Shown: one piece after another, positions 1-64,000 of the stretch
How positions within the stretch are numbered: position 1 is the stretch's first letter
Layout: each line of letters starts with the position of its first letter
NCBI GenBank assembly: GCA_043228905.1
Contig: JBHGNT010000002.1
Span: 7,378,001-7,442,000 of the forward strand
Direction of reading: 5' to 3'
DNA length: 64,000 bases
Source of the DNA: Azolla caroliniana
Lineage: Eukaryota > Plantae > Polypodiophyta
Position numbers and translations under genes: made by a program
The notes under the pieces: model-generated
Told to the model about the DNA's origin: nothing
Database searches by the model: none
What the model saw: only the letters and a program-made list of their open reading frames with translations

Positions 1-80
1 AAGGTCTCCTCCTTCCTCCTCTGCTTCTTTCTTGTGGTATGTATAAGAGAAAGAGAGACTTTGGGGGATGCAGAAGAAGA

Positions 81-83
<3 letters not shown>

Positions 84-137
<54 letters not shown>
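84..137. repeat. (GA)n microsatellite
   Basis: Uninterrupted GA dinucleotide run; the ORFs at 34-338 are low-complexity artefacts of it. Confidence 0.95.
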
Positions 138-139
<2 letters not shown>

Positions 140-335
140 TTGTGTTGTGTTGGGGTCTTTCTTCTTCACACCCTTCCTTCCTTCTTTCTCTTCCTTTCCT
201 TATCTTCAACCTCCTCTTCTCCTTCTCCTTCTTCTTATTGTTATTGTAATTTGTAAGGTTTCCATCATTTTATGTATATGTATGTGGTCCTTTCTTTCCA
301 CACATTGCATTGCTCCCTCCACCATTTGCTTTGTG

Positions 336-515
336 TAAGGGTTTTCGTCCGAGATGCGAGAAAGCGATCACCTCTCCATGTCTGCTTGTGTGAGAGGCTG
401 AGATAGCGACCTTCTTAATGCCTCACGGGAATCCCCCATTGTGGTCTATGAGACCCCGGTCGGTCCCTGCCTCGTTGCCCATGGCTAGGATCGAACTTGG
501 GTCCTCTCACCTTTT
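336..515 (-). mobile_element. Possible 5'-truncated tRNA-derived SINE-like element
   Basis: Minus strand reads GAGAGGACCCAAGTTCGATCCTAGCC (variable loop + T-arm/B-box-like) followed by a GC-richer body; no convincing A-box. Confidence 0.3.
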
Positions 516-589
516 ATGAACTCGATATGCTACATACAGTGGAAAACCCCCCCAAAGCTAGCTTCCAAATCAATGGTATCCCATCCATA

Positions 590-1539
590 GCTCCAACTCA
601 TATTCCCCTTATCTCCTTGATTGCTTCTGCATGACACGTGACTTTAAAGCCTAATATCCAAGGTTGCTTAATTGTTCTTCGGTTTTTTTGCTTCATTGAG
701 GGAGAGGCTGAGTTTTGAAGGCATGTCCATGTTCATCGTCTCCTCATGTCCCTGAAAAAAATTCAATGGTGGCGTGTTGATGAATATTAGAAAGGTTATG
801 GTTAACACTTTGTAGCTTATTCTCTCTATGTTGTTTAAACTCTAAGATATACCTACCTAGTAGTGGCTTTATATCCGAGGTGTCCAATAGTTGGGAGGGT
901 GGGAAACTATCCAAGTATGTCTTGGTATTTTTCCCTTATCTTGACGTAAGCTGGATATTTGCATGTAAAATGATACTCATCCTCTATCTCTATGTGCCAT
1001 AATCTACATATCCTTTCCTCTTTGGGAACTCCATTAGCACGACCATTGACAATCTCGTGTTGGTGGGATGATACTATAAGTTGTCCAATGGGCAACCCTT
1101 GGTGCATTTGTTAAGAACGTATCTAGATATTTTGATTGTATAATGTGGCATTGTTGGTGTGGTTCAGATTTCACGTGATAACATCGTGACCAATGGTCTC
1201 TCTCTAATTGCAACCACATGAAAGATGGTGGCCCCAAAGCCCAAACTATCTTTGCATACATGAGGGAAGGGGTTATCAATGAGTCGAAGAGCCGCCCCTT
1301 TTTTCATGGCACTTGGAAATATGCCAAATGGCATTGTCTCTCTAAAAGGGACATGTATCCTTCGATGCATGTGTCATCGAGATATTACCTAAGCGAGCAC
1401 TAAAAGTGACTCCAAAATATACATATGAATCATCTACCTCAACGTGGTCTATTAGAGAGCATTATGTGACATTTAGTCCTAACCTGACCATATGTGTGGA
1501 AGATAAGGAGTTTAGTTTTCCCTAGATTCACTACGAGCC
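590..1539 (-). pseudogene. LINE-1 (host LINE) ORF2, 3' piece: RT thumb and C-terminal Cys/His domain, decayed
   Basis: Broken frames give LVVNLGKTKLLIF, LITPSLMYA and SSHQHEIVNGR..EERICRLWHIEIEDEYHFTCKYPAY; clear paralogue of the LINE at 29783-31462. Confidence 0.9.
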
Positions 1540-2128
1540 TGTTATCCGTGGGACAATAAGACAAAGGTGTGAAAAGGATCGTAAAAGTAAAGTGTGAAAG
1601 GGGACGAATAGGTCAAGATAAAAGACGTTGAGCACTAGCGACCGAGGGGAAAAGTAACCGAAATACAAGCAGCCAGAAAAATAGGCCAAGGATCAAGAGA
1701 GAGTAGTTGGAACACGTCGATGAAGGAGCTATATAAGACGCGAAGGGGACAAGAAGGGGGACAAAATATATCTAATTTGAGCTAGAGTGACTAAGCTAAG
1801 AAATCTAAATCTGTATTGAGAGAGTGAGCGATACCGATTTTACTCGGTTTGTACTACCATTGTATTATCTATTCAATAAACAATTATGTATACTTTTTGG
1901 GTCCATCTTTATGTCAGTCTCATTTTCAATTCCATTTCCAATTGTGCTATCTGTTCTGTAAGTCGTGAGTATGAATCGGTTGTAGCCGATTCTTAGAGTG
2001 TCCAAACCAGAAGGGTGTAACGTTTTGGCCCCTACTCGGCGCTACCTTAGTCTCTTACGTGACCACGATTCCTTGACCCGATTACTTAGGAGGATTAATC
2101 AAAGGTGTTCCCTAGGAAAGGAGTAACA
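1540..2128 (+). mobile_element. Solo LTR inserted in host LINE
   Basis: TGTTA...TAACA termini, TATA (ctatataa ~1729), AATAAA ~1875; the LINE reading (TLRGL|VVNLGKTK) rejoins across it; TSD degenerate. Confidence 0.7.
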
Positions 2129-2444
2129 CAATCCTCTTAGTGTGCAAGAGTTGTCTAAGGCATTATGTGACTTTGTAAGTCATGTTCAGACTCAAAGAGT
2201 AAAACTATATCATCTAAATAAAGCAATATCATACGTGCCCTCAAACTTGCTCATGTAAAGCTTAGATGGCCCAATTCCTGTCATATGATATCTCCAAGCT
2301 TTTAAGCATATCAAACAATTGCTTTCTAGGGACTATGTCAAGGGTTTTGTGAAAGTACACAAAACAACAATATAATTTCCTCTTTTGAGCCATGGTTTGG
2401 TTAATTAAACATCTAAGTGTGAAAATATGGTCAACAATAGAAAA
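2129..2444 (-). pseudogene. Host LINE ORF2, RT core piece
   Basis: IVDHIFTLRCLI..KLYCCFVYFHKTLDIVPR and LLYLDDIVLL (YADD-equivalent) on the minus strand. Confidence 0.9.
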
Positions 2445-2789
2445 TGTCATAGACATATACCTATGCATCCTTGTACCAAATCTAACTTCATGTAGTGTAG
2501 ATTGAACATTGGAAGTGTCTAGCTTGCACACATTCTCTATTGCATGCATCCTCATGCATACTCTATTTCTAGCTGGCTTACATAGCCCTACCGTCTTGTA
2601 TAAATACTCAGGTGCACCTTGATTCTAATCAAGGTGAAAAACACCAGTTACACACAAGTATAATCACGTCTCTCTCCTCGAACCCTACCATCCTTCTTGC
2701 ATTCCGGGACGACAACCTCCACCACCCGCCGAGTCACAACCACCGTCGGCACCGAGCCCGACCACGTCCTCTTCCCATCCATATGCCCT

Positions 2790-5700
2790 CAAACCAACCA
2801 TTAGCCTACCAGACAAATTCAAGGGCACGAGGGCGTATCTTCGTGGCTTCATCAACCAAATTCGGCTTATCATCCGATTACAACCCCAACGGTATGCTAG
2901 CGACTTTTCTCGGGTTGGGTTTGTCGGCACACTTCTCTCTGGGGCGGCACAAGTGTGGCTTGCACCCTTGATCGAGACGTCATCCCCTCTCTTAGAAAAC
3001 TTCACTGATTTCATTGAGGAGCTCAAAGCGACATTTGGCAAGACAGATCGACGACGAACGACACTCACAAAACTTTATTCTTTCCAACAAGGCTCACGTC
3101 CAACCTTGGTCTACACCTCAAAGTTCCGTCAGATTGCATGCGATGTCAATTGGGATGACCAAGCCCTATGCGACCATTTCCGTCGCGGCCTCTGAAATGA
3201 TGTCAAGACCCTTCTCTTAAACTTCCCAGAGCCCACATCGTTGTCTCAAGTAATCTCCCAAGTTGTCCAGTGTGACAATCGTCTCTTCAAACTTCGTCAA
3301 GAAGAACGGGGGACTCGCGGGTCTCAGGCTTCTTCCCGAAACGCATCAATCGCTAGGCCCTACTTGTCTCCCACGCCAACCTTACCCATATCATGACAAA
3401 GGTCGATTTCCATACCCCGTTGATAGTTCAAGTTGGGCCGCACTAGGAAGAACTCACGTTCTACCTCATCGCAACCCCTCGACATCTAATTGTGTTAGGG
3501 CTATCTTAGTTGGAGACACATAATCCAATAGTGGATTGGTGTAACCGCTCCATCACTTTTCCAATAAGGCCAATTCCTGCTAGGTCACGACACTCTCTTG
3601 ATTCTGTTGCGATCGAGTCCGGTTTGGTCGCTACACTGGCCGTTGTGTCGGGGGACGTCACCGTTCCTATCAACAATTTACCCGTATGATATAGCGACTT
3701 TTTCGACATGTTCAAAAAGCGGAATGCCGATCGGTTACCGGCTCATCGCCCCTACAATTGCCCAATCGAACTCTAAGCTGGCGAGCATCCCCCATTCAGT
3801 CCTATTTATGGGTTATCTGAACCTCAACTTGAGGCTCTCCGCACATATATTGCTGAGAATCTCGTGAAGGGCTTCATTCAACCCTCCAAATCACCGGTTG
3901 GGGCACCAATCTTATTTCTCAAAAAGAAGGACGGCTCCTTACGCTTATGTGTGGATTATCGAGGTCTCAACAAAGTTACGGTGCGTAATCGTTACCCCTT
4001 GCCCTTTATTCTAGCATTCCTCGATCGACTCCGAACTGGACATATCTTCTCCAAAATCAACCTTCAGGGCGCCTATAATTTGGTTCGCATCAAGCCTAGA
4101 GACGAGTGGAAAACGGCCTTTCGAACGCGCTATGGACATTTCGAGTACAAAGTGATGCCATTCGGCCTTACCAACGCTCCGGCCATCTTCCAGCACATGA
4201 TGAACGATATTTTCGAGAGTATCTCAATCATTTCGTGGTCATCTACCTTGACGACATCCCAGTTTTTTCTTCCAACTAGGAGGAGCACACACCACATCCA
4301 GCTAGTTCTCACCAAACTCTGGGAATATGGGCATTTCGCGAAAAGTGAGAAATGTGAATTCGATAGGACCTCTATCGAGTTCCTGGGTTACATGATCTCC
4401 CCTACCGGGATCAAAATGGATGAACGCAAGGTAGCAGCAATCACTGATTGGCCTCTCTCGACTCGGTTGAAAGAGGTACAATCATTTCTTGGTTTTGCAA
4501 ATTTTTATAGACGATTTATAGATGGGTTCTCTTCCCTAGTCCAAGCTCTCATCCAGCTTACCTGGAAAGATACTCCATTTCTTTGGACCCCCCCAACACA
4601 CAATGCTTTTAATGCCCTCAAAGCAGCTTTTCTCTCCGTCCCCATGTTAGTCCACCCCCACCCCACCCGCCCTTTCCAAGTTGAAACCGATGCCTCAGAC
4701 TTTGCCATATGTGCGTTCTTGTCTCAGCCCAACGACGATGGCACCTTGCATCCGGTCGCCTTCTACTCTCAGAAGTTTACAGCCCTGGAAATCAATTATT
4801 CGGTCTACGACAAGGAGCTTGCAACTATCATCTCAGCCTTTGCCGAATGACGACCCTATCTGGTCGGGGCCCAACATCGTATTCAGGTGCTAACCGACCA
4901 CAAGATTCTCATCTACTTCACCACCACTCGTACGTTGAATCGGCGACAGGCTCACTGGTCATCTTTTCTCACCGACTACGACTTCGAAATCTTGTTTCGA
5001 CCCAACGTTCAACATGGGAAAGCGGATGCTCTCTCTCGGCCACCTGACTTTGCACTACGTCCAGGTGACGACGCATATTCTCAACAATCGCATTGTTTAT
5101 TGCGGCCCGATCAACTCCACATGTTCGCAACCTATATGTTGCATGATGATTCATTGCTCAACGAGATCACCCAAGCAACCATGTCGAACCCTTTCGCTAC
5201 TGACATCATGGCACGCCTCAACAACCCATCCCAGGAAATGCAAAGCTCGGATCTCAGTCTCTTTACAACTCATTATGGGCTACTCTATCGTAATCACCTC
5301 CTTTACATACCAGCTGGCACATGTTGCATCCGAGTACTACAAACTTGCCACAATGATCCTGTTGTCGGGCACTTTGGGGTCGCGAAAACGCTGGTGTTGC
5401 TGTCTCGGGGGTTTTGGTGGCCCCAACCTTGGAAATTGGCCAAAGAATTTATCAAAACTTGTGACGTCTGTGGTCGCTCCAAAGCGGCTCACCATCGTCC
5501 ATATGACCTTCTACACCCACTTCCAATTCCCAATCGACCTTGGGCATCTCTCTCCATGGACTTTATTATCGACCTTCCTCGGGTCAGTGACCATGACACG
5601 GTGTTAGTGGTCGTCGATCGGTTTTCGAAGATGGCTCACTTTGTCCCATGTGCGAAAACAATTTCGGGGGAGGAGACGACTAACCTTTTTCTCAAAAATG

Positions 5701-5830
5701 TTGTCTGATTACATGGCTTCCCTGAGGATGTCACTTCTAATCGAGGTCCTCAATTTATCTCCCACTTCTGGCGCCGACTTCTACAGACATTCAGGACTTC
5801 TGTGAACTTGTCAACCGCACACCACCCTCA
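2790..5830 (+). pseudogene. Element A gag, protease remnant, RT, RNase H and integrase N-half (stops/frameshifts)
   Basis: LPDKFKG and WLAPLIETSSPLLENF (gag); KKDGSLRLCVDYRGLN, VMPFGLTNAPA (RT); ETDASD, DKEL (RH); GHFGVAKT, CDVC, LSMDFI, VVVDRFSKMAHF (IN). Confidence 0.92.
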
Positions 5831-6450
5831 TGTGGAGGATAGCGTGGAATATAGCTCGGCCACAACTGAGTCTTGAATCACTTCGTTTAAGGATCAAACA
5901 CAAAAATGGGAATAGAGATAAATACTCGTACACACACAAGTCAATAGAGAGGACACATGATATTTACGTGGAAAACCCTAATAGAGAAAAACCACGGGAG
6001 CCCACTAGCTCCGAACTATTACTATATGAGAAAGGTACAATCAGAGACTCGGAGGCGACGACCTCGAGCTCTATTTCTTTGCCAAGCGGCGGTTACAACA
6101 AAAACCGTTCTGTATATGCTCTCTCACACTCTTCCTCTCTCTCTATGCCACAATTATACACATACAACAATATGACTACAACCCACATAAAGTGATTGCC
6201 CTAAGTCATATTTATACTTATATGAACTTAGGGCTATTTACAAATATAGCCTCAATAGGCTTATTCAAAACATATTTACAAATATGTCTTCTCTTCCGGT
6301 TCTCATCGGGTCCATCCGATCCAGTTCCCAGATCTCTTCCGGTTCACACCTAGTCCTCTTCATCCATAACCTGATCCCATCCGGATGGACCGATTTCCCA
6401 ACAATCTCCCCCTTCACTCCAGCATGGGATGTCTCACTAGCCCGATTCGT

Positions 6451-7111
6451 CCATAGGGGGAAAACCGAGCAGAGTGAGCAAAACCGGGGTGTGCAACGTT
6501 GCACACGCACATGATGTATTTGTAAGATATTAATAAGAACAAATGTAAATTGTAAGAAATGCAGCACAAGATTCCTAAAGTATAAATGTGATGTGCACTT
6601 ATGTGCACATCCACATGAGAAAGAGAGGGGTACATAGGAGTACGAGGTGAGTAATGGGCATAGTAGTGTGTGTCAGAAGTGAGAGTTAAAGCCCCATCAA
6701 TCCCTCCTCCTAGAATCTAAGCAAATATCCCCATTGAATGAAGGGGATATTTAGTCTCTCCTTTTTGTAACGGCTTTCTCTCCTTATGCTATAAAAGGAG
6801 AGGAAGGGGCACCATTGAAGGGGTTGCCTATTTTGAGTAAGAAGAGGTATACCACTTAGGTCGAGGGTTTCTATTCGGTTTAGGGTTTACATTCTACTTA
6901 TGTTTTGAGTCCGGCCCACATGGCCGCGGTTGTAATCGCTTGCGGCTTTCATGCCCATAATATACATAGCTTCATAAATCTTGTCTCTTTCTACTTTCTC
7001 TACCGTGTTAATCTCTTCCACTTTGCTCATACTCGTCTTCCCATCTACTCCCTAGTCCAAGACCCTCGTGGTCCCGCCTTATTCTACACGCACGCGCGGA
7101 AATACACGACA
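6451..7111 (+). mobile_element. Solo LTR C (5'-truncated) inserted near the end of copia B RNase H
   Basis: Ends CACGACA; TATA ctataaaagg ~6790; 3' end TACTCCCTAGTCCAAGACCCyCGTGGTCC shared with solo LTR D; B reads DKLDT|..RIGLVRHPMLE* across it; left TSD lost. Confidence 0.75.
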
Positions 7112-7579
7112 ACGTGTCCAGCTTGTCGGTTGTCAACACCTTGGTCATCATATCCGATCCGTTCTCCTTCGTGTGGATCTTCGTCAGCACGAACTCTTGA
7201 TCTTCTACTCTCTCCCGGTGTCGTGAAGATTTTCAGCAATAGTGTGAAAATTCCATAAAACGTACGAAATCGAGTATGAATCACGTAATACAATAATTGT
7301 GAAGATAACATTTTAAATAGATTTAATATCTAAGTACAAAATGATGGAGGTTTCGAATGCACTTTATTACACGAGAAACGGACAACTAAATGTCAAGATA
7401 TGAGGGTATAAAGTTTGTAAAAGGAAAGGAGAAAATTGTGAGATATCCCACATAGGCACGACAAATACAGCTCTCATCATATATAAGGTGGAGCAAAAGA
7501 TATTATCTTTGTGTCTATGTGTGGAGCATAGAGTGGAGGTGGGCTAACTACTCGTAAAGGGTTTTGGCCAACCAAAACC

Positions 7580-7860
7580 GGACCGGCGATGGAGTCGGTG
7601 ATCCGGTGATGGAGTCGGTGATCCGGCAACGGTGATCCGACGGCATCCGGCGAGGCACCGGTAACCGATGGCCTCCGACGGCGGCATCAGCATCCGGCGA
7701 GGCACCGGTAACCGACGGCCTCCGACGACAGCCTCCGACGGCGGCATCGGCATCCGACGGCAGCACCGGTATCCGACGGCATCCGACGGCGGCACCGATA
7801 TCCGACGGCGGCATCCGGCATCCGGCGACGGCACCGGTAACCGACGGTATCCGGCGACTA
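7580..7860 (+). repeat. GC-rich degenerate tandem array (CCGACGGCATCCGGCG / GGCACCGGTAA units) in the U3 of F 5' LTR
   Basis: Visible short repeats; a much shorter version lies at 14580-14668 in the 3' LTR. Confidence 0.85.
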
Positions 7861-7909
7861 GATAAATAAATATATATATATATATACATATTTACACATA
7901 TACAAGGAG

Positions 7910-7976
7910 GGCAAGAAAGGATTCGAACCTTGCACCTCCAAGTTAGGAGTCAATTGGCTTACCATTAAGCCATGCT
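7910..7976 (-). promoter_or_regulatory. tRNA-derived Pol III A-box/B-box module in F 5' LTR (copy at 14716-14783 in 3' LTR)
   Basis: Minus strand TGGCTTAATGG..CTCCTAA..GGTTCGAATCC, A-to-B start spacing 43 nt, D-stem GGCT/AGCC and T-stem pairing; acceptor and anticodon stems do not pair. Confidence 0.7.
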
Positions 7977-8381
7977 ATTTAGTTGAAATTATATTTCTAT
8001 CATTGTACTTTTACATGTAAATTCTCATACATGAGAGCTAAAATGAGTGACATGGTTATCATGCATCACATGTAATACATAAGCGCCAAATGGCAAACAT
8101 GCAATTTATGCATGTCTTGTACCCTCACATGCATCATATGCATGAGAGCATCTATAAAAGAGGGAAGGGGGAGGAGAAAAGACACGGGTTTTTTTATGAA
8201 AATTAAGAGGAAGAAATTCGTTATCAAATTGATCGTGTAATCTCAACTTCTCTCTTTCCCAATCTATCTTAAGTACTTTCTCGCCAAAGCTTGTATCGAC
8301 TCTAAATCCTTCTGGTCCAGAACCCCGGCGGTTCCGCCTCACGATCCGCGTGTAGTGACGGATCTTCACGACATAATTAAG

Positions 8382-8398
8382 TGGTGAACCCGACGTGA
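8382..8398 (+). promoter_or_regulatory. Primer-binding site complementary to tRNA-Trp
   Basis: TGGTGAACCCGACGTGA is the reverse complement of TCACGTCGGGTTCACCA, the 3' end of plant cytosolic tRNA-Trp(CCA) as I recall it. Confidence 0.8.
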
Positions 8399-8440
8399 AA
8401 GAGGCGGTAGGAAGGATCAAGTCGAGATTAATACTTGGAG

Positions 8441-10639
8441 ATGGCGTCCTCAAGCAACCAAGCAAGGGAGCTCGAAAGGATGATGCTAATCGTCGAGCAA
8501 ATGATGAGATCTCGGGACAACGACGCAAGCGTGGAGAAGGCTGTCGATCGTGTCGTAGAGCTCGAGGGCCAATTCGATGGAAGGAACGTTACGAAGTTCC
8601 TTGATGCATATAGAAGGGAGATGAATCAGAGGGACGTGTCCGAGGCATGTCAAATCGCAAGCTTCAAGAGAGTTGTCGCCAACAACATCCAAAGACGCGT
8701 CATCGAGCTTCAAGAAGGTAAGACAACATGGTCCGAGTTCGAGAAAACGATACTAGCGGAGTTCGTGACTGAAGACTCAACAAGGATGACTCGACATGCC
8801 CTGATGAAGTGGATAGAGAAGAAGAATAAGAAGAAGAGCGTCTCGAGGGTGTACGACGAATTCGACCAGATGTTTAGTCGTCTCCCCAATACGGACCAAG
8901 TGTTGCTTGAAGAGGACAAGACTTTGTACTTCTTGAAGGCCGTGGACATAAAGGATAGACGGGAGTTGGGGACTCTTCTCGAAGATGATACCCAAGCAAA
9001 TGGGCTCGTAGCGGACTGGATCGCGGTGAAGCGGGCATGCAATAGGCTCGACAAGCGTCGCCAATGGGTTGATGACACCGACTTGACGGGACCGACTACC
9101 ACGGAGAAAGCAAGACCGCCGAAAGTAGCTAAGCCGCTGAGACAAAGTAACGTGGAAGAAAAGAAGATTGATGACGACATCATTGAAGAGCTAGCGAAGA
9201 AGTTCGAGAAGGTCACGCTAGCCAACATGAATCGTCGGGGCCCTAAAGGAAAAGAACCCTTTAGATGTGTGTGGTGCGATAGCATGGACCACATGAGAAG
9301 GGATTGTGCGAGCCTTCGAGAGGCGATTCGACAAAATATCGTATACATAGAGGACAACATGATCTACTCAAGCGAGACTAGAAGACCCCTACGGGTGAAT
9401 TTCGGAAGAGGAGGAATGAAGAAATCTATGGAGGATGCCGATGCGATTCATGTGGATGCGATGCACTATGTTGCGTTGGCCGAAATAAGAGTCGGGAAAG
9501 ACAAGACTGAAGCTGCTAGAGCGGGAGCAAAGTTTTGGACTTCCGTTCTCGAATATGAGAAGAAGGGAAAAGTCACATCGAACGAGGTAGAGCTTGCGGA
9601 CCGAAACGTGCAAAGCATAACCGGGTGGTCGGATCCGGTGGACGACAACACCATACTTGCAGAGGTGATGTGCGACAACCACGAGGTGTTCGTCGAAGAA
9701 AAGAGAAAGAGAATAGAAGAGCAAGGCCCATCAAAGAGACATGAAACAAGGAACGCGAAAAAGAAGGACGATACGGAGATGAGTCGACCTTTACAAACGG
9801 AGGAACGAGAATCAAGCCGAAAAGGGGAGCCAAGCATACGAGTTGAAGAAACGGTTCGGCCCGTGAAGGTTGGTGTCGAAGACCCCACTCGGAGGACAAG
9901 GACTATACCTACCTATAAGCTAAGGTCGGACATAGAGCAGACAACGGACCTAAAGAAGATTCTCGAAGAACGAGTTCTTGATAGCCACGTAACTTTGTCC
10001 TTGAGGGAATTGCTTGGCATTACGAAGAAGGAGTTCCATGACACGATCGTGGACCTTGTAAAGAGAAAGAGACAACAATCGGACGAGGAAGAAGAGAAGC
10101 CGCAAAAAGCAAAAACGAATGCCATAACGATGGCAAGAGACGAAATCGATGAAGATATGGTGGACAACCACTACACTCGACCTCATTGGGCACGAGCGAC
10201 AACGGAGACGCCGGTGAAGATCGGGGAGAAGAAAGAGACCGTGGTAGCCTTGATCGACCACGGCTCGGAGATCAACCTCATGTCAACCGACTTCTACAAA
10301 AAAGGAAGATGGCCAATCAATACAAACCACGGATGGAAGATTCGCGCGGCAACAAAGTCTACGGAGGATTTGTACGAAGCTTGTCCCAATGTCAAAGTCA
10401 CGATCGGGGATGTGGAGATGGATCAACACTTCTTCGTACAAGAATCGGCGTTGCATCCTGTCATCTTAGGGCAACCTTATATCACATCATCTCGGATGGA
10501 GACCAAAGTGTTCGATAATGGAGCAGCCTTCGCACGAATAAAGAGTCTTTACAACCAAAGATCGGTCCAATTCCTAACAGTGCGAGCCAATCATGAAAGG
10601 AATAGAGATAGTCTCGGAGGCGAATCCTCGGATTTTTAG
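8441..10639 (+). CDS. Element F ORF1: Gag + aspartic protease
   Basis: Open ~732-codon frame; zinc knuckle CVWCDSMDHMRRDC; protease ALIDHGSEINLM...VILGQPY. Confidence 0.9.
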   Translation: MASSSNQARELERMMLIVEQMMRSRDNDASVEKAVDRVVELEGQFDGRNVTKFLDAYRREMNQRDVSEACQIASFKRVVANNIQRRVIELQEGKTTWSEFEKTILAEFVTEDSTRMTRHALMKWIEKKNKKKSVSRVYDEFDQMFSRLPNTDQVLLEEDKTLYFLKAVDIKDRRELGTLLEDDTQANGLVADWIAVKRACNRLDKRRQWVDDTDLTGPTTTEKARPPKVAKPLRQSNVEEKKIDDDIIEELAKKFEKVTLANMNRRGPKGKEPFRCVWCDSMDHMRRDCASLREAIRQNIVYIEDNMIYSSETRRPLRVNFGRGGMKKSMEDADAIHVDAMHYVALAEIRVGKDKTEAARAGAKFWTSVLEYEKKGKVTSNEVELADRNVQSITGWSDPVDDNTILAEVMCDNHEVFVEEKRKRIEEQGPSKRHETRNAKKKDDTEMSRPLQTEERESSRKGEPSIRVEETVRPVKVGVEDPTRRTRTIPTYKLRSDIEQTTDLKKILEERVLDSHVTLSLRELLGITKKEFHDTIVDLVKRKRQQSDEEEEKPQKAKTNAITMARDEIDEDMVDNHYTRPHWARATTETPVKIGEKKETVVALIDHGSEINLMSTDFYKKGRWPINTNHGWKIRAATKSTEDLYEACPNVKVTIGDVEMDQHFFVQESALHPVILGQPYITSSRMETKVFDNGAAFARIKSLYNQRSVQFLTVRANHERNRDSLGGESSDF

Positions 10640-10692
10640 AGCGGACTATTGAAGCATGGGGCACAAATAGTCCGAGCAATCACAAGACCCCA
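10630..10692 (+). promoter_or_regulatory. -1 programmed ribosomal frameshift signal
   Basis: G GAT TTT heptamer directly before ORF1 stop; 5-nt spacer; 9-bp stem CGGACTATT/AATAGTCCG; loop TGGGG can pair with CCCCA at 10688-10692; -1 frame open into pol. Confidence 0.8.
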
Positions 10693-10704
10693 CAAGAAAG
10701 AAGA

Positions 10705-13700
10705 GTGCGTGGATTGCAAGGAGAAGCAACATGTGTCACACCTAGTGGCGCATGTAAACTAGTACTACCCGACAGGAAGCACAAGCGTCGGATGCAAGAA
10801 TTCGAGAAGATGCTGAAAGAAGAGAACATTATAGAAGAAGGAGAGTTCGTGACTCATATTATGGAAGAAGCCTCATTTAACGACACCATCGGCGAAATCG
10901 AGGAAGTCATGGACTTGAGCTATCTTCACAACCAATGCGTGATTTCGGTTAACTCCGTCAACATGTACGCTATCATCGATGAATACCGTCGTGGCATCTC
11001 GATGAAGGAAGCTGACATCAACACGAAATATAAAACGGTGGATAAGAAGATCAAGCCAGTTGCGGTTCCACTACCGGAAGATAGCTGGCAAAAGATGAAG
11101 GAAGTCGCTAACGATCCAAGCTTAAGAGATCCGAAGAAGATAGGTCATGTCTTCACCAAAGAGACGAAGGGGAAGCTACGAGTTGGAAAGGAGGGTTTCC
11201 TTCTCCCTGAAGAGGAGCGAATGTTTCGTGATATGCTTGAGAGACATGGGAAGGCTTTCGCATTCTTCCCACGAGAAATCGGATGCGCCGACCTAAAGGT
11301 TATAGAGCCGATGGTGATCTTCACGGTGCCTCATGTGCCTTGGAACTTGAAACCGATACCGGTTCCGAGAGCACACCTTCCGAAGCTGATCGAGCTCTTA
11401 AAGGAGAAGGTGAGTATGGGAATTCTAGAACCATCGAATGCTCCTTATTCCAATAGGTGGTTCACGGTGCCGAAGAAGAATGGATCATTGCGATTCATCC
11501 AAGATCTTCAACCCGTCAACAAGGTGACAATTCGAAATGCCGGAATCGGTCCGAGCGTGGACGAATTTGCCAAAGCGTTTGCGGGCCGGTCCATCTACTC
11601 CATTGGCGATCTCTACTCCGGTTATGACCAATTCCAATTGGCGATCGACAGTCGGGACATTACAACCATGAGGACTCCGATCGGGCTTGTGCGGATGTGT
11701 ACCTTACCCCAAGGTGCAACAAACTCGGTGGCTCATTATGCCATGAATAAAGTCTTGAAGGATTGCATTCCGGACATCACAATGCCATTCTTGGATTATA
11801 TTCCGATAAAAGGATGTTCGGATGAGGAGAAAGATGAATCGAAAGATAAGGAAGGTTGTAGAAAGTTCGTTGCGGATCATATGAAAGATTGCGAGAAGGT
11901 GCTTCAAAGGCTCGAAGATGCGAATTTGACATTTTCGGGAGAAAAATCCGCATTCGGGCAACCGGAGATCTTGGTGGTAGGTCACTTGTGTGGAGCATAC
12001 GGCCGGAAGCCCTCGCCATCCAAAGTGAACGCAATCCAAGACATGAAAGAAGAATGCGAAAACCAAACGGAGGTTCGAAGGTTCCTTGGAGCGTGCGCGT
12101 TTTATCATATATGGATTCCTCACTATGCTCATGTCGCCAAACCGTTATATGGACTACTAAATAAAAGAATAAAGTTCGAATGGCGAGACGAGCACACAGA
12201 GGCGATGCGAAGATTAAAGAAACTACTTCTTGAAGCTCCGGCTCTAAGGAAGGCCGACTATGCCGAAGGGAAACCAATTTACGTGACAGTAGATACGAGC
12301 CCAACCGGAATCGGGTGGGTCATCAATCAAGAAGGTGAAGATAATGCGCGATATGCCGTCCAGTTCGGAGCAAAGGTTCTCAGCGAACGGCAACAAAGAT
12401 ATGCCCAAGTCAAGCGGGAACTTTGGGGTATTGTGTCGGCAGTGAAGACGGACAAAGATTACCTGATCGGGTCAGAAGTGATAATAGAGACAGATTGTCT
12501 CCCAATTCTCGGAATGGTCTTGGGATGTGCGACCCCAGATCTTGCTATACTAAGGTGGATCGCCTACATCAAGTCTTTAAACCCAGAGATCCGTCACATC
12601 GCAGGGAAGAAGAACGCCATGGCTGACATGCTGTCGAGGGCAAGATTTTCAAATGGAAGTAACATGGTTTCGGAAGATGAAGATGTCGCCCTCGACTTCT
12701 TCAAGATGGCTCGATTGTCGGCGGAAGACCAGGACACGCAAACCCTCCACGCCTTCAACGAGAACGAGTACGAAGGAGAATGGTTACTCATCGGTAGATT
12801 CCTAAGAACATTGACGATAGATGCTTCGTTGACAAAGGAGGAGGCCCTACGAATCCGAAAGAAAGCTTACCGATACTTCTTGAAGGGAGGATTCCTTTGG
12901 CGACATCCAAAAAGAAGGACAGGAATACCACGTCGAGTGGTGGTAAAGAAAGAAGAGCAAGAGACGCTGATGACCGAATTCCACGAGAGTGCTTGGGCAG
13001 GTCATAGAGGAACATGGGCGACGTTCGAAAAATTGAAGGAGAAGTACTGGTGGCCAAGCATGTACAAAGATGTACTCCATTTCGTGTCCACATGTGAAAC
13101 TTGCCAAATATATTCAAATATACGTCATCGTGATGAGTTAAAGCCGACATACCCACTCACCATTCACTTCAAATGGATGGTGGATCTGGTCTCGATGCCA
13201 ATGGGAGTGGGACAAATGAAGTACTTAGCGCTGGCAAGGGAAGACTTGACAAATCAAGTGGAAGGACGAGCCTTGACAAATAAGACGACTTCAGCCGTTT
13301 GTAAATTTTTACTTGAAGATGTTGTTTGCCAATATGGATGTGTAGGGAAGATAGTGGCCAACCGAGGGGAGTTGGACGCGCACGAAGCGACGGAGCTCTT
13401 CGAAAGACTAGGCGTGAAGCTCTCCCTCACGACTGCCTACAATCCGGAAGCAAATGGGAAGATCGAGCGAGGGCATGGACCTATCGTTAAAGCCATCGTA
13501 CGGGCATGCAACGGTCGAGTCGGGAATTGGCCACGACTATTACCCTATGCCTTGTGGGCCGATAGAACGACACATAGCTCGGTGACAGGGTATATGCCGA
13601 CGGAGCTTATGTATGGACAAAAGCCGATTATGCCCATCGAAAGGACGATCGCCTCATGGGTAGCGATACCGTGGGAGAACGAGATGAGCCGAGAAGAGTT

Positions 13701-14118
13701 ATTAGCGGCGCGGATAAGGCAACTTGAAAGAAGACCTGAAGATTTAGAAAAAGCGCGAAAGATGATGAAGGCAGCCTGAGTAAAGAACAAAGTTCGGTTC
13801 GACAACACGCATCGACTTCGTCCCAAGAAGATTGAAGAAGGGGATTGGGTTTTGGTTTACGACAGCACCCTTGACAATCAACACAGTACAACAAGGAAGT
13901 TCGCAAGAAGATGGTTCGGGCCGTATGTGGTGACAAGTGCCAACGATAATGCCACATACCACCTTGCGGAACTAGACGGATCAAGGTTGATCGTACCCAT
14001 TGCGGGAAAAAGAGTAAAGATTTTCAAGAAAAGACAAGACAAGGATCCTGACCTCGATTACCTCGACGATGAACATAATAGGCCGGATGAAAATGAAGAC
14101 ATGGAGGAATCTAATTGA
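10705..14118 (+). pseudogene. Element F ORF2: RT-RNase H-integrase (inactivated)
   Basis: KKNGSLRFIQDL, DLYSGYDQ, LPQGATNS, catalytic motif reads FLDY, VDTSP (RH), GHRG..CETC, WMVDL, YNPEANGKIE (IN); TGA at 13777-13779 then frame continues to WFGPY, ending 14118. Confidence 0.92.
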
Positions 14119-15179
14119 TCATCGTAGCCGAAATCTCACTTCTTCTCTTCTTGGCACATACCGGAGGACGTGCGGTTTGGTGGGGGTGGATGTCGTGAAG
14201 ATTTTCGGCAATAGTGTGAAAATCCCATAAAATGTACGAAATCGAGTATGAATCACGTAGTACAATAATTGTGAAGATAACTTTTTAAATAGATTTAATA
14301 TCTAAGCACAAAATGATGGAGGTTTCGAATGCACTTTATTACACGAGAAACAGACAACTAAATGTCAAGATATGAGGGTATAAAGTTTGTAAAAGGAAAG
14401 GAGAAATTTGTGAGATATCCCACATAGGCACGACAAATACAGCTCTCATCATATATAAGGTGGAGCAAAAGATATTATCTTTGTGTCTATGTGTGGAGCA
14501 TAGAGAGTTCAAGGTAACTTGAACTAAGAGTGGAGGTGGGCTAACTACTCGTAAAGGGTTTTGGCCAACCAAAACCGGACCGGCGATGGAGCCGGTGATC
14601 CGACGGCATCTGGCACCGGTATCCGGCGAGGCACCGGGGCACCGGTAACCGACGGCATCCGGCGACTAGATAAATAAATATATAAATATATATACATATT
14701 TACATATACAAGGAGGGCAAGAAAGGATTCAAACCTTGCACCTCCAAGTTAGGAGTCAATTGGCTTACCATTAAGCCATGCTATTTAGTTGAAATTATAT
14801 TTCTATCATTGTACTTTTACATGTAAATTCTCATACATGAGAGCTAAAATGAGTGACGTGGTTATCATGCACCACATGTAATACATAAGCGCCAAATGGC
14901 AAACATGCAATTTATGCATGTCTTGTACCCTCACATGCATCATATGCATGAGAGCATCTATAAAAGAGGGAAGGGGGAGGAGAAAAGACACGGTTTTTTT
15001 TATGAAAATTAAGAGGAAGAAATTCGTTATCAAATTGATCGTGTAATCTCAACTTCTCTCTTTCCCAATCTATCTTAAGTACTTTCTCGCCAAAGCTTGT
15101 ATCGACTCTAAATCCTTCTGGTCCAGAACCCCGGCGGTTCTGCCTCACGATCCGCGCGTAGTGACGGATCTTTACGACA

Positions 15180-16234
15180 CCGAATCCAGTGGTACTTCTG
15201 TCGGATATGTTTCGTCCGAGAATGGTAGGCCGCATTCTTTGCAAGGTGGATGGCACTTTGACTGTCGCAGTAGAGCCGATATTCGTCCTATTGGATCCCT
15301 AGCTCTCCTATGAATTCCTTCATCCAGATTATCTCCTTGCCAACTTCCACAGCTGCCATGTACTCCACCTCTGTGGTTGACAACGCAACCGTCTTTTGCA
15401 GCCTCAACTGCCATGATACTGCTCCCCCTGCATAAGTCATGACATATCCAAATGTAGACCGGCTGGTATCCGCATTAGCCGACATGTCTGAATCTATGAA
15501 ATCGTCAAGTTGGGGATTACCGGAGCCGAACCGGAGGCACATACTTGAGGTGCCTTTCAGATACCAGAGTATCACTTGACCGTGTTCCAGTGCTCTTTTC
15601 GGGGATTGCTCATGAACCGGCTCACCACTCCGATTGCATATCTGATATCCGGTCGGGTACATACCATCGCGTACATCAAGCTTCCGACGGCAGAGGCATA
15701 TGGAATCTTCATCATATCCGTCTTCTCCGCCTTTGTCCTCAGGCTTTGTTTTCCGGATAGCTTGTAGTTTGTCGGAAGTGTCGATCCGACCGGTTTTGCC
15801 TTTGACATGTTGAACCGTTGAAGCACCTTTGTCACGTACTTCTCCTTTGACAACCACAACAACTTCTTCGACCGGTCCTAGATGATGTGCATTCCCAATA
15901 TCTGTCTTGTCGGACCCAAGTCTTTCATTGAGAAAGTCTGGTTTAGAGCCTTCTTCAGCATCTGAATCTTGCCTTGGTCTCGTTTGACGATCAACATATC
16001 ATCCACATATAGGAGAAGTATCAGGAAATCTCCTCCGTCAAATTTCTTCACATTTACCCTTGCTAGGGACAACTGCTTTCCTTCCGGCCCGGTGTTGCTC
16101 AACGTGACAACTAGCGTATCCGAACTATCCATGAGGGAACCAAGCAGGAGTAATGCGAGTACCTCATCGGCGAGAGGTACTTCCAACAAGGTTTCCTAGT
16201 GGATCAATCCCTGGAAGGCATTCATGTGCTCTGC
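15180..16234 (-). pseudogene. Copia B remnant: gag fused directly to RT C-half and RNase H
   Basis: EHMNAFQG..LLLLGSL..KQLSLARV joined to NVKKFDGGDFLILLLYVDDMLIV; YASAVGSLMYAMVCTRPDI; ALSTTEVEY; KHIRQKYHWIR. Confidence 0.88.
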
Positions 16235-16482
16235 TGTCGTGATGTGGCGTGCTCGAGAGTGGGAAAAACCGGCAAAAGGGGGGAGTCAAAAATGTGCATG
16301 TGCAATGTGTGTGCACACAAAGCGATTAATTGTGCATATGCAAAATAAAAAGGAAAAGAAAGGGTAGAAAGGAGGTATAGAAGCTCATGCAAAAAGTAAG
16401 AGAGAGGAGAGATAAAAGATAGAGGGGAGACAGGCTATGAATTTATAGAGATAGAATTATATATTATATAAGAGAGAGTTAA

Positions 16483-16540
16483 TGGGCTAGTGGATAGTCA
16501 CATTGACTTCTAGCTAGAGTTGCATGGTTCAAATCTAGTC
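16483..16540 (+). promoter_or_regulatory. tRNA(Arg)-like A-box/B-box module in the U3 of solo LTR D
   Basis: TGGGCTAGTGGATAG..ATTGACTTCTAG..GGTTCAAATCT, 43-nt A-to-B spacing; aligns with the module in F. Confidence 0.6.
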
Positions 16541-17452
16541 TTACAATGCAGCATGATTTAAGGAATTTTATTCCTTTTTCATTGAAGACAAAATTGGCGA
16601 CCCCCCTTCCTTTTTGTCTATAAAAGGAGGTCAAGGGAGGCTCATTCGGGAGGACGTTTTGGGAGGAGGAGACTATCGCCAATTTTCCTTCAGAGCTCTT
16701 CATCTTCTTATTCACCACTTCTCTTCATCTCATATCCCTTCATCCCCCCCATCACCACATGCTCGTCTTTTTTGCGTCAGCACTCGAAGTGCTCGTGAGC
16801 CCAAACTTCGTTGGTTCGACGTTGCTCCGCCCCGTTCGTCGTTGCGAGCCTGTGTGCTCGCCGTTCGGGTGGTCGTGGTTTGTTGGGATTGGCATTTTGG
16901 TGGTGCTCGTGTGTTCATCTTCGTCGTGTTTGGATTTGCTTTTGTCTCTAAGGGCATTTAGTATTTTTGTTTTGATTGAGCTTGTGGTTAACTATAAGTT
17001 GCCATTGTAAACAAAACCCTATTTTATAAAGGGTCCCCTTGTGTTGGAATCGAACAAGTATTTATCTCTTTGGTCGATATCATTCGTGTTTCTTTCTCTC
17101 CTTCTTTCTTTATTTGTGTCTTCCTTGTACGTTCGGTCGTCTTATGACGAGGGAGCGTTTCAGACGTGCCCATGCACCTCACCTCCTCATAAAGACATAC
17201 AAGCATTTGTGCGTGTGTTTGTGTCTTTCTTGTACATTCGGCCGTCTTGTGACGAGGGACCGTTCAGGCTTGCCCATGCACCTCTCTTCCTCATAAAGGC
17301 GTACGAGCATTTTGTGTGTGTGTTTGTGTCTTTCTTGTACGTTCAGCCATCTTGTGACGAGGGACTGTTCGGGCTTGCCCATGCACCTCTCCTCCTCATA
17401 AAGGCGTACGAGCATTTGTGCGTGTGTTTGTGTCTTCCTTGTACGTTCGGCC

Positions 17453-17623
17453 TGTCGAATACATGTGTATAATGGACGTATTCACACTATCCCGTTTTGG
17501 CCATTTATGTAATTAGCATAAAGGGTAGTTGCCCTAAGTCGGTCACTATATATAGTGACCTTGTAACCTTTTTGTAAGGTTGGGTGTTGTATTATTGATA
17601 TATGGAATAAGAAGTATTTTTGT

Positions 17624-17665
<42 letters not shown>

Positions 17666-20600
17666 AACGACCTCCAAACTGTCATACGCAGGTATTCAGA
17701 ACACAATCGAATGCTACTTGATCTTCCGCACAGACGACTTTGTCTACAACATCTGGTATCAGAGCCTGCACAGTAGTCGGTCCTTCAATCCGCTGTCGGC
17801 CGTCGTCTCAGCATTCGGTTTCCTGCGTCATTCGAAGAAGAGAGAAGAAGAAGAAAAACGAGGCTTGCATCTCTTCGCGTTAGATCCTCTTCGCTTGGGG
17901 TAAGCCAGCCGGTTGTACTCCGTTCCCTGTGATCGCAACGCTCGAGGTGAAATCCCCTTGTGCAACATTGACACGATCGTGCTCCACTCGGTTAAACGGC
18001 ATCCGAAGAGGTCAACAAACGCCGCTCGTTGTAACCACTCGGTGCAGATCGGTCTCAAGACAACAACCCCAATTCGCGCTTCATCCGGCTGATCGACATT
18101 CGGGAGGATCAGTTGGATCTGTCTCTCTCGTCGCTGCAGCCACCCGAAGCAGAATCGGTCCAGATAATCGGTTTCAATAATCGGTATTCGGCATATATAT
18201 CCGAAGCGAACCGGGCTCACTCCGACTCGGCAACATTCGGGAAGACCAGTCGGTTCTGTCCCTCAAGTTACCGGAGTCAATTCGAGCAAGTTCCGAAGCC
18301 GAACCGACTCGGGTTCAAATCCGACTAGAACGATATCGGGTGAGCCAACCGGCTGCACTCCAACAAGGTTCGTAGTCAACTCCGAACCGAGCTTCGTCAA
18401 CCGAAACCGAATTTGATGGCATCAACATCCGGCTCGTCAGAAATGAGTCTACGAAAGTTCGATGGATCGAACTTCAACTTCTGGAAGGAGCAAATGCAGG
18501 ACTATCTCATAGTCAAGGGGCAAATCGATCCCATCGAAAATGAAGAACCTCCAGAAGGATACAAACCAATTGAGTGGCAGAAGCTGGACAGAATTGTCCG
18601 CGCCACGATTCGGATGCACCTATCGGAATCGGTATACTTTACGGTGCAATCGTGTACGACAGCATTCGAACTGTGGAAAACACTGTCGGACACTTACGAA
18701 AAGAAGGTCGCCGCAACGAAGATGTTTCTGATCCGGCGCCTCTACAACTTGCGGATGAAAGAATCCGATTCGGTTCAAGCACACCTCAATGAGTACGAAA
18801 GCATAAGCTCCCAAATCTCGTCACAGGGGACGGCAATCGAGGATGAACTCAGAGCAATGATACTCATGAGCAGCCTTCCCTCATCATGGGAAACTTTCGT
18901 CACAACCGTGTGCAACGCGTCAACCACGGCTGTTAAATACTCCGAAGTCACGAGCGCAATCCTGACCGAAGCAGCTCGGAGAAAGTCTTTCGCCAAAGAC
19001 TCAACAGACGACGCTTATGTAGTACAAGGTTCGACAGACCGATCGAACATACGAGGAAGAGATTCCTCACGGCCGCCGAACAATCAGCGAAGACGGAGCC
19101 AGTCACGGGATAACCGAATCTGCAACTATTGCAAGAAACCCGGACACATCAAAGCCGACTGCCGCGCACTCAAGAACAAGAACAACAAGAAGAGTGGCCG
19201 GCATGAGGAGATCAATTACGTCAGCTTCTCAGCTGATGTGCTACCAGACGACCCGAATATACTATCAATCGAAAATCCAGTCGGATCAGAAGTTCTGCTC
19301 ACGACTGAAGAATCGAGCACATGGCTCTTAGATTCGGGCGCGTCATTTCACGTGACTCCTCATCGATCCCAATTTCGGCAATATACGATCCGTCACTCCG
19401 ACTCAGTTCGGGTCGGCAACTCGCAACACTGTGACATCATTGGAATCGGCACAGTAGAGCTCAACCTTGCAGGTGGCTCTACACTTGTACTCCACAATGT
19501 CCGACATGTACCCGAGCTCTCAAGGCCATTGATCTCAGTCGGACAACTAGATGAAGACGGCATTCGTGCCGGTTTTTCTTCGGGAGGGTGGACACTCCAC
19601 AGGGGGAACCTCCTGCTTGCTAGAGGACCCAAGATACACTCACTGTATCCGTTACATGTTACGCTCAGAGAGGGTAACCTGTTTTTGGTGGATATTCCTG
19701 TGTCATCACTATGGCACAGAAGATTAGGACACCTCAGCAAGGCCGGCATCACGCACCTATCTAGAGCCGGATACATCCCTAAACTCTCCTTCTCCGACCA
19801 TCAATTCTGCGAGCATTGCCAGTATGGCAAACAAGCAGCCGCATCACACCCGACATCAGCACCAAGAGAAACGAGACCTCTCGATTTGGTCCACTCGGAC
19901 GTCTGTGGCCCAATGCCGCATCAGTCTCTTGGTGGTGCCTCTTACTTCGTCAGTTTTATTGACGATTCGACTCGAAAGGTGTGGGCTTATCCAATTCGCA
20001 CCAAAGATCGTGTCTTCTCGATCTTCACCGATTGGCTCGCTATGGTGGAAAATCAAACCGACCGAAAGCTGAAATGCTTTCGGACAGACAATGGGGGAGA
20101 GTTTAAATCCGAAGAATTCGTCAAATTCTGCCGACAACACGGCATCCGACGTGAACTTACGGCACCACACAGTCCGGAGCAAAACGGGATTGCAGAACGA
20201 ATGAATCGGACAATCCAAGAACGGACAGTTTCCATGCTCCAACACTCCGGACTGTCGGATGGCTTCTGGGCAGAGGCTCTACTCACGGCAGTACACATAA
20301 TCAATATGTCGCCAAGTAGACCTCTAGGACTTCAAATTCCTCAGGAACTATGGATCGGCAGTAAGCCGAATTACGACAAGCTGAGGATCTTCGGATGCGA
20401 GGCGTACGCCCTCATTCCGAAAGATGATCGCCGAAAACTTGCACCTCGGTCCAGGAAATGCATTTTCCTCGGATATGGATCCGACGGCGAAATGGGATAC
20501 CGACTCTGGGACCCCGAACGCAGACAAATCGTTCGAAGTTCGGACGTTGTGTTCAACGAGTCGGCTATGAATCCATCAGTCGAAAAACTGATCGAAGTCC

Positions 20601-22791
20601 GAAGGGTAACATTTTCCGATGTGCCGACCCTTCAAGAAGGCCCCGCTCTCAACACACGGTCAGCTTCACGGGTAGCTGAACCTTACACTACCGACTCGGA
20701 CAACCCCGACTCGGCACAGCAGAACAATCCGCTTTCGGACCATCCGACCACGATACCCGATGCGACCAGTCCAATCATACCTCGACGATCCGAGAGACTG
20801 TCGCAACCTCCGGAGAGGTATTCTCCTGGAATTTTCTTCACCGACGCCGGCAAACCGACGTCTTACGCAGAAGCATCGACATCTGTCGATTCCGCCACCT
20901 GGCATCTGGCGATGGAGTCGGAAATGCACTCCATTCGGGCAAACAAGACTTGGGATCTGGTCGAATTACCTAGGAACCGACGTGCTCTTCCTTGCAAGTG
21001 GGTTTATCGACTAAAAGAGACGTCTGATTCGACCACCCCAAAGTACAAGGCCAGATTAGTTGCGAAGGGCTTCCGACAAGAATATGGCGTCGACTTCGAC
21101 GAGATTTTTTCACCAGTGGTGAAAATGACAACCCTTCGTTTTCTACTCGGCGTAGTGGCAGCCGACAACTTGGAGCTGATTCAGCTAGATGTCAAAACAG
21201 CATTCCTCCATGGTGATCTTGACGAGGAAATTTATATGGAGCAGCCAAAAGGCTTCGTGGCAACCGGCCAAGAACATCTAGTCTGCCGACTCAGGAAGAG
21301 TCTATACGGCCTCAAACAGGCACCGCGACAATGGTACAAGAAGTTCGACGACTTCATCCAATCGCTCGGCTTCTCAAAAAGCGATGAGGACCATTGTCTC
21401 TTTACCAACACAGCTCAAGATGGATCACCCATCTTCCTCATCATTTACGTGGACGACATGCTAATTTCTGGACGCCACTCGGGCGAACTTGCCGATCTCA
21501 TTCGGCAACTGCGGTTGAAGTTTGCCATGAAGGACCTCGGTCCGGCACGACACATCCTTGGCATGAAGATTAGTCGGCATCGCGATAAACGACATCTTTT
21601 CTTGTCTCAGACCGACTATATCGGACGTGTCTTGGAACGCTTCAACATGCAATCAGCCAAATCTGCTTCAACCCCGCTCCCCACGAATCTTCGGCTCTCT
21701 CAGCGAGACTGCCCGACATCCGGTCCGGAGGGGGAAGATATGAAGTCGGTACCGTATGCACCGGCAGTCGGCTCCCTTATGTACCTGATGGTCGCGACAC
21801 GGCCTGATATCTCTCATGCCGTAGGAGTCGTTAGCAGATTTATGCACAATCCTGGCCGATCGCATTGGAACGCAGTCAAGCATGTGTTCAGATATCTGGC
21901 TGGCACAAAAGACCACGGCATTCTTTTCGGTCCGAACCGAACCTCAGGCGTAGTCGGTTACACCGACTCGGATTTCGCCGGCTGTATAGACAGTCGGAAA
22001 TCAACAACCGGATACTGCTTCAAATTCGGCAATGGAGCAATCTCGTGGAAGTCGAAACTTCAGGAGTGCACAGCGACCTCAACGACCGAAGCAGAATATG
22101 TAGCTGCGTCCGACGCAGCAAAAGAAGCTTTGTGGCTCGGTCGGCTGGCGCACACGTTTCGACAAGTCGACCATGACTCGGCCCCAGTTGTCTACAGCGA
22201 CAGTCAAGGTGCTGTTGCCTTGTCAAAAAATCCGGTTCACCACAACGCCTCCAAACATATCGACGTTCGATATCACTTCGTTCGGGACTGCGTCATCTCA
22301 GGGAAAATCGGTCTAGAGAAAATATCCACAACCGACAATGTCGCAGATGGAATGACCAAGTGTCTCTCGGCAGACCGCTTTCGGTCTCTTCGGCATCAGA
22401 TGGGCGTAACGACAAACCAGTCCGGTTAGAGCCGGACACAGCGCAGGATGGTTTCCGACAACCGACATCAGTTCCTTAATGATCGGCTTCAACTGTTCCG
22501 ACCCGACCAGTTCGGTCTTCTGCCTTCGGACCCTACCGACTCGAACAAAGCTGATATGTCCGAGAACCTAAGTCTATACCTGTAATCTTAGATAACCCAT
22601 GTATACGCCCATTACGGGGGAGTGTCGAATACATGTGTATAATGGACGTATTCACACTATCCCGTTTTGGCCATTTATGTAATTAGCATAAAGGGTAGTT
22701 GCCCTAAGTCGGTCACTATATATAGTGACCTTGTAACCTTTTTGTAAGGTTGGGTGTTGTATTATTGATATATGGAATAAGAAGTATTTTT

Positions 22792-22837
<46 letters not shown>

Positions 22838-22923
22838 AACGACCTCCAAACTGTCATACGCAGGTATTCAGAACACAATCGAATGCTACTTGATCTTCCG
22901 CACAGACGACTTTGTCTACAACA
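17453..22923 (+). mobile_element. Intact, very young Ty1/copia element G
   Basis: LTRs 17453-17751 and 22623-22923 differ only at the TG/CT microsatellite; TSD CGGCC; PBS-Met 17754-17765; PPT just before 22623. Confidence 0.97.
18416..22429 (+). CDS. Copia G gag-pol polyprotein (Gag, PR, IN, RT, RH), uninterrupted
   Basis: CNYCKKPGHIKADC; WLLDSGAS; LWHRRLGH; VHSDVCGP, RTDNGGEF, QNGIAE; YKARLVAKG, QLDVKTAFL, YVDD; DSDFAG, KHIDVRYHF. Confidence 0.97.
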   Translation: MASTSGSSEMSLRKFDGSNFNFWKEQMQDYLIVKGQIDPIENEEPPEGYKPIEWQKLDRIVRATIRMHLSESVYFTVQSCTTAFELWKTLSDTYEKKVAATKMFLIRRLYNLRMKESDSVQAHLNEYESISSQISSQGTAIEDELRAMILMSSLPSSWETFVTTVCNASTTAVKYSEVTSAILTEAARRKSFAKDSTDDAYVVQGSTDRSNIRGRDSSRPPNNQRRRSQSRDNRICNYCKKPGHIKADCRALKNKNNKKSGRHEEINYVSFSADVLPDDPNILSIENPVGSEVLLTTEESSTWLLDSGASFHVTPHRSQFRQYTIRHSDSVRVGNSQHCDIIGIGTVELNLAGGSTLVLHNVRHVPELSRPLISVGQLDEDGIRAGFSSGGWTLHRGNLLLARGPKIHSLYPLHVTLREGNLFLVDIPVSSLWHRRLGHLSKAGITHLSRAGYIPKLSFSDHQFCEHCQYGKQAAASHPTSAPRETRPLDLVHSDVCGPMPHQSLGGASYFVSFIDDSTRKVWAYPIRTKDRVFSIFTDWLAMVENQTDRKLKCFRTDNGGEFKSEEFVKFCRQHGIRRELTAPHSPEQNGIAERMNRTIQERTVSMLQHSGLSDGFWAEALLTAVHIINMSPSRPLGLQIPQELWIGSKPNYDKLRIFGCEAYALIPKDDRRKLAPRSRKCIFLGYGSDGEMGYRLWDPERRQIVRSSDVVFNESAMNPSVEKLIEVRRVTFSDVPTLQEGPALNTRSASRVAEPYTTDSDNPDSAQQNNPLSDHPTTIPDATSPIIPRRSERLSQPPERYSPGIFFTDAGKPTSYAEASTSVDSATWHLAMESEMHSIRANKTWDLVELPRNRRALPCKWVYRLKETSDSTTPKYKARLVAKGFRQEYGVDFDEIFSPVVKMTTLRFLLGVVAADNLELIQLDVKTAFLHGDLDEEIYMEQPKGFVATGQEHLVCRLRKSLYGLKQAPRQWYKKFDDFIQSLGFSKSDEDHCLFTNTAQDGSPIFLIIYVDDMLISGRHSGELADLIRQLRLKFAMKDLGPARHILGMKISRHRDKRHLFLSQTDYIGRVLERFNMQSAKSASTPLPTNLRLSQRDCPTSGPEGEDMKSVPYAPAVGSLMYLMVATRPDISHAVGVVSRFMHNPGRSHWNAVKHVFRYLAGTKDHGILFGPNRTSGVVGYTDSDFAGCIDSRKSTTGYCFKFGNGAISWKSKLQECTATSTTEAEYVAASDAAKEALWLGRLAHTFRQVDHDSAPVVYSDSQGAVALSKNPVHHNASKHIDVRYHFVRDCVISGKIGLEKISTTDNVADGMTKCLSADRFRSLRHQMGVTTNQSG

Positions 22924-23702
22924 CGGCCGTCTTGTGACGAGGGAGCGTTTAGAGCGTGCCCATGCACCTCTCCTCCTCATAAAGACGTACGAGCATTTGT
23001 GTGTGTTGTGTCTTCCTCGTACGTTCGGCCGTCTTGTGACGAGGGACCGTTTCGAGCGTGCCCATGCACCTCTCCTCCTCATAAAGGCGTACGAACATTT
23101 TGTGCGTGTGTTTGTGTCTTCCTTGTATGTTCGATCATCTCGTGACGAGGGAGCGTTCGGGCTTGCCCATGCACCTCTCCTCCTCATAAAGGCGTACGAG
23201 CATTTTGTGTGTGTGTGTTTGTGTCTTCCTTGTACGTCTGGCCATCTTGTGATGAGAGAGCGTTTCGGGCGTGCCCATGCACCTCTCCTCCTCATAAAGG
23301 TGTACGAGCATTTGTGTGTGTGTTTTGTGTCTTCCTCGTACATTTGACGTCTTGTGATGAGGGAGCGTTCGGGCGTGCCCATGCACCTCTCCTCCTCATA
23401 AAGACGTACGTACATTCGTGTTTGTGTTATCGTCCCCTTGTGCATTCATCTTGCGTGCTCATCTTGCTTGTACCCGTTTGGTCACTTGGCTCGTGCGGTG
23501 ATCTCGAAAGGTCGACGAGTCGTGATCAAGGAGAGCCACCGGCCTCACAAAACAAAGGGCAACGAGACCTTGCTCGGGAAGGGGTCGGGAAGTAGTATTG
23601 TCATAAAGCAAACCTCGGGTCTTCTCTATCCCTTGAGTACTCCCTAGTCCAAGACCCCCGTGGTCCTGCCCAAGTAACACACGTGCGTGAAACTTTGTGA
23701 CA

Positions 23703-24060
23703 CCGCCATATTGGAGCCGTCTTGGTACCAGAGCCTCTCTAGCTTCCGAAACACCGAAACCCGATTAACAACATTCTTATTCTGGAACATAATGCCAATA
23801 TTCTCCCACAGTTCATGAGCCTTACTTTCGTCATTGAAGTTGTTGTCGAGGCTCATGTCCATGAAGCACCGGATGTATGTCGTCGTCTTCATGTGCATCA
23901 CCTCCCACACTATGGCATTGATCTTATCCGGTCTCTTGTCCCCGAACTGAACCGACAACCAAATATCTTTAACCACCAGCATATCCCTCATCTTCGACTT
24001 CCACACTGAGTAGTTGGAGTCGGTGAGCTTGAACATGCCACCGAACGATTCTTCCATTTC
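23703..24060 (-). pseudogene. Copia B gag N-terminus
   Basis: MEESFGGMFKLTDSNYSVWKSKMRDML... immediately after the PBS; continues at 16234 across LTR D. Confidence 0.88.
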
Positions 24061-24261
24061 ATGTGTTGTTTGCTCTGATACCAGTTTGTGGAGGATAGCG
24101 CGGAATATAGCTCGGCCACAACCGAGTCTTGAATCACTTCGTTTAAGGATCAAACACAGAAATGGGAATAGAGATAAATACTCGTACACACACGAGTCGA
24201 TAGAGAGGACACATGATGTTTGCGTCGAAAACCCTAATAGGGAAAAACCACAGGAACCCAC

Positions 24262-24350
24262 TGTTGTATGCGAGGAAGGTCGTCAATGCGGAAGATCGAG
24301 AAGCATTCGATCCCTGTTTCTTCCCTGTGTATGATGGAATGTAGGTCGTT

Positions 24351-24381
<31 letters not shown>

Positions 24382-27300
24382 CACAAAAGACTCTTTTATT
24401 TCACAAAGCAACAATACAACAGCCAACCTTACAAAGAGGTTACAAGGTCACTATATATAGTGACTGACTTAGGGCAACTACCCTTTATGCTAATTACATA
24501 AATGGCCAAAACGGGATAGTGTGAATACGTCCATTATACACATGTATTCGACACTCCCCCGTAATGGGCGTATACATGGGTTATCTAAGATTACAGGTAT
24601 AGACTTGGGTTCTCGGACATATCAGCTTTGTTCGAGTCGGCAGGGTCCGAAAGCAGAAGACCGAATTGGTCGGGTCGGAACAGTTGAAGCCGATCATTAA
24701 GGAACTGATGTCGGTTGTCGGGAACCATCCTGCTCTGTGTCCGACTCTAACCGGACTGGTTTGTCGTTACGCCCATCTGATGCCGAAGAGACCGAAAACG
24801 GTCTGCCGAAAGACACTTGGTCATTCCATCTGCGACATTGTCGGTTGTGGATATTTTCTCTAGACCGATTTTCCCTGAAATGACGCAGTCCCGAACGAAG
24901 TGATATCGAACGTCGATATGTTTGGAGGCGTTGTGGTGAACCGGATTTTTCGACAAGGCAACAGCACCTTGACTGTCGCTGTAGACAACTGGAGCCGAGT
25001 CATGGTCAACTTGTCGAAACGTGTGCGCCAGCCGACCGAGCCACAAAGCTTCTTTTGCTGCGTCGGACGCAGCTACATATTCTGCTTCGGTCGTTGAGGT
25101 CGCTGTGCACTCCTGAAGTTTCGACTTCCACGAGATTGCTCCATTGCCGAATTTGAAGCAGTATCCGGTTGTTGATTTTCGACTGTCTATACAGCCGGCG
25201 AAATCCGAGTCGGTGTAACCGACTACGCCTGAGGTTCGGTTCGGACCGAAAAGAATGCCATGGTCTTTTGTGCCAGCCAGATATCTGAACACATGCTTGA
25301 CTGCGTTCCAATGCGATCGGCCAGGATTGTGCATAAATCTGCTAACGACTCCTACGGCATGAGAGATATCAGGCCGTGTCGCGACCATCAGGTACATAAG
25401 GGAGCCGACTGTCGGTGCATACGGTACCGACTTCATATCTTCCCCCTCCGGACCGGATGTCGGGCAGTCTCGCTGAGAGAGCCGAAGATTCCTGGGGAGC
25501 GGGGTTGAAGCAGATTTGGCTGATTGCATGTTGAAGCGTTCCAAGACACGTCCGATGTAGTCGGTCTGAGACAAAAAAAGGTGTCGTTTATCGCGATGCC
25601 GACTAATCTTCATGCCGAGTATGTGTCGTGCCGGACCGAGGTCCTTCATGGCAAACTTCAACCGCAGTTGCCGAACGAGATCGGCAAGTTCGCCCGAGTG
25701 GCGTCCAGAAATTAGCATGTCGTCCACGTAAATGATGAGGAAGATGGGTGATCCATCTTGAGCTGTGTTGGTAAAGAGACAATGGTCCTCATCGCTTTTT
25801 GAGAAGCCGATCGATTGGATGAAGTCGTCGAACTTCTTGTACCATTGTCGCGGTGCCTGTTTGAGGCCGTATAGACTCTTCCTGAGTCAGCAGACTAGAT
25901 GTTCTTGGCCAGGTGCCACGAAGCCTTTTGGCTGCTCCATATAAATTTCCTCCTCGAGATCACCATGGAGGAAGGCTGTTTTGACATCTAGCTGAATCAG
26001 CTCCAAGTTGTCGGCTGCCACTACGCCGAGTAGAAAACGAAGGGTTGTCATTTTCACCACTGGTGAAAAAATCTCGTCGAAGTCGACGCCATATTCTTGT
26101 CGGAAGCCCTTCGCAACTAATCTGGCCTTGTACTTTGGGGTGGTCGAATCAGACGTCTCTTTTAGTCGATAAACCCACTTGCAAGGAAGAGCACGTCGGT
26201 TCCTAGGTAATTCGACCAGATCCCAAGTCTTGTTTGCCCGAATGGAGTGCATTTCCGACTCCATCGCCAGATGCCAGGTGGCGGAATCGACAGATGTCGA
26301 TGCTTCTTCGTAAGACGTCGGTTCGCCGGCGTCGGTGAAGAAAATTCCAGGAGAGTACCTCTCCGGAGGTTGCGACAGTCTCTCGGATCGTCGAGGTATG
26401 ATTGGACTGGTCGCATCGGGTATCGTGGTCGGATGGTCCGAAAGCGAGTTGTTCTGCTGTGCCGAGTCGGAGTTGTCCGAGTCGGTAGAGTAAGGTTCAG
26501 CTACCCGTGAAGCTGACCGTGTGTTGAGAGCGGGGCCTTCTTGAAGGGTCGGCACATCGGAAAATGTTACCCTTCGGACTTCAATTGGTTTTTCGACGGA
26601 TGGGTTCATAGCCGACTCGTTGAACACAACGTCCGAACTTCGAACGATTTGCCTGCGTTCGGGGTCCCAGAGTCGGTATCCCATTTCGCCGTCGGATCCA
26701 TATCCAAGGAAAATGCATTTCCTGGACCGAGGTGCAAGTTTTCGGCGATCATCTTTCGGAATGAGGGCGTACGCCTCGCATCCGAAGATCCTCAGTTTGT
26801 CGTAATTCGGCTTACTGCCGATCCATAGTTCCTGAGGAATTTGAAGTCCTAGAGGTCTACTTGGCGACATATTGATTATGTGTACTGCCGTGAGTAGAGC
26901 CTCTGCCCAGAAGCCATCCGACAGTCCGGAGTGTTGGAGCATGGAAACTGTCCGTTCTTGGATTGTCCGATTCATTCGTTCTGCAATCCCGTTTTGCTCC
27001 GGACTGTGTGGTGCCGTAAGTTCACGTCGGATGCCGCGTTGTCGGCAGAATTTGACGAATTCTTCGGATTTAAACTCTCCCCCGTTGTCGGTTCGAAAGC
27101 ATTTCAGCTTTCGGTCGGTTTGATTTTCCACCATAGCGAGCCAATCGGTGAAGATCGAGAAGACACGATCTTTGGTGCGAATTGGATAAGCCCACACCTT
27201 TCGAGTCGAATCGTCAATAAAACTGACGAAGTAAGAGGCACCGCCTAGAGACTGATGCGGCATTGGGCCACAGACGTCCGAATGGACTAAATCAAGAGGT

Positions 27301-29435
27301 CTCGTTTCTCTTGGTGCTGATGTCGGGTGTGATGCGGCTGCTTGTTTGCCATACTGGCAATGCTCACAGAATTGATGGTCGGAGAAGGAGAGTTTTGGGA
27401 TGTATCCGGCTCTAGATAGATGCGTGATGCCGGCCTTGCTGAGGTGTCCTAATCTTCTGTGCCATAGTGATGACACAGGAATATCCACCAAAAACAGGTT
27501 ACCCTCTCTGAGCGTAACATGTAACGGATACAGTGAGTGTATCTTGGGTCCTCTAGCAAGCAGGAGGTTCCCCCTGTGGAGTGTCCACCCTCCCGAAGAA
27601 AAGCCGGCACGAATGCCGTCTTCATCTAGTTGTCCGACTGAGATCAGTGGCCTTGAGAGCTCGGGTACATGTCGGACATTGTGGAGTACAAGTGTAGAGC
27701 CACCTGCAAGGTTGAGCTCTACTGTGCCGATTCCGATGATGTCACAGTGTTGTGAGTTGCCGACTCGAACTGAGTCGGAGTGACGGATCGTATATTGCCG
27801 AAATTGGGATCGATGAGGAGTCACGTGAAATGACGCGCCCGAATCTAAGAGCCACGTGCTCGATTCTTCAGTCGTGAGCAGAACTTCTGATCCGACTGGA
27901 TTTTCGATTGATAGTATATTCGGGTCGTCCGGTAGTACATCAGCTGAGAAGCTGACGTAATTGATCTCCTCATGCCGGCCACTCTTCTTGTTGTTCTTGT
28001 TCTTGAGTGCGCGGCAGTCGGCTTTGATGTGTCCGGGTTTCTTGCAGTAGTTGCAGATTCGGTTATCCCGTGATTGGCTCCGTCTTCGCTGATTGTTCGG
28101 CGGCCGTGAGTAATCTCTTCCTCGTATGTTCGATCGGTCTGTCGAACCTTGTACTACGTAAGCGTCGTCTGTTGAGTCTTTGGCGAAAGACTTTCTCCGA
28201 GCTGCTTCGGTCAGGATTGCGCTCGTGACTTCGGAGTATTTAACAGCCGTGGTTGACGCGTTGCACACGGTTGTGACGAAAGTTTCCCATGATGAGGGAA
28301 GGCTACTCATGAGTATCATTGCGCTGAGTTCATCCTCGATTGCCGTCCCCTGTGACGAGATTTGGGAGCTTATGCTTTCGTACTCATTGAGGTGTGCTTG
28401 AACCGAATCGGATTCTTTCATCCGCAAGTTGTAGAGTCGCCGGATCAGAAACATCTTTGTTGCGGCGACCTTCTTTTCGTAAGTGTCCGACAGTGTTTTC
28501 CACAGTTCAAATGCTGTCGTACACGATTGCACCGTAAAGTATACCGATTCCGATAGGTGCATCCGAATCGTGGCGCGGACGATTCTGTCCAGCTTCTGCC
28601 ACTCAATTGGTTTGTATCCTTCTGGAGGTTCTTCATTTTCGATGGGATCGATTTGCCCCTTGACTATGAGATAGTCCTGCATTTGCTCCTTCCAGAAGTT
28701 AAAGTTCGAACCATCGAACTTTCGTAGACTCATTTCTGACGAGCCGGATGTTGATGCCATCAAATTGGGTTTCGGTTGACGAAGCTCGGTTCGGAGTTGA
28801 CTACGAGCCTTGTTGGAGTGCAGCCGGTTGGCTCACCCGATATCGTTCTAGTCGGATTTGAACCCGAGTCGGTTCGGCTTCGGAACTTGCTCGAATTGAC
28901 TCCGGTAACTTGAGGGACAGAACCGACTGGTCTTCCCGAATGTCGCCGAGTCGGAGTGAGCCCGGTTCGCTTCGGATATATATGCCGAGTACCGATTATT
29001 GAAACCGATTATCTGGACCGATTCGGCTTCGGTTGACTGCAGCGATGAGAGAGACGGATCCGACTGATCCTCCCGAATGTCGATCAGCCAGATGAAGCAC
29101 GAATTTGGGTTGTTGTCAGAGTTGCACAAGGGGATTTCACCTCGAGCGGTTACGATCACAGGGGACAGAGTACAACCTGCTGGCTTACTCCAAGCAAGGG
29201 GATCTAACGCGATGAGGTGCAAACCTCGTTTTTGTTCTTCTTCTCTCTTTCTTCGAATGACGCGAATACTGTGCAGGCCGTGTTGAGGTGAAGAACCGAA
29301 TGCTGTGCAGGCGGTGATGACGGCCGAACATCGCTCTGATACCAGATGTTGTATGCGAGGAAGGTCGTCAATGCGGAAGATCGAGAAGCATTTGATCCCT
29401 GTTTCTTCCCTGTGTATGATGGAATGTAGGTCGTT

Positions 29436-29466
<31 letters not shown>

Positions 29467-29638
29467 CACAAAAGACTCTTTTATTTCACAAAGCAACAAT
29501 ACAACAGCCAACCTTACAAAAAGGTTACAAGGTCACTATATATAGTGACTGACTTAGGGCAACTACCCTTTATGCTAATTACATAAATGGCCAAAACGGG
29601 ATAGTGTGAATACGTCCATTATACACATGTATTCGACA
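24262..29638 (-). mobile_element. Ty1/copia element E (sister of G), inserted in the 5' LTR of B
   Basis: 292-bp LTRs 24262-24553 and 29347-29638 (2 substitutions seen); TSD CCCAC; PBS-Met 29333-29344; PPT from 24554. Confidence 0.97.
24747..28760 (-). pseudogene. Copia E gag-pol with one premature stop in RT
   Basis: Near-identical to the G protein; CGA>TGA at 25887-25889 splits it into the 958-aa and 326-aa ORFs. Confidence 0.95.
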
Positions 29639-29782
29639 CCCACATGCTCCGAACTATCACTATATGAGAAAGGTACAATCAGAGACTCGGAGGCAACGAC
29701 CTCGAGCTTTGTTTCTTCGCCAAGCGGCGGTTACAACAGAAACCGTTCTGTATATGCTCTCTCACACTCTTCCTCTCTCTCT

Positions 29783-31462
29783 CACACGAGGATTGGTAGT
29801 GAATCTAGGGAAAACGAAAGTCCTTATCTTCCACACATCGGCCCAAGTTAGAGCTAAGTGTCACCTAACTATCTCCCATAGCCCAGTCGAGGTGGTTGGA
29901 TCGTACGTATATCTCGGAGTCACTTTTAGTGCCCGCTCAGGTAAATTTTCGATGACACAGGCAGCGAAGGATAGACTCACGAGAGGACATGCATCCCTCT
30001 CACTCCTAGAGAGACAATGCCACCAAGCACACTTTCAAGAGCCACGGACTAAAGGGTGGCTCTTTGACTCATTAGTGACCCCCTCCCTCATGTATGCATC
30101 AGCGGTTTGGGCTCCAGGATTACCATCCTTCATGTGGACGCAATTAGAGAGACCATTGGTGATGATGCTATCACGCCAACTCCGAAGCAAATCGACTGTA
30201 CCACATGACATTATTAGGGCCGAGTTCACGTTACCCCCAATGCTAGTAGAGGCACTTTTTCAACTTGTAGTCTTTATTGATAAGATACATAGCCAACCAC
30301 ATGATAGAATATCTCATCAAGCCTTTAAGGCCTCTCGATCATTGTATGAGTCCGGCTATACTAGCTCATGGTATGGCATGATGGTGACTTGGCTTCTTGC
30401 GAATGGTCTAGACATTAATAACCTACCTCCCCTTAGGTACAACCACACGAGTGATAACACCTTAACCTCTCATGAGAACCGCAATAAAGTAATATGCCAA
30501 GAAATATGGCAAATTTACACTCGGTGTAAATGGATCACCCCACTAGAGCCACTCCCATCTAAAATGTCGTACTATAAGAAACACTTCATGCACTTCTCTG
30601 AGTTAGGTTTTATCACACGGCCAAAATATCTAGATGTATTCTTACCACATGCACTAAGGGTTGCCATTGGACAACTTAGAATATCGTCTCACCAACTTGA
30701 GATTGAAAATGGCCGCACTAGTGGAGTCCCTAGGGAGGAAAGGATATGTAGGTTATGTCACATAGAGATAGAGGATGAGTACCACTTTACATGCAAGTGT
30801 CCAACCTATGCCGAGATAAGGGCAAAATACCAAGACATACTTGGTCCGTCTCCCACCCTCCCCAAACTATTAGATACTCTAGATATAAAGAAATTAGGCA
30901 AATACATTCTAGAGCTAAAACAACACAGAGAGAATAAATTACAAAATGTTGACAATAATGTTGCTAATGATCACGAACATGTAACAAATGCAGTTTTTCA
31001 GGAACCTGAGGAGACAACGAATGCCGACACACTTGCACCACTCGGCCTTTCCATTGATGAGGCAGAAAACCAGAGAAGAACCAGACGTCCTCAGGTGTCG
31101 GGTTTCAAAACAACTCAACGTGATGTGGAAGCAATATTGAAAATAAGGGAACGTGAGCTACACCGCCTAGAAGCCATGGCTAGGGCACTCTCTACATTGG
31201 AACCCACATCAAGACCCTTTGACCCCCCACTTCTTTTCGAGAGGCTTGGGTGGAAATAAAATTAGGCTTAGTGTATAGTCACTTTCGAGTATACTACATA
31301 TTGTACACTACTAGAACTCTTTTAGTTTAAGTTCTATTTTTTTTTACTTAATTTTATTTTTAGTTATGATGACTGGATAAATACTCTATTGTTGTAAACC
31401 AATTGTCTCATGGGCCAAATTTGGCCTTAGAAGACGTTAATACATCTTTCTTTCTTTCTTTC
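29783..31462 (+). mobile_element. 5'-truncated LINE-2 (RTE-X-like C-terminus) inserted in the 5' LTR of B
   Basis: Open frame GLVVNLGKTKV..YVYLG..LFDSLVTPSLMY..SHQLEIENGR..ERICRLC..EDEYHF..CPTY to stop at 31259; 3' UTR; (CTTT)n tail; LTR B resumes at ATGCCACAG. Confidence 0.9.
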
Positions 31463-31766
31463 TCTATGCCACAGTTATACACATACAACAATATGACTAC
31501 AACCCACGTAAGTGATTGCCCTAAGCCATATTTATACTTATATGAACTTAGGGCTATTTACAAATATAGCCTCAATGGGCTTATTCAAAACATATTTACA
31601 AATATGTCTTCTCTTCCGGTTCTCACCGGGTCCATCCGATCTGGTTTTCGGATCTCTTCCAATTCTCACCGAGTCCATCCAATCCGGTTTTCGGAACTCT
31701 TCCGGTTCACACCGGATCCTCTTCATCCATAACCGGATCCCATCCGGAGGGACCGATTTCCCAACA

Positions 31767-32530
31767 GCTCAAACCGATGGCCAAACCGAAAGAGTCAACC
31801 AAATCCTCGAGCAATACCTCTAGTGTACAGTCAGCTACCAACAAGATGATTGGGTAGACTTCCTTGTCATGGCAGAATTTGCCTACAAAAATAGTATCCA
31901 TGCCTCAACTAAGGTTTCCCCATTCTTTGCAAACTACGGTTTCCACCCTCATTTCAGCATTTCCATTCCGGAGACTTCTGTGAATCCGTCGGCCGAGAGG
32001 CGTGCCCACACCTTACAAGATGTCCATCATGACCTCTCCCTAGAGCTCCGTGTCGCTGGCAAACAATATAAAGCTCACGTTGACCAACATCACTTGGTCG
32101 CTCCGACCTTCGCAGTCGGTGACATGGTTTGGCTACTACGTCGCCACATTGTAACCGCCTATCCCTACGCGAAGCTCGACTACAGAAAGCTAGGCCCTTT
32201 CCGTATCCTCGAGCACGTTAACCCAGTCGCCTTCCGGTTAGCGCTTCCCCCCACATTTCGGCTTCAGAATGTTTTCCACGTCTCTCTCCTCGAACCCTAC
32301 CATCCTTCTCACATTTCGGGACGACAACCTCCGTCACCGCCGCCCGTGGAATTATCAAAAGGTGAGGAGTACGAGGTTGACCGGATCCTTGACTCCCGCT
32401 TGCGTCGCCGAAGACTTCAATACTTGGTCTTATGGAAAGGTTACCCTCTTTCGGATGCCACATAGGAACCAGTTACACATTTACAAAATGCGTCGAAGGC
32501 AATTCACGCTTTTCATCAATGATACCCTCA
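31767..32530 (+). pseudogene. Element A integrase C-half, GPY/F motif and chromodomain
   Basis: QTDGQTERVNQILEQYL, KLGPFRI, FHVSLLEPY, EEYEVDRILDSR..YLVLWKGY..*EP. Confidence 0.92.
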
Positions 32531-32599
32531 TATACCAACCGTGGGTGTTAAGAGGCGGCCTTAGAGAGAGGATAATGTCATAGACATATGCCATGGAGG

Positions 32600-32660
32600 A
32601 AGGTAGGGATTGAACCCAAGACCTCATGGTCTCTATTGGACAACCCTACCAATTGGAAGT
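32600..32660 (-). promoter_or_regulatory. tRNA-like module in the U3 of element A 3' LTR
   Basis: Minus strand CTTCCAATTGGTAGGG...GAGGTCTTGGGTTCAATCCCTAC; good variable loop and T-arm, degenerate A-box, 43-nt spacing. Confidence 0.55.
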
Positions 32661-32913
32661 TTCTAGCTTGCAAACATTCTTTATATTCTCTATTACATGT
32701 ATCCTCGTGCATTCTCCATTGCATGCATACTCTATTTCGAGCTGGCTTACATAGCCCTACCGTCTTGTATAAATACTCAGGTGCACCTTGATTCTAATCA
32801 AGGTGAACAACACCAATTACAGATTCTATAAGTTGAGTTCTTGTTCTTTTCCTCTCTCTTGTGTTCTAGTCTTGTCTTCTCTTTGCTCTATTATACTTGT
32901 CCATGACAGAAAA

Positions 32914-33018
32914 GGCTCATCTTAAGCCCACTTGTTCAGGTGCTTGAAGACTTAATGTCTACACACAATCGCTAAGCTCTACTTCCATTACTATGCCATA
33001 TAGTTTAACAACAAGCAT
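32914..33018 (-). pseudogene. Host LINE ORF2 piece (RT N-terminal)
   Basis: VKLYGIVMEVELSD..QAPEQVGLR*AFS joins IVDHIFTLR at 2444 across TSD GAAAA. Confidence 0.85.
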
Positions 33019-33519
33019 AACACCAAGTCATTTGAAATTGGTAATATGTCGCATTTTAAGAATTGTCCGTCAAAAAAACGCACAAATTAGGGTGTTCACA
33101 AAAAGGGGTGCCGCATGCATAAAGGATTTTTAAAAATGTCTCAAAAATATATTGATTTCTAGCATGTACAAAAATGTAGGTGTTCGAAAAAATACATAAA
33201 TAATGGACATGCCAAACTTACAAATAAATGTCCAAAATGACTAGCACCAATATTTATAGAAATGGATGTGGTAAAGGGCCTGAAGATTGAGGACAAATTG
33301 GAGATAACCAATTCAGACAAGAGCTTGAACGAATCGGAGTTACCCGATTCGGAAGCGGTGCTTGATTCGGAGGAGCCGGATCAACTGAAGGTCAAACAGA
33401 CAAGGAGGCAGCGAAAGTCGACACCGACACGGAGGAACCGATGGGTCGAGATGCACCAGAATCGTAACAACAAAGGAGCTGAGATGGGCCTTTTGAACTC
33501 AGATTTTCAACTCAGATCT

Positions 33520-34075
33520 TATGCATTGCATCGTGTTTTACTTTGTACATCTAGAAGTTGATGCATTGCATTGGATTTTAGTTGAAATTTTTGAAAAGAA
33601 AAAGGATTTTTAGCTATAATCCAATGCACTACATCAAATTCTAGTTATATAGACTAAAATCTGATGCACTGCATCGGATTTCAGTTAAAAATCCTTTTTT
33701 TTATTTTTTATGGAAAAAAGAAAAAAAGAAAAAACATTGAAAAATGGATTCGGCTTTAATCCAATGCATTGCATTGGATTCTAGCTGTATGGACTAAAAT
33801 ACGATGTAGTGCATCGTATTTTAGTTGAAAATCCATTTTTTATTTTTTTATGGAATGTTTTTTTTTAAATCTTGGAGTTTCAATTAAAATCTAGTGCATT
33901 GCATTGGATTCTAGTTGAAAATCCAAGATTTTTTATTTTTTCCAATTTTATCCAGTTGAAAATCCGATCTAGTGAATCGGATCCTAAATGTGGCTCCATA
34001 CACAACACAAAGACAAGCAAGAAGCATGACTTAGAACTACGATGCATTGCATCGAATTATACTCTATACATCTAG
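33520..34075. repeat. Degenerate array of palindromic ATGCATTGCAT-containing units (continues 39189-39262)
   Basis: Repeated GATGCATTGCATyGGATTTyAGTTGAAA-like units on both sides of the hAT. Confidence 0.75.
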
Positions 34076-34516
34076 CATTGTTGTTAAAAAACGCGTATTT
34101 TATAGATAGAGTACGTTTTAGAATACCCACACGTATTCTAAACGTATTCAACCTTTTGGACTTGTCATTTTTTCTAAGGCTAAATTTGTAAATAATTTAA
34201 AATTTATTTTTCTAGGGTATTTTTTACTAGAGAAAAAGAAAATAATTGGGGGTTTTTGTAACAATTTCCTACGTTTTGCAGACACTAGGTTTTTCAGCAG
34301 GATATGGAAGCTATCTACAGGAAATCCGAACTCTGAAGCTTCCAACAACTTAGGTTTTTACGCAGGTATTATGGTATATGAACTAATATTGCTTCTTGAA
34401 TCTTGATTATATTATATTATTATACAGAATACAGTAAACTCTAGCTTTCAATTTTAGTGTTAATTAATCTTACACAGTGCACACATAGAGAGCATAAAAC
34501 AGAGTTTTATTTTTGG

Positions 34517-35207
34517 CCTAATTTGACCAAAATTTCATAAAATTTCAAAGCAATTTCGATTATAAATAAACTATATACAGTAGATACATTTTTAATCTTT
34601 GATGACTATTCATATTGACATGGAATAAACATCAAATTGAGCTTAATCTAGCCCTTTTAATGGCTGGTTATGATTGAATAACCAACCATTAAAAGGCCTC
34701 CCGATTTGGAGAAGAAAGAAGAGGGAGATGAGGAATGCCTCATCATTGGAGAATGTCTTTTGTGTGAGATGGAGAGGGGTAGAGTAGAGGGATGGGGTCC
34801 GGGGAAGAGCTAAAGCTCAGCTCTCGACAACGGGCGGCCATTATCTCATTCTTTATCTTGTGCTAATTTGACCGGAATTTCATAAAATTTCAAAACAATT
34901 TTAATCATAAATAGACTATATACAATAGATACATTTTCAATCCTTGATGACATTCACATTGACATGGAATAGACATCAAATTGAGCTTAATCTAGGCCTT
35001 TTAATGGCTGGTTAATTCAATCATAACCAGCCATTAAAAGGCCTCCTGATTTGGAGAAGAAAGAAGAGGGAGATGAGTCTTGAGAAAAACCTCATCATTG
35101 GAGAATGTGTTCAATGTGAGATGGAGAGGCATAGAGTGGAGGGATGGGGAAGAGCTAAAGCTCAGCTCTCGCCAACAAGCGGCAATTATCTCATTCTTTA
35201 TCTTGTG
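34517..35207 (+). repeat. ~345-bp tandem duplication in the hAT 5' region, each copy with a long hairpin
   Basis: CTAATTTGACC...CTTTATCTTGTG twice; hairpins at 34653-34696 and 34994-35044. Confidence 0.85.
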
Positions 35208-35913
35208 CCTTCCTTTGGCCACGCAAGAAAGAAAGGAAGAGAAGAAGTGAGCATTTACAATACAATACACACACACACACATATGTATATGTATTGTATT
35301 GTATGTATGTGTGTATGTACATGTGTGTGTGCGTGTTTGTATTGTATTGTATACATGTATGATTCATGATGCATACAATTGTGACACTCTTTACATCTAT
35401 TTCCTAGTCATGATATCTCACTAAATTTTCACTATCACTCTTGAGATTTTGGAACAAGTATTTTGGAATTTATAATAGACTATAGTATAATACAACATGT
35501 TACATGTATGCTTTGGTTTTATGTGTGTCTATCCCTTCTTTAATACAACAATGTTGGTGGCAGATAGAGACATTGATAGCTTGTGGTGAATTATCAAAGA
35601 ATAGTGTCTTCATACAAGAGCATACCGACATCACAGGTAAATGTTCCGTGATTATGTGCTCTTTTATAATTCATTTATAATGAATAATAATTTTTTCCTC
35701 TTGATGGGGATGGAATGCCATTTTCTTAGGCAAGTATCTTCCATTCGAATTTGCCATTTGCTTATGCCTATCATTTAAATTTTAAACAATTTCTTCTTGC
35801 ATTATTACATCACATTATTTCCTTATTCACACATTTAACATTGTGGATTCATGAATTTAGGACAATATAAAAGACAACTTCGAGTCTCTAGAACTTGCCG
35901 TCCTCAATCAACC

Positions 35914-38724
35914 ATGCCACGCAAGGAATCCCCCCTTATGGGATAAATATTGTTTGAACAAACAAGCTGGGAAGTCATCTGGGAACTATTATTGGGATTG
36001 CAAATTATGTGGTTTTCATGGGTCTGGGACACTAACACGTTTAGTTGCTCACCTTGCTGGAATTAAAGGTGAAGGTATAGACAAGTGTGAGCAAGTAACT
36101 CTAGAGGCATATCAAGATGCTATAGCAGTAGCACAAGAAAGTGAATTGACTCGCAAGAAGCTAAAACGCATTAAAGAAGTAGAAGCCATGGAAAAACAAA
36201 TTGAGCAAGAAGGCATGGTGGATTCAATGGTTGATTCAATGTTCCAATCACAACCTTCAATGGATAGCATATGTGCCTCATCTAAGAAGGATTCAATAGA
36301 CCAAATTCCTATTGATATTGAAGATACAGAAGTTTCAAGAAGAAAAAGTCTCACTCAAAGCACAATAAGGAGAGGATCAAGTGCCGCTATGTTGATCAAG
36401 AAAGACCATGCAAACACAATGTTGGTTAGATGCTTTGTGGAAGGTAATCTATCTTTTAATCTTTTGAAAATGTCATGTTGGAGGAACATGTTGTTAGCTT
36501 TCTCTGATATTGGGGAAAAGTATAGTGGTATTACCTACAATGATTTAAGAGTTAAATATTTAAAGAAAGAGCATTTGAATGTGCAACACAAAGTGGAAAA
36601 TGTGAAAGCCCTTTGGCCAAAATATGGAGTTACCATACTTTCATATGGATGAATTGACACTAGCAAGCGAGCACTTGTGAATATTTTGGTCTCATGTTGT
36701 TATGGCACAATGTACCTTAAAACTATTGATTGTAGTGGTGTTTCTACAAGGGTTGATGGTCCATGGTTGGTTGAAATGCTATCAACTGCGATAAAGCAAG
36801 TAAAAGTAGAAAATGTGGTGCAAATTGTCACAGATAATGCATCTAATTGTGTTAGCATGGGTCACATTCTAGAGACTGAATTCCCAAGCCTTGTATGAAC
36901 TCCTTGTGCATCACATTGTTTAGATTTATTGCTAGAGGATATTGGGAAGTTGAGTTGGGTTCGTCAAGTGCACAAGAGAGCAAATTGTGTGGTTAGACTA
37001 TTCTCCAAGAAAAGGAATGCACGAAAAATTTTCAACAACTATTCATCTCTTGTGCTCCTTAGGCCAAGTGCCACTCGATTTGGCTACATTCTTATTGTCC
37101 TTGAGAGGCTGGCAAGAGTTTGGAGAGCCCTTGAACAAACTGTGGTTAGTAACTATTGGGAGGATTGGAATGACTCCCAAAGGCCAAATGCGGTCAAGGT
37201 GAAGTCCATTGTGCAAGATAACTCTACTTTGCCGTCAATTATGATTGTAATTTCGATTATGCGTCCACTGTTTTCTGTTTTGCGGCTAACTGATCGTGAA
37301 GGATCTACAATGGGCTTACTTTATGAGTTCATGAGGAGGGTTAGAGACAAATTGCAACAAGGCGCGAGAGAGAATACATTAAACAAGGACAGGTAATATG
37401 TTTCTATGTACTATGTAGTATGTACATTTGTTGTTTATTGCATCTTTTTCATTTCTTTAAATCATTGATATCAACTACGTTATGCATATTTTGGTAACTG
37501 TTTACGAGTTTTGATTCAAATTCAAATGTTAGTGCAGATATAAAGAGGTTTTGGAATGTTTTGATTGTCGTTGGTCGTGGTTCAAAAAACCAATTCATAT
37601 TGTTGCACATATTTTGCATCCTTTATGGAAGCCCAAAGATCAACCAATAGTTATGAATGAAGAGATGACAGATGGATGGCTTGCATATATTCAAAAGGTA
37701 TATTCTATAGATGAATGCGAAATCTTGCAAGATCAATTTGACATGTATAGGAATGGTGTGGGCCGATTTAGCAATGAACTATCAAAATCACACATTGCAA
37801 AATGTAAACCTGTCTCATGGTGGGAAAGATATGGGGACAATGTGCCCTTACTACAATCGTTAGCTTGTAGAGTATTGTCTCAGGTATTATATTTCATTTT
37901 TTATTAATGTTTCAATTTTATTAATCTTCTATATAGTACAATGACATATATTGTTTTCTTAAAACTTTGTGTCATAGGATTGCTCTTCTGGAGCTGTTGA
38001 AAGAAATTGGAATGCACATGCATTAGCACATACAAAAAGGAGGAACCGTTTGAAGGTGAAACAAGTGGAGAGATTAGTATATGTTAGAGAAAACTTAAGG
38101 CTTGTTCGAAGCTTTCAAACTCATGTAGGTCTTCCAATGCAGGTCTACATCTTTCTTATTCATGTTTGATATTTGATGTTTAGAAAACCATTTGAATTTT
38201 GTAGGTTAATTAACAAGCCTTGTTAATTGGTTGTGGTTTAAATATTGTAAATCATTATTATGATACCAAAATATTATTTGATTTAGGTAAATCCAGATGA
38301 GATAGACATTGACAAGACTCCTGAAATGCCTCCATCAACAACCAATATTGATACTCAATTCGCACAAGCATATTTTGAGGAATCTGAGGCTATGCATATT
38401 GGTCGGGTTACTCGAAGTAGATCTAAGTTTACCGATATGATAGTGGATGAAGGATTGGTGGAATCAAGTTCTAACACTATTAGAAAGGGTCGTGGATATG
38501 TTCGTAGTCATGCTTGTGCAAGAGTTGCAAGTACAAGAAGGATAATTACTCAACAAACTACAACCAAGGCTTGCAATGCTGAATTTGGTAATGATGATGG
38601 AGATAAAGAGGATGAAGACATTGACAATGCCATAGTTGATTCATCTTCTGATAGTGATTATGTGGACAACTATGATGATACAACAACGGAATCTTCTAAT
38701 GATGATTTAGAAGAAGAAATATAA
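35914..38724 (+). pseudogene. hAT transposase pseudogene (BED finger, DUF659-type core, hATC dimerisation domain), spliced
   Basis: WDCKLC..RLVAHLAG..C; TILSYG* (SDGW site destroyed); VQIVTDNASN; *TPCASHCLDL; TRF; WWERYG..SQ|DCSSGAVERNW..KRRNRL; GT-AG introns near 37393, 37884, 38143. Confidence 0.9.
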
Positions 38725-39926
38725 TCGAAAATTGCATGGAGATATGTATTGTTGGTTTTAACTTTTACATATCTATTCTAATTTTGATTCAAAGTTCAAA
38801 GTTCAAAGTTCAAAGTTCAATTTTGGTTCAATTTTGATATGTGTTTTGGTTCAAACTTCAAACTTCAATTGTGTTCTCGAATCTCAAATCTCTAGTGTCC
38901 ACTTTCATTTTAAAATATGTAAATCACTTGTATAATGTATTAATGTATTGAAACATAGATAACCGTTTATCCAAATTACAAGTATATAGTATTCAAATTA
39001 CAAGTACCTTTGCAAATTGGTTTTTAAGTATTTGATGTTTTTAACGTATTCAAAATGTATTCAACGTATTTTACCTTTAAATACGTATTCTAAGAACTTA
39101 TAAATTATTTTTAGAATACTTATAAAATACGTAGCATACGTATTGTACACATACGGTATGCTACGTATGTTACAACCATGACATCTAGTATCTGATGCAT
39201 TGCCATGGATTCTTGTTGTAAATGTTGGATTTGCAACGAAAATGTGATGCATTGCATCAGATTTGAAAATATATAAAATTTGTCCTAGTTTTCTATGTAG
39301 TTAGACCTCGATTTTTTGTAGTTTTCACCACGTTGTTTTGCTAATAAATACTCATTTTCAATCTGTCCATGTAACCGCAAACTCCACACATAATTTTAAA
39401 ATGCAAATAAAAAACGAAATACGTGGACTCCCAATGGTCCCCTCTTCCATGGTAATGCATCTTGTTTCGAAACAAAGTTACAACAGGTTGTTTCTAAAAT
39501 AAAGTTCTTAACATGACAACAAGTTGAGAACAATGGTCTACATTTTGAGACAAATCAATAACAAAGTATCACATCTAATACTAAGAGACACATTCTATAT
39601 AAATCGACATAAATTACGCATTGTAAAATTTGTTCAATGGGGTACCATTTTTCATAAATTATAAAATTGGGGTTAATACAATTAAGCTTCATGGAATTCC
39701 ATTCCTTATCTCCAAATTGGATAAAAGAACATAACAGATGGAATATGAAACTATTGACTTTCTTGTCATGAAAATAATTAGTTGAGAATTTTGGTATGTT
39801 TTAAGAAACCATGTATGCATGTGTCCTACCATCGTAAAATTGTGCTAAAATGAGCCATTTTTTAACATCTCCCCATAAGTAAAAAGGAGAACACGACATA
39901 TTACCTATTTCAAATGTCTTGGTATT

Positions 39927-40260
39927 GCATATGGCCAGGCATAATAGTCCTATATGTATTCGGGTCCATGGGTTCCCCTCCTTTATGTACATATAGGGGC
40001 CATTATGTTCATGGTCCACTGTGGTAGAAAATCCTTTGCGAGGGCACGGTTAAAGAGTAGAGTGAGAAAAGGAGTTAGGCACTCTCGGGCATACACGATG
40101 TACTCAAGTCATAATCCTATGTGATCCATAGACATTATATGTTGCAATTTCTTTATGACCTTAGTGACCATCAAAGTTGTGAAAAATGTCTCCATTGTGG
40201 GTCAAGGTGTAGAAGGCATAGGAATGGGCGCGAGAATCCAAGGGAAAATGAGAATTATAG
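39927..40260 (-). pseudogene. Host LINE ORF2, pre-RT piece (may extend further upstream)
   Basis: FTTLMVTKVIKKL..LTPFLTLLFNRAL..QWTMNI..KGGEPMDPNTYRTIMPGH. Confidence 0.82.
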
Positions 40261-41308
40261 CCTTGCGGTGGCATGTTGTTAATAGTACTCGGGCATTTAA
40301 ATGTTCAAAATTTATTATGGTTAAACAATTAGTGCATTCTTAGCAATGATGTTTGAAATTGTTTAATTGGAGGCCCATTTAGTGCAGAAAAGATATTAAT
40401 TCCTTGGCAACAAAGGTGTTGTTAGTTTCAAGGATATTGCATTGGGATGGAAAAGAAAGTCAAAATTCACAATTCAATCCAATGACAAGGTTGGGCTTGG
40501 TAATTGTGGAAGATGACATTTTAGAGTCACATAGGAAAATGATGGCCTTTCGAACAATTACAAATAAGTTTCATATACCACGTGGATATGGGTATAGTTG
40601 GCAGTCACTATTGGCATTGCCTAGTTTTAGTTTTCCTGATTCTAGAGTTGGTGGTCAGGGAACCATGGAAAGATTGGTCATTTGGTATTGGAAAATCGAT
40701 TTTTGTGGCGCATATTAATGATGTATACCGTAAGTTGGTTGAAGATAGAGCTTGGTTAGCAAATAAGGTTTTGGATACATGGTACATTGCTCAACATGTA
40801 AAGCAGTGGCATAGAGTATTTAGATGCAAGATGACAATCTCATCTTCCATTTCGTGCAAAGGTGTTTCTTTGACATGCGATAGTTGGTGGGTTGCCTTTG
40901 GCGATGGCTTTAAAACGAAGACATATTTCGAATGGGACATGTTTTTTTCTGTACGGTGGTTGACGAAGAGGCCAGACATAGGTTCATTTACATGTCGGGG
41001 TTGCTAAAGCCATTTGGGTGGTTATATCACAAAACTGGGGCATATTTTTTAACAGGAAAAATGTTTGTCACCTTTTCAGTGCGTTTTTTATTGATGGATG
41101 ATTGATGATAAAGCTATACCCACGCCATCAGATCAGATCGTGTTTGACTACCTTAGGTTATTGGGGGATGTGGTTTTAATTGGACCAAGAGGAGGCGGGG
41201 AGTTATGTCATCTTCAAGTAATACAACACTTTGAGAGGGTTTCCCTTTGTCGTATCACGACATACTACTAACAAAGTAGTGAAGATAGCAAGGGTTCTAT
41301 TATCAACT

Positions 41309-41655
41309 TGTTTTAAAATAACAAACATAGATTTATGAAAAATAAATAAAAACAAATAAAAATAAATCCAAGGGGTTGTTTTAAAATAACAGACATAGAT
41401 TTATGAAAAATAAATAAAAACAAATAAAAATAAAATCCAAGGGGTATTGTATATAATTTTAGGAACCTTGGGGAAGAAGATTGCAGGGGTATTTTTTTGG
41501 AGAATTAATAAAATGTTGTAGAATTCTTCACAATCACAACAAGACCTAATTCTTCATATACCCCCCTATTGCAGGGGTATTTTTTTGAAGAATTAATAAA
41601 ATGTTGTAGAATTCTTCACAATCACAACAAGACCTAATTCTTCATATACCCCCCC
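41309..41655. repeat. Two adjacent tandem duplications (~67 bp x2 and ~88 bp x2) upstream of TOM7
   Basis: TTGTTTTAAAATAAC...ATCCAAGGGG twice; ATTGCAGGGGTAT...CATATACCCCCC twice. Confidence 0.85.
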
Positions 41656-41872
41656 TCCTCCTCCTCCTCCGGAACAGAGCAGGAGGAGCTCGATCGTCAG
41701 TTCTCTAACCAGGTCCGCCATAGCTCATCCTTCTCCTTCTTCTTCCTCTGTTTCATCATTCTCTCCTTCTCCTTCTCCTTCTCCTTCCTTCTACTCATTT
41801 GTTTTGATTTTTGATCTTTTGATTTTTCTTTTGGCATTCGTTGTGCAGGTGAGCAAAGCGTGACACGAATCC

Positions 41873-42100
41873 ATGGCTCCTCGTCTCGACGCGAAAGGGA
41901 AGGGCAAGGCGTCGGCGGAGGATGATAAGAAGAAGAAGAAGAAGACGGCGACGTGGGGAAGCTCTTTGAAGCAGTGGTCCAATTGGGCGCTCAAGAAGGC
42001 CAAAGTTGCCACGCACTGGGGCTTCATACCCCTCATCATCGTGGTCGGCATGAACACAGAGCCCAAACCCAGCCTCTCTCAGCTCCTCAGCCCTGTCTAA
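41873..42100 (+). CDS. TOM7: Mitochondrial import receptor subunit TOM7
   Basis: 75 aa, [44 protein letters not shown]; likely 5' UTR intron 41713-41848 and 3' UTR donor at 42135. Confidence 0.95.
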
Positions 42101-43575
42101 CGACAAATCTACTTAGCTTTTTGCTACTAACCAGGTCAGTTGCACTTCTCTCTTCTTCTCAAATCATTCTCAGAATATGCAACAATCCTCTTGAACATTT
42201 CAATATTAGAATCATAAAACTCGTGTTGCACTAAAGCAGTATGCATCTAATAAATGGAGCAATCTCTATGTCTTGGATGTTTACATCTTATCCTCAGATG
42301 ACTTTTCAAGCTACACCATGCTTGATATTTAATATGTATGTATGTATGTATGTATGTAGTAATTATAGCATACGTGTGTGTCTAAACCGTTGATTGCCAT
42401 ACATGTATACTTTGAGTGTGGTTTCGAAATTGGAGTTGCACATTATCAGCATACACATCTACTGTCCTTCTACCCATGTATTCGTCTCAGCCATAGTCAT
42501 CCAGATAGTGGCATGGTGATAGTGACCTACTCTATAGTTAAATTAATTCTACAATTTTCCCATCAGCTGTTGATGGGCTTTGGTCAGGTGCAGTCTAATG
42601 TCTTTTGCTGGCACATGGAAGTTTACTTAAGGATTTTTTCTTATTTTCTTTGCATGTTCTTTCTGCAGGAAATCTTATCTGATCTGAAACAATAAACGGA
42701 GACAATGCTTTATGTTCAGAAGTTGGTCTATGGATATATACTACAAACACTATTTTTCATTTGAGTACATGTATCTGAAGGATTCAAGGAGATATCCCAT
42801 AAGTGTTAGATATGCTTAGTTGGGTATAATGTAGCTTGATATTAAAGTTTTGTATTTGAGTTGCCTTTTTCTCAGCCATTGGACATCTCTGTTTCTAATC
42901 CACGTTATGTTAGGATGTCTGGCGTGGCTATTAACTCCTTCTTGGGAGACAGATAAGTTGAGTTTGTTTGCATGGTTTTGTGTTGAATCTGTAGAATATC
43001 CAAACTTGAGGATGTAAAGTCAGGATGGGTCAGAGTTTTTTACATTGTTTAAGCCATGCTCAGATGAACTTAACTGAACATTAAGGGCAATACAATATCT
43101 TAGGTTTTACATGGAGTTGAGAATAGATCTGATTATTTGATCTTTATTTCATTGCTTACAATATATGTGCTGTATGTCAAAACATGCACATATGTTTCTG
43201 TGATGGTTTATTTAATGTAGTAAATTATTTCCTATACATATACGACATACAAAATATGTGGCCGATGTTGAAACATGCATGTCTGTTTCTGTGATGGTTT
43301 GTTTAACGTAGTAAATGATTTCTTAGTCACAAATGTGTGAACTCAATAATTTGTGTGTTGTCCTATTAGCACCTAGGTTTTAAAAGGTTATGGTATCGAC
43401 ATGTAGCAATTGATATATGCTAATTCTTATATCAATCTCTTCACAAATACCATGTTGAAACATGCACATAGATACAGTATTATGGTTATTCTATTAAATC
43501 TTTATGGCGATAACTGTAAAGGGAATCTCCTGAGCAATTATATTTTGATTATATTATCAAAATGTCTCCCAACGA

Positions 43576-43680
43576 ATGTCTCCTGAGCAAATGAAGAATC
43601 TTGATCATTTTTATTGTCCTGAGTGTGAACTGCTGAGAAGTACCAAAACTTCATCCAACTCATCGGAAGAGAAGACAGAG
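43576..43680 (+). pseudogene. Orphan exon resembling the PHD-finger C-terminus of EBS/SHL-type BAH-PHD proteins
   Basis: MSPEQMKNLDHFYCPEC..EEKTE followed by GTAAG donor; no upstream BAH exons seen. Confidence 0.55.
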
Positions 43681-44667
43681 GTAAGTTAGTGTTTTACCAC
43701 TATGAAACACAGATGACCTCCTGGACATGCATCCATCTATGCAAGCACTTTGGGCATTACTCTTTCTTGGTGTATAAATATATTGCATTCAATTTGCATT
43801 TTTCTGATATTGAATGTGCTCATATGATCAATTGACAATGACCTTTTATCATGATATACATGCAGGTCCTGTTCATATGAATATTATTAATAAGGCTAGA
43901 GATATGTGCACTTGCAATGACTCCTCGTCATGAAATATGCGTTTTTGTTTTAATCTCTTCTCCCATCTGACATGATGTTTGTTTAAAAGATGGGGTAAAA
44001 GTCATGGAAAGGCTGCTTTAAAGGATGTTTGTTTCAAAAATGGGGTTTATGTTCATATCATGGTAGAAATAACATAAATGCGTTTTTAAATCTCCTCCAT
44101 GTAGAAATGATGTTGCTAAATCATTCACACATGCGGTACACAAATAAAGGCATAAAGCCCTTCCATTTGGAATCATAATGGTGATAAATGCTTGACAAAT
44201 ATGGTAGAAAGAATAGAAACGAGGATTTAAATCTCTTCCATCTGCAAATAATGTTGATATTTAATCTTTCGCAATGCGGTAGAAATAATGCAAATGATGA
44301 TTCAAAGCTGTTATTCCTCTGGAAATAATGCTGGCGTAATGTGTTCTAATTTTCACAAATATGGTAAAAATTACACAAACGATTGTCCAAAGCTATTATT
44401 CCACTGGAAATGACGTTGGCATTCCAACATTCACAAATTTGGTAGAAATTACACCACTGATGGAATGCTATTATTCCACTTGGAAATGATGTCGTTAATA
44501 ACAATGTATCCTTTTGCTTTTCTGGCAGTTGGGCAGAAACTATGGAGGATTTAATTCTCCCCTTAATTGAATATTGTTGACTTAAATTCAGATTTGCATA
44601 CGAATTCAAACGAATGTAGTATGCAATGCCGATTCTGTGGTCAATGTTATTGCTGCATCTATTGCAG

Positions 44668-46044
44668 ATTAAATGGATTATCCCTACTGCACCCATGCAG
44701 CCCTTATCTGTCTGGGGGGAATGCATGTAAGTGATTAAGTCATTGAGAGATGTATAAGTTAAAGGTGGCATTCTTAAATCAAAATGGGCTTCTAATATAG
44801 TTCTAATGCAGTGGCAAAATGATTAGTCTACCTCCTTCATTTTGACTAAATCATTATAAAATTTTATTTTTCTCAAACGGGTTTGATGGAGCATCTCGTT
44901 TTGAAGATGCATCAGCAGATGTAGAGGGACTTGATGCTTCAGCGGCACATGTTGTTGAACTCTTATCCAGCGAATCTGCAAGCAGTGAGTTCAATGTCTT
45001 ATCACTTTACATTCTATTAAGGGGTTAACTCATGCCACTCTGCAGTTTCCTTGACAACTTCAGCCTAGATGTGGCAGAGGTCCAAATTAACTTGGATACA
45101 AAATGCATATCCTGAACTGATTACAACTCTATTTGTAGTACAATGAGTTGCAATGAATGTTATGCTTGACGATCACATAGGTTTGGAATTGTTTTAGAAG
45201 TCTGAAGAGAGGATTTACCATAGGATTTCATTGGTTTTCACATGTTGGAAATCTCTCTGAGATTGTTTGTGTGTACAGTAAAGCTCGGAGTTGGAGGATT
45301 CAGTCAAGGTGCAGTAACAAGCCTATATACTTCAATATGCTCGGTGATTGGGAAGTATAGTAATGGCACAGTCTTTCCATGTAAGCTCAGTGTTTGTGTT
45401 GCAATCAGTGGTTGGATTCCAAAAGCAAAGTGAGTGGATTTCATTCTTTAGTTTTTCAATCTCCTTTTGCATATCAATGTATGGAATCTATGGGTTTATT
45501 CTTCTTACTTGTTTTTAGACACATACAAGTCCACCTAGATGACAATATTGAGGCCTGGCATCACGCTAAGCAGTTGCCCTTTATTCATTGTTCATGGAAC
45601 AGGCAAGTCAATTCAACTTAAGAGTGAAATTGATATATAAGGATTCAAGTCAGAGGGCTTTTCTTAACTTGGTAACAATAGGGATAGTATTATTGTGTAT
45701 GCAGTGGTGCTTTCCTTACATATTTAGAGTTGGTGCTGCAGAGGATGACATGGTGTGATGTAAGTTCGGAGAGAGGGCAGATTCTTCGTTGCGATCAATA
45801 GGATCAATAGCGAGATGTACAAGGGGTAATCTTATAGCTAGGTTTTCTATTCAATATTGATGATAATCTTTCATAGCGAGAAACATTTAACATATTCTAT
45901 TTTTCATTTCGTTAGTCCAAGTATAGAATTATTATCTCATTCACCTATTGCTTGGTCTGGTTCAGGATGGGCCATCATACCTCTCCAACAGAGATGAATG
46001 ATATCTGCGACTTTTCCAAAGAGAAGCTGCACGTACAAAGCTAG
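44668..46044 (+). pseudogene. Acyl-protein thioesterase / phospholipase-carboxylesterase pseudogene (6 exon remnants)
   Basis: IKWIIPTAP; EGLDASAAHV; KLGVGGFSQGA..ISGWIP; QLPFIHC (frameshifted); DDMV*; MGHHT; no N-terminal HGLGD exon found. Confidence 0.8.
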
Positions 46045-48044
46045 AGTATGAGATGTTATTTAGCAAAACCAGTTTATCTTGATGCAATTTTCAAGGAAGG
46101 CCCCCTTATTTGACAAACAGTCATCATTGAACACAATTCATTGTCACTTGGCTCCTGTTTGTTAGTTCTTTTGCTTTGTTTTAAACCCTAGTGATATGTT
46201 TCACATCACACTAAACGTCTACAAGGGTAGCTTTCATGATAGTACTTGTGTCTGCAAACCATTGTTTGCCTTCATGGCTGTGGAGATGTTGGTGCAAGGT
46301 GCCAAAAGTGTTGGACACTCTTTTGATTTACTAGTATGCATGATTTTTGCTTTTATTGATTGATTTTAGCATTGGAAGGGGTGGATTTAAGGGATTTGTA
46401 AGTTGTTTTGCGTGATCATTTATAAACACTATATGAAAAGGGGGATTTGAGGGTGTAGAAGTATTTGTAAAAGGTCTTTGAGAAATGTGGGAGAACAGGG
46501 GGGTGGTTTAGGGGATTTGTGTCCACCATCTTTCATAAGGTCTCTATTAGTGTTCATTAGTACATGATCTAAATTTTTCTTATTTGTAAACGGTCTTTGA
46601 CAAATGTGGGAGAACAGGGTGGTTTAGGGCATTTGTGAGCGAGTGTCCACCAATCTTTCATAGGGTCTCTATAATTGTTCATTAGTACATGATCTTTCAT
46701 AAGGTCTCTATAGTTTACTTGAGGATAATTTCTTATTGTCTTTGCATGTTCTTCTTTCTGCAGGAAATCTTATATGATCTAAAACATAAAAACAGAGATA
46801 ATGCTTTATTTCCAGAAGTTGGTCTATGGATATCTACCACAAACACTATTTCATTCGAGTACATGTCAACCATTTGACATCTCTGTTTCTAATCCACGTT
46901 ATGTTAGGATGTCTGGTGTGGCTATTAATTCTTTTCGCAGGAGACAGATAAATTGAGTTTTTTTGCATGGTTTTGTGTTGAGTATGTGATACAACATCCA
47001 AACTTGAGGATGTAAAGTCAGGATGGGTCACTTGAGCAGAGTTTTTTACAATTATGTTATATATAGTCTCTATGTATACAAGAGAGAGAGAGAGAGATCA
47101 CTAGTTATCCGACAAAGAAACGAATGATGCATAAACAGAACAGTATTGTTCAATCAATACTCAGATAAACTTAACTGATCATTAAGGGCAATACAATATC
47201 TTAGGTTTTACTTGGACTCGAGGATAGGTCTGCTGGGGGTTATGATTATTTGACCTTTATTTCATTGCTTAGGATAGTAAATGGCACTGAGCAGTCAAAG
47301 AATGTCTCGTTGAAATTGCTGGAAGGGATGTAATATTCTGTTTTTTGTTTATCTATGGAGTGAGAACATCTGTATTTGCATGCTTGTTCTCTTATGACAA
47401 TGGTTTGTACATGGAAATATATGAATAGAAAACTCTTCAAATGCCTATCATTCAAGCAATAAATGCAACATTGGATATTACCTTGAAGTGGAAACATGCA
47501 CGTTTATTTCTATAATGGAAACAAAATATATGATTGTCTGGTCACAAATGTGTGAACTTCATTAGTCTTGCATTGTCTGTTCATCATCAAGGTGTTCAAG
47601 GGTTAGGTTATTAACATATGACTTACAATATATATGTGCCCCATGTCAAAACATGGTCATCTGTTTTTGTGATGGTTTGTTTAACATAGTAAATGATTTC
47701 CTATTCATAAATGTGTGAACTCGATCATTTGAGTACTGTGCTATTATCATCAAGGTTTTAAACGGTTATGGACCATGGTATTGACATGTTGCAATTGGTA
47801 TATGCTAATTCTTATGTCGAACTCTTCACACATACCATGTTGAAACATGGATTTTTGTTTCTGTAACTTTACCATGGTATATAATTCATTTACCGAGTAA
47901 TAAAGGCTGGGAACTTGAATTTTCTAGTATTGTGCACTCATCATCAGTGAATTTTCTAGTATTGAATTTCCACACCCGGTCCTCAGACATGGTCGGATCA
48001 GCTGAGCATCAATCAATCAGTTTTACCTCCTTATTACATATACT

Positions 48045-49496
48045 TTAGGTCAGGGAGATTAGGCGATTTAGGTTCATGGGCACAATCTCACTAGCATCTC
48101 CATAGAAGATCGCATCAGCCAGAATGCGGTTGACTGCTTGTGTCGGGTGATAAGCATCCCAGAAAACATGTGTCTCTCTGTTGTCACAAAGCTCCAATGG
48201 GGAGATGATGGGAAGGCATGTGAGCATTCCCTTGTATTTGCCCAGACCACAACACCCTGACTTGCTCTCCTTGAACCCATATTCTCCCGGTTTATCGAGG
48301 ATGTCGTAAACCTTCTCATAGATCTTGGCATATAGAAAGGTCGCACCTTGGAATCGAGGGTCTCTGTTCAGCGCATCGACAAGGTGAAGGACCTCGAGAT
48401 TGAAACTCTGGATGAGACCATTGATTTGGCCTGCACATTGCCCATCCTTGCTCTTGCTCAATACTTTGGGAATGCAGCCCAACGGACCGACTCCTGCAAT
48501 GAGAAACCTCCTTGCGCCGAGCCGGTACAGATCGGCGAGCTGGTTATGGAATGTCTGTGCCACAAGAGCCTCGAAATCCTGTGGGTTATGGAACCTATGG
48601 AAGGTATTCGTGTGTTCGGAGCTCAGATTCTCCTCGTGTAGCAGATAATTGTCCAGGTAGTCATTGCTCCCGAAGACGATCCCAAACAGGGACTTAGCAA
48701 GGTAGTCTGCGAAGATCGTGCCTGCAGATCGCACGGAGAATTCCAATTCCTGCAGAGTTTGATGGAAGTTATGGATCTGACGATCGAACGGGAGCCGGGC
48801 CATGAAGCTGGCGCCGGAAGACTCCAAGATACCTGCAGCACCAGAGGCATAGTTGACTCCTTTGGAGATTCCATGGGGACTCATGTTGATATGAGTCAAG
48901 GGATTAAGATATGGCGGGATGAAAGGAAGGCCCAGCCCTTCGGCTATGAAATCTGCGACAGTCCGCCCGTTGCAGAACCTCCCGGTGGTTCCCAAGGGGA
49001 AGTCGATGCCGTAAGGGAAGTAATCAGCCCTGGCGAGGGAGAAGAGGAAGTTGTTGTTCCCACTGTCGACCAGAGAATCCCCGAACACGAAGAATGCAGG
49101 AATTTGATGGGGCTTAGGTTGCGGATGGGATTGCATGTGTTGGTATCCCCTGATTAGGGTTTCATGCAGCCGCACATGATTAGGGTTTCTGAGAGGAGAG
49201 GAAATGTCGCCAGTGGTGTCCTGCTGCTGCGCCATCGCTTGGATCTCATCAGCTGCAGAGCTTGATAGGCTGTTATTAGCATGGCTATGATCATAAGCCG
49301 CATTGTTAGGCTCGCCGTCCACAGGCAGGAAGGGTAAGACGAGCATGGTGATGAAAATGGTGATGGAGAGTGCACGCAGATCGACTAACAAGCGGCTGCT
49401 GGCTCCTCCGATTAGGGTTTGTCTGGTCTCATCGACATTGGAGGCGAGCTTCCTGTGGTGGGGCTGAAGCCATAGCATATGAATATGCATATGCAT
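48045..49496 (-). CDS. GDSL esterase/lipase, single exon
   Basis: FVFGDSLVDSGNNN, TGRFCNG, GVNYASGAAG, GSND, FWDAYHPT; hydrophobic N-terminal segment; exact start uncertain. Confidence 0.93.
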   Translation of the reverse strand: MHMHIHMLWLQPHHRKLASNVDETRQTLIGGASSRLLVDLRALSITIFITMLVLPFLPVDGEPNNAAYDHSHANNSLSSSAADEIQAMAQQQDTTGDISSPLRNPNHVRLHETLIRGYQHMQSHPQPKPHQIPAFFVFGDSLVDSGNNNFLFSLARADYFPYGIDFPLGTTGRFCNGRTVADFIAEGLGLPFIPPYLNPLTHINMSPHGISKGVNYASGAAGILESSGASFMARLPFDRQIHNFHQTLQELEFSVRSAGTIFADYLAKSLFGIVFGSNDYLDNYLLHEENLSSEHTNTFHRFHNPQDFEALVAQTFHNQLADLYRLGARRFLIAGVGPLGCIPKVLSKSKDGQCAGQINGLIQSFNLEVLHLVDALNRDPRFQGATFLYAKIYEKVYDILDKPGEYGFKESKSGCCGLGKYKGMLTCLPIISPLELCDNRETHVFWDAYHPTQAVNRILADAIFYGDASEIVPMNLNRLISLT

Positions 49497-50447
49497 TGGA
49501 TGGATATGGAAGCAATCGATGGGATGGGTTGGCTATGTCGATTTTCTCAGAAAAAGAGGGAGCGATTCGTTGGCAGAAGCGTTTTCATGATTTCTCTGAT
49601 AGATAGCTGGAGGTGCCTGCAATAACGATGAGACTCATGATACCTCTGACCCCCCCCCCTTCCCAAAACGGGGAAGAAAAGCCCAAAAAAGCACAGCAGC
49701 CCTTCCCTAAACGGGGAAGAAAAGCGGAAAAAGCAAGCTTTGCCGAAGGCGGGGGAAGAAAGCAAAACGCAATCCCTCCCAAAACGGGGAAATAAAGCAA
49801 AACGCAAAACGCAAAACGCAAAGCCCATGTATTATGCATTGATGGAGGAGCATAACATTTTGCTTGCATGCATCCATGCATGCTCATCATCATCGACACA
49901 CCATCTTCTTCTTTTCTGCTTCATTGCCCTGCAATGCATGGCCATTGGCCATTGGCCCATGCCTCATGCCACACTGCCCACACACACAGATGGGACATGG
50001 AAAATTATGGGGATTGGCAAAGATCTTCCTTGAGAGGAGAGCTTCAAACATTTTAGGTGCAGTAAATGAAAATGGTGCGAACGTGGGGAGTAGTAGGAGG
50101 GGTGGAGGGGTCGTAATTTCTCTGCAGAATTACTGATAATATGATCATGATTATAAATTATCACTACTTCATTCATTCCATAGTATAATAATCATAATTA
50201 AATTAACTAATTACGACGCATCGTGCACAATCTCTCTCACTCACTCTCTTCCGTGTCTGTATGAATCTGCAGAGCTGCAGCAATTACTGCGACTGTCCAT
50301 CATTACCATTCACTTCACATTTATATATACATCACATCCATACATCTATATATATATATATAATTGATTTTGTGTGCACTAAAATTTAAGACTTTGAAGT
50401 ATGTATGTATGTACTCAAATCAATCAATCAATACACTTGTGAGTACT

Positions 50448-50478
<31 letters not shown>

Positions 50479-53400
50479 CTCCCTTTATCTGCTTCATAAA
50501 TTAATGTTTTGCAGAAACAAATGAAAGAAAAGACACCCGTGTGCCCTCGGGCTTCACATCATACACACACAGTGCCCCCCTGCTCTGTTTTTTTTTTGTC
50601 TGTGTCTCTCATGTTCCCCTCCACAATCATGGTAATGATGCTCCTTCCTTCTGCACATCCCCCATTCATTATTATTTTCACCCATCCTATGATCTATCCA
50701 TGCATGTATACACAGCTTTTTTTATCTCATAAACCAAAAAGCAAAAAGCAAAAAAATTACTGCCTTCCATCGCTCGCACATACACACACACACACACAAA
50801 TACTACCAAAAAGAAAAAATAACTATAATATTACGTCTTCTTCCGTTTTTTCCACTCACTCCTTGCCCATCCATCCACCATGGCTGCTTGTCAAAAAACC
50901 TGCACTGATTTCCTTCCATATTCACTCTTCACATCCAGGAAACCAACATACTCCAATCCCTATCTACATTTGGAGGTACCGACCAACCAATGATGGATGT
51001 GTCGCACCTCGAAATCGTTCAATTCGCTTGTTTGTTTTGTAGCCACTTCGACATATGGTGACTAGCAAGTAACCATGGGCCGCCAATGGCATTAAGAAGC
51101 AATCACACATTCTTGGCATCATTCGTTGTTTGTCTTTGGGATTGTTCGATTTGGGCTAGGGGTGTAAGCCTCTACCCAAGAATTTATTTGTATGCAATAT
51201 TGGCTAGAGATACAAGTAGTCTAATCCACATGAAGGTAGTCAACGGTACACAACTCTCCTTTCAAATCAAGACATTAAAAATCTCTTAGGAAATGTTATT
51301 GGGAATCAAAATCAAGCCTATAGATACCCCGATTAGCTTCTGAGTATACTTTATTGGCCACTTCCACGATCGGATTTCTGAAGATGTATATATCTATTCC
51401 TGTAGTTTTATAGACTTCCCAATCTCAACATGAACGAATAAATCCATGGAGTCTCAAGACTATGCGAGACATTGATGCATCTCTTTTTTTGAAAAGGTGA
51501 TCTTTTTTAAAACCTTTGTCATGTGTAGTGGAACTACATGTTTTCTCATTCTCTCCAAAGTTATGGAATCAAGTCGTGTCAAATGAATCCCGAAATTCCC
51601 CATATCTATATACACACACACACACATATGTATTTACGAGTCTTGCTGGTATTCATTACAATTACAAGCCTAGGATGCATTCATTTACAAATGTTGGTTT
51701 CACATATGAAACTGTTGTCATAGTAGGGGGCTACATCAACATCCAATTAAAATTCACCTTTTTAAGAAAGAAATCATTGTTCGATGGTATTCAATATTTT
51801 GAGCCTCCATATGCCACTATATGATATAAAATGTTTGCATTGAACACACGAAGACGATAGTTTGTTGTTAACCTAAAACGAAAAATTGTGCTCCCTATTT
51901 TGATCAACCTAGAATTTCTCATTTGTCATTTTGATAAGTCCACCAGAAACAAGAAGGATTAACAACAAACCATATCTTTCCCATATTTATACATATTCCT
52001 AATTATAAAATTGAATGGCTAATCTATTGGTTCATTCTCTCCTTTGATTGTTTACCAAACCATGAACATTTTGTGCGAAAGGCTAAAATAAAATAAAATT
52101 TTCGTAAAGTCATTCAAAAGTAAACCCTTAGGACGGCCCAACAACCTTTAAATAAAGACGCCTTGAGAAATTCCCTTTTTGTGGGAATTTTTTGAATATT
52201 TGTTGGTGCATTGTTTTCGTCCTCAATCCAGCTAAGGATATCTAGACATAGTACCATCTTGAACATGTGGACTAGGCCCAATTAGCACTTGATGAATTCA
52301 TGCACATGACTTAGATATAAAGATTAGTGTAGCACGCACATGATTGATTCACTCATGTGAATACATTTGTGTGGGTACCATAGGTAAGTGGCCATGTGTG
52401 TGCACATCTGTGGGACATTCTTATAAGTTGAAATTTCCGAAAGGTACACAAACATGGCACCAAATTTATGTAGACACTTGGCGTTTGAGTTTGAGAGGCA
52501 TGTGTAACGAGGACCGTATCCATGTGATCGTGAAATAAAGTGTCAACTACTTGGGCCTTGATATGTTTAGCTGTATAAAGTGTAGGGTAGTTAGTTGAAG
52601 TTAAATTGCATTTCAGTGTAACACTCTTTGATCTGTCATAATATGATTTGAAATATTTGATTCATGTTCTCATTCTAGTGTTAACAATGCTTGCTTTTAT
52701 ACTTTTTGGCTTGAATTGATTTACTTTTTAGAACATCAATTTTAGGAGATCTTACTTGACCAACTGAAAGAGTGATTTTGTTGTGTGTCTCGGGTGCCAT
52801 TCAAGTGCCATTATGCATGCTTTTATGAAGCATTCAATTGAGGCACACAAAGGCATTGCATGAGCCAATGCCTTTGGCTTTGTACAATGTGGTTTTACTT
52901 TCTATAACGTGACATAATTTGGGAATTTCAGAAAGCTCGCTACTAGAAGAAAGAGAATTAAACTCAAAAGCAAAAAACAAAAAGAGGACTTTACGATTTT
53001 AGGGTATTACATCCCACTTGTTCCTCTTAACAATTTATGACTCATGAAATCTAGGTTGAGAGTTCTCCAAAGTTACAAAAAAGCGTCGTTTGATATCCAA
53101 CAAAAAATTCAATCCAACATAAATCGAAAAGCAAAGAAATTGAAGTTGGAAATGCTCTGTACAGATGGAGTGGTTCAAAAGGTCCAAATTTACATCATGT
53201 AGAGCGGGAAAAGCCGAAATTTTGTTCTTTCATTCATGTTGGGTCAGAGCTGACACAGAAAGTAAAAAAACGATTATGTGCATATTTCGCAAGTCGCTTT
53301 TTAGTCGATGGGGGTAAAGAAAGTTTGTATGTGGGTGGTGTGGACAGAAACAAAACCACGGGTTTTCTTTTCCGATCGAAGCCAAGAAGTTAAAAAAAGG

Positions 53401-53812
53401 AAAAATGGGGTGCATGGATGGTTGGTTCTCTTCTCTTCTAGTAGAGAGAGAGAGAGAGAAGGTTACGTAGAAAATGCAATGCAAGAAAGGTGGCAAAAAG
53501 GACAGAACAGCCTTGTTTTTTCTACGTATAAAAAAGGAGAAAGGTTTACTAACTTTAACTAGTAATGACTTATGTGACTCCTGCTAAAGTTGGGGTGGGT
53601 TGGTTCCGATAAGCTATAGAATCATCATCATGAGTACAAACAACACCACCACCGTGGATTATGAGAGCTAGAGAGAGAGAGAAAGAGAGAGACAGAGGCA
53701 CACACACACACACAAGGCATGCATGCATGCATGGTACTCAAGTAGTGTGCACACGCCCTTCAAGCCATTTAAAGGAAGCGAATCATTCTTGGGTTCGAAT
53801 CCTGCCTGGCCT

Positions 53813-53844
<32 letters not shown>

Positions 53845-54602
53845 CATCTCTCTCTATCCTTATCTCTCTTGATTCATTAAATAGATTATAATTTATAATT
53901 AAAAAGAAAAAAAGCCTCGCGTTTTTGTGTCCATTGTTTTTTTTTCTCTCTCTAGGGGGGGTTGCGTTCACACTGCCAGGGGAGGGGCTGCAGTCGGGAG
54001 AGACTTGACGGGTGAATATCGGAATGCTGATCGGATCTGATTCTCTCTCTCTCTCTCTCTCTCTCTCCTGGTGAATTTCTTTCGTTTTCTGTCTGTCTGT
54101 CTGTCTGTCTCTCTCCCCCAACGCGGGATTAACCATTCTAACACACACACACACACACACACACTGAAGGAAAAGACGAAAGAAAGAGAGAAAAGCAAAT
54201 CAAAAGGGGAAAAAAAGAAGATTAGTGCGTGAGCCGCCAAATTGAATGTGGAATTTAAGGCCGTGAATATTTGGTTTATTTAATTAGGCCCCGGTGGGGT
54301 GGGGTGGGGAGGGACCCCTCGATAATCCCCCACAAAAAGAAAAATGAAAGAAAAAAAATAAATTACACAATGCCGTGAAATTAAAACCAAAAAAAATAAA
54401 AAAACTACCGTTAGTTAACCCACCCTCTCTACTGGGAAGGTTAAAAAAAAAAGAATGAAGAAAAAGCTCCGGCGGGCGGGTGAGAGGGTCCGTCAAGTCA
54501 AGAAGAAAACAGACGGATTGGACTGACGGACGCTTCTATTTTTTTGTTTTTGTTTTACGTCCTCGCTCTCTTCACACTCCTCTTTCTTCTGCTTATACCA
54601 TA

Positions 54603-54990
54603 GTACGTAAAATTCATGTTCGTCTAACATAACATTCTTTTTCTACGCTGAAAAAACGTACGTAAAATTCATGTTCGTCTAACATAACATTCGTTTTTCT
54701 ACGCTGAAAAAACGTACGTAAAATTCATGCTCGTCTAAGATAACATTCGTTTTTCTACGCTGAAAAAACGTACGTAAAATTCATGCTCGTCTAACATAAC
54801 ATTCGTTTTCCTATGCTGAAAAACGTACGTAAAATTCATGTTCGTCTAACATAACATTCGTTTTCTTACGCTGAAAAACATACATAAAATTCATGTTCGT
54901 CTAACATAACATTCGTTTTCTTACGCTGAAAAACATACATAAAATTCATGTTCGTCTAACATAACATTCGTTTTCCTATGCTGAAAAACG
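54603..54990. repeat. Minisatellite, 7 x 55-56 bp
   Basis: Unit TACGTAAAATTCATGTTCGTCTAACATAACATTCGTTTTTCTACGCTGAAAAAACG. Confidence 0.95.
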
Positions 54991-55828
54991 AATGCGAATG
55001 TTATTCAAACATTCTTGTGTTTTTGTTTGTTTTTTCCCCCTTTTTGTAATGTTTCTTTTTCATTTTTTAGCTTAATTACCTCATAATAAAATAATTAACC
55101 CAAAAGTATGGTATTTAAGGCAAACATTCGCGAAATGAGAAATGCACGTATGGTTCATACTATGGAGCCTTATACTATGCATGTATGTATGTATAATACA
55201 CTTCCTTTCCTTTCCCTCTTCCCGCCGGGCTCTCACTCTCTCTTTTTGCCCGGCTTTCCACCTTCGCCTCCTCTCTCTCTCTCTCTCTCTCTCTGTCTTT
55301 CCATTTTTATTTTATTTCTAGTTTTCTCTCGTTTCTCCATATTGTTAATAATAATAATAATATTAATAATAATAATAATATTATTATTATTCATCCCCCC
55401 CACCCTCATATATATTTAATAGCAACTGATCTGTTGCAGTAGTAGCACCACCAACAGGAAGGACCTCTCTCTCTCTCTCTCTTTACCCCTCCTCCTTCGT
55501 ATTCTTCTTCTTCTCTTTCTGCTGCTTCCGAAAGTCCCCGGCCTCCCATTCTGCTCGTTTTGCTTTTAATCCACAGGTAATATATATACTCCTCACACAT
55601 CGCCGCGCACTTCCAACTGCGATCGATATACCACTGCCACTCTTGCGTTTCCTGCATTTCTTCTCCTCCGCCGCTGTGATCGCAGCGGGATAGGACATCT
55701 GAGGCGAACTCGCGTGTTATGATACCAGGCTTCTCGTCACTGTATCTGAGGAAAGCTTGATTTTTGGTTGTTGTTGGCCATCACCAAGAGAACCGCTGTA
55801 TATCTGCATAAATCAGAGATTTTCACAC

Positions 55829-56984
55829 ATGCAGAGCTCAAGTCTTCGTAGTGATTCCCAGTTACTCCAGCAAAGGTGTTTGGCATTCGTAGTTGTCTTG
55901 AGCCTCACCTGTACCGTTTTCTTGGCACCATCTATAGGTAAGTTCCGTCTGTTTCGTTTTACGGTTACTCGAAATTATGGTGGATTGAAGTATTGCATTA
56001 GAACCTTGGCTGTTGCCCTATAGTCAATTCCTGTTCCAATGACTGCCTGCCAATATCGCTTGCTTTATGATTAGAATATCGGACTGCTAGTGAGGATTAT
56101 ATAGCCTGAAATGCTTTGTCTGCTTTCGAACCTGCCTGTGTTCTCCCATTATTAATTTATTGCCTTCGAACGGTGTAATTGTTTGCTGGTTGTTAATTGC
56201 GATGTTTGCATGCGTATGTTTCCTTATTGCCGAAATTGCGGTTTTCAAGAAAGTAAATTTTGAGTTCCGTTATGGTTGAGCAGGTTTCAGAGGATTGATC
56301 GCCCAAAGATTAAGGGGTGTCTGGCAAGATTGGCATAATGTCAATGTAACTGAATTGGCCGCGGAAATTAGCGGAACTTCAAGAACCTCAGATGAATTTC
56401 TTTTATTGCACACTTTCCCATTGATGAAGAGCAGAAAGCTATTAGTGTCCAGTAAGTGAATATAATCATTGTATCTGTGTACAGTATTGTGATGGGTGTG
56501 GTACTCTAGTCTTGCTAATGGCTATCGGTATAGTTGTTGATGAAGTTCCGATTGCATCTTTCCAGGTGCTCCTGCCCCGGCGACGAATGAGAGGACTTCT
56601 GCAGCTGCAGGCGTCGGCAATTTTTCGGCACACATGGAGAGAATTGGTGATGGCGGTTGCAGTATGGATGATATAGCCATCTTTCAAGGTGAAACGGGAC
56701 CTCTTCCTGATGGCATTCCCTCATTCACAGTACAGATCTTTAATCTTTGCCTAGGCGGTTGTGCGATGAGGGATATACATGTGTCTTGTGGTTGGTTCGC
56801 ATCAGCAACACTGGTGAATCCAAAGCTCTTCAAGCGGTTAGGGTATGATGACTGTATTGTTAACAGTGGAAATCCATTGCATGCCGGTGAGAGCCTCACC
56901 TTCCATTATGCCAATTCTTTCCAATATCCTTTCTCCGTCGCCAATGCTGTACATGTCGCCTGCCCTGGAGGTCCCGGACACTGA
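55829..56984 (+). CDS. TPD1: TPD1-like secreted cysteine-rich protein; exons 55829-55937, 56284-56451, 56566-56984
   Basis: Signal-peptide-like exon, RKLL pro-region, GIPSFTVQIFNLC..IHVSCGWFASATLVNPKLFKRLGYDDCIVN..YANSFQYP; splice phases consistent. Family-level call, orthology untested. Confidence 0.88.
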
Positions 56985-57965
56985 TTATATCGTTCAGTTT
57001 GCTGCCTTTTCTGGAATTCTCCGTATTAATCATCTTTGTTATACGGCTTTCTGAAGTTTGATGGAGAGATGAACAAGACATAATCAATTATACAGGTTTT
57101 TTCAGTTGCCTGCCTCACCATAGGTGGCCTGTTTGGCCAGGATTTAAGATTGAAATCTCCATTTATGGTGAGCGGTCTGAAGGATTTTCTGTGATAACTT
57201 TTCATAGCTGCTCCCAGCACAGTATGAGTACATATCTACACCAAAGATGATGAATATCATCATCGCGAGGTTCTTGTGGCGGACTCTAATTTAGAGTCTG
57301 TTTCAATTCTTTTTGTTCGGCAACAAATAATTTATACGTCTGCATCTTGGTCTGCTTTGGCATCATCTGAGTTCAAAGCAAGCTACAGTTAGTTTGTCCT
57401 TGTCAACGTTACCTGGAGTCCTATATATACTGTATCTTCACCTGTGCACTTTCTTTGTGCCCTCACATAATCAAACGGCAAACTGTTTGTAATTACTTGT
57501 GTGTTTCTTCTCACTGCATATGCTCCTCTTACCGAATGGTCTTGTGTCATATCTTTCATGGATTTTGGAGTACCGTTTTAATGGAATTGGAATTAATGGG
57601 AAACCTACATTTCCTTGAATTACATGCCATTCTCAACTAAAGACAGAATTTTGGAAGTGCATAAAAATTGCATTGTTAATTTTGAATGGAGCTGTACAAT
57701 GGTCTGCTATTAACTTGGTGGTCTAGATGTTGCAGTCTGGAAAGTGGTTTTAATTACATTTGTCACGATAAATGATGTAATTACAGCACGAAAAGTGGTT
57801 TGTGGATGGTGGTGGCATGATCTATATACAGCAAAACCACTCTATTTTGGCGACTTGCACCACCCACTTGCAATATATATTTATATGTGCATATCCTTGT
57901 CATTCATGAATTGTATCGTTATCCTTGAAAGCTCTTTTTTTTTTCTCTTCTTGCTGGACATTCAT

Positions 57966-58192
57966 TCACTCGAGTCTTTAATTCCACTATCAATGCGTGA
58001 TATAGATCAACAGTGGTTTTCTGGTAGTATTATCGGTTGTCCAGAAACCACTCTTTTGGGATGTTTTCTCTTTCCCACTTGTAAATCACTGGAGTCGTTA
58101 ATTCCACTAGCAATGCGTGATATAGATAAATAGTGGTATTCTAGCGGTTTTCCAGAAACTACTGTTTTTTATGTTGTGTTCTTCCCACTTGT
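57966..58192. repeat. ~120-bp tandem duplication
   Basis: TCACTsGAGTCkTTAATTCCACTAkCAATGCGTGATATAGAT...TTCCCACTTGT twice. Confidence 0.8.
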
Positions 58193-59524
58193 GTATTATG
58201 GTATAAACTATGTATATCTTGTGTCTTTTTCATGGGTATGATATTTGTATATCTGTCTGTTGTCCTTCCTCTAATTTTTCCTAGTCACTCAAGTCATTCA
58301 TTGCTGTATCAGTGTTTGATAACACGATATCTGTAGTAGGAGACTTTTTATTGGATATATTTCTTGGTATTGATTGACCTTCATAGTGAAAAGTTAATGT
58401 GAACATCATTGTGAATGCTCTCGATTCACTCACTCGTCAATTTTCTTCCATAAGCATATGTAGCGATGAAATGTGTTCACATGGTGATTCTATGGAATGT
58501 AGTTTTTGAGACTAGTAAGTGAATGAGCAGGTTAATGTTTCGGCCCTAGGGAATGTATTTGGCCAATGGCATGTATATTCGTGGTTTGTTCTTCACCTAT
58601 CGGAAATTAACATGGATTGGATTGGTGGAATTGGTAATGGTAGTGGAGGAACAAACTTCTTGCCCTCCTATCGAAGATTTTAGTAGGGATTAGCTATAAT
58701 TCTATCCTAGTTACTGCTTGTATATAGCTTTGAAGGTGTTTGGAGATGCACATATTTTGTGTTGGAGAGAGTTTCAAGATTATAAGACTTGCGTCACATG
58801 TTAGGATTGTTACATATGTTCGTCGAGATGTCTTTGCGGGACATTGTATCAAACTAATGGATTTCGGAATTAAATTTCATCCAATCCCAAAACTTATAGT
58901 GCAGACTTGGAGAATTTGTTTTTCTAGTGCTAGCGAGTCGTACGAAAGAAATGATGATCTTTGTTGACATAGGGCTCCCTAATATTCTCAAAGTACTCAA
59001 TATCAAAAACATATATATGTATGTGTGTGAATATATATGCTTCAAAAAATTGGCCACACCATTTATAAAATGATATGTTTTCAAGGTTCCCTAGGCATCG
59101 ATCGTTGTGGTTTTATATGTTTGGCAAGGAATTCATGGGTATCTTAGGGGGTTTATTCCTTGACTTGATCTCTCATAATGGTGTAAATATCTAAGAGATA
59201 TTGAACCGAACTCCGTGCCGCATATAATCAACCATGGCCCTTAAACGAGTTCCCATTGAGTAAGCGTTCTCCCGTAAAGATGATCTCGATATGGAATTTT
59301 GTGGAAGATAAGGGTACACGACGAGGGAGTTACATCATAAATACATTATAATTCGAGCGTGCCTTTTTCGGGTGGGTGTCATTTTATTTATTTATTGTTT
59401 TTCCAAGGCCACATTAAATAGCTTTTGACGAGGCATTCGTGTTCGTGTTCATGTGTTCGTATGCGTGCGAGAATAAAGCCGAAGAATATGTAGCCAAAAG
59501 TGATTTGACAAAAGAAATGAAGAA

Positions 59525-59556
<32 letters not shown>

Positions 59557-60029
59557 AGAGGAAGGGAGATCGAGAGGGCATACGAGACAAGAGGGTTCGG
59601 GCTTTGGAAGAGATATTTTTGAAATGTCCGCCGAGTCCTTATGGGCGAGCGGGGCCCGGCCAGGAGGCCCATCTTATCCTGTCACGGTTAAGGGGCAAGG
59701 GTGTGTCATTGGTCACGTGGGCTTCCATGTCCTGTTCTGCCTTTCCCTTCCTTTGATCCCAATGATTTTACAGACAAACCAGACACACACACACACACAC
59801 ATACAGACAGGAAAAGGAGCTTCATCATCACCCCAATCATCTCCCTCATCCTCATCGCTTCTAAATCTTGCTCCATGGAAGAGATTTCTACCTTTACCTC
59901 CTCATCACTGCTTGCCATGGATGTGATCTCCACTGCCATGGCTCTTCACATCACCACCTAGTCCTCCCCTTCCCCATTATCTCCATCCAAATTCCCTACC
60001 TCCTGCTTTAGGTCTCTTTGGGAGTTCCC

Positions 60030-62427
60030 ATGGAGTTCCACAAACCCTACTCCTCTCCTTCCCCTCCTTCCAGCTCTGCCCCTGCAAACACCATCCATAC
60101 TCTCGAGAAAAGACCTCCCTACGATGTGTTGTCGGGTGTGCCGCCCCTTCCTCGAGACTCCCGCGGATCCCTCGAAGTCTTCAATCCGGGCCTCATTGCC
60201 CCTGCTGATGAGTATAACAAGAAGACTGCTAATTTGAGTCCAGTTGCTGCAGTTCTTCTCCCTGATTCAGGGGCTACTTCTGAAAGAGCAGCTGAATGGG
60301 GACTTGTGATGAAGGACGATGGGAAGAGGCCCACTGTGGCAACTCGAGGATCAGGGGAATTAGAGAAGCGATCCAGTAGCATGCAACAGAGGAGTTCCGG
60401 GACGTCGGTACAGTCAGATGGATCCGACACTGTCAGCGGGACTTCCTATGTCCCCCGCGTATCCAAGGATCTTAAGGATGCCCTCGAGACATTCCAGCAG
60501 ACGTTCGTAGTCTCAGATGCGACACGGCCTGATTGCCCCATTCTGTATGCGAGCGCCGGCTTCTTCAAGATGACTGGGTACAGCTCCAAAGAAGTAATTG
60601 GCAGAAACTGGTAAATTTTGAACCTTAGTAATCTATATGGTTCGAATTGTTATGTTAAACAAGCATCTTCTTGATGTGATTGGAATCCTCCGCTACTCTA
60701 TGCACAGTGTGTGTATAAGGTTAGTGACACTCTGGAGAAAATAAGTAGTTTGTGAATGTTAATCAGGATAGAGAGCTGAGAACCTATATTAGAAGAGAAC
60801 CACGTGGGAAATATATGGTCATCAATTCCTAATAATTGTCATGGATCAGCAAGCTGATGATCAATATATTCATATACACTATTTCAGACGTGATTTCGTT
60901 GATCTGTGCATTCTATACACACAACATCACGTTAAAAAAATGGATGCCAGGTTTCTGTCATTCTTCATGTAGGAGTAAGCCATTGAGGATAATTTTGTAT
61001 TGCTGAACATGGTTAATATTCAATCGAATTTCCTGGTTTCACTAGTGGGGAAGCCTGTTCTAGCTTTCTATGGCAATGTTTTGGAACAGGAAACTGCATC
61101 TCTAGACGTTGGTGCCATTAGATATATGTGTGCTTTTAGAAATGAATGCTGTTGTCATGGCGCAGTTCCCTTATTTTTTTGTGTTTTGATTTTTCTTCTA
61201 TTTGGTAGCCGATTTATGCAGGGGCCTGATACAGATCCAGAAGATGTAGCTAAGATACGGGAAGCTGTTGCCCAAGGTAAAAATTACTGTGGTCGTTTGC
61301 TTAACTACAAGAAAGATGGAACAGCTTTCTGGAATCTCTTGACCATAGCACCGATCAAGGATGAAGATGGAAAAGTTCTTAAGTTCATTGGGTAAGATCT
61401 ATCAAACTATTATATTAGAATACCAGTGACTGTCCAGATGTTTTTTCTTACACTCCTTGATCTTGCAGGATGCAGGTAGAGGTCAGCAAGCACACTGAAG
61501 GGCACAAAGTTAAGGCATTGAGGCCAAATGGCCTGCCAGAGTCTCTTATTAAATACGATGGTGAATATAGTCTCATACACTCTCATACATTCCGAAGAAG
61601 TGTCTGTGTTCAAGTGATTACATTTCAGTCATTAGATGTAATCCCATCAGTTCAGGAATCTCTGTTGACACGCCCTATTATTCTTTTGGGTGCTATTTAC
61701 AGCTCGTCAAAAGGATAGGGCTGCGATGGAGGTCACGGAGCTCGTGCATGCTGTAAAGCATCCTCATCCTCATGCAAATGTTCAATCCTCTCAGCCAGCA
61801 CCTGCTAGAGCAAGCAGTACAGTTGGGGAGGCAAGTGTGCCATTTGGTAAGTACAAGAAATCAACTGACCAGCGGGGATCCCAGACGATACCTAGGTCCG
61901 AACAGTTTACAGGTGAAGGCCTGCCAAAAAGACACCGTTCATCCGGATTTCGTTCGTTCATGGGGTAATTCAGCAATAATAACAACCTAGAAGCATATAG
62001 ATTAATATATGCTTAAACACACTTAGATATTGCACATTCTGTACAGGTTAGACAAATTTGGTCCTAAACCTAGCCAGCCTGAACCAGTCGAGGTAATTGA
62101 ACCAGAGCTTCTGATGACAAGAGATGATGAGAGACATGACAGTTTGGATGAGTTAGATGACAAGGAACGTTTCCTGGAGATTCGAAGGGGCATTGATCTT
62201 GCTACTACGCTTGAACGAATTGAGAAGAATTTTGTCATCACTGATCCAAGACTCCCTGACAACCCCATTGTAAGCAACACTGACCCTGACTGTCAAATGA
62301 CAATCTGCTTGTTTGTATCTGGAATGTTTGTAATAAGAATCTGAGGTACATGACAGATTTTCGCTTCCGACAGCTTTCTGGAGCTTACTGAATATAGCAG
62401 AGAGGAGATCATTGGGAGAAATTGCAG
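60030..62427 (+). CDS. PHOT: Phototropin, 5' part (LOV1, linker, start of LOV2); exons 60030-60610, 61209-61391, 61469-61561, 61703-61964, 62047-62269, 62357-62427; continues beyond the window
   Basis: [25 protein letters not shown]1 [34 protein letters not shown]|[24 protein letters not shown]; PHOT1 vs PHOT2 not resolved. Confidence 0.96.
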
Positions 62428-64000
62428 GTCAGTAATGGATTCAGGCCTACAAACATTCATTTTGATACATTTACATGCATTGGCCTGGGGCACTCAACTC
62501 TAGATTTGCTTTGACTTCCATTCTGGTTTTTCTTTGAGCGTTTAATACCCGTCATTTATATGCTCACAAGCAAAGATGAAATATCCCATAAAGCTGCAGT
62601 ATTTCTCTACTGCAACCTTTACCAACTGTTAATGTATCAATTAATTTATCCCTGGATATCAGAATGCTGATGCATGTACATCATGGAATGGGAATTCTAC
62701 ATGGTCTCCAGTATGAAGCAAGAATTGAAGCCATGGGATCAAACGTACAAAACTTATTCCACTCAAAAGGAAAATCTCAATAGGGCAATTAATAGGATTA
62801 GTAGTCAATGATAATAGCATTGAACTAAAGTCTTTGTCGACCCAAGTTTTCCTCATAGTTGGTGGAAAGAGATTCTAATTTGACATGAGTTGATGCTGAC
62901 ACTGACAATGAATAATTCCTTCATACCCTGTGCTTGCATGCATTTTTTTTCAGCCATATTTCAAGATTATTAACTAAACTGTAGCCATTGAAAACATGCT
63001 TTCTATCTCAAAAAGGAATATGTTGAAACAATCAAAATAGATGGAAGCATTTTAACACTCCTGGAAGCCAAAAGAAGACATGGATTGGGCATGAACCTGT
63101 GCCTAAATACAACTTATGCAGACCTTTTCTATATATTGGTTACCTCCTTATTTATCTGGATTTAAGATTATCATATAAAGCAAACAGGAAGTGACCCCGC
63201 ACCCCGGTTCCAATCCACAATCTATTGGAACAAGCCTGAAAACAAGAATCCAAGGTAATCAAGATCTCCAATCAATGCATTCATCACATCTGTTTATAAT
63301 AGGCAGGTCTTCCATGGAGATGCTTCATACGGTGATTATTTCAAGTGATGGGTAAATGTCTCATTGGAGTGTATCCTAGGATGATGTAATGCATGGCTCT
63401 TGGCCAGTCCCAAAGGTACCATCGTTTTGTAATTCATCTTGACATGACAGGTCACAGCGAACACTAAAACAATTATGGTGTGGCCACCAATTTCCACGTG
63501 TTATCTCATGATCACGTGCATTGTGCACCTCCAAGGCCTCAATTGGAGTCCGTTGGTTCTGACACTCCAAGGCCTCCTTTCTGCATCTTGAAGCCCCTTC
63601 GAATGTGCTGTATGTATCTTGTTTCAGCTGAAAGGATAATTTTGAGCAAGATTATGGAGTTTAGGAAATATCTAAACATACGTAAGGAGATTATACTAAA
63701 AAGTGACAAACTTGGATAACAATATTTATCGGGCAAGACAAATCCAACTATTGGGCTTAGCTTTGTGGTTACAAGAACATGCAATTTCTATTCCTCATAT
63801 ATGAGGGTGTCATTTCTCCATAAGAGTTTTTCAGAAGTATCTGCCATTCAGAATCCTTGAAGAAGCAGTAGAATATGAAATTCAAGCTGATTTTATGTAT
63901 ATGAATCATTACTGCTACTGCTGATGCAATGTCTGGCAACTGAATGATGTCCAAGAAGTAGAAGATGATATGGGAATCAATATAAGATATATATGAAGCC

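What the first reader, a model, noticed from the sequence alone, without database searches (positions are those of the whole stretch)
7910..32660. tRNA-derived Pol III promoter modules in the U3 of three different LTR families
Seen: F (7910-7976, 14716-14783, antisense), D (16483-16540, sense) and A (32600-32660, antisense) each carry a tRNA-shaped A-box/B-box module with the same 43-nt spacing, about 80-180 bp upstream of the LTR TATA box. The F and D modules align (TGGCTTAATGG-TAAGCCAATTGACTCCTAACTTGGAGGTGCAAGGTTCGAATCC vs TGGGCTAGTGGATAGTCACATTGACTTCTAGCTA-GAGTTGCATGGTTCAAATCT), with CCT/TCT (both Arg) at the anticodon position, yet point in opposite directions. The F module is in both LTRs, so it replicated with the element. 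Known: Cassandra TRIMs carry 5S-derived Pol III promoters in LTRs, and TFIIIC-bound B-boxes act as chromatin barriers in yeasts and mammals. Inference: these retrotransposons recurrently captured tRNA/SINE heads as insulators, Pol III promoters or tRNA-fragment decoys. I am not aware of this being described for these lineages.
Basis: partly seen in the sequence, partly recalled or inferred. Interest (0 to 1): 0.82.

Follow-up and report, generated by a model that had tools for sequence, protein, structure and literature searches.

The report
Retrotransposons keep tRNA-gene promoters in LTRs
Many families of full-length jumping genes in a plant that is likely a fern keep the two control boxes of a tRNA gene at a fixed place just before their own promoter while the rest of the tRNA has worn away, so they likely use the host's tRNA-gene machinery as a built-in DNA switch or shield, which is untested.

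Summary
The modules are real and reach beyond this window. F and D carry A and B boxes at tRNA-gene spacing (3 window matches, 0.03 expected). Most F and D copies appear to carry them. The window's A copy has lost half its A box, which relatives keep.

In 69 loci of related Gypsy elements, near-perfect modules number 12 in 48.8 kb of LTR, 0 in 246 kb of coding DNA and 0 in 30 shuffles. Between related LTRs, fixed box positions differ at 5/77 and an unsearched AGGT at 1/28, against 46/119 for the anticodon arm. No cloverleaf or anticodon is kept. Selection therefore appears to act on DNA boxes, likely a TFIIIC site 155-197 bp upstream of the Pol II TATA, usually back to back with it.

Corrections: F and D are one Phygy-like lineage and probably share one captured unit. 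Modules are patchy (14 of 44 loci). Binding and function are untested.

Closest known: Helenus (non-autonomous TRIMs only). The scan noted similar LTR modules in fungal-like genomes.

The parts
7219..15179 (+). Element F: full-length non-chromovirus Gypsy (Phygy-like), 4-bp TSD CCGG/CCGA, inserted in a Copia RNase H region
   Evidence: LTR pair differs at 19 of 962 aligned bases
7219..8373 (+). F 5' LTR
7920..7972 (-). F module, antisense: A box 7962-7972, AGGT 7934-7937, B box 7920-7929; 0 mismatches to consensus
8152..8160 (+). Pol II TATA box of F 5' LTR, 180 bp from the module, with 5 RY (CATGCA-type) hexamers between
8382..8399 (+). Primer-binding site of F (isotype likely tRNA-Trp; isotype recalled, from no call)
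   Evidence: the same PBS occurs in many related loci
8432..13779 (+). F gag(-protease) ORF 8432-10639 and pol ORF 10612-13779 (RT, RNase H, integrase); a stop precedes the integrase tail
14191..15179 (+). F 3' LTR
14726..14778 (-). F module in the 3' LTR; invariant B-box C changed to T
16235..23702 (+). D solo LTR (same lineage as F; TSD CTGC/CCGC), split by a Copia element at 17453-22923
   Evidence: 72% identical over 955 columns to the LTR of L014
16483..16535 (+). D module, sense; AT-rich/TATA-like tract upstream, T4 at 16566-16569, Pol II TATA at 16618
32576..32908 (+). 3' LTR of A, a Tcn1-like chromovirus (chromodomain just upstream)
32607..32660 (-). A module, antisense; B box intact, 5' half of the A box missing in this copy; TATA at 32767
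2445..2652 (+). A 5' LTR remnant; lacks the module
6448..7110 (+). C LTR, same lineage as F and D (flank ACGT at its 3' end); no module, nor in 2 of 2 C-like LTRs found in the loci

Best explanation
These are tRNA-derived type 2 Pol III promoters, kept as A and B boxes at fixed spacing in the U3 of full-length Gypsy retrotransposons, that likely bind host TFIIIC and likely act on the DNA as a chromatin-opening or boundary element for the element's own Pol II promoter. Shown: box conservation, spacing, position, loss of the cloverleaf, an AT-rich upstream tract. Inferred: one tRNA-Arg-like gene or SINE head entered the U3 of an ancestor of the Phygy-like lineage in antisense, was inherited, lost in many families, duplicated in L027/L029 and inverted or re-captured in the D group; Tcn1-like family A took up a different unit. 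Inferred: TFIIIC would recruit TFIIIB to the AT-rich tract that lies between the module and the TATA box, giving a divergent Pol III/Pol II pair about one nucleosome repeat apart. That would keep the LTR promoter accessible, or block read-through and silencing from the nested repeats these elements insert into. Any short Pol III RNA would be a by-product.
For:: modules with at most 1 mismatch number 12 in 48.8 kb of LTR segments, 0 in 246 kb coding, 2 in 55 kb other DNA and 0 in 30 shuffles; spacing is 34 in 10 of 15 pairs over a 20-60 scan., not circular: of 24 exact B boxes in LTR segments, 19 have YGG 34-35 nt upstream and 16 have AGGT at 44-47, against 0 and 1 of 24 in coding DNA (Fisher 7e-9 and 8e-6). 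In 7 chosen pairs of related modules, differences are: fixed box positions 5/77, loose box positions 30/70, AGGT (not in the search pattern) 1/28, anticodon arm 46/119, positions 62-72 53/77; stems pair at null level (acceptor 44/119, D 34/68, anticodon 39/85); the TATA-nearest antisense module ends 155-197 bp before the TATA in 11 of 11 Phygy-like LTRs where a TATA was located (1 more not located). AT share 77-82% at -40 to -10 against 57% for LTRs; TATA-like word in 11 of 17 (shuffle 5.5, p 0.003, pattern chosen after looking). Both orientations occur, and Tcn1 elements are predicted to self-prime (PMC6317226, passages), which fits a DNA-level role. Nucleosome phasing, barrier and roadblock effects of Pol III complexes are established in yeast (PMC4228148, Background).
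Against: No binding, chromatin or RNA data (no RNA holder listed). Only 14 of 44 loci with an LTR segment show a module, and whole branches lack it, so it is dispensable. Damaged or lost B boxes occur in L032, L044, L045, L056/57 and F's own 3' LTR. A/B conservation is partly by selection of hits. Counts include near-duplicate loci, and related modules are not independent. The loci are short-read assemblies of repeats and may be chimeric between LTR and pol. CAA is rare (2 of 17) and T4 terminators are not above composition (9 of 17, shuffle 9.2). [quoted passage not shown] Pol III complexes can also repress nearby Pol II promoters.
Confidence: 0.5

Rival explanations
1. The selected product is a short Pol III RNA (antisense, decoy or miRNA-like) made from U3, as with the foamy-virus U3 cassettes.
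For: Upstream AT/TATA tract, and T4 within 40 nt of the B box in 9 of 17 modules (LTR background 0.22-0.23, p 0.005-0.008). Pol III miRNA cassette in the U3 of bovine foamy virus (PMC7693620, passages).
Against: Predicted transcripts run 82-410 nt with no shared fold; 15 of 19 have z above -2. The stable ones are F (from its GC-rich and TA repeats), L008a and D. Sequence after the B box is at background (29%). T4 is not above a composition shuffle.
Confidence: 0.2
2. Passive relics or repeated fresh insertions of tRNA-derived SINE heads; the boxes were selected in the SINE, not in the LTR.
For: Patchy presence; decayed copies; an A-type unit occurs outside a recognisable LTR in L024; Kojima proposes SINE insertion as the origin of TRIMp3.
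Against: Position-specific conservation between LTRs that are homologous by their flanks; the same place and orientation across deep pol branches; no shared SINE body or tail after the B box; no match in window 33001-64000.
Confidence: 0.17
3. The antisense unit in the 3' U3 of the genomic RNA pairs with the primer tRNA and helps minus-strand transfer, as reported for HIV-1 U3-R.
For: Most modules are antisense, so the RNA would be complementary to conserved tRNA loops. [quoted passage not shown]
Against: The primer end read from F's PBS matches module positions 59-73 at only 3-8 of 15 in 10 modules. It has A62, implying U52, whereas the modules have G/A52. Sense modules (D group) cannot pair. 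Tcn1 elements are predicted not to use a tRNA primer, yet A has a module.
Confidence: 0.08
4. Pol III makes the element's genomic RNA from the module, as in Cassandra/TRIMp3.
For: D-group modules are sense and lie in the LTR, like Helenus.
Against: Most modules are antisense; D has T4 31 nt after the B box, before the TATA; the elements are 7-8 kb, code for gag-pol and keep a Pol II TATA. Kojima argues that autonomous elements must use Pol II.
Confidence: 0.02

Closest known systems
Helenus / TRIMp3 (Kojima 2024, PMC10886601; parts 1-5 of 6 read and supplement searched)
   Same: tRNA-derived sequence in LTRs with conserved A and B boxes, no functional tRNA, no match to the PBS; one plant family (Selaginella). 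The paper also notes that 'not a few LTRs' in Repbase contain tRNA pieces, without analysing the non-TRIM ones.
   Different: Helenus are non-coding TRIMs of 311-1263 bp whose boxes are proposed to drive the genomic RNA. Here the carriers are 7-8 kb gag-pol elements with a Pol II TATA, and the unit is mostly antisense and upstream of that TATA.
Cassandra TRIM (as described in PMC10886601)
   Same: Pol III promoter inside a plant LTR
   Different: 5S-derived type 1 promoter, non-autonomous, makes the element's RNA
Foamy virus U3 Pol III miRNA cassettes (PMC7693620, passages)
   Same: Pol III unit in the U3 of an autonomous LTR element that uses Pol II for its genome
   Different: There the product is a structured pri-miRNA; here no shared RNA structure was found
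tDNA/ETC extra-transcriptional elements of yeast (PMC4228148, abstract and Background)
   Same: TFIIIC sites acting on neighbouring Pol II transcription and chromatin without needing an RNA product
   Different: Host chromosomal sites, not carried by a mobile element; ETC sites lack TFIIIB and Pol III, whereas these modules keep an A box and an AT-rich upstream tract
HIV-1 U3-R tRNA-Lys3-like sequence (title seen in a reference list; details recalled)
   Same: tRNA-gene-like stretch in U3
   Different: It matches the virus's own primer; these modules do not match F's primer end
Phygy clade, non-chromovirus Ty3/gypsy (Neumann 2019, PMC6317226, passages)
   Same: No chromodomain, compact internal region, NCGN target preference
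   Different: Defined from Physcomitrella only; no LTR Pol III module in the passages seen; placement against reference Phygy proteins not tested

Membership tests
Helenus (TRIMp3) | tRNA-derived sequence with conserved A and B boxes in the LTR | tested here: met
Helenus (TRIMp3) | Short non-autonomous TRIM with no coding capacity | tested here: not met
   F is 7961 bp with gag and pol; relatives likewise
Helenus (TRIMp3) | Boxes placed to drive the genomic RNA by Pol III | tested here: not met
   mostly antisense; the sense D unit is followed by T4 before the TATA
Type 2 Pol III promoter | A box and B box at tRNA-gene spacing | tested here: met
   spacing 34 in 10 of 15 pairs; window A copy incomplete
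Type 2 Pol III promoter (plant) | AT-rich/TATA upstream, CAA near the start, T-run terminator | tested here: inconclusive
   AT tract and TATA-like words present; CAA 2 of 17; T4 9 of 17, not above composition (plant figures in PMC11700998, passages)
Type 2 Pol III promoter | TFIIIC binding and Pol III transcription | not testable with these tools
   no ChIP data; no RNA holder listed
tRNA gene | Cloverleaf with paired stems and a defined anticodon | tested here: not met
tRNA-derived SINE | Head followed by shared body, tail and TSD; free dispersed copies | tested here: inconclusive
   no shared body after the B box in F/D-type units; one A-type unit outside a recognisable LTR; no genome-wide search possible
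Phygy clade | NCGN target preference and no chromodomain | tested here: met
   target sites of F, D and C fit NCGN with 4-bp duplications, one mismatch each in F and D; no chromo hit in the two F ORFs scanned (the integrase tail after 13779 was not scanned)
Phygy clade | Phylogenetic placement with reference Phygy RT/RH/INT | not tested
   no reference sequences held
Tcn1 chromovirus (element A) | Chromodomain at the integrase end; placement in the Tcn1 clade | tested here: inconclusive
   Chromo and Tf2-like SH3 domains present; clade label recalled from resemblance, not treed
Chromatin barrier / insulator | Blocks silencing spread or read-through in an assay | not testable with these tools
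   needs a reporter

The most novel reading that the evidence does not exclude
Autonomous LTR retrotransposons of seed-free plants have, in at least two Gypsy lineages and by at least three separate captures, turned tRNA genes into portable TFIIIC/TFIIIB platforms set back to back with their Pol II promoter. Each new copy would carry its own chromatin boundary, and the genome would hold thousands of mobile TFIIIC sites.
Probability: 0.35. Interest if true: 0.85.

Novelty: new variant of a known kind. Interest (0 to 1): 0.66.

Why it matters
Pol III promoters in LTRs were described for short non-coding TRIMs, where they are thought to make the element's RNA; Kojima 2024 expects autonomous elements to rely on Pol II. 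Here intact-looking Pol III boxes are selectively kept in coding elements in an arrangement that cannot make the genomic RNA. That points to a product-independent use of TFIIIC by a parasite. It would give a testable anti-silencing or boundary mechanism in plants, with natural controls: sister families with and without the module, and in both orientations. High-copy carriers might also titrate TFIIIC or shape chromatin across large fern genomes.

Tried and rejected
No whole genome is held, so no genome-wide family test was possible.

tRNA detection failed: ARAGORN 0 in the window and 0 in 49 loci; Rfam no tRNA hit on the whole window or on the three modules alone.

blastn against phages: the F module's top two rows are tRNA-Arg-TCT, but at E 3; D gave no match; A matched only 22 nt of T arm. 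Among 6 phage tRNAs, Arg-TCT scores best for F, D, L032 and L042 but not for A. The Arg origin is therefore likely, not shown; no plant tRNA set was on hand.

Viral contigs held no relative of F pol. No RNA holder listed.

Read laying cannot give per-position conservation for F and D: only 40 of 438 rows were shown. For A, no variant of 6% or more is listed inside the B box, but only 5 rows lie in or beside the module before 32660, so power is low.

The careful tree did not finish; the quick tree was used (35 rows; loci covering under 300 of 450 residues or without a scored LTR were left out).

Cloverleaf, conserved anticodon and shared transcript fold were tested and rejected. Primer pairing was tested against F's PBS and is weak.

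A landing-pad role (lead from earlier notes): no insertion sits just upstream of any of the four window modules; collapsed contigs cannot test it.

The Tcn1 lineage could not be surveyed across loci because the one metagenome scan went to F. The HIV papers were not held.
Full report
SETTING. Bases 1-33,000 are a nest of LTR retroelements; the rest holds host genes. The best single-domain matches of the GDSL lipase ORF are ferns (Adiantum 58%, Ceratopteris 53%; seed plants and mosses 47% or less), so the host is likely a fern. F (7219-15179) is a full Gypsy element with gag-pol, a PBS at 8382 and a 4-bp TSD. D (16235-23702) is a solo LTR split by a Copia. C (about 6448-7110) is a related LTR. 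The target sites of all three fit NCGN, the preference Neumann et al. give for Phygy (PMC6317226, passages). A has a chromodomain and resembles Tcn1 (label recalled).

OBSERVATION. A scan for A box + B box found F twice (0 and 1 mismatch), D (1) and A (3), all at G18-G52 spacing 34. Block shuffles gave no hit with 0-1 mismatch but 3.5 per 64 kb with 3. F and D are therefore beyond chance, and the window's A copy alone is not. The refined pattern gives 3 matches against 0.03 expected. Distances to the TATA are 180, 83 and 107 bp, as reported. The units are not tRNA-shaped by ARAGORN or Rfam. The nearest annotated tRNA for F is Arg-TCT, weakly (E 3).

FAMILY-WIDE? Contigs of four public runs were laid on 14640-16720 (depth is crude and is no copy number). 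The F module bin holds 321k against 421-540k in the next three bins (X1), 73k against 102-148k (X4), 103k against 137-175k (X5) and 4.8k against 4.3-14k in a run with another organism label (X19). The bin lies beside a skipped repeat, which likely lowers it. The D module bins hold 50k and 72k against 43-73k around them (X1), but are almost uncovered in X19. For A, module bins peak at 70k, 30k, 20k and 0.3k, against 149k, 152k, 51k and 3.8k just past the TATA. Only part of the A-related copies carry this U3. In all four runs, contigs leave the window's sequence at about 32655 and run on into the missing 5' half of an A box. The window's 3' LTR is thus a deleted copy, and its 5' LTR lacks the unit. 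An A-type unit with a full A box also lies in L024, outside a recognisable LTR (79% over 68 nt).

LINEAGE-WIDE. F's pol fetched 69 metagenome loci at 64-92% identity (best 80 of 195 stretches). None holds the window's LTRs at high identity over their length, so they likely come from other plants, whose identity I did not establish. LTR segments were cut from PPT and PBS: 54 segments of 150 nt or more from 44 loci, 48.8 kb. Some are partial and some include flank. With at most 1 mismatch there are 12 modules in these, 0 in 246 kb of coding DNA, 2 in 55 kb of other DNA and 0 in 30 dinucleotide shuffles. With at most 2 mismatches the counts are 18, 2, 5 and 0.17. At up to 3 mismatches, 16 of 54 segments (14 of 44 loci) have a hit. 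On the quick pol tree antisense modules occur on both sides of the midpoint root (L050/53, L056/57; L020, L027/29, L067/68; F, L008). Sense modules mark the D group (L014, L042/43, and damaged in L032, L044, L045). Several whole branches have none (L005/06/22/23/25, L017/18, L013/24/64, L045/58/59, L065/69/70), nor does the C type. L027 and L029 carry two antisense units plus a different sense unit behind the TATA.

WHAT IS KEPT. Among 17 modules, pairwise identity is 81% in the B box, 63% in the A box, 60% at 44-51 and 35% in the anticodon arm; the flanks give 34% and 29%. A, G, G, T at 44-47 are present in 16, 17, 16 and 15 of 17, though they were not in the search pattern. In 7 pairs I chose as related, differences fall at 5/77 fixed box positions (4 of them in the weak L057), 30/70 loose box positions, 1/28 AGGT positions and 46/119 anticodon-arm positions (Fisher 2e-7 and 2e-4). 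Starting from the B box alone, 19 of 24 LTR boxes have YGG at the right distance against 0 of 24 coding boxes. Stems pair at 37-50%, equal to column shuffles, and the anticodon position takes many values. This pattern is expected of a protein-binding DNA site, not of a folded RNA or a neutral relic. Caveats: hits were chosen by their boxes, modules are related by descent, and collapsed contigs may be chimeric.

ANATOMY. In the antisense class the order on the + strand is B box, A box, AT-rich tract, RY-type CATGCA repeats (2-8), Pol II TATA, with 155-197 bp from module to TATA. AT share peaks at 77-82% at -40 to -10, like the A/T-rich 50 nt upstream of plant tRNA genes (PMC11700998, passages). 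CAA is rare. T4 follows within 40 nt in 9 of 17. Predicted transcripts share no length or fold.

MECHANISM. Most likely TFIIIC binds the boxes and places TFIIIB in the AT tract, next to the Pol II promoter. In yeast such complexes phase nucleosomes, act as barriers and block read-through (PMC4228148). That this happens here, and that it helps the element, is inference. Pol III synthesis of the genomic RNA is ruled against by orientation, T runs and element length. Primer pairing fits poorly. A functional short RNA and passive SINE relics remain possible.

PRIOR WORK. Helenus (PMC10886601) is the closest: same kind of unit, but in non-coding TRIMs. The paper mentions other Repbase LTRs with tRNA pieces without analysing them, so Repbase entries I cannot see may already show some. 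Foamy viruses have a Pol III cassette in U3. Ten searches listed no paper on conserved Pol III boxes in LTRs of autonomous plant elements. Most hits were seen as listings only; PMC3286476 (passages) concerns a tRNA pair at a PBS. The library lacks most subscription journals, and the Neumann supplements were not read. Earlier scan notes report LTR-borne tRNA-like promoters in fungal-like genomes, none for this genome among the notes shown; I did not check them.

VERDICT. Real, selected, lineage-wide but patchy; a new variant of a known kind with untested function. Interest 0.66.

Noticed in passing
L027:3674-3726, L029:7001-7053 and L029:266-318: A third, unrelated sense A/B-box unit lies about 130 bp downstream of the TATA in LTRs that also carry two antisense units; likely a separate capture.
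   Followed up: partly
window 7973-8151 and related LTRs: Clusters of 2-8 RY-type hexamers (CATGCA/TGCATG) sit between antisense module and TATA; there are none in the D group. RY as a B3-factor site is recalled.
   Followed up: partly
L024:3080-3153: A-type unit with a full A box outside a recognisable LTR, preceded by a second A-box copy; possible free SINE-like source of A's module.
   Followed up: partly
window 2445-2731: A's 5' LTR lacks its 3' part and is followed by 67 bp matching the integrase-end region 32277-32342 (91%); a rearranged 5' end.
   Followed up: no
window 17453-22923 and 24262-29639: Two Copia copies 97% identical, in opposite orientation and 1.3 kb apart, with LTR pairs about 99% alike; one ORF is intact over 1361 codons.
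   Followed up: no
window about 29780-31450 and 674-1534: Insert in element B's LTR with a 549-codon open frame without Pfam hit and a Cys/His motif like the 3' end of a LINE (recalled); a 74-77% copy lies inverted near the window start.
   Followed up: no
window 17113-17452 and 22924-23447: Array of about 105-bp tandem repeats inside D's LTR, also present in L043 and L045.
   Followed up: no
L002, L011, L017, L018: LTR ends (U5) are shared between elements on different pol branches, e.g. F and L017/L018 83-88% over 70 nt; LTR swapping or assembly chimeras.
   Followed up: partly
modules: 10 of 17 B boxes have A57, the form without a CpG; this could be decay or escape from CG methylation.
   Followed up: no
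window 36899-37907, 48045-49532, 56544-56984, 60012-61395: hAT transposase remnant, GDSL lipase, TPD1-like gene and PAS-domain exons.
   Followed up: partly
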